Below are positions 1-64,000 of a stretch of 64,000 bases of DNA, piece by piece. A model generated the notes under the pieces. The model was not told the DNA's origin. It saw nothing but the letters and a program-made list of their open reading frames with translations, and ran no database searches. The DNA is taken from assembly GCA_964016885.1 (NCBI GenBank), contig OZ024757.1:43214001-43278000 (forward strand). Direction: 5' to 3'. A program made the translations under genes and the position numbers. Positions within the stretch are counted from its first letter, which is position 1, and every line of letters starts with the position of its first letter. The stretch is from Eledone cirrhosa. Its lineage: Eukaryota.

Positions 1-1563
1 GTCAAGGTCGCAGTACCGAACTGCGCATGCGCTAAGGCCGCCGGACCGTACTGCGCATGCGCCAAGGCCACCTGACTGTACTGCGCATGCGTCAAGGTCG
101 CAGTACCGAACTGCGCATGCGCTAAGGCCGCCGGACCGTACTGCGCATGCGCCAAGGCCGCCGGACCGTAGTGCGCATGCGCCAAGGCCGCCTGACTGTA
201 CTGCGCATGCATCAAGGTCCCAGTACCGTACTGCGCATGCACCAAGACCGCCGGACCGTAGTGCGCATGCGCCAGAGCCGCCGAACCGTAGTGCGCATGC
301 GCCAAGGCCGCCGGACCATACTGCGCATGCGCCAGGGCCGCCGGACCGTAGTGCGCATGCGCCAAAGACGCCGGACCGTAGTGCGCATGCGCCAAGGCCA
401 CCTGACTGTACTGCGCATGCGTCAAGGTCGCAGTACCGAACTGCGCATGCGCTAAGGCCGCCGGACCGTACTGCGCATGCGCCAAGGCCGCCTGACTGTA
501 GTGCGCAGGCGCCAAGGCCGCCGGGCCGTAGTGTGCATGCGCAAAGACCGCTGGCCCTTAGTGCGCATGCGGTTCGGCGGCCTTGGCGCAGGCGCACTAC
601 GGTCCGGCGACCTTCCCGCATGCGCACTACGTTCCGGTGGCCTTGGCACATGCGCAGTACGGTCCGGCGGCCTTGGCGCATGCGCACTACGTTCCGGCGG
701 CCTTGGCGCATGCGCACTACGTTCCGGTGGCCTTTGCGCATGCGCAGTACGGTCCAGCGGCTTTGGCGCATGCGCACAACGGTACGGCGGCCTTGGCGCA
801 TGCGCACTACGTTCCGGTGGCCTTGACGCATGCGCAGTACTGTCCAGTGGCCTTGGGGCATGCGCACTACAGTCCAGTGGCCTTGGCGCATGCGCAGTAA
901 GGTCCGGAGGCCATGGCGCATGCGCACTAAGGGCCAGCGGTCTTTGCGCATGCGCACAACGGTACGGCGGCCTTGGCGCATGCGCACTACGTTCCGGTGG
1001 CCTTGACGCATGCGCAGTACTGTCCAGTGGCCTTGGCGCATGCGCAGTAAGGTCCGGCGGCCTTAGCGCATGCGCAGTACGTTCCGGCGGCCTTGGCGCA
1101 TGCGCACTAAGGGCCATCGTTCTTTGCGCATGCGCACAACGGTCCGGCGGCCTTGGTGCATGCGCACTACGGTCCGGCAGCCTTGGCGCATGCGCACTAC
1201 GGTCCGGCGGCTTTGGTGCATGCGCACTACGGTCTAGCAGCATTGGGGCATGCGCACTACAGCCCGGCGGCCTTGGCGCATGCGCAGTACGGCCCGGCGA
1301 CCTTGGCGCATGCGCACTACGGTCTGGCGGCCTTGGCGCACGCGCACTACGGTCCGGCGGTCTTGGCGCATGCGCACTACGGTCCGGCGACCTTGCCGCA
1401 TGCGCACTACGTTCCGGTGGCCTTGGCACATGCGCAGTACGGTGCGGTGGCTTTGGCGCATGCGCACTACGGTCTGGCAGACTTGGCGCATGCGCACTAC
1501 GGTCCGATGGCCTTGGCGCATGCGCAATACGTCCTGGTGGCCTTGGCGCATGCGCAGTACAGT

Positions 1564-1619
1564 CCATATTTAGCCATTTTGAGATATTTTAGTAATTTAT
1601 GATGCAGTTTAACCATTTT
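1564..1619 (+). repeat. Mini AT-rich spacer (56-bp internal fragment of the 265-bp spacer)
   Basis: ccatatttagccattttgagatattttagtaatttatgatgcagtttaaccatttt matches the spacer interior. F array on the left, R array on the right. Confidence 0.93.
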
Positions 1620-3972
1620 CAAGGCCGCCGGACCGTACTGCGCATGCGCCAAGGCCACCTGACTGTACTGCGCATGCGTCAAGGTCGCAGTACCGAACTG
1701 CGCATGCGCTAAGGCCGCCGGACCGTACTGCGCATGCGCCAAGGCCGCCTGACTGTACTGCGCATGCGTCAAGGTCGCAGTACCGAACTGCGCATGCGTT
1801 AAGGCCGCCGGACCGTACTGCGCATGTGCCAAGGCCGCCGGACCGTAGTGCGCATGCGCCAAAGCCGCCGAACCGTACTGCGCATGCGCCAAGGCCGCCG
1901 GACCGTACTGCGCATGCGCCAAGGCCGCCGGACCGCAGTGCGCATGCGCCAGAGCCGCCGAACCGTAGTGCGCCTGCGTCAAGGTCGCCGGACCATACTG
2001 CGCATGCGCCAAGCCCTCCGGACCGTAGTGCGCATGCGCCAAAGCAGCTGGACCGTAGTGCGCATGCGCCAAGGCCACGGAACGGTACTGCGCAAGATCC
2101 AAGACCGCCGGATCGTACTGCGCATGCCCCAAGGCCGTCGGACAGTAGTGCGCATGTGCCAAGGCCGCCAGACCGTAGTGCGCATGCTCCAAGACCGCCG
2201 GATCTTACTGCACATGCCCCAAGGCCGTCGGACCGTAGTGCGCATGTGCCAAGGCCGCCAGACCGTGGTGCGCATGCGCCAAGGCCGCCGAACCGTACTG
2301 CGCATGCGCCAAGGCCGCCGGACCTTTGTGCGCATGCGGTTCGGCGGCCTTGGCGCATGCGCACTACGGTCCGGCGACCTTCCCGCATGCGCACTACGTT
2401 CCGGTGGCCTTGGCACATGCGCAGTACGGTCCGGCGGCTTTGGCGCATGCGCACTACGGTCTGGCCGCCGGACCGTAGTGCGCATGCGCCAATGCTGCCA
2501 GACCGTAGTGCGCATGCACCAAAGCTGACGGACCGTAGTGCGCATGCGCCAAGGCCGCCGGACCGTTGTGCGCATGCGCCAAGGCCACTGGACCGTACTG
2601 TGCATGCGCCAAGGCCACCAGAACGTAGTGCGCACGCGCCAAGGCCATCGGACCGTAGTGCGCATGCGCCAATGCTGCCAGACCGTAGTGCGCATGCACC
2701 AAAGCTGCCGGACCGTAGTGCGCATGCGCCAAGGCCGCCGGACCGTTGTGCGCATGCGCCAAGGCCACTGGACCGTAGTGCGCACGCGCCAATGCCATCG
2801 GACCGTAGTGCGCATGCGCCAAGTCTGCCAGACCGTAGTACGAATGCGCTAAAGCCACCGGACCGTACTGCGCATGTGCCAAGGCCACCGGAACGTAGTG
2901 CGCATGCGGCAAGGTCGCCGGACCGTAGTGCGCATGCGCCAAGACCGCCGGAGCGTAGTGTGCATGCGCCAATGCTGCCAGACCGTAGTGCGCATGCGCC
3001 AAGGCTGCCAGACCGTAGTGCGCATGCGCCAAAGCCGCCGGACCGTACTGCACATGTGCCAAGGCCACCGGAACGTAGTGCGCATGCGGGAAGGTCGCCG
3101 GACCGTAGTGCGCATGCGCCAAGGCCGCCGAACCGCATGCGCACAAAGGTCCGGCAGCCTTGGCGCATGCGCAGTACGGTTCGGCGGCCTTGGCGCATGC
3201 GCACTACGGTCTGGCGGCCTTGGCACATGCGCACTACGGTCCGACGGCCTTGGGGCATGTGCAGTAAGATCCGGCGGTCTTGGAGCATGCGCACTACGGT
3301 CTGGCGGCCTTGGCACATGCGCACTACTGTCCGACGGCCTTGGGGCATGCGCAGTACGATCCGGCGGTCTTGGATCATGCGCAGTACCGTCCCGTGGCCT
3401 TGGCGCATGCGCACTACGGTCCAGCTGCTTTGGCGCATGCGCAGTACGGTTCGGCGGCCTTAGCGCATGCGCACTACGGTCCGGAGGGCTTGGCGCATGC
3501 GCAGTATGGTCCGGCGACCTTGACGCAGGCGCACTACGGTTCGGCGGCTCTGGCGCATGCGCACTGCGGTCCGGCGGCCTTGGCGCATGCGCAGTACGGT
3601 CCGGCGGCCTTAGCGCATGCGCAGTCCGGTACTGGGACCTTGACGCATGCGCAGTACAGTCAGTCGGTCTTGGCGCATGCGCACTACGGTCCGGCGGCCT
3701 TGGCGCATGCGCAGTACGGTTCGGCGGCTTTGGCGCATGCGCACTACGGTCCGGCGGCCTTGGCACATGCGCAGTACGGTCCGGCGGCCTTAACGCATGC
3801 GTAGTTCGGTACTGCGACCTTGACGCATGCGCAGTACAGTCAGGCGGCCTTGGCGCATGCGCAGTACGGTCCGGCGGCCTTAGCGCATGCGCAGTTCGGT
3901 ACTGCGACCTTGACGCATGCGCAGTACAGTAAGGTGGCCTTGGCGCATGCGCAGTACGGTCCGGCGGCCTTG

Positions 3973-4028
3973 AAAATGGTTAAACTGCATCATAAATTAC
4001 TAAAATAACTCAAAATGGCTAAATATGG
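3973..4028 (-). repeat. Mini AT-rich spacer, inverted copy
   Basis: aaaatggttaaactgcatcataaattactaaaataactcaaaatggctaaatatgg is the reverse complement of 1564-1619 (one mismatch), with the same two junctions. Confidence 0.93.
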
Positions 4029-6035
4029 ACTGTACTGCGCATGCGCCAAGTCCACCAGGACGTAGTGCGCATGCGCCAAGGCCATCGGACCGTAGTGCGC
4101 ATGCGCCAAGTCTGCCAGACCGTAGTGCGCATGCGCCAAAGCCACCGAACCGTACTGCGCATGTGCCAAGGCCACCGGAACGTAGTGCGCATGCGGCAAG
4201 GTCGCCGGACCGTAGTGCGCATGCGCCAAGACCGCCGGACCGTAGTGCGCGTGCGCCAAGGCCGCCAGACCGTAGTGCGCATGCGCCAAGGTCGCCGGGC
4301 CGTACTGCGCATGCGCCAAGGCCGCCGGGCTGTAGTGCGCATGCCCCAATGCTGCTAGACCGTAGTGCGCATGCACCAAAGCCACCGGACCGTAGTGCGC
4401 ATGCGCCAAGGCTGCCGGACCGTACTGCGCATGCGCCAAGGCCGCCGGACCGTAGTGCGCATGCGCCAAGGCCGCCTGACTGTACTGCGCATGCATCAAA
4501 GTCCCAGTACCGTACTGCACATGCACCAAGACCGCCGGACCGTAGTGCGCATGCGCCAGAGCCGCCGAACCGTAGTGCGCATGCGCCAAGGCCGCCGGAC
4601 CATACTGCGCATGCGCCAAGGCCGCCGGGCCGTAGTGCGCATGCGCCAAAGACGCGGGCCCGTAGTGCGCATGCGCCAAGGCCACCTGACTGTACTGCGC
4701 ATGCGTCAAGGTCGCAGTACTGAACTGCGCATGCGCTAAGGCCGCCGGACCGTAATGTGCATGCGCCAAGGCCGCCTGACTGTACTGCGCATGCGTCAAG
4801 GTCGCAGTACCGAACTGCGCATGCGTTAAGGCCGGCGGCCTTGGCGCATGCGCACTACGTTCCGGTGGCCTTGACGCATGCGCAGTACTGTCCAGTGGCC
4901 TTGGCGCATGCGCAGTAAGGTCCGGCGGCCTTAGCGCATGCGCAGTACGTTGCGGCGGCCTTGGCGCATGCGCACTAAGGGCCATCGTTCTTTGCGCATG
5001 CGCACAACGGTCCGGCGGCCTTGGTGCATGCGCACTACGGTCCGGCAGCCTTGGCGCATGCGCACTACGGTCCGGCGGCTTTGGTGCATGCGCACTACGG
5101 TCTAGCAGCATTGGGGCATGCGCACTACAGCCCGGCGGCCTTGGCGCATGCGCAGTACGGCCCGGCGACCTTGGCGCATGCGCACTACGGTCTGGCGGCC
5201 TTGGCGCACGCGCACTACGGTCCGGCGGTCTTGGCGCATGCGCACTACGGTCCGGCGACCTTGTCGCATGCGCACTACGTCCTGGTGGCCTTGGCGCATG
5301 CGCAGTACAGTCCAGTGGCCTTGGCGCCTGCGCAGTAAGATCCGGCGGCCATGGCGCATGCGCACTAAGGGCCAGCGGTCTTTGCGCATGCGCAAAATGG
5401 TCCGGCGGCCTTGCCGCATGCACACTACGGCCCGGCGGCCTTGGCGCCTGCGCACTACGGTCCGGCGGCTTTGGTGCATGCGCACTACGGTCTGGCAGCA
5501 TTGGCGCATGCGCACTACGGTCCGGCGGTCTTGGCGCATGCGCACTACGGTCCGGCGACCTTGCCGCATGCGCACTACATTCCGGTGGCCTTGGCACATG
5601 CGCAGTACGGTCCGGTGGCTTTAGCGCATGCGCACTACGGTCTGGCAGACTTGGCGCATGCGCACTACGGTCTGATGGCCTTGGCGCGTGCGCACTACGG
5701 TCCGATGGCCTTGGCGCGTGCGCACTACGGTCCAGTGGCCTTGGCGCATGCGCACAACGGTCCGGTGGCCTTGGCGCATGCGCACTACGGTCCGGCAGCT
5801 TTGGTGCATGCGCACTACGGTCTGGCAACATTGGCGCATGCGCACTACGGTCCGGCGGCCTTGGCGCATGCGCAGTACGGCCCGGCGGCCTTGGCGCATG
5901 CGCACTACGGTCTGGCGGCCTTGGCGCATGCGCACTACGTTCCGGCGGCGTTGGCGCATGCGCACTACGGTTCGGAGGCCTTGGCGCATGCGCACTACGG
6001 TCCGACGTCCTTGACGCATGTGCAGTACGGTCCGG

Positions 6036-6300
6036 ATGAATTTTTAGCCATTTTAAGCCTTTATGTTGCCATATTTAGCCATTTTGAGTTATTTTAGTAA
6101 TTTATGATGCAGTTTAACCATTTTAGAGCCATTTATAGTCATTTTAGACGTTTCAGTCGTGTTAGAGTCATTCTAGTCAATTATGATACGGTTTTAGCAT
6201 TTTATTGTCACTTTAGTCATTTATTATGCCGTCTTAGTCATTTTGTTGTAATTTCAGACATACATGATGACATTTCGGCCATGTTAGTCCTTTTTGATGA
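6036..6300 (+). repeat. 265-bp AT-rich spacer, haplotype A
   Basis: atgaatttttagcc...ctttatgttgcc...tttttgatga, then agtgccc. Carries the private variant cttagtcattt, shared with the 39167 copy. Confidence 0.96.
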
Positions 6301-9060
6301 AGTGCCCATGCGCCAAGACCGCCAGACCGTACTGCGCATGCGCCAAGGGCGCCGGACCGTAGTGCGCATGCGCCAAGGCCGCCTGACTGTACTGCGCATG
6401 CGTCAAGGTCGCAGTACCGAACTGCGCATGCGCTAAGGCCGCCGAACCGCACTGCGCATGCGCCAAGGCCACCTGACTGTACTGCGTATGCGTCAAGGTC
6501 GCAGTACCGAACTGCGCATGCGCTAAGGCCGCCGGACCGTACTGCGCATGCGCCAAGGCCGCCGGACCGTAGTGCGCATGCGCCAAGGCCGCCTGACTGT
6601 ACTGCGCATGCATCAAGGTCCCAGTACCGTACTGCGCATGCACCAAGGCCACCAGGACGTAGTGCGCATGCGCCAAGGCCATCGGACCGTAGTGCGCATG
6701 CGCCAAGTCTGCCAGACCGTAGTGCGCATGCGCCAAAGCCACCGGACCGTACTGCGCATGTGCCAAGGCCACCGGAACGCAGTGCGCATGCGGCAAGGTC
6801 GCTGGACCGTAGTGCGCATGCGCCAAGACCGACGGTCCGGTGGCTTTGGCGCATGCGCACTACGGTCCGGCGTCCTTGGCGCATGTGCAGTACGGTCCGG
6901 TGACCTTGGCGCATGCGCACTACGGTCCAGCTGCTTTGGCGCATGCGCAGTACGGTTCAGCGGCCTTAGCGCATGCGCACTACGGTCCGGCGGGCTTGGC
7001 GCATGTGCAGTATGGTCCGGCGACCTTGACGCATGCGCACTACGGTTCGGCGGCTCTGGCGCATGCGCACTGCGGTCCGGCGGCCCTGGCGCATGCGCAC
7101 TACGTTCCGGTGGCCTTGGCGCATGCGCAGTACGCTCCAGTGGCCTTGGCGCATGCGCAGTAAGGTCCGGCGGCTTTGGCGCATGCGCACTATGGTCTGT
7201 CAGTCTTGGCGCATGCGCACTACGGTCCGGCTGCCTTCGTGGATGCGCACTACGTTCCGGCGGTCTTGCCGCATGCGCATTACGGTCCGGTGGCTTTGGC
7301 GCATGCGCACTACGGTCTGGCAGACTTGGCGCATGCGCACTACGGTCCGATGGCCTTGGCGCATGCGCACTACGGTCTGGCAGCATTGGCGCATGCGCAC
7401 TACGGTCCGGCGGTCTTGGCGCATGCGCACTACGGTCCGGCGACCTTGCCGCATGCGCACTACGTTCCGGTGGCCTTGGCACATGCGCAGTACGGTCCGG
7501 TGGCTTTAGCGCATGCGCACTACGGTCTGGCAGACTTGGCGCATGCGCACTACGGTCCGATGGCCTTGGCGCGTGCGCACTACGGTCCAGTGGCCTTGGC
7601 GCATGCGCACAACGGTCCGGCGGCCTTGGCGCATGCGCACTACGGTCCGGCAGCTTTGGTGCATGCGCACTACGGTCTGGCAGCATTGGCGCATGCGCAC
7701 TACGGTCCGGCGGCCTTGGCGCATGCGCAGTAAGGTCCGGCGGCCATGGCGCATGCGCACTAAGGGCCAGCGGTCTTTGCGCATGCGCACAATGGTACGG
7801 CGGCCTTGGCGCATGCGCACTACGTTCCGGTGGCCTTGACGCATGCGCAGTACTGTCCAGTGGCCTTGGCGCATGCGCAGTAAGGTCCGGCGGCCTTAGC
7901 GCATGCGCAGTACGTTCCGGCGGCCTTGGCGCATGCGCACTAAGGGCCATCGTTCTTTGCGCATGCGCACAACGGTCCGGCGGCCTTGGTGCATGCGCAC
8001 TACGGTCCGGCGGCCTTGGCGCATGCGCACTACGGTCCGGCGGCTTTGGTGCATGCGCACTACGGTCTAGCAGCATTGGAGCATGCGCACTACAGCCCGG
8101 CGGCCTTGGCGCATGCGCAGTACGGCCCGGCGACCTTGGCGCATGCGCACTACGGTCTGGCGGCCTTGGCGCACGCGCACTACGGTCCGGCGGTCTTGGC
8201 GCATGCGCACTACGGTCCGGCGACCTTGCCGCATGCGCACTACGTTCCGGTGGCCTTGGCACATGCGCAGTACGGTCCGGTGGCTTTGGCGCATGCGCAC
8301 TACGGTCTGGCAGACTTGGCGCATGCACACTACGGTCCGATGGCCTTGGCGCATGCGCACTACGTCCTGGTGGCCTTGGCGCATGCGCAGTACAGTCCAG
8401 TGGCCTTGGTGCATGCGCAGTGAGGTCCGGCGGCCTTAGCGCATGCGCAGTAAGGTCCGGCGGCCATGGCGCATGCGCACTAAGGGTCAGCGGTCTTTGC
8501 GCATGCGCACAACGGTCCGGCGGCCTTGGCGCATGCACACTACGGCCCGGCGGCCTTGGCGCCTGCGCACTACGGTCCGGCGGCTTTGGTGCATGCGCAC
8601 TACGGTGTGGCAGCATTGGCGCATGCGCACTACGGTCTGGCAGACTTGGCGCATGCGCACTACGGTCCGATGGCCTTGGCGCGTGCGCACTACGTTCTGG
8701 TGGCCTTGGCGCATGCACAGTACGGTCCAGTGGCCTTGGCGCATGCGCACAACGGTCCGGCGGCCTTGGCGCATGCGCACTACGGTCCGTCAGCTTTGGT
8801 GCATGCGCACTACGGTCTGGCAGCATTGGCGCATGCGCACTACGGTCCGGCGGCCTTGGCGCATGCGCAGTACGGCCCGGTGGCCTTGGCGCATGCGCAC
8901 TACGGTCTGGCGGCCTTGGCGCATGCGCACTACGGTCCGGCGGCCTTGGCGCATGCGCACTACGGTCCGGCGGCGTTGGCGCATGCGCACTACGGTTCGG
9001 AGGCCTTGGCGCATGCGCACTACGGTCCGACGTTCTTGACGCATGTGCAGTACGGTCCGG

Positions 9061-9325
9061 ATGACTTTTTAGCCATTTTAAGCCTTTGTGTTGCCATATT
9101 TAGCCATTTTGAGTTATTTTAGTAATTTATGATGCAGTTTAACCATTTTAGAGCCATTTATAGTCATTTTAGACGTTTCAGTCGTGTTAGAGTCATTCTA
9201 GTCAATTATGATACGGTTTTAGCATTTTATTGTCACTTTAGTCATTTATTATGCCGTCTTAGCCACTTTGTTGTAATTTCAGACATACATGATGACATTT
9301 CGGCCATGTTAGTCCTTTTTGATGA
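9061..9325 (+). repeat. 265-bp AT-rich spacer, haplotype B
   Basis: atgactttttagcc...ctttgtgttgcc...ttagccactttg...tttttgatga, then cgtgccc. Confidence 0.96.
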
Positions 9326-11295
9326 CGTGCCCATGCGCCAAGACCGCCAGACCGTACTGCGCACGCGTCGATACGGCCTGATCGTAGTGCGCATGCGCCA
9401 AAGCCGCCTAACCGTAGTGCGCATGCGCCAAGGCCGCCGATACATAGTGCACATGCGCCAAGGCCGTCGGACCATACTGCGCATGCGCCAAGGGCGCCGG
9501 ACAGTTGTGCGCATGCACCAAGGCCGCCTGACTTACTGCGCATGCGTCAAGGTCGCAGTACCGAACTGCGCATGCGCTAAGGCCTCCGGACCGTACTGCG
9601 CATGCGCCAAGGCCACCTGACTGTACAGCGCATGCGTCAAGGTCGCAGTACCGAACTGCGTATGCGCTAAGGCCGCCGGACCGTACTGCGCATGCGCCAA
9701 GGCCGCCGGACCGTAGTGCGCATGCGCCAAGGCCGCCTGACTGTACTGCGCATGCATCAAAGTCCCAGTACCGTACTGCACATGCACCAAGACCGCCGGA
9801 CCGTAGTGCGCATGCGCCAGAGCCGCCGAACCGTAGTGCGCATGCGCCAAGGCCGCCGGACCATACTGCGCATGCGCCAAGGCCGCCGGGCCGTAGTGCG
9901 CATGCGCCAAAGACGCGGGCCCGTAGTGCGCATGCGCCAAGGCCACCTGACTGTACTGCGCATGCGTCAAGGTCGCAGTACTGAACTGCGCATGCGCTAA
10001 GGCCGCCGGACCGTAATGTGCATGCGCCAAGGCCGCCTGACTGTACTGCGCATGCGTCAAGGTCGCAGTACCGAACTGCGCATGCGTTAAGGCCGGCGGC
10101 CTTGGCGCATGCGCACTACGTTCCGGTGGCCTTGACGCATGCGCAGTACTGTCCAGTGGCCTTGGCGCATGCGCAGTAAGGTCCGGCGGCCTTAGCGCAT
10201 GCGCAGTACGTTCCGGCGGCCTTGGCGCATGCGCACTAAGGGCCATCGTTCTTTGCGCATGCGCACAACGGTCCGGCGGCCTTGGTGCATGCGCACTACG
10301 GTCCGGCAGCCTTGGCGCATGCGCACTACGGTCCGGCGGCTTTCGTGCATGCGCACTACGGTCTAGCAGCATTGGGGCATGCGCACTACAGCCCGGCGGC
10401 CTTGGCGCATGCGCAGTACGGCCCGGCGACCTTGGCGCATGCGCACTACGGTCTGGCGGCCTTGGCGCACGCGCACTACGGTCCGGCGGTCTTGGCGCAT
10501 GCGCACTACGGTCCGGCGACCTTGTCGCATGCGCACTACGTCCTGGTGGCCTTGGCGCATGCGCAGTACAGTCCAGTGGCCTTGGCGCCTGCGCAGTAAG
10601 ATCCGGCGGCCATGGCGCATGCGCACTAAGGGCCAGCGGTCTTTGCGCATGCGCAAAATGGTCCGGCGGCCTTGCCGCATGCACACTACGGCCCGGCGGC
10701 CTTGGCGCCTGCGCACTACGGTCCGGCGGCTTTGGTTCATGCGCACTACGGTCTGGCAGCATTGGCGCATGCGCACTACGGTCCGGCGGTCTTGGCGCAT
10801 GCGCACTACGGTCCGGCGACCTTGCCGCATGCGCACTACATTCCGGTGGCCTTGGCACATGCGCAGTACGGTCCGGTGGCTTTAGCGCATGCGCACTACG
10901 GTCTGGCAGACTTGGCGCATGCGCACTACGGTCTGATGGCCTTGGCGCGTGCGCACTACGGTCCGATGGCCTTGGCGCGTGCGCACTACGGTCCAGTGGC
11001 CTTGGCGCATGCGCACAACGGTCCGGTGGCCTTGGCGCATGCGCACTACGGTCCGGCAGCTTTGGTGCATGCGCACTACGGTCTGGCAACATTGGCGCAT
11101 GCGCACTACGGTCCGCGGCCTTGGCGCATGCGCAGTACGGCCCGGCGGCCTTGGCGCATGCGCACTACGGTCTGGCGGCCTTGGCGCATGCGCACTACGT
11201 TCCGGCGGCGTTGGCGCATGCGCACTACGGTTCGGAGGCCTTGGCGCATGCGCACTACGGTCCGACGTCCTTGACGCATGTGCAGTACGGTCCGG

Positions 11296-11560
11296 ATGAA
11301 TTTTTAGCCATTTTAAGCCTTTATGTTGCCATATTTAGCCATTTTGAGTTATTTTAGTAATTTATGATGCAGTTTAACCATTTTAGAGCCATTTATAGTC
11401 ATTTTAGACGTTTCAGTCGTGTTAGAGTCATTCTAGTCAATTATGATACGGTTTTAGCATTTTATTGTCACTTTAGTCATTTATTATGCCGTCTTAGCCA
11501 TTTTGTTGTAATTTCAGACATACATGATGACATTTCGGCCATGTTAGTCCTTTTTGATGA
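11296..11560 (+). repeat. AT-rich spacer, haplotype A
   Basis: Near-identical to 6036-6300. Confidence 0.96.
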
Positions 11561-14500
11561 AGTGCCCATGCGCCAAGACCGCCAGACCGTACTGCGCATG
11601 CGCCAAGGGCGCCGGACCGTAGTGCGCATGCGCCAAGGCCGCCTGACTGTACTGCGCATGCGTCAAGGTCGCAGTACCGAACTGCGCATGCGCTAAGGCC
11701 GCCGAACCGCATTGCGCATGCGCCAAGGCCACCTGACTGTACTGCGCATGCGTCAAGGTCGCAGTACCGAACTGCGCATGCGCTAAGGCCGCCGGACCGT
11801 ACTGCGCATGCGCCAAGGCCGCCGGACCGTAGTGCGCATGCGCCAAGGCCGCCTGACTGTACTGCGCATGCATCAAGGTCCCAGTACCGTACTGCGCATG
11901 CACCAAGGCCACCAGGACGTAGTGCGCATGCGCCAAGGCCATCGGACCGTAGTGCGCATGCGCCAAGTCTGCCAGACCGTAGTGCGCATGCGCCAAAGCC
12001 ACCGGACCGTACTGCGCATGTGCCAAGGCCACCGGAACGTAGTGCGCATGCGGCAAGGTCGCTGGACCGTAGTGCGCATGCGCCAAGACCGACGGTCCGG
12101 TGGCTTTGGCGCATGCGCACTACGGTCCGGCGTCCTTGGCGCATGTGCAGTACGGTCCGGTGACCTTGGCGCATGCGCACTACGGTCCAGCTGCTTTGGC
12201 GCATGCGCAGTACGGTTCAGCGGCCTTAGCGCATGCGCACTACGGTCCGGCGGGCTTGGCGCATGTGCAGTATGGTCCGGCGACCTTGACGCATGCGCAC
12301 TACGGTTCGGCGGCTCTGGCGCATGCGCACTGCGGTCAGCGGCCTTGGCGCATGCGCACTACGTTCCGGTGGCCTTGGCGCATGCGCAGTACGCTCCAGT
12401 GGCCTTGGCGCATGCGCAGTAAGGTCCGGCGGCTTTGGCGCATGCGCACTATGGTCTGTCAGTCTTGGCGCATGCGCACTACGGTCCGGCTGCCTTCGTG
12501 GATGCGCACTACGTTCCGGCGGCCTTGCCGCATGCGCACTACGGTCCGGTGGCTTTGGCGCATGCGCACTACGGTCTGGCAGACTTGGCGCATGCGCACT
12601 ACGGTCCGATGGCCTTGGCGCATGCGCACTACGGTCTGGCAGCATTGGCGCATGCGCACTACGGTCCGGCGGTCTTGGCGCATGCGCACTACGGTCCGGC
12701 GACCTTGCCGCATGCGCACTACGTTCCGGTGGCCTTGGCACATGCGCAGTACGGTCCGGTGGCTTTAGCGCATGCGCACTACGGTCTGGCAGACTTGGCG
12801 CATGCGCACTACGGTCCGATGGCCTTGGCGCGTGCGCACTACGGTCCAGTGGCCTTGGCGCATGCGCACAACGGTCCGGCGGCCTTGGCGCATGCGCACT
12901 ACGGTCCGGCAGCTTTGGTGCATGCGCACTACGGTCTGGCAGCATTGGCGCATGCGCACTACGGTCCGGCGGCCTTGGCGCATGCGCAGTAAGGTCCGGC
13001 GGCCATGGCGCATGCGCACTAAGGGCCAGCGGTCTTTGCGCATGCGCACAATGGTACGGCGGCCTTGGCGCATGCGCACTACGTTCCGGTGGCCTTGACG
13101 CATGCGCAGTACTGTCCAGTGGCCTTGGCGCATGCGCAGTAAGGTCCGGCGGCCTTAGCGCATGCGCAGTACGTTCCGGCGGCCTTGGCGCATGCGCACT
13201 AAGGGCCATCGTTCTTTGCGCATGCGCACAACGGTCCGGCGACCTTGCCGCATGCGCACTACGTTCCGGTGGCCTTGGCACATGCGCAGTACGGTCCGGT
13301 GGCTTTGGCGCATGCGCACTACGGTCTGGCAGACTTGGCGCATGCACACTACGGTCCGATGGCCTTGTCGCATGCGCACTACGTCCTGGTGGCCTTGGCG
13401 CATGCGCAGTACAGTCCAGTGGCCTTGGCGCATGCGCAGTGAGGTCCGGCGGCCTTAGCGCATGCGCAGTAAGGTCCGGCGGCCATGGCGCATGCGCACT
13501 AAGGGTCAGCGGTCTTTGCGCATGCGCACAACGGTCCGGCGGCCTTGGCGCATGCACACTACGGCCCGGCGGCCTTGGCGCCTGCGCACTACGGTCCGGC
13601 GGCTTTGGTGCATGCGCACTACGGTGTGGCAGCATTGGCGCATGCGCACTACGGTCTGGCAGACTTGGCGCATGCGCACTACGGTCCGATGGCCTTGGCG
13701 CGTGCGCACTACGTTCTGGTGGCCTTGGCGCATGCGCACTACGTTCCGGTGGCCTTTGCGCATGCGCAGTACGGTCCAGCGGCCTTGGCGCATGCGCACA
13801 ACGTTACGGTGGCCTTGGCGCATGCGCAGTACTGTCCAGTGGCCTTGGCGCATGCGCAGTAAGGTCCGGCGGCCTTAGCGCATGCGCAGTACGTTCCGGC
13901 GGCCTTGGCGCATGCGCACTAAGGGCCATCGTTCTTTGCGCATGCGCACAACGGTCCGGCGGCCTTGGTGCATGCGCACTACGGTCCGGCGGCCTTGGCG
14001 CATGCGCACTACGGTCCGGCGGCTTTGGTGCATGCGCACTACGGTCTAGCAGCATTGGGACATGCGCACTACAGCCCGGCGGCCTTGGCGCATGCGCAGT
14101 ACGGCCCGGCGACCTTGGCGCATGCGCACTACGGTCTGGCGGCCTTGGCGCACGCGCACTACGGTCCGGCGGTCTTGGCGCATGCGCACTACGGTCCGGC
14201 GACCTTGCCGCATGCGCACTACGTTCCGGTGGCCTTGGCACATGCGCAGTACGGTCCGGTGGCTTTGGCGCATGCGCACTACGGTCTGGCAGACTTGGCG
14301 CATGCGCACTACGGTCCGATGGCCTTGGCGCATGCGCACTACGTCCTAGTGGCCTTGGCGCATGCGCAGTACAGTCCACTGGCCTTGGCGCATGCGCACT
14401 ATGGTCTGTCAGTCTTGGCGCATGCGCACTACGGTCCGGCTGCCTTCGTGGATGCGCACTACGTTCCGGCGGTCTTGCCGCATGCGCATTACGGTCCGGT

Positions 14501-16269
14501 GGCTTTGGCGCATGCGCACTACGGTCTGGCAGACTTGGCGCATGCGCACTACGGTCCGATGGCCTTGGCGCATGCGCACTACGGTCTGGCAGCATTGGCG
14601 CATGCGCACTACGGTCCGGCGGTCTTGGCGCATGCGCACTACGGTCCGGCGACCTTGCCGCATGCGCACTACGTTCCGGTGGCCTTGGCACATGCGCAGT
14701 ACGGTCCGGTGGCTTTAGCGCATGCGCACTACGGTCTGGCAGACTTGGCGCATGCGCACTACGGTCCGATGGCCTTGGCGCGTGCGCACTACGGTCCAGT
14801 GGCCTTGGCGCATGCGCACAACGGTCCGGCGGCCTTGGCGCATGCGCACTACGGTCCGGCAGCTTTGGTGCATGCGCACTACGGTCTGGCAGCATTGGCG
14901 CATGCGCACTACGGTCCGGCGGCCTTGGCGCATGCGCAGTAAGGTCCGGCGGCCATGGCGCATGCGCACTAAGGGCCAGCGGTCTTTGCGCATGCGCACA
15001 ATGGTACGGCGGCCTTGGCGCATGCGCACTACGTTCCGGTGGCCTTGACGCATGCGCAGTACTGTCCAGTGGCCTTGGCGCATGCGCAGTAAGGTCCGGC
15101 GGCCTTAGCGCATGCGCAGTACGTTCCGGCGGCCTTGGCGCATGCGCACTAAGGGCCATCGTTCTTTGCGCATGCGCACAACGGTCCGGCGGCCTTGGTG
15201 CATGCGCACTACGGTCCGGCGGCCTTGGCGCATGCGCACTACGGTCCGGCGGCTTTGGTGCATGCGCACTACGGTCTAGCAGCATTGGAGCATGCGCACT
15301 ACAGCCCGGCGGCCTTGGCGCATGCGCAGTACGGCCCGGCGACCTTGGCGCATGCGCACTACGGTCTGGCGGCCTTGGCGCACGCGCACTACGGTCCGGC
15401 GGTCTTGGCGCATGCGCACTACGGTCCGGCGACCTTGCCGCATGCGCACTACGTTCCGGTGGCCTTGGCACATGCGCAGTACGGTCCGGTGGCTTTGGCG
15501 CATGCGCACTACGGTCTGGCAGACTTGGCGCATGCACACTACGGTCCGATGGCCTTGGCGCATGCGCACTACGTCCTGGTGGCCTTGGCGCATGCGCAGT
15601 ACAGTCCAGTGGCCTTGGCGCATGCGCAGTGAGGTCCGGCGGCCTTAGCGCATGCGCAGTAAGGTCCGGCGGCCATGGCGCATGCGCACTAAGGGTCAGC
15701 GGTCTTTGCGCATGCGCACAACGGTCCGGCGGCCTTGGCGCATGCACACTACGGTCCGGCGGCCTTGGCGCCTGCGCACTACGGTCCGGCGGCTTTGGTG
15801 CATGCGCACTACGGTGTGGCAGCATTGGCGCATGCGCACTACGGTCTGGCAGACTTGGCGCATGCGCACTACGGTCCGATGGCCTTGGCGCGTGCGCACT
15901 ACGTTCTGGTGGCCTTGGCGCATGCACAGTACGGTCCAGTGGCCTTGGCGCATGCGCACAACGGTCCGGCGGCCTTGGCGCATGCGCACTACGGTCCGTC
16001 AGCTTTGGTGCATGCGCACTACGGTCTGGCAGCATTGGCGCATGCGCACTACGGTCCGGCGGCCTTGGCGCATGCGCAGTACGGCCCGGTGGCCTTGGCG
16101 CATGCGCACTACGGTCTGGCGGCCTTGGCGCATGCGCACTACGGTCCGGCGGCCTTGGCGCATGCGCACTACGGTCCGGCGGCGTTGGCGCATGCGCACT
16201 ACGGTTCGGAGGCCTTGGCGCATGCGCACTACGGTCCGACGTTCTTGACGCATGTGCAGTACGGTCCGG

Positions 16270-16534
16270 ATGACTTTTTAGCCATTTTAAGCCTTTGTGT
16301 TGCCATATTTAGCCATTTTGAGTTATTTTAGTAATTTATGATGCAGTTTAACCATTTTAGAGCCATTTATAGTCATTTTAGACGTTTCAGTCGTGTTAGA
16401 GTCATTCTAGTCAATTATGATACGGTTTTAGCATTTTATTGTCACTTTAGTCATTTATTATGCCGTCTTAGCCACTTTGTTGTAATTTCAGACATACATG
16501 ATGACATTTCGGCCATGTTAGTCCTTTTTGATGA
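16270..16534 (+). repeat. AT-rich spacer, haplotype B
   Basis: Matches 9061-9325. Confidence 0.96.
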
Positions 16535-18505
16535 CGTGCCCATGCGCCAAGACCGCCAGACCGTACTGCGCACGCGTCGATACGGCCTGATCGTAGTGCG
16601 CATGCGCCAAAGCCGCCTAACCGTAGTGCGCATGCGCCAAGGCCGCCGATACATAGTGCACATGCGCCAAGGCCGTCGGACCATACTGCGCATGCGCCAA
16701 GGGCGCCGGACAGTTGTGCGCATGCACCAAGGCCGCCTGACTTACTGCGCATGCGTCAAGGTCGCAGTACCGAACTGCGCATGCGCTAAGGCCTCCGGAC
16801 CGTACTGCGCATGCGCCAAGGCCACCTGACTGTACAGCGCATGCGTCAAGGTCGCAGTACCGAACTGCGTATGCGCTAAGGCCGCCGGACCGTACTGCGC
16901 ATGCGCCAAGGCCGCCGGACCGTAGTGCGCATGCGCCAAGGCCGCCTGACTGTACTGCGCATGCATCAAAGTCCCAGTACCGTACTGCACATGCACCAAG
17001 ACCGCCGGACCGTAGTGCGCATGCGCCAGAGCCGCCGAACCGTAGTGCGCATGCGCCAAGGCCGCCGGACCATACTGCGCATGCGCCAAGGCCGCCGGGC
17101 CGTAGTGCGCATGCGCCAAAGACGCGGGCCCGTAGTGCGCATGCGCCAAGGCCACCTGACTGTACTGCGCATGCGTCAAGGTCGCAGTACTGAACTGCGC
17201 ATGCGCTAAGGCCGCCGGACCGTAATGTGCATGCGCCAAGGCCGCCTGACTGTACTGCGCATGCGTCAAGGTCGCAGTACCGAACTGCGCATGCGTTAAG
17301 GCCGGCGGCCTTGGCGCATGCGCACTACGTTCCGGTGGCCTTGACGCATGCGCAGTACTGTCCAGTGGCCTTGGCGCATGCGCAGTAAGGTCCGGCGGCC
17401 TTAGCGCATGCGCAGTACGTTCCGGCGGCCTTGGCGCATGCGCACTAAGGGCCATCGTTCTTTGCGCATGCGCACAACGGTCCGGCGGCCTTGGTGCATG
17501 CGCACTACGGTCCGGCAGCCTTGGCGCATGCGCACTACGGTCCGGCGGCTTTCGTGCATGCGCACTACGGTCTAGCAGCATTGGGGCATGCGCACTACAG
17601 CCCGGCGGCCTTGGCGCATGCGCAGTACGGCCCGGCGACCTTGGCGCATGCGCACTACGGTCTGGCGGCCTTGGCGCACGCGCACTACGGTCCGGCGGTC
17701 TTGGCGCATGCGCACTACGGTCCGGCGACCTTGTCGCATGCGCACTACGTCCTGGTGGCCTTGGCGCATGCGCAGTACAGTCCAGTGGCCTTGGCGCCTG
17801 CGCAGTAAGATCCGGCGGCCATGGCGCATGCGCACTAAGGGCCAGCGGTCTTTGCGCATGCGCAAAATGGTCCGGCGGCCTTGCCGCATGCACACTACGG
17901 CCCGGCGGCCTTGGCGCCTGCGCACTACGGTCCGGCGGCTTTGGTGCATGCGCACTACGGTCTGGCAGCATTGGCGCATGCGCACTACGGTCCGGCGGTC
18001 TTGGCGCATGCGCACTACGGTCCGGCGACCTTGCCGCATGCGCACTACATTCCGGTGGCCTTGGCACATGCGCAGTACGGTCCGGTGGCTTTAGCGCATG
18101 CGCACTACGGTCTGGCAGACTTGGCGCATGCGCACTACGGTCTGATGGCCTTGGCGCGTGCGCACTACGGTCCGATGGCCTTGGCGCGTGCGCACTACGG
18201 TCCAGTGGCCTTGGCGCATGCGCACAACGGTCCGGTGGCCTTGGCGCATGCGCACTACGGTCCGGCAGCTTTGGTGCATGCGCACTACGGTCTGGCAACA
18301 TTGGCGCATGCGCACTACGGTCCGGCGGCCTTGGCGCATGCGCAGTACGGCCCGGCGGCCTTGGCGCATGCGCACTACGGTCTGGCGGCCTTGGCGCATG
18401 CGCACTACGTTCCGGCGGCGTTGGCGCATGCGCACTACGGTTCGGAGGCCTTGGCGCATGCGCACTACGGTCCGACGTCCTTGACGCATGTGCAGTACGG
18501 TCCGG

Positions 18506-18770
18506 ATGAATTTTTAGCCATTTTAAGCCTTTATGTTGCCATATTTAGCCATTTTGAGTTATTTTAGTAATTTATGATGCAGTTTAACCATTTTAGAGCC
18601 ATTTATAGTCATTTTAGACGTTTCAGTCGTGTTAGAGTCATTCTAGTCAATTATGATACGGTTTTAGCATTTTATTGTCACTTTAGTCATTTATTATGCC
18701 GTCTTAGCCATTTTGTTGTAATTTCAGACATACATGATGACATTTCGGCCATGTTAGTCCTTTTTGATGA
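18506..18770 (+). repeat. AT-rich spacer, haplotype A
   Basis: Matches 11296-11560. Confidence 0.96.
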
Positions 18771-20622
18771 AGTGCCCATGCGCCAAGACCGCCAGACCGT
18801 ACTGCGCATGCGCCAAGGGCGCCGGACCGTAGTGCGCATGCGCCAAGGCCGCCTGACTGTACTGCGCATGCGTCAAGGTCGCAGTACCGAACTGCGCATG
18901 CGCTAAGGCCTCCGGACCGTACTGCGCATGCGCCAAGGCCACCTGACTGTACAGCGCATGCGTCAAGGTCGCAGTACCGAACTGCGTATGCGCTAAGGCC
19001 GCCGGACCGTACTGCGCATGCGCCAAGGCCGCCGGACCGTAGTGCGCATGCGCCAAGGCCGCCTGACTGTACTGCGCATGCATCAAAGTCCCAGTACCGT
19101 ACTGCACATGCACCAAGACCGCCGGACCGTAGTGCGCATGCGCCAGAGCCGCCGAACCGTAGTGCGCATGCGCCAAGGCCGCCGGACCATACTGCGCATG
19201 CGCCAAGGCCGCCGGGCCGTAGTGCGCATGCGCCAAAGACGCGGGCCCGTAGTGCGCATGCGCCAAGGCCACCTGACTGTACTGCGCATGCGTCAAGGTC
19301 GCAGTACTGAACTGCGCATGCGCTAAGGCCGCCGGACCGTAATGTGCATGCGCCAAGGCCGCCTGACTGTACTGCGCATGCGTCAAGGTCGCAGTACCGA
19401 ACTGCGCATGCGTTAAGGCCGGCGGCCTTGGCGCATGCGCACTACGTTCCGGTGGCCTTGACGCATGCGCAGTACTGTCCAGTGGCCTTGGCGCATGCGC
19501 AGTAAGGTCCGGCGGCCTTAGCGCATGCGCAGTACGTTCCGGCGGCCTTGGCGCATGCGCACTAAGGGCCATCGTTCTTTGCGCATGCGCACAACGGTCC
19601 GGCGGCCTTGGTGCATGCGCACTACGGTCCGGCAGCCTTGGCGCATGCGCACTACGGTCCGGCGGCTTTCGTGCATGCGCACTACGGTCTAGCAGCATTG
19701 GGGCATGCGCACTACAGCCCGGCGGCCTTGGCGCATGCGCAGTACGGCCCGGCGACCTTGGCGCATGCGCACTACGGTCTGGCGGCCTTGGCGCACGCGC
19801 ACTACGGTCCGGCGGTCTTGGCGCATGCGCACTACGGTCCGGCGACCTTGTCGCATGCGCACTACGTCCTGGTGGCCTTGGCGCATGCGCAGTACAGTCC
19901 AGTGGCCTTGGCGCCTGCGCAGTAAGATCCGGCGGCCATGGCGCATGCGCACTAAGGGCCAGCGGTCTTTGCGCATGCGCAAAATGGTCCGGCGGCCTTG
20001 CCGCATGCACACTACGGCCCGGCGGCCTTGGCGCCTGCGCACTACGGTCCGGCGGCTTTGGTGCATGCGCACTACGGTCTGGCAGCATTGGCGCATGCGC
20101 ACTACGGTCCGGCGGTCTTGGCGCATGCGCACTACGGTCCGGCGACCTTGCCGCATGCGCACTACATTCCGGTGGCCTTGGCACATGCGCAGTACGGTCC
20201 GGTGGCTTTAGCGCATGCGCACTACGGTCTGGCAGACTTGGCGCATGCGCACTACGGTCTGATGGCCTTGGCGCGTGCGCACTACGGTCCGATGGCCTTG
20301 GCGCGTGCGCACTACGGTCCAGTGGCCTTGGCGCATGCGCACAACGGTCCGGTGGCCTTGGCGCATGCGCACTACGGTCCGGCAGCTTTGGTGCATGCGC
20401 ACTACGGTCTGGCAACATTGGCGCATGCGCACTACGGTCCGGCGGCCTTGGCGCATGCGCAGTACGGCCCGGCGGCCTTGGCGCATGCGCACTACGGTCT
20501 GGCGGCCTTGGCGCATGCGCACTACGTTCCGGCGGCGTTGGCGCATGCGCACTACGGTTCGGAGGCCTTGGCGCATGCGCACTACGGTCCGACGTCCTTG
20601 ACGCATGTGCAGTACGGTCCGG

Positions 20623-20887
20623 ATGAATTTTTAGCCATTTTAAGCCTTTATGTTGCCATATTTAGCCATTTTGAGTTATTTTAGTAATTTATGATGCAGT
20701 TTAACCATTTTAGAGCCATTTATAGTCATTTTAGACGTTTCAGTCGTGTTAGAGTCATTCTAGTCAATTATGATACGGTTTTAGCATTTTATTGTCACTT
20801 TAGTCATTTATTATGCCGTCTTAGCCATTTTGTTGTAATTTCAGACATACATGATGACATTTCGGCCATGTTAGTCCTTTTTGATGA
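20623..20887 (+). repeat. AT-rich spacer, haplotype A
   Basis: Matches 18506-18770 at offset 2117. Confidence 0.96.
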
Positions 20888-23800
20888 AGTGCCCATGCGC
20901 CAAGACCGCCAGACCGTACTGCGCATGCGCCAAGGGCGCCGGACCGTAGTGCGCATGCGCCAAGGCCGCCTGACTGTACTGCGCATGCGTCAAGGTCGCA
21001 GTACCGAACTGCGCATGCGCTAAGGCCGCCGAACCGCACTGCGCATGCGCCAAGGCAACCTGACTGTACTGCGCATGCGTCAAGGTCGCAGTACCGAACT
21101 GCGCATGCGCTAAGGCCGCCGGACCGTACTGCGCATGCGCCAAGGCCGCCGGACCGTAGTGCGCATGCGCCAAGGCCGCCTGACTGTACTGCGCATGCAT
21201 CAAGGTCCCAGTACCGTACTGCGCATGCACCAAGGCCACCAGGACGTAGTGCGCATGCGCCAAGGCCATCGGACCGTAGTGCGCATGCGCCAAGTCTGCC
21301 AGACCGTAGTGCGCATGCGCCAAAGCCACCGGACCGTACTGCGCATGTGCCAAGGCCACCGGAACGTAGTGCGCATGCGGCAAGGTCGCTGGACCGTAGT
21401 GCGCATGCGCCAAGACCGACGGTCCGGTGGCTTTGGCGCATGCGCACTACGGTCCGGCGTCCTTGGCGCATGTGCAGTACGGTCCGGTGACCTTGGCGCA
21501 TGCGCACTACGGTCCAGCTGCTTTGGCGCATGCGCAGTACGGTTCAGCGGCCTTAGCGCATGCGCACTACGGTCCGGCGGGCTTGGCGCATGTGCAGTAT
21601 GGTCCGGCGACCTTGACGCATGCGCACTACGGTTCGGCGGCTCTGGCGCATGCGCACTGCGGTCAGCGGCCTTGGCGCATGCGCACTACGTTCCGGTGGC
21701 CTTGGCGCATGCGCAGTACGCTCCAGTGGCCTTGGCGCATGCGCAGTAAGGTCCGGCGGCTTTGGCGCATGCGCACTATGGTCTGTCAGTCTTGGCGCAT
21801 GCGCACTACGGTCCGGCTGCCTTCGTGGATGCGCACTACGTTCCGGCGGCCTTGCCGCATGCGCACTACGGTCCGGTGGCTTTGGCGCATGCGCACTACG
21901 GTCTGGCAGACTTGGCGCATGCGCACTACGGTCCGATGGCCTTGGCGCATGCGCACTACGGTCTGGCAGCATTGGCGCATGCACACTACGGTCCGGCGGT
22001 CTTGGCGCATGCGCACTACGGTCCGGCGACCTTGCCGCATGCGCACTACGTTCCGGTGGCCTTGGCACATGCGCAGTACGGTCCGGTGGCTTTAGCGCAT
22101 GCGCACTACGGTCTGGCAGACTTGGCGCATGCGCACTACGGTCCGATGGCCTTGGCGCGTGCGCACTACGGTCCAGTGGCCTTGGCGCATGCGCACAACG
22201 GTCCGGCGGCCTTGGCGCATGCGCACTACGGTCCGGCAGCTTTGGTGCATGCGCACTACGGTCTGGCAGCATTGGCGCATGCGCACTACGGTCCGGCGGC
22301 CTTGGCGCATGCGCAGTAAGGTCCGGCGGCCATGGCGCATGCGCACTAAGGGCCAGCGGTCTTTGCGCATGCGCACAATGGTACGGCGGCCTTGGCGCAT
22401 GCGCACTACGTTCCGGTGGCCTTGACGCATGCGCAGTACTGTCCAGTGGCCTTGGCGCATGCGCAGTAAGGTCCGGCGGCCTTGGCGCATGCGCAGTACG
22501 TTCCGGCGGCCTTGGCGCATGCGCACTAAGGGCCATCGTTCTTTGAGCATGCGCACAACGGTCCGGCGACCTTGCCGCATGCGCACTACGTTCCGGTGGC
22601 CTTGGCACATGCGCAGTACGGTCCGGTGGCTTTGGCGCATGCGCACTACGGTCTGGCAGACTTGGCGCATGCACACTACGGTCCGATGGCCTTGGCGCAT
22701 GCGCACTACGTCCTGGTGGCCTTGGCGCATGCGCAGTACAGTCCAGTGGCCTTGGCGCATGCGCAGTGAGGTCCGGCGGCCTTAGCGCATGCGCAGTAAG
22801 GTCCGGCGGCCATGGCGCATGCGCACTAAGGGTCAGCGGTCTTTGCGCATGCGCACAACGGTCCGGCGGCCTTGGCGCATGCACACTACGGCCCGGCGGC
22901 CTTGGCGCCTGCGCACTACGGCCCGGCGGCTTTGGTGCATGCGCACTACGGTGTGGCAGCATTGGCGCATGCGCACTACGGTCTGGCAGACTTGGCGCAT
23001 GCGCACTACGGTCCGATGGCCTTGGCGCGTGCGCACTACGTTCTGGTGGCCTTGGCGCATGCGCACTACGTTCCGGTGGCCTTTGCGCATGCGCAGTACG
23101 GTCCAGCGGCCTTGGCGCATGCGCACAACGTTACGGTGGCCTTGGCGCATGCGCAGTACTGTCCAGTGGCCTTGGCGCATGCGCAGTAAGGTCCGGCGGC
23201 CTTAGCGCATGCGCAGTACGTTCCGGCGGCCTTGGCGCATGCGCACTAAGGGCCATCGTTCTTTGCGCATGCGCACAACGGTCCGGCGGCCTTGGTGCAT
23301 GCGCACTACGGTCCGGCGGCCTTGGCGCATGCGCACTACGGTCCGGCGGCTTTGGTGCATGCGCACTACGGTCTAGCAGCATTGGGACATGCGCACTACA
23401 GCCCGGCGGCCTTGGCGCATGCGCAGTACGGCCCGGCGACCTTGGCGCATGCGCACTACGGTCTGGCGGCCTTGGCGCACGCGCACTACGGTCCGGCGGT
23501 CTTGGCGCATGCGCACTACGGTCCGGCGACCTTGCCGCATGCGCACTACGTTCCGGTGGCCTTGGCACATGCGCATGCGCCAAGGCCGCCGGACCGTAGT
23601 GCGCATGCGCCAAGGCCGCCTGACTGTACTGCGCATGCATCAAGGTCCCAGTACCGTACTGCGCATGCACCAAGGCCACCAGGACGTAGTGCGCATGCGC
23701 CAAGGCCATCGGACCGTAGTGCGCATGCGCCAAGTCTGCCAGACCGTAGTGCGCATGCGCCAAAGCCACCGGACCGTACTGCGCATGTGCCAAGGCCACC

Positions 23801-26800
23801 GGTGACCTTGGCGCATGCGCACTACGGTCCGGCTGCTTTGGCGCATGCGCAGTACGGTTCAGCGGCCTTAGCGCATGCGCACTACGGTCCGGCGGGCTTG
23901 GCGCATGTGCAGTATGGTCCGGCGACCTTGACGCATGCGCACTACGGTTCGGCGGCTCTGGCGCATGCGCACTGCGGTCAGCGGCCTTGGCGCATGCGCA
24001 CTACGTTCCGGTGGCCTTGGCGCATGCGCAGTACGCTCCAGTGGCCTTGGCGCATGCGCAGTAAGGTCCGGCGGCTTTGGCGCATGCGCACTATGGTCTG
24101 TCAGTCTTGGCGCATGCGCACTACGGTCCGGCTGCCTTCGTGGATGCGCACTACGTTCCGGCGGCCTTGCCGCATGCGCACTACGGTCCGGTGGCTTTGG
24201 CGCATGCGCACTACGGTCTGGCAGACTTGGCGCATGCGCACTACGGTCCGATGGCCTTGGCGCATGCGCACTACGGTCTGGCAGCATTGGCGCATGCGCA
24301 CTACGGTCCGGCGGTCTTGGCGCATGCGCACTACGGTCCGGCGACCTTGCCGCATGCGCACTACGTTCCGGTGGCCTTGGCACATGCGCAGTACGGTCCG
24401 GTGGCTTTAGCGCATGCGCACTACGGTCTGGCAGACTTGGCGCATGCGCACTACGGTCCGATGGCCTTGGCGCGTGCGCACTACGGTCCAGTGGCCTTGG
24501 CGCATGCGCACAACGGTCCGGCGGCCTTGGCGCATGCGCACTACGGTCCGGCAGCTTTGGTGCATGCGCACTACGGTCTGGCAGCATTGGCGCATGCGCA
24601 CTACGGTCCGGCGGCCTTGGCGCATGCGCAGTAAGGTCCGGCGGCCATGGCGCATGCGCACTAAGGGCCAGCGGTCTTTGCGCATGCGCACAATGGTACG
24701 GCGGCCTTGGCGCATGCGCACTACGTTCCGGTGGCCTTGACGCATGCGCAGTACTGTCCAGTGGCCTTGGCGCATGCGCAGTAAGGTCCGGCGGCCTTAG
24801 CGCATGCGCAGTACGTTCCGGCGGCCTTGGCGCATGCGCACTAAGGGCCATCGTTCTTTGCGCATGCGCACAACGGTCCGGCGACCTTGCCGCATGCGCA
24901 CTACGTTCCGGTGGCCTTGGCACATGCGCAGTACGGTCCGGTGGCTTTGGCGCATGCGCACTACGGTCTGGCAGACTTGGCGCATGCACACTACGGTCCG
25001 ATGGCCTTGGCGCATGCGCACTACGTCCTGGTGGCCTTGGCGCATGCGCAGTACAGTCCAGTGGCCTTGGCGCATGCGCAGTGAGGTCCGGCGGCCTTAG
25101 CGCATGCGCAGTAAGGTCCGGCGGCCATGGCGCATGCGCACTAAGGGTCAGCGGTCTTTGCGCATGCGCACAACGGTCCGGCGGCCTTGGCGCATGCACA
25201 CTACGGCCCGGCGGCCTTGGCGCCTGCGCACTACGGTCCGGCGGCTTTGGTGCATGCGCACTACGGTGTGGCAGCATTGGCGCATGCGCACTACGGTCTG
25301 GCAGACTTGGCGCATGCGCACTACGGTCCGATGGCCTTGGCGCGTGCGCACTACGTTCTGGTGGCCTTGGCGCATGCGCACTACGTTCCGGTGGCCTTTG
25401 CGCATGCGCAGTACGGTCCAGCGGCCTTGGCGCATGCGCACAACGTTACGGTGGCCTTGGCGCATGCGCAGTACTGTCCAGTGGCCTTGGCGCATGCGCA
25501 GTAAGGTCCGGCGGCCTTAGCGCATGCGCAGTACGTTCCGGCGGCCTTGGCGCATGCGCACTAAGGGCCATCGTTCTTTGCGCATGCGCACAACGGTCCG
25601 GCGGCCTTGGTGCATGCGCACTACGGTCCGGCGGCCTTGGCGCATGCGCACTACGGTCCGGCGGCTTTGGTGCATGCGCACTACGGTCTAGCAGCATTGG
25701 GACATGCGCACTACAGCCCGGCGGCCTTGGCGCATGCGCAGTACGGCCCGGCGACCTTGGCGCATGCGCACTACGGTCTGGCGGCCTTGGCGCACGCGCA
25801 CTACGGTCCGGCGGTCTTGGCGCATGCGCACTACGGTCCGGCGACCTTGCCGCATGCGCACTACGTTCCGGTGGCCTTGGCACATGCGCAGTACGGTCCG
25901 GTGGCTTTGGCGCATGCGCACTACGGTCTGGCAGACTTGGCGCATGCGCACTACGGTCCGATGGCCTTGGCGCATGCGCACTACGTCCTAGTGGCCTTGG
26001 CGCATGCGCAGTACAGTCTACTGGCCTTGGCGCATGCGCACTATGGTCTGTCAGTCTTGGCGCATGCGCACTACGGTCCGGCTGCCTTCGTGGATGCGCA
26101 CTACGTTCCGGCGGTCTTGCCGCATGCGCATTACGGTCCGGTGGCTTTGGCGCATGCGCACTACGGTCTGGCAGACTTGGCGCATGCGCACTACGGTCCG
26201 ATGGCCTTGGCGCATGCGCACTACGGTCTGGCAGCATTGGCGCATGCGCACTACGGTCCGGCGGTCTTGGCGCATGCGCACTACGGTCCGGCGACCTTGC
26301 CGCATGCGCACTACGTTCCGGTGGCCTTGGCACATGCGCAGTACGGTCCGGTGGCTTTAGCGCATGCGCACTACGGTCTGGCAGACTTGGCGCATGCGCA
26401 CTACGGTCCGATGGCCTTGGCGCGTGCGCACTACGGTCCAGTGGCCTTGGCGCATGCGCACAACGGTCCGGCGGCCTTGGCGCATGCGCACTACGGTCCG
26501 GCAGCTTTGGTGCATGCGCACTACGGTCTGGCAGCATTGGCGCATGCGCACTACGGTCCGGCGGCCTTGGCGCATGCGCAGTAAGGTCCGGCGGCCATGG
26601 CGCATGCGCACTAAGGGCCAGCGGTCTTTGCGCATGCGCACAATGGTACGGCGGCCTTGGCGCATGCGCACTACGTTCCGGTGGCCTTGACGCATGCGCA
26701 GTACTGTCCAGTGGCCTTGGCGCATGCGCAGTAAGGTCCGGCGGCCTTAGCGCATGCGCAGTACGTTCCGGCGGCCTTGGCGCATGCGCACTAAGGGCCA

Positions 26801-27911
26801 TCGTTCTTTGCGCATGCGCACAACGGTCCGGCGGCCTTGGTGCATGCGCACTACGGTCCGGCGGCCTTGGCGCATGCGCACTACGGTCCGGCGGCTTTGG
26901 TGCATGCGCACTACGGTCTAGCAGCATTGGAGCATGCGCACTACAGCCCGGCGGCCTTGGCGCATGCGCAGTACGGCCCGGCGACCTTGGCGCATGCGCA
27001 CTACGGTCTGGCGGCCTTGGCGCACGCGCACTACGGTCCGGCGGTCTTGGCGCATGCGCACTACGGTCCGGCGACCTTGCCGCATGCGCACTACGTTCCG
27101 GTGGCCTTGGCACATGCGCAGTACGGTCCGGTGGCTTTGGCGCATGCGCACTACGGTCTGGCAGACTTGGCGCATGCACACTACGGTCCGATGGCCTTGG
27201 CGCATGCGCACTACGTCCTGGTGGCCTTGGCGCATGCGCAGTACAGTCCAGTGGCCTTGGCGCATGCGCAGTGAGGTCCGGCGGCCTTAGCGCATGCGCA
27301 GTAAGGTCCGGCGGCCATGGCGCATGCGCACTAAGGGTCAGCGGTCTTTGCGCATGCGCACAACGGTCCGGCGGCCTTGGCGCATGCACACTACGGCCCG
27401 GCGGCCTTGGCGCCTGCGCACTACGGTCCGGCGGCTTTGGTGCATGCGCACTACGGTGTGGCAGCATTGGCGCATGCGCACTACGGTCTGGCAGACTTGG
27501 CGCATGCGCACTACGGTCCGATGGCCTTGGCGCGTGCGCACTACGTTCTGGTGGCCTTGGCGCATGCACAGTACGGTCCAGTGGCCTTGGCGCATGCGCA
27601 CAACGGTCCGGCGGCCTTGGCGCATGCGCACTACGGTCCGTCAGCTTTGGTGCATGCGCACTACGGTCTGGCAGCATTGGCGCATGCGCACTACGGTCCG
27701 GCGGCCTTGGCGCATGCGCAGTACGGCCCGGTGGCCTTGGCGCATGCGCACTACGGTCTGGCGGCCTTGGCGCATGCGCACTACGGTCCGGCGGCCTTGG
27801 CGCATGCGCACTACGGTCCGGCGGCGTTGGCGCATGCGCACTACGGTTCGGAGGCCTTGGCGCATGCGCACTACGGTCCGACGTTCTTGACGCATGTGCA
27901 GTACGGTCCGG

Positions 27912-28176
27912 ATGACTTTTTAGCCATTTTAAGCCTTTGTGTTGCCATATTTAGCCATTTTGAGTTATTTTAGTAATTTATGATGCAGTTTAACCATTTT
28001 AGAGCCATTTATAGTCATTTTAGACGTTTCAGTCGTGTTAGAGTCATTCTAGTCAATTATGATACGGTTTTAGCATTTTATTGTCACTTTAGTCATTTAT
28101 TATGCCGTCTTAGCCACTTTGTTGTAATTTCAGACATACATGATGACATTTCGGCCATGTTAGTCCTTTTTGATGA
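27912..28176 (+). repeat. AT-rich spacer, haplotype B
   Basis: Matches 16270-16534 at offset 11642. Confidence 0.96.
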
Positions 28177-30147
28177 CGTGCCCATGCGCCAAGACCGCCA
28201 GACCGTACTGCGCACGCGTCGATACGGCCTGATCGTAGTGCGCATGCGCCAAAGCCGCCTAACCGTAGTGCGCATGCGCCAAGGCCGCCGATACATAGTG
28301 CACATGCGCCAAGGCCGTCGGACCATACTGCGCATGCGCCAAGGGCGCCGGACAGTTGTGCGCATGCACCAAAGCCGCCTGACTTACTGCGCATGCGTCA
28401 AGGTCGCAGTACCGAACTGCGCATGCGCTAAGGCCTCCGGACCGTACTGCGCATGCGCCAAGGCCACCTGACTGTACAGCGCATGCGTCAAGGTCGCAGT
28501 ACCGAACTGCGTATGCGCTAAGGCCGCCGGACCGTACTGCGCATGCGCCAAGGCCGCCGGACCGTAGTGCGCATGCGCCAAGGCCGCCTGACTGTACTGC
28601 GCATGCATCAAAGTCCCAGTACCGTACTGCACATGCACCAAGACCGCCGGACCGTAGTGCGCATGCGCCAGAGCCGCCGAACCGTAGTGCGCATGCGCCA
28701 AGGCCGCCGGACCATACTGCGCATGCGCCAAGGCCGCCGGGCCGTAGTGCGCATGCGCCAAAGACGCGGGCCCGTAGTGCGCATGCGCCAAGGCCACCTG
28801 ACTGTACTGCGCATGCGTCAAGGTCGCAGTACTGAACTGCGCATGCGCTAAGGCCGCCGGACCGTAATGTGCATGCGCCAAGGCCGCCTGACTGTACTGC
28901 GCATGCGTCAAGGTCGCAGTACCGAACTGCGCATGCGTTAAGGCCGGCGGCCTTGGCGCATGCGCACTACGTTCCGGTGGCCTTGACGCATGCGCAGTAC
29001 TGTCCAGTGGCCTTGGCGCATGCGCAGTAAGGTCCGGCGGCCTTAGCGCATGCGCAGTACGTTCCGGCGGCCTTGGCGCATGCGCACTAAGGGCCATCGT
29101 TCTTTGCGCATGCGCACAACGGTCCGGCGGCCTTGGTGCATGCGCACTACGGTCCGGCAGCCTTGGCGCATGCGCACTACGGTCCGGCGGCTTTCGTGCA
29201 TGCGCACTACGGTCTAGCAGCATTGGGGCATGCGCACTACAGCCCGGCGGCCTTGGCGCATGCGCAGTACGGCCCGGCGACCTTGGCGCATGCGCACTAC
29301 GGTCTGGCGGCCTTGGCGCACGCGCACTACGGTCCGGCGGTCTTGGCGCATGCGCACTACGGTCCGGCGACCTTGTCGCATGCGCACTACGTCCTGGTGG
29401 CCTTGGCGCATGCGCAGTACAGTCCAGTGGCCTTGGCGCCTGCGCAGTAAGATCCGGCGGCCATGGCGCATGCGCACTAAGGGCCAGCGGTCTTTGCGCA
29501 TGCGCAAAATGGTCCGGCGGCCTTGCCGCATGCACACTACGGCCCGGCGGCCTTGGCGCCTGCGCACTACGGTCCGGCGGCTTTGGTGCATGCGCACTAC
29601 GGTCTGGCAGCATTGGCGCATGCGCACTACGGTCCGGCGGTCTTGGCGCATGCGCACTACGGTCCGGCGACCTTGCCGCATGCGCACTACATTCCGGTGG
29701 CCTTGGCACATGCGCAGTACGGTCCGGTGGCTTTAGCGCATGCGCACTACGGTCTGGCAGACTTGGCGCATGCGCACGACGGTCTGATGGCCTTGGCGCG
29801 TGCGCACTACGGTCCGATGGCCTTGGCGCGTGCGCACTACGGTCCAGTGGCCTTGGCGCATGCGCACAACGGTCCGGTGGCCTTGGCGCATGCGCACTAC
29901 GGTCCGGCAGCTTTGGTGCATGCGCACTACGGTCTGGCAACATTGGCGCATGCGCACTACGGTCCGGCGGCCTTGGCGCATGCGCAGTACGGCCCGGCGG
30001 CCTTGGCGCATGCGCACTACGGTCTGGCGGCCTTGGCGCATGCGCACTACGTTCCGGCGGCGTTGGCGCATGCGCACTACGGTTCGGAGGCCTTGGCGCA
30101 TGCGCACTACGGTCCGACGTCCTTGACGCATGTGCAGTACGGTCCGG

Positions 30148-30412
30148 ATGAATTTTTAGCCATTTTAAGCCTTTATGTTGCCATATTTAGCCATTTTGAG
30201 TTATTTTAGTAATTTATGATGCAGTTTAACCATTTTAGAGCCATTTATAGTCATTTTAGACGTTTCAGTCGTGTTAGAGTCATTCTAGTCAATTATGATA
30301 CGGTTTTAGCATTTTATTGTCACTTTAGTCATTTATTATGCCGTCTTAGCCATTTTGTTGTAATTTCAGACATACATGATGACATTTCGGCCATGTTAGT
30401 CCTTTTTGATGA
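30148..30412 (+). repeat. AT-rich spacer, haplotype A
   Basis: Carries the A diagnostic bases. Confidence 0.96.
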
Positions 30413-33400
30413 AGTGCCCATGCGCCAAGACCGCCAGACCGTACTGCGCATGCGCCAAGGGCGCCGGACCGTAGTGCGCATGCGCCAAGGCCGCCTGACT
30501 GTACTGCGCATGCGTCAAGGTCGCAGTACCGAACTGCGCATGCGCTAAGGCCGCCGAACCGCACTGCGCATGCGCCAAGGCCACCTGACTGTACTGCGCA
30601 TGCGTCAAGGTCGCAGTACCGAACTGCGCATGCGCTAAGGCCGCCGGACCGTACTGCGCATGCGCCAAGGCCGCCGGACCGTAGTGCGCATGCGCCAAGG
30701 CCGCCTGACTGTACTGCGCATGCATCAAGGTCCCAGTACCGTACTGCGCATGCACCAAGGCCACCAGGACGTAGTGCGCATGCGCCAAGGCCATCGGACC
30801 GTAGTGCGCATGCGCCAAGTCTGCCAGACCGTAGTGCGCATGCGCCAAAGCCACCGGACCGTACTGCGCATGTGCCAAGGCCACCGGAACGTAGTGCGCA
30901 TGCGGCAAGGTCGCTGGACCGTAGTGCGCATGCGCCAAGACCGACGGTCCGGTGGCTTTGGCGCATGCGCACTACGGTCCGGCGTCCTTGGCGCATGTGC
31001 AGTACGGTCCGGTGACCTTGGCGCATGCGCACTACGGTCCAGCTGCTTTGGCGCATGCGCAGTACGGTTCAGCGGCCTTAGCGCATGCGCACTACGGTCC
31101 GGCGGGCTTGGCGCATGTGCAGTATGGTCCGGCGACCTTGACGCATGCGCACTACGGTTCGGCGGCTCTGGCGCATGCGCACTGCGGTCAGCGGCCTTGG
31201 CGCATGCGCACTACGTTCCGGTGGCCTTGGCGCATGCGCAGTACGCTCCAGTGGCCTTGGCGCATGCGCAGTAAGGTCCGGCGGCTTTGGCGCATGCGCA
31301 CTATGGTCTGTCAGTCTTGGCGCATGCGCACTACGGTCCGGCTGCCTTCGTGGATGCGCACTACGTTCCGGCGGCCTTGCCGCATGCGCACTACGGTCCG
31401 GTGGCTTTGGCGCATGCGCACTACGGTCTGGCAGACTTGGCGCATGCGCACTACGGTCCGATGGCCTTGGCGCATGCGCACTACGGTCTGGCAGCATTGG
31501 CGCATGCGCACTACGGTCCGGCGGTCTTGGCGCATGCGCACTACGGTCCGGCGACCTTGCCGCATGCGCACTACGTTCCGGTGGCCTTGGCACATGCGCA
31601 GTACGGTCCGGTGGCTTTAGCGCATGCGCACTACGGTCTGGCAGACTTGGCGCATGCGCACTACGGTCCGATGGCCTTGGCGCGTGCGCACTACGGTCCA
31701 GTGGCCTTGGCGCATGCGCACAACGGTCCGGCGGCCTTGGCGCATGCGCACTACGGTCCGGCAGCTTTGGTGCATGCGCACTACGGTCTGGCAGCATTGG
31801 CGCATGCGCACTACGGTCCGGCGGCCTTGGCGCATGCGCAGTAAGGTCCGGCGGCCATGGCGCATGCGCACTAAGGGCCAGCGGTCTTTGCGCATGCGCA
31901 CAATGGTACGGCGGCCTTGGCGCATGCGCACTACGTTCCGGTGGCCTTGACGCATGCGCAGTACTGTCCAGTGGCCTTGGCGCATGCGCAGTAAGGTCCG
32001 GCGGCCTTAGCGCATGCGCAGTACGTTCCGGCGGCCTTGGCGCATGCGCACTAAGGGCCATCGTTCTTTGAGCATGCGCACAACGGTCCGGCGACCTTGC
32101 CGCATGCGCACTACGTTCCGGTGGCCTTGGCACATGCGCAGTACGGTCCGGTGGCTTTGGCGCATGCGCACTACGGTCTGGCAGACTTGGCGCATGCACA
32201 CTACGGTCCGATGGCCTTGGCGCATGCGCACTACGTCCTGGTGGCCTTGGCGCATGCGCAGTACAGTCCAGTGGCCTTGGCGCATGCGCAGTGAGGTCCG
32301 GCGGCCTTAGCGCATGCGCAGTAAGGTCCGGCGGCCATGGCGCATGCGCACTAAGGGTCAGCGGTCTTTGCGCATGCGCACAACGGTCCGGCGGCCTTGG
32401 CGCATGCACACTACGGCCCGGCGGCCTTGGCGCCTGCGCACTACGGCCCGGCGGCTTTGGTGCATGCGCACTACGGTGTGGCAGCATTGGCGCATGCGCA
32501 CTACGGTCTGGCAGACTTGGCGCATGCGCACTACGGTCCGATGGCCTTGGCGCGTGCGCACTACGTTCTGGTGGCCTTGGCGCATGCGCACTACGTTCCG
32601 GTGGCCTTTGCGCATGCGCAGTACGGTCCAGCGGCCTTGGCGCATGCGCACAACGTTACGGTGGCCTTGGCGCATGCGCAGTACTGTCCAGTGGCCTTGG
32701 CGCATGCGCAGTAAGGTCCGGCGGCCTTAGCGCATGCGCAGTACGTTCCGGCGGCCTTGGCGCATGCGCACTAAGGGCCATCGTTCTTTGCGCATGCGCA
32801 CAACGGTCCGGCGGCCTTGGTGCATGCGCACTACGGTCCGGCGGCCTTGGCGCATGCGCACTACGGTCCGGCGGCTTTGGTGCATGCGCACTACGGTCTA
32901 GCAGCATTGGGACATGCGCACTACAGCCCGGCGGCCTTGGCGCATGCGCAGTACGGCCCGGCGACCTTGGCGCATGCGCACTACGGTCTGGCGGCCTTGG
33001 CGCACGCGCACTACGGTCCGGCGGTCTTGGCGCATGCGCACTACGGTCCGGCGACCTTGCCGCATGCGCACTACGTTCCGGTGGCCTTGGCACATGCGCA
33101 GTACGGTCCGGTGGCTTTGGCGCATGCGCACTACGGTCTGGCAGACTTGGCGCATGCGCACTACGGTCCGATGGCCTTGGCGCATGCGCACTACGTCCTA
33201 GTGGCCTTGGCGCATGCGCAGTACAGTCCACTGGCCTTGGCGCATGCGCAGTAAGGTCCGGCGGCCTTAGCGCATGCGCAGTAAGGTCCGACGGCCATGG
33301 CGCATGCGCACTAAGGGCCAGCGGTCTTTGCGAATGCGCACAACGGTACGGCGGCCTTGGCGCATGCGCACTACGTTCCGGTGGCCTTGACGCATGCGCA

Positions 33401-34551
33401 GTACTGTCCAGTGGCCTTGGCGCATGCGCAGTAAGGTCCGGCGACCTTAGCGCATGCGCAGTACGTTCCGGCGGCCTTGGCGCATGCGCACTAAGGGCCA
33501 TCGTTCTTTGCGCATGCGCACAACGGTCCGGCGGCCTTGGTGCATGCGCACTACGGTCCGGCGGCCTTGGCGCATGCGCACTACGGTCCGGCGGCTTTGG
33601 TACATGCGCACTACGGTCTAGCAGCATTGGGGCATGCGCACTACAGCCCGGCGGCCTTGGCGCATGCGCAGTACGGCCCGGCGACCTTGGCGCATGCGCA
33701 CTACGGTCTGGCGGCCTTGGCGCACGCGCACTACGGTCCGGCGGTCTTGGCGCATGCGCACTACGGTCCGGCGACCTTGTCGCATGCGCACTACGTCCTG
33801 GTGGCCTTGGCGCATGCGCAGTACAGTCCAGTGGCCTTGGCGCCTGCGCAGTAAGATCCGGCGGCCATGGCGCATGCGCACTAAGGGCCAGCGGTCTTTG
33901 CGCATGCGCAAAATGGTCCGGCGGCCTTGCCGCATGCACACTACGGCCCGGCGGCCTTGGCGCCTGCGCACTACGGTCCGGCGGCTTTGGTGCATGCGCA
34001 CTACGGTCTGGCAGCATTGGCGCATGCGCACTACGGTCCGGCGGTCTTGGCGCATGCGCACTACGGTCCGGCGACCTTGCCGCATGCGCACTACATTCCG
34101 GTGGCCTTGGCACATGCGCAGTACGGTCCGGTGGCTTTAGCGCATGCGCACTACGGTCTGGCAGACTTGGCGCATGCGCACTACGGTCTGATGGCCTTGG
34201 CGCGTGCGCACTACGGTCCGATGGCCTTGGCGCGTGCGCACTACGGTCCAGTGGCCTTGGCGCATGCGCACAACGGTCCGGTGGCCTTGGCGCATGCGCA
34301 CTACGGTCCGGCAGCTTTGGTGCATGCGCACTACGGTCTGGCAACATTGGCGCATGCGCACTACGGTCCGGCGGCTTTGGCGCATGCGCAGTACGGCCCG
34401 GCGGCCTTGGCGCATGCGCACTACGGTCTGGCGGCCTTGGCGCATGCGCACTACGTTCCGGCGGCGTTGGCGCATGCGCACTACGGTTCGGAGGCCTTGG
34501 CGCATGCGCACTACGGTCCGACGTCCTTGACGCATGTGCAGTACGGTCCGG

Positions 34552-34816
34552 ATGAATTTTTAGCCATTTTAAGCCTTTATGTTGCCATATTTAGCCATTT
34601 TGAGTTATTTTAGTAATTTATGATGCAGTTTAACCATTTTAGAGCCATTTATAGTCATTTTAGACGTTTCAGTCGTGTTAGAGTCATTCTAGTCAATTAT
34701 GATACGGTTTTAGCATTTTATTGTCACTTTATTCATTTATTATGCCGTCTTAGCCATTTTGTTGTAATTTCAGACATACATGATGACATTTCGGCCATGT
34801 TAGTCCTTTTTGATGA
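34552..34816 (+). repeat. AT-rich spacer, haplotype A
   Basis: Carries the A diagnostic bases, plus a private substitution (ctttattcattt). Confidence 0.96.
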
Positions 34817-37800
34817 AGTGCCCATGCGCCAAGACCGCCAGACCGTACTGCGCATGCGCCAAGGGCGCCGGACCGTAGTGCGCATGCGCCAAGGCCGCCT
34901 GACTGTACTGCGCATGCGTCAAGGTCGCAGTACCGAACTGCGCATGCGCTAAGGCCGCCAAACCGCACTGCGCATGCGCCAAGGCCACCTGACTGTACTG
35001 CGCATGCGTCAAGGTCGCAGTACCGAACTGCGCATGCGCTAAGGCCGCCGGACCGTACTGCGCATGCGCCAAGGCCGCCGGACCGTAGTGCGCATGCGCC
35101 AAGGCCGCCTGACTGTACTGCGCATGCATCAAGGTCCCAGTACCGTACTGCGCATGCACCAAGGCCACCAGGACGTAGTGCGCATGCGCCAAGGCCATCG
35201 GACCGTAGTGCGCATGCGCCAAGTCTGCCAGACCGTAGTGCGCATGCGCCAAAGCCACCGGACCGTACTGCGCATGTGCCAAGGCCACCGGAACGTAGTG
35301 CGCATGCGGCAAGGTCGCTGGACCGTAGTGCGCATGCGCCAAGACCGACGGTCCGGTGGCTTTGGCGCATGCGCACTACGGTCCGGCGTCCTTGGCGCAT
35401 GTGCAGTACGGTCCGGTGACCTTGGCGCATGCGCACTACGGTCCAGCTGCTTTGGCGCATGCGCAGTACGGTTCAGCGGCCTTAGCGCATGCGCACTACG
35501 GTCCGGCGGGCTTGGCGCATGTGCAGTATGGTCCGGCGACATTGACGCATGCGCACTACGGTTCGGCGGCTCTGGCGCATGCGCACTGCGGTCCGGCGGC
35601 CTTGGCGCATGCGCACTACGTTCCGGTGGCCTTGGCGCATGCGCAGTACGCTCCAGTGGCCTTGGCGCATGCGCAGTAAGGTCCGGCGGCTTTGGCGCAT
35701 GCGCACTATGGTCTGTCAGTCTTGGCGCATGCGCACTACGGTCCGGCTGCCTTCGTGGATGCGCACTACGTTCCGGCGGCCTTGCCGCATGCGCACTACG
35801 GTCCGGTGGCTTTGGCGCATGCGCACTACGGTCTGGCAGACTTGGCGCATGCGCACTACGGTCTGGCAGCATTGGCGCATGCGCACTACGGTCCGGCGGT
35901 CTTGGCGCATGCGCACTACGGTCCGGCGACCTTGCCGCATGCGCACTACGTTCCGGTGGCCTTGGCACATGCGCAGTACGGTCCGGTGGCTTTAGCGCAT
36001 GCGCACTACGGTCTGGCAGACTTGGCGCATGCGCACTACGGTCCGATGGCCTTGGCGCGTGCGCACTACGGTTCAGTGGCCTTGGCGCATGCGCACAACG
36101 GTCCGGCGGCCTTGGCGCATGCGCACTACGGTCCGGCAGCTTTGGTGCATGCGCACTACGGTCTGGCAGCATTGGCGCATGCGCACTACGGTCCGGCGGC
36201 CTTGGCGCATGCGCAGTAAGGTCCGGCGGCCATGGCGCATGCGCACTAAGGGCCAGCGGTCTTTGCGCATGCGCACAATGGTACGGCGGCCTTGGCGCAT
36301 GCGCACTACGTTCCGGTGGCCTTGACGCATGCGCAGTACTGTCCAGTGGCCTTGGCGCATGCGCAGTAAGGTCCGGCGGCCTTAGCGCATGCGCAGTACG
36401 TTCCGGCGGCCTTGGCGCATGCGCACTAAGGGCCATCGTTCTTTGCGCATGCGCACAACGGTCCGGCGGCCTTGGTGCATGCGCACTACGGTCCGGCGGC
36501 CTTGGCGCATGCGCACTACGGTCCGGCGGCTTTGGTGCATGCGCACTACGGTCTAGCAGCATTGGAGCATGCGCACTACAGCCCGGCGGCCTTGGCGCAT
36601 GCGCAGTACGGCCCGGCGACCTTGGCGCATGCGCACTACGGTCTGGCGGCCTTGGCGCACGCGCACTACGGTCCGGCGGTCTTGGCGCATGCGCACTACG
36701 GTCCGGCGACCTTGCCGCATGCGCACTACGTTCCGGTGGCCTTGGCACATGCGCAGTACGGTCCGGTGGCTTTGGCGCATGCGCACTACGGTCTGGCAGA
36801 CTTGGCGCATGCACACTACGGTCCGATGGCCTTGGCGCATGCGCACTACGTCCTGGTGGCCTTGGCGCATGCGCAGTACAGTCCAGTGGCCTTGGCGCAT
36901 GCGCAGTGAGGTCCGGCGGCCTTAGCGCATGCGCAGTAAGGTCCGGCGGCCATGGCGCATGCGCACTAAGGGTCAGCGGTCTTTGCGCATGCGCACAACG
37001 GTCCGGCGGCCTTGGCGCATGCACACTACGGCCCGGCGGCCTTGGCGCCTGCGCACTACGGTCCGGCGGCTTTGGTGCATGCGCACTACGGTGTGGCAGC
37101 ATTGGCGCATGCGCACTACGGTCTGGCAGACTTGGCGCATGCGCACTACGGTCCGATGGCCTTGGCGCGTGCGCACTACGTTCTGGTGGCCTTGGCGCAT
37201 GCGCACTACGTTCCGGTGGCCTTTGCGCATGCGCAGTACGGTCCAGCGGCCTTGGCGCATGCGCACAACGTTACGGTGGCCTTGGCGCATGCGCAGTACT
37301 GTCCAGTGGCCTTGGCGCATGCGCAGTAAGGTCCGGCGGCCTTAGCGCATGCGCAGTACGATCCGGCGGCCTTGGCGCATGCGCACTAAGGGCCATCGTT
37401 CTTTGCGCATGCGCACAACGGTCCGGCGGCCTTGGTGCATGCGCACTACGGTCCGGCGGCCTTGGCGCATGCGCACTACGGTCCGGCGGCTTTGGTGCAT
37501 GCGCACTACGGTCTAGCAGCATTGGGACATGCGCACTACAGCCCGGCGGCCTTGGCGCATGCGCAGTACGGCCCGGCGACCTTGGCGCATGCGCACTACG
37601 GTCTGGCGGCCTTGGCGCACGCGCACTACGGTCCGGCGGTCTTGGCGCATGCGCACTACGGTCCGGCGACCTTGCCGCATGCGCACTACGTTCCGGTGGC
37701 CTTGGCACATGCGCAGTACGGTCCGGTGGCTTTGGCGCATGCGCACTACGGTCTGGCAGACTTGGCGCATGCGCACTACGGTCCGATGGCCTTGGCGCAT

Positions 37801-39166
37801 GCGCACTACGTCCTAGTGGCCTTGGCGCATGCGCAGTACAGTCCACTGGCCTTGGCGCATGCGCAGTAAGGTCCGGCGGCCTTAGCGCATGCGCAGTAAG
37901 GTCCGACGGCCATGGCGCATGCGCACTAAGGGCCAGCGGTCTTTGCGAATGCGCACAACGGTACGGCGGCCTTGGCGCATGCGCACTACGTTCCGGTGGC
38001 CTTGACGCATGCGCAGTACTGTCCAGTGGCCTTGGCGCATGCGCAGTAAGGTCCGGCGACCTTAGCGCATGCGCAGTACGTTCCGGCGGCCTTGGCGCAT
38101 GCGCACTAAGGGCCATCGTTCTTTGCGCATGCGCACAACGGTCCGGCGGCCTTGGTGCATGCGCACTACGGTCCGGCGGCCTTGGCGCATGCGCACTACG
38201 GTCCGGCGGCTTTGGTGCATGCGCACTACGGTCTAGCAGCATTGGGGCATGCGCACTACAGCCCGGCGGCCTTGGCGCATGCGCAGTACGGCCCGGCGAC
38301 CTTGGCGCATGCGCACTACGGTCTGGCGGCCTTGGCGCACGCGCACTACGGTCCGGCGGTCTTGGCGCATGCGCACTACGGTCCGGCGACCTTGTCGCAT
38401 GCGCACTACGTCCTGGTGGCCTTGGCGCATGCGCAGTACAGTCCAGTGGCCTTGGCGCCTGCGCAGTAAGATCCGGCGGCCATGGCGCATGCGCACTAAG
38501 GGCCAGCGGTCTTTGCGCATGCGCAAAATGGTCCGGCGGCCTTGCCGCATGCACACTACGGCCCGGCGGCCTTGGCGCCTGCGCACTACGGTCCGGCGGC
38601 TTTGGTGCATGCGCACTACGGTCTGGCAGCATTGGCGCATGCGCACTACGGTCCGGCGGTCTTGGCGCATGCGCACTACGGTCCGGCGACCTTGCCGCAT
38701 GCGCACTACATTCCGGTGGCCTTGGCACATGCGCAGTACGGTCCGGTGGCTTTAGCGCATGCGCACTACGGTCTGGCAGACTTGGCGCATGCGCACTACG
38801 GTCTGATGGCCTTGGCGCGTGCGCACTACGGTCCGATGGCCTTGGCGCGTGCGCACTACGGTCCAGTGGCCTTGGCGCATGCGCACAACGGTCCGGTGGC
38901 CTTGGCGCATGCGCACATCGGTCCGGCAGCTTTGGTGCATGCGCACTACGGTCTGGCAACATTGGCGCATGCGCACTACGGTCCGGCGGCCTTGGCGCAT
39001 GCGCAGTACGGCCCGGCGGCCTTGGCGCATGCGCACTACGGTCTGGCGGCCTTGGCGCATGCGCACTACGTTCCGGCGGCGTTGGCGCATGCGCACTACG
39101 GTTCGGAGGCCTTGGCGCATGCGCACTACGGTCCGACGTCCTTGACGCATGTGCAGTACGGTCCGG

Positions 39167-39431
39167 ATGAATTTTTAGCCATTTTAAGCCTTTATGTTGC
39201 CATATTTAGCCATTTTGAGTTATTTTAGTAATTTATGATGCAGTTTAACCATTTTAGAGCCATTTATAGTCATTTTAGACGTTTCAGTCGTGTTAGAGTC
39301 ATTCTAGTCAATTATGATACGGTTTTAGCATTTTATTGTCACTTTAGTCATTTATTATGCCGTCTTAGTCATTTTGTTCTAATTTCAGACATACATGATG
39401 ACATTTCGGCCATGTTAGTCCTTTTTGATGA
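39167..39431 (+). repeat. AT-rich spacer, haplotype A
   Basis: Carries the A diagnostic bases. Shares cttagtcattt with the 6036 copy and has a private gttctaat. Confidence 0.96.
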
Positions 39432-42191
39432 AGTGCCCATGCGCCAAGACCGCCAGACCGTACTGCGCATGCGCCAAGGGCGCCGGACCGTAGTGCGCAT
39501 GCGCCAAGGCCGCCTGACTGTACTGCGCATGCGTCAAGGTCGCAGTACCGAACTGCGCATGCGCTAAGGCCGCCGAACCGCACTGCGCATGCGCCAAGGC
39601 CACCTGACTGTACTGCGCATGCGTCAAGGTCGCAGTACCGAACTGCGCATGCGCTAAGGCCGCCGGACCGTACTGCGCATGCGCCAAGGCCGCCGGACCG
39701 TAGTGCGCATGCGCCAAGGCCGCCTGACTGTACTGCGCATGCATCAAGGTCCCAGTACCGTACTGCGCATGCACCAAGGCCACCAGGACGTAGTGCGCAT
39801 GCGCCAAGGCCATCGGACCGTAGTGCGCATGCGCCAAGTCTGCCAGACCGTAGTGCGCATGCGCCAAAGCCACCGGACCGTACTGCGCATGTGCCAAGGC
39901 CACCGGAACGTAGTGCGCATGCGGCAAGGTCGCTGGACCGTAGTGCGCATGCGCCAAGACCGACGGTCCGGTGGCTTTGGCGCATGCGCACTACGGTCCG
40001 GCGTCCTTGGCGCATGTGCAGTACGGTCCGGTGACCTTGGCGCATGCGCACTACGGTCCAGCTGCTTTGGCGCATGCGCAGTACGGTTCAGCGGCCTTAG
40101 CGCATGCGCACTACGGTCCGGCGGGCTTGGCGCATGTGCAGTATGGTCCGGCGACCTTGACGCATGCGCACTACGGTTCGGCGGCTCTGGCGCATGCGCA
40201 CTGCGGTCCGGCGGCCCTGGCGCATGCGCACTACGTTCCGGTGGCCTTGGCGCATGCGCAGTACGCTCCAGTGGCCTTGGCGCATGCGCAGTAAGGTCCG
40301 GCGGCTTTGGCGCATGCGCACTATGGTCTGTCAGTCTTGGCGCATGAGCACTACGGTCCGGCTGCCTTCGTGGATGCGCACTACGTTCCGGCGGCCTTGC
40401 CGCATGCGCACTACGGTCCGGTGGCTTTGGCGCATGCGCACTACGGTCTGGCAGACTTGGCGCATGCGCACTACGGTCCGATGGCCTTGGCGCATGCGCA
40501 CTACGGTCTGGCAGCATTGGCGCATGCGCACTACGGTCCGGCGGTCTTGGCGCATGCGCACTACGGTCCGGCGACCTTGCCGCATGCGCACTACGTTCCG
40601 GTGGCCTTGGCACATGCGCAGTACGGTCCGGTGGCTTTAGCGCATGCGCACTACGGTCTGGCAGACTTGGCGCATGCGCACTACGGTCCGATGGCCTTGG
40701 CGCGTGCGCACTACGGTCCAGTGGCCTTGGCGCATGCGCACAACGGTCCGGCGGCCTTGGCGCATGCGCACTACGGTCCGGCAGCTTTGGTGCATGCGCA
40801 CTACGGTCTGGCAGCATTGGCGCATGCGCACTACGGTCCGGCGGCCTTGGCGCATGCGCAGTAAGGTCCGGCGGCCATGGCGCATGCGCACTAAGGGCCA
40901 GCGGTCTTTGCGCATGCGCACAATGGTACGGCGGCCTTGGCGCATGCGCACTACGTTCCGGTGGCCTTGACGCATGCGCAGTACTGTCCAGTGGCCTTGG
41001 CGCATGCGCAGTAAGGTCCGGCGGCCTTAGCGCATGCGCAGTACGTTCCGGCGGCCTTGGCGCATGCGCACTAAGGGCCATCGTTCTTTGCGCATGCGCA
41101 CAACGGTCCGGCGGCCTTGGTGCATGCGCACTACGGTCCGGCGGCCTTGGCGCATGCGCACTACGGTCCGGCGGCTTTGGTGCATGCGCACTACGGTCTA
41201 GCAGCATTGGAGCATGCGCACTACAGCCCGGCGGCCTTGGCGCATGCGCAGTACGGCCCGGCGACCTTGGCGCATGCGCACTACGGTCTGGCGGCCTTGG
41301 CGCACGCGCACTACGGTCCGGCGGTCTTGGCGCATGCGCACTACGGTCCGGCGACCTTGCCGCATGCGCACTACGTTCCGGTGGCCTTGGCACATGCGCA
41401 GTACGGTCCGGTGGCTTTGGCGCATGCGCACTACGGTCTGGCAGACTTGGCGCATGCACACTACGGTCCGATGGCCTTGGCGCATGCGCACTACGTCCTG
41501 GTGGCCTTGGCGCATGCGCAGTACAGTCCAGTGGCCTTGGCGCATGCGCAGTGAGGTCCGGCGGCCTTAGCGCATGCGCAGTAAGGTCCGGCGGCCATGG
41601 CGCATGCGCACTAAGGGTCAGCGGTCTTTGCGCATGCGCACAACGGTCCGGCGGCCTTGGCGCATGCACACTACGGCCCGGCGGCCTTGGCGCCTGCGCA
41701 CTACGGTCCGGCGGCTTTGGTGCATGCGCACTACGGTGTGGCAGCATTGGCGCATGCGCACTACGGTCTGGCAGACTTGGCGCATGCGCACTACGGTCCG
41801 ATGGCCTTGGCGCGTGCGCACTACGTTCTGGTGGCCTTGGCGCATGCACAGTACGGTCCAGTGGCCTTGGCGCATGCGCACAACGGTCCGGCGGCCTTGG
41901 CGCATGCGCACTACGGTCCGGCAGCTTTGGTGCATGCGCACTACGGTCTGGCAGCATTGGCGCATGCGCACTACGGTCCGGCGGCCTTGGCGCATGCGCA
42001 GTACGGCCCGGTGGCCTTGGCGCATGCGCACTACGGTCTGGCGGCCTTGGCGCATGCGCACTACGGTCCGGCGGCCTTGGCGCATGCGCACTACGGTCCG
42101 GCGGCGTTGGCGCATGCGCACTACGGTTCGGAGGCCTTGGCGCATGCGCACTACGGTCCGACGTTCTTGACGCATGTGCAGTACGGTCCGG

Positions 42192-42456
42192 ATGACTTTT
42201 TAGCCATTTTAAGCCTTTGTGTTGCCATATTTAGCCATTTTGAGTTATTTTAGTAATTTATGATGCAGTTTAACCATTTTAGAGCCATTTATAGTCATTT
42301 TAGACGTTTCAGTCGTGTTAGAGTCATTCTAGTCAATTATGATACGGTTTTAGCATTTTATTGTCACTTTAGTCATTTATTATGCCGTCTTAGCCACTTT
42401 GTTGTAATTTCAGACATACATGATGACATTTCGGCCATGTTAGTCCTTTTTGATGA
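42192..42456 (+). repeat. AT-rich spacer, haplotype B
   Basis: Carries the B diagnostic bases. Confidence 0.96.
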
Positions 42457-44427
42457 CGTGCCCATGCGCCAAGACCGCCAGACCGTACTGCGCACGCGTC
42501 GATACGGCCTGATCGTAGTGCGCATGCGCCAAAGCCGCCTAACCGTAGTGCGCATGCGCCAAGGCCGCCGATACATAGTGCACATGCGCCAAGGCCGTCG
42601 GACCATACTGCGCATGCGCCAAGGGCGCCGGACAGTTGTGCGCATGCACCAAGGCCGCCTGACTTACTGCGCATGCGTCAAGGTCGCAGTACCGAACTGC
42701 GCATGCGCTAAGGCCTCCGGACCGTACTGCGCATGCGCCAAGGCCACCTGACTGTACTGCGCATGCGTCAAGGTCGCAGTACCGAACTGCGTATGCGCTA
42801 AGGCCGCCGGACCGTACTGCGCATGCGCCAAGGCCGCCGGACCGTAGTGCGCATGCGCCAAGGCCGCCTGACTGTACTGCGCATGCATCAAAGTCCCAGT
42901 ACCGTACTGCACATGCACCAAGACCGCCGGACCGTAGTGCGCATGCGCCAGAGCCGCCGAACCGTAGTGCGCATGCGCCAAGGCCGCCGGACCATACTGC
43001 GCATGCGCCAAGGCCGCCGGGCCGTAGTGCGCATGCGCCAAAGACGCGGGCCCGTAGTGCGCATGCGCCAAGGCCACCTGACTGTACTGCGAGTGCGTCA
43101 AGGTCGCAGTACTGAACTGCGCATGCGCTAAGGCCGCCGGACCGTAATGTGCATGCGCCAAGGCCGCCTGACTGTACTGCGCATGCGTCAAGGTCGCAGT
43201 ACCGAACTGCGCATGCGTTAAGGCCGGCGGCCTTGGCGCATGCGCACTACGTTCCGGTGGCCTTGACGCATGCGCAGTACTGTCCAGTGGCCTTGGCGCA
43301 TGCGCAGTAAGGTCCGGCGGCCTTAGCGCATGCGCAGTACGTTCCGGCGGCCTTGGCGCATGCGCACTAAGGGCCATCGTTCTTTGCGCATGCGCACAAC
43401 GGTCCGGCGGCCTTGGTGCATGCGCACTACGGTCCGGCAGCCTTGGCGCATGCGCACTACGGTCCGGCGGCTTTGGTGCATGCGCACTACGGTCTAGCAG
43501 CATTGGGGCATGCGCACTACAGCCCGGCGGCCTTGGCGCATGCGCAGTACGGCCCGGCGACCTTGGCGCATGCGCACTACGGTCTGGCGGCCTTGGCGCA
43601 CGCGCACTACGGTCCGGCGGTCTTGGCGCATGCGCACTACGGTCCGGCGACCTTGTCGCATGCGCACTACGTCCTGGTGGCCTTGGCGCATGCGCAGTAC
43701 AGTCCAGTGGCCTTGGCGCCTGCGCAGTAAGATCCGGCGGCCATGGCGCATGCGCACTAAGGGCCAGCGGTCTTTGCGCATGCGCAAAATGGTCCGGCGG
43801 CCTTGCCGCATGCACACTACGGCCCGGCGGCCTTGGCGCCTGCGCACTACGGTCCGGCGGCTTTGGTGCATGCGCACTACGGTCTGGCAGCATTGGCGCA
43901 TGCGCACTACGGTCCGGCGGTCTTGGCGCATGCGCACTACGGTCCGGCGACCTTGCCGCATGCGCACTACATTCCGGTGGCCTTGGCACATGCGCAGTAC
44001 GGTCCGGTGGCTTTAGCGCATGCGCACTACGGTCTGGCAGACTTGGCGCATGCGCACTACGGTCTGATGGCCTTGGCGCGTGCGCACTACGGTCCGATGG
44101 CCTTGGCGCGTGCGCACTACGGTCCAGTGGCCTTGGCGCATGCGCACAACGGTCCGGTGGCCTTGGCGCATGCGCACTACGGTCCGGCAGCTTTGGTGCA
44201 TGCGCACTACGGTCTGGCAACATTGGCGCATGCGCACTACGGTCCGGCGGCCTTGGCGCATGCGCAGTACGGCCCGGCGGCCTTGGCGCATGCGCACTAC
44301 GGTCTGGCGGCCTTGGCGCATGCGCACTACGTTCCGGCGGCGTTGGCGCATGCGCACTACGGTTCGGAGGCCTTGGCGCATGCGCACTACGGTCCGACGT
44401 CCTTGACGCATGTGCAGTACGGTCCGG

Positions 44428-44692
44428 ATGAATTTTTAGCCATTTTAAGCCTTTATGTTGCCATATTTAGCCATTTTGAGTTATTTTAGTAATTTATGAT
44501 GCAGTTTAACCATTTTAGAGCCATTTATAGTCATTTTAGACGTTTCAGTCGTGTTAGAGTCATTCTAGTCAATTATGATACGGTTTTAGCATTTTATTGT
44601 CACTTTAGTCATTTATTATGCCGTCTTAGCCATTTTGTTGTAATTTCAGACATACATGATGACATTTCGGCCATGTTAGTCCTTTTTGATGA
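44428..44692 (+). repeat. AT-rich spacer, haplotype A
   Basis: Carries the A diagnostic bases. Confidence 0.96.
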
Positions 44693-47600
44693 AGTGCCCA
44701 TGCGCCAAGACCGCCAGACCGTACTGCGCATGCGCCAAGGGCGCCGGACCGTAGTGCGCATGCGCCAAGGCCGCCTGACTGTACTGCGCATGCGTCAAGG
44801 TCGCAGTACCGAACTGCGCATGCGCTAAGGCCGCCGAACCGCACTGCGCATGCGCCAAGGCCACCTGACTGTACTGCGCATGCGTCAAGGTCGCAGTACC
44901 GAACTGCGCATGCGCTAAGGCCGCCGGACCGTACTGCGCATGCGCCAAGGCCGCCGGACCGTAGTGCGCATGCGCCAAGTCCGCCTGACTGTACTGCGCA
45001 TGCATCAAGGTCCCAGTACCGTACTGCGCATGCACCAAGGCCACCAGGACGTAGTGCGCATGCGCCAAGGCCATCGGACCGTAGTGCGCATGCGCCAAGT
45101 CTGCCAGACCGTAGTGCGCATGCGCCAAAGCCACCGGACCGTACTGCGCATGTGCCAAGGCCACCGGAACGTAGTGCGCATGCGGCAAGGTCGCTGGACC
45201 GTAGTGCGCATGCGCCAAGACCGACGGTCCGGTGGCTTTGGCGCATGCGCACTACGGTCCGGCGTCCTTGGCGCATGTGCAGTACGGTCCGGTGACCTTG
45301 GCGCATGCGCACTACGGTCCAGCTGCTTTGGCGCATGCGCAGTACGGTTCAGCGGCCTTAGCGCATGCGCACTACGGTCCGGCGGGCTTGGCGCATGTGC
45401 AGTATGGTCCGGCGACCTTGACGCATGCGCACTACGGTTCGGCGGCTCTGGCGCATGCGCACTGCGGTCCGGCGGCCTTGGCGCATGCGCACTACGTTCC
45501 GGTGGCCTTGGCGCATGCGCAGTACGCTCCAGTGGCCTTGGCGCATGCGCAGTAAGGTCCGGCGGCTTTGGCGCATGCGCACTATGGTCTGTCAGTCTTG
45601 GCGCATGCGCACTACGGTCCGGCTGCCTTCGTGGATGCGCACTACGTTCCGGCGGCCTTGCCGCATGCGCACTACGGTCCGGTGGCTTTGGCGCATGCGC
45701 ACTACGGTCTGGCAGACTTGGCGCATGCGCACTACGGTCCGATGGCCTTGGCGCATGCGCACTACGGTCTGGCAGCATTGGCGCATGCGCACTACGGTCC
45801 GGCGGTCTTGGCGCATGCGCACTACGGTCCGGCGACCTTGCCGCATGCGCACTACGTTCCGGTGGCCTTGGCACATGCGCAGTACGGTCCGGTGGCTTTA
45901 GCGCATGCGCACTACGGTCTGGCAGACTTGGCGCATGCGCACTACGGTCCGATGGCCTTGGCGCGTGCGCACTACGGTCCAGTGGCCTTGGCGCATGCGC
46001 ACAACGGTCCGGCGGCCTTGGCGCATGCGCACTACGGTCCGGCAGCTTTGGTGCATGCGCACTACGGTCTGGCAGCATTGGCGCATGCGCACTACGGTCC
46101 GGCGGCCTTGGCGCATGCGCAGTAAGGTCCGGCGGCCATGGCGCATGCGCACTAAGGGCCAGCGGTCTTTGCGCATGCGCACAATGGTACGGCGGCCTTG
46201 GCGCATGCGCACTACGTTCCGGTGGCCTTGACGCATGCGCAGGACTGTCCAGTGGCCTTGGCGCATGCGCAGTAAGGTCCGGCGGCCTTAGCGCATGCGC
46301 AGTACGTTCCGGCGGCCTTGGCGCATGCGCACTAAGGGCCATCGTTCTTTGCGCATGCGCACAACGGTCCGGCGACCTTGCCGCATGCGCACTACGTTCC
46401 GGTGGCCTTGGCACATGCGCAGTACGGTCCGGTGGCTTTGGCGCATGCGCACTACGGTCTGGCAGACTTGGCGCATGCACACTACGGTCCGATGGCCTTG
46501 GCGCATGCGCACTACGTCCTGGTGGCCTTGGCGCATGCGCAGTACAGTCCAGTGGCCTTGGCGCATGCGCAGTGAGGTCCGGCGGCCTTAGCGCATGCGC
46601 AGTAAGGTCCGGCGGCCATGGCGCATGCGCACTAAGGGTCAGCGGTCTTTGCGCATGCGCACAACGGTCCGGCGGCCTTGGCGCATGCACACTACGGCCC
46701 GGCGGCCTTGGCGCCTGCGCACTACGGTCCGGCGGCTTTGGTGCATGCGCACTACGGTGTGGCAGCATTGGCGCATGCGCACTACGGTCTGGCAGACTTG
46801 GCGCATGCGCACTACGGTCCGATGGCCTTGGCGCGTGCGCACTACGTTCTGGTGGCCTTGGCGCATGCGCACTACGTTCCGGTGGCCTTTGCGCATGCGC
46901 AGTACGGTCCAGCGGCCTTGGCGCATGCGCACAACGTTACGGTGGCCTTGGCGCATGCGCAGTACTGTCCAGTGGCCTTGGCGCATGCGCAGTAAGGTCC
47001 GGCGGCCTTAGCGCATGCGCAGTACGTTCCGGCGGCCTTGGCGCATGCGCACTAAGGGCCATCGTTCTTTGCGCATGCGCACAACGGTCCGGCGGCCTTG
47101 GTGCATGCGCACTACGGTCCGGCGGCCTTGGCGCATGCGCACTACGGTCCGGCGGCTTTGGTGCATGCGCACTACGGTCTAGCAGCATTGGGACATGCGC
47201 ACTACAGCCCGGCGGCCTTGGCGCATGCGCAGTACGGCCCGGCGACCTTGGCGCATGCGCACTACGGTCTGGCGGCCTTGGCGCACGCGCACTACGGTCC
47301 GGCGGTCTTGGCGCATGCGCACTACGGTCCGGCGACCTTGCCGCATGCGCACTACGTTCCGGTGGCCTTGGCACATGCGCAGTACGGTCCGGTGGCTTTG
47401 GCGCATGCGCACTACGGTCTGGCAGACTTGGCGCATGCGCACTACGGTCCGATGGCCTTGGCGCATGCGCACTACGTCCTAGTGGCCTTGGCGCATGCGC
47501 AGTACAGTCCACTGGCCTTGGCGCATGCGCAGTAAGGTCCGGCGGCCTTAGCGCATGCGCAGTAAGGTCCGACGGCCATGGCGCATGCGCACTAAGGGCC

Positions 47601-48862
47601 AGCGGTCTTTGCGAATGCGCACAACGGTACGGCGGCCTTGGCGCATGCGCACTACGTTCCGGTGGCCTTGACGCATGCGCAGTACTGTCCAATGGCCTTG
47701 GCGCATGCGCAGTAAGGTCCGGCGACCTTAGCGCATGCGCAGTAAGGTCCGGCGACCTTAGCGCATGCGCAGTACGTTCCGGCGGCCTTGGCGCATGCGC
47801 ACTAAGGGCCATCGTTCTTTGCGCATGCGCACAACGGTCCGGCGGCCTTGGTGCATGCGCACTACGGTCCGGCGGCCTTGGCGCATGCGCACTACGGTCC
47901 GGCGGCTTTGGTACATGCGCACTACGGTCTAGCAGCATTGGGGCATGCGCACTACAGCCCGGCGGCCTTGGCGCATGCGCAGTACGGCCCGGCGACCTTG
48001 GCGCATGCGCACTACGGTCTGGCGGCCTTGGCGCACGCGCACTACGGTCCGGCGGTCTTGGCGCATGCGCACTACGGTCCGGCGACCTTGTCGCATGCGC
48101 ACTACGTCCTGGTGGCCTTGGCGCATGCGCAGTACAGTCCAGTGGCCTTGGCGCCTGCGCAGTAAGATCCGGCGGCCATGGCGCATGCGCACTAAGGGCC
48201 AGCGGTCTTTGCGCATGCGCAAAATGGTCCGGCGGCCTTGCCGCATGCACACTACGGCCCGGCGGCCTTGGCGCCTGCGCACTACGGTCCGGCGGCTTTG
48301 GTGCATGCGCACTACGGTCTGGCAGCATTGGCGCATGCGCACTACGGTCCGGCGGTCTTGGCGCATGCGCACTACGGTCCGGCGACCTTGCCGCATGCGC
48401 ACTACATTCCGGTGGCCTTGGCACATGCGCAGTACGGTCCGGTGGCTTTAGCGCATGCGCACTACGGTCTGGCAGACTTGGCGCATGCGCACTACGGTCT
48501 GATGGCCTTGGCGCGTGCGCACTACGGTCCGATGGCCTTGGCGCGTGCGCACTACGGTCCAGTGGCCTTGGCGCATGCGCACAACGGTCCGGTGGCCTTG
48601 GCGCATGCGCACTACGGTCCGGCAGCTTTGGTGCATGCGCACTACGGTCTGGCAACATTGGCGCATGCGCACTACGGTCCGGCGGCCTTGGCGCATGCGC
48701 AGTACGGCCCGGCGGCCTTGGCGCATGCGCACTACGGTCTGGCGGCCTTGGCGCATGCGCACTACGTTCCGGCGGCGTTGGCGCATGCGCACTACGGTTC
48801 GGAGGCCTTGGCGCATGCGCACTACGGTCCGACGTCCTTGACGCATGTGCAGTACGGTCCGG

Positions 48863-49127
48863 ATGAATTTTTAGCCATTTTAAGCCTTTATGTTGCCATA
48901 TTTAGCCATTTTGAGTTATTTTAGTAATTTATGATGCAGTTTAACCATTTTAGAGCCATTTATAGTCATTTTAGACGTTTCAGTCGTGTTAGAGTCATTC
49001 TAGTCAATTATGATACGGTTTTAGCATTTTATTGTCACTTTAGTCATTTATTATGCCGTCTTAGCCATTTTGTTGTAATTTCAGACATACATGATGACAT
49101 TTCGGCCATGTTAGTCCTTTTTGATGA
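48863..49127 (+). repeat. AT-rich spacer, haplotype A
   Basis: Carries the A diagnostic bases. Confidence 0.96.
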
Positions 49128-51257
49128 AGTGCCCATGCGCCAAGACCGCCAGACCGTACTGCGCATGCGCCAAGGGCGCCGGACCGTAGTGCGCATGCGC
49201 CAAGGCCGCCTGACTGTACTGCGCATGCGTCAAGGTCGCAGTACCGAACTGCGCATGCGCTAAGGCCGCCGAACCGCACTGCGCATGCGCCAAGGCCACC
49301 TGACTGTACTGCGCATGCGTCAAGGTCGCAGTACCGAACTGCGCATGCGCTAAGGCCGCCGGACCGTACTGCGCATGCGCCAAGGCCGCCGGACCGTAGT
49401 GCGCATGCGCCAAGGCCGCCTGACTGTACTGCGCATGCATCAAGGTCCCAGTACCGTACTGCGCATGCACCAAGGCCACCAGGACGTAGTGCGCATGCGC
49501 CAAGGCCATCGGACCGTAGTGCGCATGCGCCAAGTCTGCCAGACCGTAGTGCGCATGCGCCAAAGCCACCGGACCGTACTGCGCATGTGCCAAGGCCACC
49601 GGAACGTAGTGCGCATGCGGCAAGGTCGCTGGACCGTAGTGCGCATGCGCCAAGACCGACGGTCCGGTGGCTTTGGCGCATGCGCACTACGGTCCGGCGT
49701 CCTTGGCGCATGTGCAGTACGGTCCGGTGACCTTGGCGCATGCGCACTACGGTCCAGCTGCTTTGGCGCATGCGCAGTACGGTTCAGCGGCCTTAGCGCA
49801 TGCGCACTACGGTCCGGCGGGCTTGGCGCATGTGCAGTATGGTCCGGCGATCTTGACGCATGCGCACTACGGTTCGGCGGCTCTGGCGCATGCGCACTGC
49901 GGTCCGGCGGCCTTGGCGCATGCGCACTACGTTCCGGTGGCCTTGGCGCATGCGCAGTACGCTCCAGTGGCCTTGGCGCATGCGCAGTAAGGTCCGGCGG
50001 CTTTGGCGCATGCGCACTATGGTCTGTCAGTCTTGGCGCATGCGCACTACGGTCCGGCTGCCTTCGTGGATGCGCACTACGTTCCGGCGGCCTTGCCGCA
50101 TGCGCACTACGGTCCGGTGGCTTTGGCGCATGCGCACTACGGTCTGGCAGACTTGGCGCATGCGCACTACGGTCCGATGGCCTTGGCGCATGCGCACTAC
50201 GGTCTGGCAGCATTGGCGCATGCGCACTACGGTCCGGCGGTCTTGGCGCATGCGCACTACGGTCCGGCGACCTTGCCGCATGCGCACTACGTTCCGGTGG
50301 CCTTGGCACATGCGCAGTACGGTCCGGTGGCTTTAGCGCATGCGCACTACGGTCTGGCAGACTTGGCGCATGCGCACTACGGTCCGATGGCCTTGGCGCG
50401 TGCGCACTACGGTCCAGTGGCCTTGGCGCATGCGCACAACGGTCCGGCGGCCTTGGCGCATGCGCACTACGGTCCGGCAGCTTTGGTGCATGCGCACTAC
50501 GGTCTGGCAGCATTGGCGCATGCGCACTACGGTCCGGCGGTCTTGGCGCATGCGCACTACGGTCCGGCGACCTTGCCGCATGCGCACTACGTTCCGGTGG
50601 CCTTGGCACATGCGCAGTACGGTCCGGTGGCTTTGGCGCATGCGCACTACGTTCCGGTGGCCTTGACGCATGCGCAGTACTGTCCAGTGGCCTTGGCGCA
50701 TGCGCAGTAAGGTCCGGCGGCCTTAGCGCATGCGCAGTACGTTCCGGCGGCCTTGGCGCATGCGCACTAAGGGCCATCGTTCTTTGCGCATGCGCACAAC
50801 GGTCCGGCGACCTTGCCGCATGCGCACTACGTTCCGGTGGCCTTGGCACATGCGCAGTACGGTCCGGTGGCTTTGGCGCATGCGCACTACGGTCTGGCAG
50901 ACTTGGCGCATGCACACTACGGTCCGATGGCCTTGGCGCATGCGCACTACGTCCTGGTGGCCTTGGCGCATGCGCAGTACAGTCCAGTGGCCTTGGCGCA
51001 TGCGCAGTGAGGTCCGGCGGCCTTAGCGCATGCGCAGTAAGGTCCGGCGGCCATGGCGCATGCGCACTAAGGGTCAGCGGTCTTTGCGCATGCGCACAAC
51101 GGTCCGGCGGCCTTGGCGCATGCACACTACGGCCCGGCGGCCTTGGCGCCTGCGCACTACGGTCCGGCGGCTTTGGTGCATGCGCACTACGGTTCGGAGG
51201 CCTTGGCGCATGCGCACTACGGTCCGACGTTCTTGACGCATGTGCAGTACGGTCCGG

Positions 51258-51522
51258 ATGACTTTTTAGCCATTTTAAGCCTTTGTGTTGCCATATTTAG
51301 CCATTTTGAGTTATTTTAGTAATTTATGATGCAGTTTAACCATTTTAGAGCCATTTATAGTCATTTTAGACGTTTCAGTCGTGTTAGAGTCATTCTAGTC
51401 AATTATGATACGGTTTTAGCATTTTATTGTCACTTTAGTCATTTATTATGCCGTCTTAGCCACTTTGTTGTAATTTCAGACATACATGATGACATTTCGG
51501 CCATGTTAGTCCTTTTTGATGA
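51258..51522 (+). repeat. AT-rich spacer, haplotype B
   Basis: Carries the B diagnostic bases. Confidence 0.96.
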
Positions 51523-52856
51523 CGTGCCCATGCGCCAAGACCGCCAGACCGTACTGCGCACGCGTCGATACGGCCTGATCGTAGTGCGCATGCGCCAAAG
51601 CCGCCTAACCGTAGTGCGCATGCGCCAAGGCCGCCGATACATAGTGCACATGCGCCAAGGCCGTCGGACCATACTGCGCATGCGCCAAGGGCGCCGGACA
51701 GTTGTGCGCATGCACCAAGGCCGCCTGACTTACTGCGCATGCGTCAAGGTCGCAGTACCGAACTGCGCATGCGCTAAGGCCTCCGGACCGTACTGCGCAT
51801 ACGCCAAGGCCACCTGACTGTACTGCGCATGCGTCAAGGTCGCAGTACCGTACTGCGCATGCGCCAAGGCCGCCGGACCGTAGTGCGCATGCGCCAAGGC
51901 CACCTGACTGTACTGCGCATGCATCAAAGTCCCAGTACCGTACTGCACATGCACCAAGACCGCCGGACCGTAGTGCGCATGCGCCAAGGCCGCCGGACCA
52001 TACTGCGCATGCGCCAAGGCCACCTGACTGTACTGCGCATGCGTCAAGGTCGCAGTACTGAACTGCGCATGCGCTAAGGCCGCCGGACCGTAATGTGCAT
52101 GCGCCAAGGCCGCCTGACTGTACTGCGCATGCGTCAAGGTCGCAGTACCGAACTGCGCATGCGTTAAGGCCGGCGGCCTTGGCGCATGCGCACTACGTTC
52201 CGGTGGCCTTGACGCATGCGCAGTACTGTCCAGTGGCCTTGGCGCATGCGCAGTAAGGTCCGGCGGCCTTAGCGCATGCGCAGTACGTTCCGGCGGCCTT
52301 GGCGCATGCGCACTAAGGGCCATCGTTCTTTGCGCATGCGCTCAACGGTCCGGCGGCCTTGGTGCATGCGCACTACGGTCCGGCAGCCTTGGCGCATGCG
52401 CACTACGGTCCGGCGGCTTTGGTGCATGCGCACTACGGTCTAGCAGCATTGGGGCATGCGCACTACAGCCCGGCGGCCTTGGCGCATGCGCAGTACGGCC
52501 CGGCGACCTTGGCGCATGCGCACTACGGTCTGGCGGCCTTGGCGCACGCGCACTACGGTCCGGCGGTCTTGGCGCATGCGCACTACGGTCCAGCGACCTT
52601 GCCGCATGCGCACTACGTTCCGGTGGCCTTGGCACATGCGCAGTACGGTCCGGTGGCTTTGGCGCATGCGCACTACGGTCTGGCAGACTTGGCGCATGCG
52701 CACTACGGTCCGATGGCCTTGGCGCATGCGCACTACGTCCTGGTGGCCTTGGTGCATGCGCAGTACGGTACTGGGACCTTGATGCATGCGCAGTACAGTC
52801 AGGCGGCCTTGGCGCATGCGCACTACGGTCCGGCGGCCTTGGCGCATGCGCAGTAC

Positions 52857-53965
52857 GCCAAGGCCGCCGGGCTGTAGTGCGCATGCCCCAATGCTGCTAG
52901 ACCGTAGTGCGCATGCACCAAAGCCGCCGGACCGTAGTGCGCATGCGCCAAGGCCGCCGGACCGTAGTGCGCATGCACCAAGGCCGCCGGACCGTTGTGC
53001 GCATGCGCAAAGAACGATGGCCCTTAGTGCACATGCGCCAAGGCCGCCGGAACGTACTGCGCATGCGCTAATGTCGCCGGACCTTACTGCGCATGCGCCA
53101 AGGCCACTGGACAGTACTGCGCATGCGTCAAGGCCACCGGTACGTAGTGCGCATGCGCCAAGGCCGCGGTACCGTTGTGCGCATTCGCAAAGACCGCTGG
53201 CCCTTAGTGCGCATGCGCCATGGCCGTCGGACCTTACTGCGCATGCGCTAAGGCCGCCGGACCTTACTGCGCATGCGCCAAGGCCAGTGGACTGTACTGC
53301 GCATGCGCCAAGGCCACTAGGACGTAGTGCGCATGCGCCAAGGCCATCGGACCGTAGTGCGCATGCGCCAAGTCTGCCAGACCGTAGTGCGCATGCGCCA
53401 AAGCCACCGGACCGTACTGCGCATGTGCCAAGGCCACCGGAACGTAGTGAGCATGCGGCAAGGTCGCCGGACCGTAGTGCGCATGCGCCAAGACCGCCGG
53501 ACCGTAGTGCGCGTGCGCCAAGGCCGCCAGACCGTAGTGCGCATGCGCCAAGGTCGCCGGGCCGTACTGCGCATGCGCCAAGGCCGCCGGGCTGTAGTGC
53601 GCATGCCCCAATGCTGCTAGACCGTAGTGCGCATGCACCAAAGCCGCCGGACCGTAGTGCGCATGCGCCAAGGCCGCCGGACCGTAGTGCGCATGCACCA
53701 AGGCCGCCGGACCGTTGTGCGCATGCGCAAAGAACGATGGCCCTTATTGCGCATGCGCCAAGGCCGCCGGAACGTACTGCGCATGCGCTAAGGCCGCCGG
53801 GCCTTACTGCGCATGCGCCAAGGCCACTGGACAGTACTGCGCATGCGCCAAGGCCACCGTAACGTTGTGCGCATGCGCCAAGGCCGCTGGACCGTACTGC
53901 GCATGCGCAAAGGCCACCGGAACGTAGTGCGCATGCGCCAAGGCGGCCGGAACGTAGTGCGCATG
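52857..53965 (-). repeat. Inverted copy of an F-arm segment (about 37.2-38.3 kb or its paralogs)
   Basis: Contains reverse complements of F-arm landmarks: gcattcgcaa (ttgcgaatgc), ggccactaggacg, aggccagtggactg, caccgtaacgttg. Confidence 0.87.
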
Positions 53966-54584
53966 TCGGCATGCGCACAACGGTACGGCGGCCTTGGCGC
54001 ATGCGCACTACGTTCTGGTGGCCTTGACGCATGCGCAGTACTGTCCAGTGGCCTTGGCGCATGCGCAGTAAGGTCCGGCGGCCTTAGCGCATGCGCAGTA
54101 CTTTCCGGCGGCCTTGGCGCATGCGCACTAAGGGCCATCGTTCTTTGCGCATGCGCACAACGGTCCGGCGGCCTTGGTGCATGCGCACTACGGTCCGGCA
54201 GCCTTGGCGCATGCGCACTACGGCCCGGTGGATTTGGTGCATGCGCACTACGGTCTAGCAGCATTGGGGCATGCGCACTACAGCCCAGCTGCCTTGGCGC
54301 ATGCGCAGTACGGCCCGGCGACCTTGGCGCATGCGCACTACGGTCTGGCGGCCTTGGCGCACGCGCACTACGGTCCGGCGGTCTTGGCGCATGCGCACTA
54401 CGGTCCGGCGACCTTGCCGCATGCGCACTACGTTCCGGTGGCCTTGGCACATGCGCAGTACGGTCCGGTGGCTTTGGCGCATGCGCACTACGGTCTGGCA
54501 GACTTGGCGCATGCGCACTACGGTCCGATGGCCTTGGCGCATGCGCACTACGTCCTGGTGGCCTTGGCGCATGCGCAGTACAGT

Positions 54585-54816
54585 CCATATTTAGCCATTT
54601 TGAGTTATTTTAGTAATTTATGATGCAGTTTAACCATTTTAGAGCCATTTATAGTCATTTTAGACGTTTCAGTCGTGTTAGAGTCATTCTAGTCAATTAT
54701 GATACGGTTTTAGCATTTTATTGTCACTTTAGTCATTTATTATGCCGTCTTAGCCATTTTGTTGTAATTTCAGACATACATGATGACATTTCGGCCATGT
54801 TAGTCCTTTTTGATGA
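54585..54816 (+). repeat. AT-rich spacer, 5'-truncated, B-like right end
   Basis: Starts cagtccatatttagcc (the same left junction as the mini-spacer at 1564) and ends gatgacgtgccc, but has ttagccattttg. Confidence 0.94.
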
Positions 54817-57800
54817 CGTGCCCATGCGCCAAGACCGCCAGACCTTACTGCGCACGCGCCGAGACGGCGTGATCGTAGTGCGCATGCGCCAAAGCCGCCT
54901 AACCGTAGTGCGCATGCGCCAAGGCCGCCGATACATAGTGCACATGCGCCAAGGCCGTCGGACTATACTGCGCATGCGCCAAGGGCGCCGGACCGTTGTG
55001 CGCATGCGCCAAGGCCGCCTGACTGTACTGCGCATGCGTCAAGGTCGCATTACCGAACTGCGCATGCGCTAAGGCCGCCGGACCGTACTGCGCATGCGCC
55101 AAGGCCACCTGACTGTACTGCGCATGCGTCAAGGTCGCAGTACCGAACTGCGCATGCGCTAAGGCCGCCGGACCGTACTGCGCATGCGCCAAGGCCGCCT
55201 GACTGTACTGCGCATGCATCAAGGTCCCAGTACCGTACTGCGCATGCACCAAGACCGCCGGACCGTAGTGCGCATGCGCCAGAGCCGCCGAACCGTAGTG
55301 CGCATGCGCCAAGGCCGCCGGACCATACTGCGCATGCGCCAAGACCGCCGGGCCGTAGTGCGCATGCGCCAAAGACGCGGGCCCGTAGTGCGCATGCGCC
55401 AAGGCCACCTGACTGTACTGCGCATGCGTCAAGGTCGCAGTACTGAACTGCGCATGCGCTAAGGCCGCCGGACGGTAATGCGCATGCGCCAAGGCCGCCT
55501 GACTGTACTGCGCATGCGTCAAGGTCGCAGTACCGAACTGCGCATGCGTCAAGTTCCCAGTACCGAACTGCGCATGCGCTAAGGCCGCCGGACCGTACTG
55601 CGCATGCGCCAAGGCCACCGGACCGTAGTGCGCATGCGCCAAGGCCGCCTGACTGTACTGCGCATGCGTCAAGGTCCCAGTACCGAACTGCGCATGCGCT
55701 AAGGCCGCCGGACCGTACTGCGCATGCGCCAAGGCCGCCGGACCGCATTGCGCATGCGCCAGAGCCGCCGAACCGTAGTGCGCATGCGTCAAGGTCGCCG
55801 GACCATACTGCGCATGCGCCAAGCCCGCCGGACCGTAGTGCGCATGGGCCAAAGCCGTCTGACCGTACTGCGCATGCGCCAAGTCCGCTGTACCGTACTG
55901 CGCATGCGACAAGGCCGCAGTACCGTAGTGCGCATGAGCCAAGGCCATATGACCGTAGTGCGCATGCGCCAAGGCCGCCGGACCGTAGTGCGCATGCGCC
56001 AAGGCCGCCGGATCGTAGTGCGCATGCGCCAAAGCCGCTGAACCGTAGTGCGCATGCGCCAAGGCCGCCGATACATAGTGCACATGCGCCAAGGCCGTCG
56101 GTCCATACTGCGCATGCGCCAAGGCCGCCGGACCGTAGTGCGCATGTGCCAAGGCCGCCTGACTGTACTGCGCATGCGTCAAGGTCGCAGTACCGAACTG
56201 CGCATGCGCTAAGGCCGCCGGACCGTACTGCGCATGCGCCAAGGCCACCTGACTGTACTGCGCATGCGTCAAGGTCGCAGTACCGAACTGCGCATGCGCT
56301 AAGGCCGCCGGACCGTACTGCGCATGCGCCAAGGCCGCCAGACCGTAGTGCTCATGCGCCAAGGCCGCCTGACTGTACTGCGCATGCATCAAGGTCCCGG
56401 TACCGTACTGCGCATGCACCAAGACCGCCGGACCGTAGTGCGCATGCGCCAGAGCCGCCGAACCGTAGTGCGCATGCGCCAAGACCGACTGACTGTACTG
56501 CGCATGCGTCAAGGTCCCAGTACCGAACTGCGCATGCGCTAAGGCCGCCGGACCGTACTGCGCATGCGCCAAGGCCGCCGGACCGCAGTGCGCATGCGCC
56601 AGAGCCGCCCAACCGTAGTGCGCCTGCGTCAAGGTCGCCGGATCATACTGCGCATGCGCCAAGCCCGCCGGACCGTAGTGCACATGCGCTAAGGCCGCCG
56701 AACCGTACTGCGCATGCGCCAAAGCAGCTGGACCGTAGTGCGCATGCGCCAAGGCCACGGGACGGTACTGCGCATGCTTCAAGACCGCCGGATCGTACTG
56801 CGCATGCCCCAAGGCCGTCGGACAGTAGTGCGCATGTGCCAAGGCCACCAGACCGTAGTGCGCATGCTCCAAGACCGCCGGATCTTACTGCGCATGCCCC
56901 AAGGCCGTCGGACCGTAGTGCGCATGTGCCAAGGCCGCCAGACCGTAGTGCGCATGCGCCAAGGCCGCCGAACCGTACTGCGCATGCGCCAAGGCCGCCG
57001 GACCATACTGTGCATGCGCCAAGGCCGCCGGACCGTAGTGCGCATGCCCCAAAGACGCCGGACCGTAGTGCGCATGCGCCAAGGCCACCTGACTGTACTG
57101 CGCATGCGTCAAGGTCGCAGTACCGAACTGCGCATGCGCTAAGGCCGCCGGACCGTACTGCGCATGCGCCAAGGCCGCCTGACTGTACTGCGCATGCGTC
57201 AAGGTCGCAGTACCGAACTGCGCATGCGTTAAGGCCGCCGGACCGTACTGCGCATGTGCCAAGGCCGCCATACCGTAGTGCGCATGCGCCAAGGCCGCCG
57301 AACCGTACTGCGCATGCGCCAAGGCCGCCGGACCATACTGTGCATGCGCCAAGGCCGCCGGACCGTAGTGCGCATGCCCCAAAGACGCCGGACCGTAGTG
57401 CGCATGCGCCAAGGCCACCTGACTGTACTGCGCATGCGTCAAGGTCGCAGTACCGAACTGCGCATGCGCTAAGGCCGCCGGACCGTACTGCGCATGTACC
57501 AAGGCCGCCGGACCGTAGTGCGCATGCGCCAAAGCCGCCGAACCGTACTGCGCATGCGCCAAGGCCGCCGGACCGTAGTGCGCATGCGCCAAGACCGACT
57601 GACTGTACTGCGCATGCGTCAAGGTCCCAGTACCGAACTGCGCATGCGCTAAGGCCGCCGGACCGTACTGCGCATGCGCCAAGGCCGCCGGACCGCAGTG
57701 CGCATGCGCCAGAGCCGCCGAACCGTAGTGCGCCTGCGTCAAGGTCGCCGAACCATACTGCGCATGCGCCAAGCCCGCCGGACCGTAGTGCGCATGCGCT

Positions 57801-58128
57801 AAGGCCGCCGAACCGTACTGCGCATGCGCCAAAGCAGCTGGACCGTAGTGCGCATGCGCCAAGGCCACGGGACGGTACTGCGCATGCTCCAAGACCGCCG
57901 GATCGTACTGCGCATGCCCCAAGGCCGTCGGACAGTAGTGCGCATGTGCCAAGGCCGCCAGACCGTAGTGCGCATGCTCCAAGACCGCCGGATCTTACTG
58001 CGCATGCCCCAAGGCCGTCGGACCGTAGTGCGCATGTGCCAAGGCCGCCAGACCGTAGTGCGCATGCGCCAAGGCCGCCGAACCGTACTGCGCATGCGCC
58101 AAGGCCGCCGGACCTTTGTGCGCATGCG
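54817..58128 (-). repeat. Longest R-oriented block (about 3.3 kb) with internal duplications
   Basis: Continuous R monomers. Internal repeats at offset 300 (56941/57241) and 1110 (56714/57824). Confidence 0.88.
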
Positions 58129-60385
58129 GTTCGGCGGCCTTGGCGCATGCGCACTACAGTCAGGCGACCTTCCCGCATGCGCACTACGTTCCGGTCGCCT
58201 TGGCACTTGCGCAGTACGGTCCGGCGGCTTTGGCGCATGCGCACTACGGTCTGGCAGCCTTGGCGCATGCGCACTAAAGCCCGGCGGCCTTGGCGCATGC
58301 GCACTAAAGCCCGGCGGCCTTGGCGCATGCGCAGTACGGCCCGGCGACCTTGGCGCATGCGCACTACGGTCTGGCGGCCTTGGCGCACGCGCACTACAGT
58401 CCGGCGGTCTTGGCGCATGCGCACTACGGTCCGGCGACCTTGCCGCATGCGCACTACGTTCCGGTGGCTTTGGCGCATGCGCACTACGGTCTGGCAGACT
58501 TGGCGCATGCGCACTACGGTCCGATGGCCTTGGCGCATGCGCACTACGTCCTGGTGGCCTTGGCGCATGCGCAGTACAGTCCAGTGGCCTTGGCGCATGC
58601 GCAGTAAGGTCCGGCGGCCTTAGCGCATGCGCAGTAAGGTCCGGCGGCCATGGCGCATGCGCACTAAGGGCCAGCGGTCTTTGCGCATGCGCACTACGGT
58701 CTGGCAGCCTTGGCGCATGCGCACTACGGTCCAGCGGCCTTGGCGCATGCGCACTACGTTCCGGTGGCCTTGGCGCATGCGCAGTACGGTCCAGTGGCCT
58801 TGGCGCATGCGTAGTAAGGTCCGGCAGCCTTGGCGCATGCGCACTAAGGGCCAGCGGTCTTTGCGCATGCGCACAACGGTCCGGCGGCCTTGGCGCATGC
58901 GCACTAAGGTCCGGCGGCTTTGGTGCATGCGCACTACGGTCTGGCATCATTGGCGCATGCGCACTACGGTCCGGCGGCCTTGGCGCATGCGCAGTACGGC
59001 TGGCAACCTTGGCGTATGCGCACTACGGTTTGTCGGCCTTGGCGCATGCTCACTACTGTCCGGCGGCCTTGGCGCATGCGCAGTACGGTCCAGCGGCCTT
59101 GGCGCATGCGCACTACGGTTCGGCGGCCTTGGCGCATGCGCACTACGGTTCGGCGGCCTTGGCGCATGCGTACAACGGTCCGGCGGCCTTGGCGCATGCG
59201 CACTACGGTCTGGCAGCATTGGCGCATGCGCACTAAGGTCCGGCGGCCTTAGCGCATGCGCAGTACGTTCCGGCGGCCTTGGCGCATGCGCACTAAGGGC
59301 CATCGTTCTTTGCGCATGCGCACAACGGTCCGGCGGCCTTGGTGCATGCGCACTATGGTCCGGCGGACTTGGCGCATGCGCACTACGGTCCGGCGGCTTT
59401 GGTGCATGCGCACTACGGTCTAGCAGCATTGGAGCATGCGCACTACAGCCCGGCGGCCTTGGCGCATGCGCAGTACGGCCCGGCGACCTTGGCGCATGCG
59501 CACTACGGTCTGGCGGCCTTGGCGCACGCGCACTACGGTCCGGCGGTCTTGGCGCATGCGCACTACGGTCCGGCGACCTTGCCGCATGCGCACTACGTTC
59601 CGGTGGCCTTGGCACATGCGCAGTATGGGTCCGGTGGCTTTGGCGCATGCGCACTACGGTCTGGCAGGCTTGGCGCATGCGCACTACGGTCCGATGGCCT
59701 TGGCGCATGCGCACTACGTCCTGGTGGCCTTGGCGCATGCGCAGTACAGTCCAGTGGCCTTGGCGCATGCGCAGTGAGGTCCGGCGGCCTTAGCGCATGC
59801 GCAGTAAGGTCCGGCGGCCATGGCGCATGCGCACTAAGGGTACGGCGGCCTTGGCGCATGCACACTACGGCCCGGCGGCCTTGGCGCCTGCGCACTACGG
59901 TCCGGCGGCTTTGGTGCATGCGCACTACGGTCTGGCAGCATTGGCGCATGCGCACTACGGTTTGGCAGACTTGGCGCATGCGCACTACGGTCCGATGGCC
60001 TTGGCGCGTGCGCACTACGTTCTGGTGGCCTTGGCGCATGCACAGTACGGTCCAGTGGCCTTGGCGCATGCGCACAACGGTCCGGCGGCCTTGGCGCATG
60101 CGCACTACGGTCCGGCAGCTTTGGTGAATGCGCACTACGGTCTGGCAGCATTGGCGCATGCGCACTACGGTCCGGCGGCCTTGGCGCATGCGCAGTACGG
60201 CCCGGCGGCCTTGGCGCATGCGCACTACGGTCTGGCGGCCTTGGCGCATGCGCACTACGGTCCGGCGGCCTTGGCGCATGCGCACTACGGTCCGGCGGCG
60301 TTGGCGCATGCGCACTACGGTTCGGAGGCCTTGGCGCATGCGCACTACGGTCCGACGTCCTTGACGCATGTGCAGTACGGTCCGG

Positions 60386-60640
60386 ATGACTTTTTAGCCA
60401 TTTTAAGCCTTTGTGTTGCCATATTTAGCCATTTTAGTAATTTATGATGCAGTTTAACCATTTTAGAGCCATTTATAGTCATTTTAGACGTTTCAGTCGT
60501 GTTAGAGTCATTCTAGTCAATTATGATACGGTTTTAGCATTTTATTGTCACTTTAGTCATTTATTATGCCGTCTTAGCCATTTTGTTGTAATTTCAGACA
60601 TACATGATGACATTTCGGCCATGTTAGTCCTTTTTGATGA
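60386..60640 (+). repeat. AT-rich spacer, B-like, with a 10-bp internal deletion
   Basis: atatttagccattttagtaa in place of atatttagccattttgagttattttagtaa. Confidence 0.94.
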
Positions 60641-62699
60641 CGTGCCCATGCGCCAAGACCGCCAGACCGTACTGCGCACGCGTCGAGACGGCCTGATCGT
60701 AGTGCGCATGCGCCAAAGCCGCCTAACCGTAGTGCGCATGCGCCAAGGCCGCCGATACATAGTGCACATGCGCCAAGGCCGTCGGACCATACTGCGCATG
60801 CGCCAAGGGCGCCGGACAGTTGTGCGCATGCACCAAGGCCGCCTGACTTACTGCGCATGCGTCAAGGTCGCAGTACCGAACTGCGCATGCGCTAAGGCCT
60901 CCGGACCGTACTGCGCATGCGCCAATGCCACCTGACTGTACTGCGCATGCGTCAAGGTCGCAGTACCGAACTGCGCATGCGCTAAGGCCGCCGGACCGTA
61001 CTGCGCATGCGCCAAGGCCGCCGGACCGTAGTGCGCATGCGCCAAGGCCGCCTGACTGTACTGCGCATGCATCAAAGTCTCAGTACCGTACTGCGCATGC
61101 ACCAAGACCGCCGGACCGTAGTGCGCATGCGCCAGAGCCGCCGAACCGTAGTGCACATGCGCCAAGGCCGCCGGACCATACTGCGCATGCGCCAAGGCCG
61201 CCGGGCCGTAGTGCGCATGCGCCAAAGACGCGGGCCCGTAGTGCGCATGCGCCAAGGCCACCTGACTGTACTGCGCATGCGTCAAGGTCGCAGTACTGAA
61301 CTGCGCATGCGCATAGGCCGCCGGACCGTAATGCGCATGCGCCAAGGCCGCCTGAATGTACTGCGCATGCGTCAAGGTCGCAGTACCGAACTGCGCATGC
61401 GTTAAGGCCGCCGGACCGTACTGCGCATGTGCCAAAGCCGCCGGACCGTAGTGCGCATGCGCCAAGGCCGCCGGACCGTAGTGCGCATGCGCCAAGGCCG
61501 CCTGACTGTACTGCGCATGCGTCAAGGTCCCAGTACCGAACTGCGCATGCGCTAAGGCCGCCGGACCGTACTGCGCATGCGCCAAGGCCGCCGGACCGCA
61601 GTGCGCATGCGCCAGAGCCGCCGAACCGTAGTGCGCATGCGTCAAGGTCGCTTGACCATACTGCGCATGCGCCAAGCCCGCCGGACCGTAGTGCGCATGG
61701 GCCAAAGCCGCCTGACCGTACTGCGCATGCGCCAAGTCCGCAGTACCGTACTGCGCATGCGACAGGGCCGCAGTACCGTAGTGCGCATGCGCCAAGGCCA
61801 TATGACCGTAGTGCGCATGTGCCAAGGCCGCCGGACCGTAGTGCGCATGCGCCAAGGCCGCCGGATCGTAGTGCGCATGCGCCAAAGCCGCCGAACCGTA
61901 GTGCGCATGCGCCAAGGCCGCCGATACATAGTGCACATGCGCCAAGGCCGTCGGACCATACTGCGCATGCGCCAAGGCCGCCGGACCGTAGTGCGCATGT
62001 GCCAAGGCCGCCTGACTGTACTGCGCATGCGTCAAGGTCGCAGTACCGAACTGCGCATGCGCTAAGGCCGCCGGACCGTACTGCGCATGCGCCAAGGCCG
62101 CCGGACCGTAGTGCGCATGCGCCAAGGCCACTGGACTGTAGTGCTCATGCCCCAAGGCCACTGGACAGTACTGCGCATGCGTCAAGGCCACCGGAACGTA
62201 GTGCGCATGCGCCAAGGCCGCCGTACCGTTGTGCTTTGCGCATGCGCACAATGGTACGGCGGCCTTGGCGCATGCGCACTACGTTCCGTTGGCCTTGACG
62301 CATGCGCAGTACTGTCCAGTGGCCTTGGCGCATGCGCAGTACGGTCCGGCGGCCTTAGCGCATGCGCAGTTCGGTACTGCGACCTTGACGCATGCGCAGT
62401 ACAGTCAGGTGGCCTTGGCGCATGCGCAGTACGGTCCGGAGGCCTTAGCGCATGCGCAGTTCGGTACTGCGACCTTGACGCATGCGCAGTAAGTCAGGCG
62501 GCCTTGGTGCATGCGCACAACTGTCCGGCGCCCTTGGCGCATGCGCAGTATGGTCCGACGGCCTTGGCGCATGTGCACTATGTATCGGCGGCCTTGGCGC
62601 ATGCGCACTACGGTTAGGCGGCTTTGGCGCATGCGCACTACGATCAGGCCGTATCGACGCGTGCGCAGTACGGTCTGGCGGTCTTGGCGCATGGGCACG

Positions 62700-62964
62700 T
62701 CATCAAAAAGGACTAACATGGCCGAAATGTCATCATGTATGTCTGAAATTACAACAAAGTGGCTAAGACGGCATAATAAATGACTAAAGTGACAATAAAA
62801 TGCTAAAACCGTATCATAATTGACTAGAATGACTCTAACACGACTGAAACGTCTAAAATGACTATAAATGGCTCTAAAATGGTTAAACTGCATCATAAAT
62901 TACTAAAATAACTCAAAATGGCTAAATATGGCAACACAAAGGCTTAAAATGGCTAAAAAGTCAT
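62700..62964 (-). repeat. AT-rich spacer, haplotype B, inverted
   Basis: tcatcaaaaaggactaac...ggctaaaaagtcat is the reverse complement of the B spacer. Still has F on the left and R on the right. Confidence 0.95.
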
Positions 62965-64000
62965 CCGGACCGTACTGCACATGCGTCAAGAACGTCGGAC
63001 CGTAGTGCGCATGCGCCAAGGCCTCCGAACCGTAGTGCGCATGCGCCAACGCCGCCGGACCGTAGTGCGCATGCGCCAAGGCCGCCGGACCGTAGTGCGC
63101 ATGCGCCAAGGCCGCCAGACCATAGTGCGCATGCGCCAAGGCCGCCGGGCCGTACTGCGCATGCGCCAAGGCCGCCGGACCGTAGTGCGCATGCGCCAAT
63201 GCTGCCAGACCGTAGTGCGCATGCACCAAAGCTGCCGGACCGTAGTGCGCATGCGCCAAGGCCGCCGGACCGTTGTGCGCATGCGCCAAGGCCACTGGAC
63301 CGTACTGTGCATGCGCCAAGGCCACCAGAACGTAGTGCGCACGCGCCAAGGCCATCGGACCGTAGTGCGCATGCGCCAAGTCTGCCAGACCGTAGTGCGC
63401 ATGCGCCAATGCTGCCACACCGTAGTGCGCATGCACCAAAGCCGCCGGACCGTAGTGCGCAGGCGCCAAGGCCGCCGAGCCGTAGTGTGCATGCGCCAAG
63501 GCCGCCGGACCGTTGTGCGCATGCGCAAAGACCGCTGACCCTTAGTGCGCATGCGCCATGGCCGCCGGACCTTACTACGCATGCGCTAAGGCCGCCGGAC
63601 CTCACTGCGCATGCGCCAAGGCCACTGGACTGTACTGCGCATGCGCCAAGGCCACCAGGACGTAGTGCGCATGCGCCAAGGCCACCAGGACGTAGTGCGC
63701 ATGCGCCAAGGCCATCGGACCGTAGTGCGCATGCGCCAAGTCTGCCAGATCGTAGTGCGCATGCGCCAAAGCCACCGGACCGTACTGCGCATGTGCCAAG
63801 GCCACCGGAACGTAGTGCGCATGCGGCAAGGTCGCCGGACCGTAGTGCGCATGCGCCAAGACCGCCGGACCGTAGTGCGCGTGCGCCAAGGCCGCCAGAC
63901 CGTAGTGCGCATGCGCCAAGGTCGCCGGGCCGTACTGCGCATGCGCCAAGGCCGCCGGGCTGTAGTGCGCATGCTCCAATGCTGCTAGACCGTAGTGCGC

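Follow-up and report, generated by a model that had tools for sequence, protein, structure and literature searches.

Satellite arrays with macro-dyad symmetry have been described from beetles: TmSat1 and TmSat2 of T. madens (PMC13081366) and TfSat01 and TfSat03 of T. freemani (PMC12581902). Such symmetries are documented in Tribolium only, and their link to centromeres is tentative (PMC13081366). The inversion types of TfSat01 are free of extraneous sequence, and the cassettes of TfSat03 have a conserved centre of ∼110 bp where orientation changes (PMC12581902); spread and homogenisation are named by the Tribolium authors as a possible cause of inversion-site conservation. Other systems of opposed repeats derive from transposons. 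Foldback transposons have opposed tandem-repeat arms around a non-coding middle, and their repeats can seed satellites (PMC4079207); the Xenopus Xstir and Xmix repeats have been reviewed as MITE-derived (PMC12628747, PMC9659126).

The array examined here occupies the whole of the analysed stretch of DNA (64 kb; hereafter the window, within which all positions are numbered). Judged by layout, the Tribolium macro-dyad satellites appear to be its closest known system: both have opposed kilobase subarrays, unequal arms, two intermingled repeats and few, highly conserved types of inversion site with many copies each, and TfSat03 also shares a conserved centre at the orientation change. In contrast to Tribolium, the monomer is GC-rich and 30 bp long, and orientation switches every 1.45 kb on average (about 1.5 kb). 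Unlike in TfSat01, 19 of the 44 switches contain an unrelated AT repeat, in pieces of up to 270 bp; the other 25 are without extraneous sequence. The Tribolium domains are multi-megabase, putatively (peri)centromeric and found on many chromosomes, whereas the present array is known from one 64-kb window.

Monomer map and AT spacers

The GC-rich 30-bp satellite array (1..64000, both orientations, unstranded) continues past both window ends. Of the 1941 monomers called, which represent 280 variants, 1338 are forward (F) and 603 are reverse (R); they form 45 orientation runs of 90–4199 bp separated by 22 F-to-R and 22 R-to-F switches. Arm lengths are strongly unequal (e.g. 4199 versus 749 bp). 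The array is a non-coding satellite. A protein-coding repeat was rejected despite open frames of up to 1375 codons, for want of a synonymous excess in any of the six frames (synonymous share 0.25–0.31; neutral 0.28–0.35). Bases 1–12000 gave no Rfam match, a tRNA scan gave no tRNA, and the exact monomer was found in none of the metagenome or viral contigs searched.

An AT spacer is present at 19 of the 22 F-to-R switches in the monomer map of the window and at none of the 22 R-to-F switches; three F-to-R switches (at about 2466, 23572 and 52857) have none. These counts and coordinates, including two inverted spacers, reproduce those of the earlier note. Full spacers of 270 bp occur as two alleles. 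Allele A (6035..6304, + strand) has 31 % GC, units of about 40 bp and a TT period of 10.0 bp that was matched by none of 200 shuffles; further copies start at 11295, 18505, 20622, 30147, 34551, 39166, 44427 and 48862. Allele B (9060..9329, + strand) recurs at 16269, 27911, 42191, 51257 and 60385, the last copy being short by 10 bp, and in inverted form at 62696..62965 (− strand), where 1655 bp of the B unit recur in inverted orientation (97 %). A 233-bp spacer (54588..54820, + strand) combines L2, the second type of left junction, with the common right junction. A 53-bp spacer (1567..1619, + strand) has junctions L2 and R2, and its inverted counterpart (3973..4025, − strand) falls within an arm of a 949-bp inverted duplication (1126–2074 versus 3518–4466, 95.8 %). 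The arm–spacer–arm unit that the earlier note described is real; its AT core is not wholly constant, with three length forms and two alleles.

The spacer is a fragment of a second, AT-rich 10/40-bp repeat unrelated to the 30-bp monomer. In organisms A, B and C, contigs show this repeat extending past the part that matches the spacer. Five raw reads join the spacer end phase to the spacer start phase, and within each unit the repeat has a single, unmirrored orientation. The spacers reduce to two left junctions (16 and 3 copies) and two right junctions (17 and 2 copies), and those with a common junction also carry matching strings of flanking monomers. Since so few junction sequences are involved, the 19 copies are not independent evidence.

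Higher-order repeat and orientation switches

The arm–spacer–arm unit is amplified as a higher-order repeat (HOR). One copy of the basic 5.26-kb form (4849..10109, + strand) reads F39, spacer A, R17, join c, F74, spacer B, R25, join b. Random monomer pairs are 82 % identical, yet copies of this two-spacer block are 99.6–100 % alike, and six A units differ at 0–6 letters per 1580 bp; the copies bear private differences. The 5.3-kb HOR is best read as young. Neighbouring spacers are 2059–7291 bp apart.

All 22 R-to-F joins consist of fused monomer pieces and sort, by eye, into six types (4+7+8+1+1+1 copies); the inversion sites as a whole comprise these six, three spacer forms and three unique spacer-less F-to-R joins. 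The last are unstranded. The first (2455..2475) is a fusion at a short GGCC palindrome. The second (23560..23585), a fusion at a monomer palindrome, reads as a ∼2-kb deletion that took the spacer out: its left side matches a spacer-bearing unit over 3312 bp, and 225 bp of the R arm of that unit type follow on the right. The third lies at 52845..52865. One true mirror pair (600 bp, 97.5 %, 101-bp gap; 53288..54587, unstranded) is centred on an R-to-F join without spacer. Long hairpins are predicted across switches. The idea that the spacer acts as a loop stabilising the inverted arms on either side was dismissed, since 25 of the 44 switches lack it.

Origin of the placement rule

The placement of the spacers is likely a matter of inheritance, not of function. 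All 19 are probably amplified descendants of one seed, created when one inversion spanned the boundary between two satellites; descent from one ancestral junction, which the earlier note had entered as a caveat, is favoured by the shared junctions and by simulation. The array would have started as the 30-bp GC satellite adjoining the 10/40-bp AT satellite, and one inversion of a segment spanning the F|AT border would, by geometry alone, have yielded a single F-spacer-R seed. Multiplication by unequal exchange may then have produced the young 5.3-kb HOR, and deletions the short spacers and spacer-less switches, with short monomer palindromes as presumed microhomology for the fusion of F and R monomers.

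In-register monomer exchange, direct or inverted, cannot change the flanks of a spacer, and inversion of F-spacer-R gives F-spacer′-R, so both inverted spacers have F on the left and R on the right. The arrangement is invariant under these operations. In a neutral toy simulation, in which an array was grown from one seed and the share of non-homologous events was varied, all spacers kept F-spacer-R in 97 of 97 scored runs under homologous exchange only; the rule remained perfect in 58 of 98 runs at 2 % non-homologous events, 22 of 101 at 5 % and just 6 of 89 at 10 %. Neutral inheritance therefore works only if non-homologous events are rare. In the array itself 3 of 22 F-to-R switches are spacer-less, a share between those of the 2 % and 5 % settings.

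Outside the window, organism A has a contig of 419 bp (depth 126) in which F monomers run into a longer and diverged AT repeat, with polarity as predicted; this contig is equally compatible with a foldback ancestor. Organism B also has the L2 and right junctions, so that the arrangement has outlasted at least one split between the labelled organisms. Contigs of organism D match monomers and give no spacer cover; they carry no weight either way.

It is possible, if unlikely, that the seed goes back instead to the interior of a DNA transposon of foldback or MITE-like kind. The arms of this transposon would have had 30-bp binding-site repeats on the outside and AT repeats towards the middle, and tandem amplification of that middle would have gone with loss of the ends. 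The locus has tandem-repeat modules in arms about a non-coding middle domain, an anatomy shared with Drosophila FB and Tetris (PMC4079207). The polarity from F to AT seen again in the diverged organism A contig would suit such an ancestor, as would a low-depth 834-bp contig of that organism with a short degenerate monomer match amid other sequence. Against it, the arms at all 19 spacer switches match at background level (24.0–25.5 of 30 letters; background mean 25.35, 95th percentile 26.5; 2 of the 44 switches, with one arm too short, were unscored), and mirror arms around the spacers were rejected. The arms are very unequal, the AT repeat is unmirrored, and none of the 22 R-to-F joins has non-monomer terminal sequence or defined outer ends with target-site duplications of 8–10 bp. 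Eight inverted pairs are close together and of high identity; a spacer lies between the arms of just one of them (175 bp), and off-centre. The array is accordingly not a tandem foldback, one of the alternatives raised in the earlier note: its arms are not mirror copies, and transposon ends and target-site duplications are absent from the window. Compared with FB and Tetris, the locus lacks mirror arms, an outer flanking domain and target-site duplications, and no dispersed complete copy was seen. With Xstir and Xmix (PMC12628747, PMC9659126) it may share short tandem repeats from the interior of an inverted-repeat element, a likeness judged by layout; the 64-kb window contains neither a MITE form nor a composite carrying element ends.

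Selection on the layout as a structural chromosome element (centromere-, origin- or pairing-like), in which arrays of binding palindromes flank a bent AT-rich core, is improbable and not needed to explain the rule. An NRF1-type palindrome stands in every monomer. Its exact 10-bp form, GCGCATGCGC, the preferred site of NRF1, a factor with invertebrate homologs (PMC10810270), occurs at 1235 places (6.3 expected), in about 64 % of monomers; here the candidate binding site belongs to a satellite and not to a promoter. Besides these candidate sites, the TT period of the spacer, the long predicted hairpins and the similar layout of (peri)centromeric Tribolium satellites favour a structural role. However, the rule arises without selection in the toy simulation; arm orientation is irrelevant to a dimer on the site because the site is a palindrome; the spacer is deleted or shortened to 53 bp in five places; and the count of GCGCATGCGC just mirrors the number of monomers. 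Moreover, one thin organism B contig (depth 3.26) appears to break the placement rule: a piece of spacer there is flanked by F left and right, on one side over 18 letters.

Among established variants, the monomer core is 2.3–4.4 times less variable than the remainder. Before correction for shared ancestry the difference looked strong (3.3 changes per site against 15.6). After spanning-tree correction, the contrast between old and young variants was significant at only one of three thresholds (P=0.62, 0.38 and 0.005). The less variable stretch overlaps the right half-site of the NRF1-type palindrome more than the left, which varies. The lower variability of the core leaves room for constraint. 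In established variants, CpG sites have 10.9 transitions each and other C/G sites 6.25; in rare variants the figures are 2.8 and 2.2. The observed/expected ratio of CpG is 1.17, and the signal of CpG decay is weak.

That the orientation switches are an assembly artefact is scarcely credible: no short-read contig covers a whole unit and the read check concerns the spacer junctions, but three contigs of run X1 with 30-letter overlaps chain F-spacer-R (depths 184, 434 and 250), 2159 of 3055 aligned reads of raw run X9 cross spacer ends, with F monomers at the L2 junction in 198, and the HOR copies differ privately. Short reads (assembled contigs and RAD reads) confirm the spacer junctions. The monomer-to-spacer ratio from contig depth was not used, since short contigs overlap and their depth is not a copy number.

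Significance

Dense, conserved orientation switches of a satellite, so far reported for Tribolium alone (PMC13081366), would be present in a second animal phylum if the source is, as is likely, an octopus; the monomer variants let the history of the array be read. "Highly conserved inversion sites" can come from the copying of one junction, which provides a neutral null for the functional reading of the beetle arrays. A bolder reading, in which an octopod has the first macro-dyad satellite known outside Tribolium and the array works as a (peri)centromeric element of selected layout, with thousands of NRF1-type sites in opposed arms around a phased, bent AT core, is very doubtful as a whole. 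A literature search found no description of cephalopod centromeres; if the array were centromeric or bound by NRF1, it would offer a handle on them.

Monomer array and higher-order repeat

The entire window is made up of a single satellite with a 30-bp monomer (67 % GC). Scanned in a fixed phase, it yielded 1941 monomers, of which 1338 run forward (F) and 603 in reverse (R); a second-phase scan gave 1946 monomers in 280 variants, and random monomer pairs had 24.6 of 30 letters in common. The switch and spacer counts and coordinates of the earlier note were confirmed by monomer mapping: there are 44 orientation switches (22 F-to-R and 22 R-to-F), an AT-rich spacer is present at 19 of the 22 F-to-R switches, with none at about 2466, 23572 and 52857, and the monomer map has no spacer at any of the 22 R-to-F switches. 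All R-to-F joins are fused monomer pieces, among which six types were distinguished by eye (with 4, 7, 8, 1, 1 and 1 copies); short monomer palindromes form the fusion point in four of nine spacer-less join types (by eye). To the left of the 23572 switch, 3312 bp match a spacer-bearing unit; to its right the match resumes within the R arm of that unit type, so that the switch reads as a putative deletion of ∼2 kb that would have removed the spacer. The array is non-coding, as judged from synonymous change in six frames, a tRNA scan and an Rfam search of bases 1–12000; frames free of stops over as many as 1375 codons, which encode a ten-residue repeat (all six frames), could give rise to gene mis-calls.

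A higher-order repeat spans about 4.8 to 52 kb of the window. Its basic unit (4849–10109; 5.26 kb) contains two spacers, and variation on this form comes from recombinant arms and from duplications within the unit. Among six copies of a 1580-bp block, 0–6 letters differ, and amplification was therefore recent. True inverted duplications (600–949 bp, 96–98 % identity) were located at 1126–4466 and 52173–54587; they cluster at both ends of the window, where the array is more scrambled, and lie outside the regular higher-order block. The array is a real, young satellite with dense inversions.

Spacer forms and origin of the placement rule

Alignment of all 19 spacers with their flanks gave three forms: 16 full copies, a single 233-bp copy and two 53-bp copies. 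The full spacer is 270 bp long (one copy is 10 bp shorter) and occurs in two sequence versions, allele A (nine copies) and allele B (seven copies). The shorter forms are nested within it and were probably derived from it by deletions. The earlier note had observed that all 19 spacers have F monomers on the left and R monomers on the right (F-S-R). This rule counts as a single observation, not as nineteen independent ones: the monomer strings flanking the spacers recur in the same order, and in-register monomer exchange, direct or inverted, leaves junctions untouched. The two inverted spacers give no extra support because F-spacer-R when inverted is again F-spacer′-R; the one at 62700 sits in a 1655-bp inverted copy (97 %) of a unit with an allele B spacer. 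As the 19 spacers use two junctions on the left (16 and 3 copies) and two on the right (17 and 2 copies), descent from one ancestral junction, raised earlier as a caveat, is favoured, and the rule was probably inherited in this way.

The spacer has 31 % GC, is T-rich on one strand and contains degenerate ∼40-bp units. Its TT period of 10.0 bp was attained by none of 200 dinucleotide shuffles; the T-tracts are phased with this period (6035–6304 and copies), and bent DNA is therefore predicted. The monomer length equals three such periods. Parts of the locus were present in runs of four coded organisms, and the AT repeat runs past the spacer match in contigs from three of them (A, B and C). Five raw reads join the last spacer phase to the first, so both spacer ends lie at the same point of the AT unit. 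A 419-bp contig from organism A (run X1, depth 126, matched at 6138–6187) carries F monomers left of a diverged, longer AT repeat. The AT continuation together with this contig indicates that the spacer is part of a second satellite and that an F-to-AT border exists outside the window array. Inversion of a segment across such a border would produce F-spacer-R by geometry alone, which is the origin we propose. An 834-bp contig of the same run (low depth, matched at 6354–6439) has a short degenerate monomer match amid other sequence and is perhaps a dispersed copy.

Possible foldback ancestry and structural function

A foldback ancestor ranks second and is considered unlikely. According to PMC4079207, foldback elements carry long terminal repeats that are mirror copies of each other, together with outer ends and 8–10 bp target-site duplications; the array differs in having neither mirror-copy arms nor element ends in the window. 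Monomers on either side of the spacer matched at 24.0–25.5 of 30 at 19/19 spacer switches (best of nine offsets), where the background averages 25.35 and has its 95th percentile at 26.5; this scoring left out two switches, and 28.5 of 30 was reached at one R-to-F join. None of the longer true mirror pairs is centred on a spacer, and one 175-bp mirror pair encloses a short spacer off-centre. The tandemly amplified foldback option of the earlier note was rejected on the background-level arms and absent ends.

A selected structural element, ranked third, is improbable. The palindrome GCGCATGCGC, carried by each monomer and with 1235 exact sites in the window, is the preferred NRF1 site, and NRF1 has homologs in sea urchin and fly, according to PMC10810270. 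Nine positions around it were 2.3–4.4 times less variable among established variants; the contrast with private changes reached significance at one threshold out of three (P 0.62, 0.38 and 0.005; window-corrected 0.48, 0.38 and 0.03), and A/T positions of the monomer vary little throughout. The low-variability stretch is offset toward one half-site. Since the NRF1-type site is symmetric, it would not need oriented arms. Single strands over switches were predicted to form long imperfect hairpins, with −0.52 kcal/mol per base at R-to-F joins vs −0.25 to −0.31 where the array runs one way; such folding is expected of any inverted array. The array may have a structural role. A toy simulation was run from one seed with arbitrary parameters (400 runs per setting, scored only if at least 10 spacers were present at the end). 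All spacers were F-S-R in 97/97 scored runs with homologous events only, and in 58/98, 22/101 and 6/89 with 2, 5 and 10 % non-homologous events; the spacer-less share of F-to-R switches was 14 % observed vs 10 % (2 % setting) and 23 % (5 % setting). Under this model, selection is shown to be unnecessary for the rule.

Read support and related satellites

Read support for the arrangement concerns the spacer junctions. Three X1 contigs with 30-letter overlaps chain over F, spacer and R, no single contig covering the whole stretch. Of the 3055 reads placed from RAD run X9 (raw data, organism A), 2159 extend past the spacer ends; at the second left junction (that of three window copies), 198 reads carry F monomers, and none of the six loose ends listed for X9 is R-left or F-right. 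Allele B was found in 1225/1359 X9 reads at 6301, and allele A in 9/17 window copies. Allele A accounts for about half of the window copies vs about 4–10 % of reads from X9, another individual (positions 6040 and 6301), an excess that suggests a local or individual-specific sub-array. Several spacer variants in X9 reads are missing from the window; with the dominance of allele B, it is therefore likely that the family extends well past it. The second left junction also occurs in organism B, as does, on a different contig, the common right junction (that of 17 copies). In one organism B contig (X4, matched at 6069–6154, depth 3.26), F monomers flank an 86-bp spacer piece on both sides (18 letters on one side), a hint of a possible breach of the rule.

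The closest precedent is the macro-dyad satellites of Tribolium (PMC12581902 and PMC13081366), with kilobase inverted subarrays, few conserved inversion types and two intermingled satellites; TfSat03 cassettes have a ∼110-bp conserved centre (PMC12581902). What sets the window array apart is a short GC monomer, the density of its switches and a foreign spacer. PMC13081366 describes the pattern as documented only in Tribolium, and its conservation as possibly stemming from spread instead of function. Xstir repeats are treated in the reviews PMC12628747 and PMC9659126, and octopus satellites are reported to be relatively more methylated (PMC9476566). No description of the window satellite was found in the literature searched, and it looks undescribed; a repeat-library annotation may exist. 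Monomer depth, which is not copy number, was thousands of times greater in X1 than in X4–X6, which suggests that the monomer expansion is specific to one lineage.
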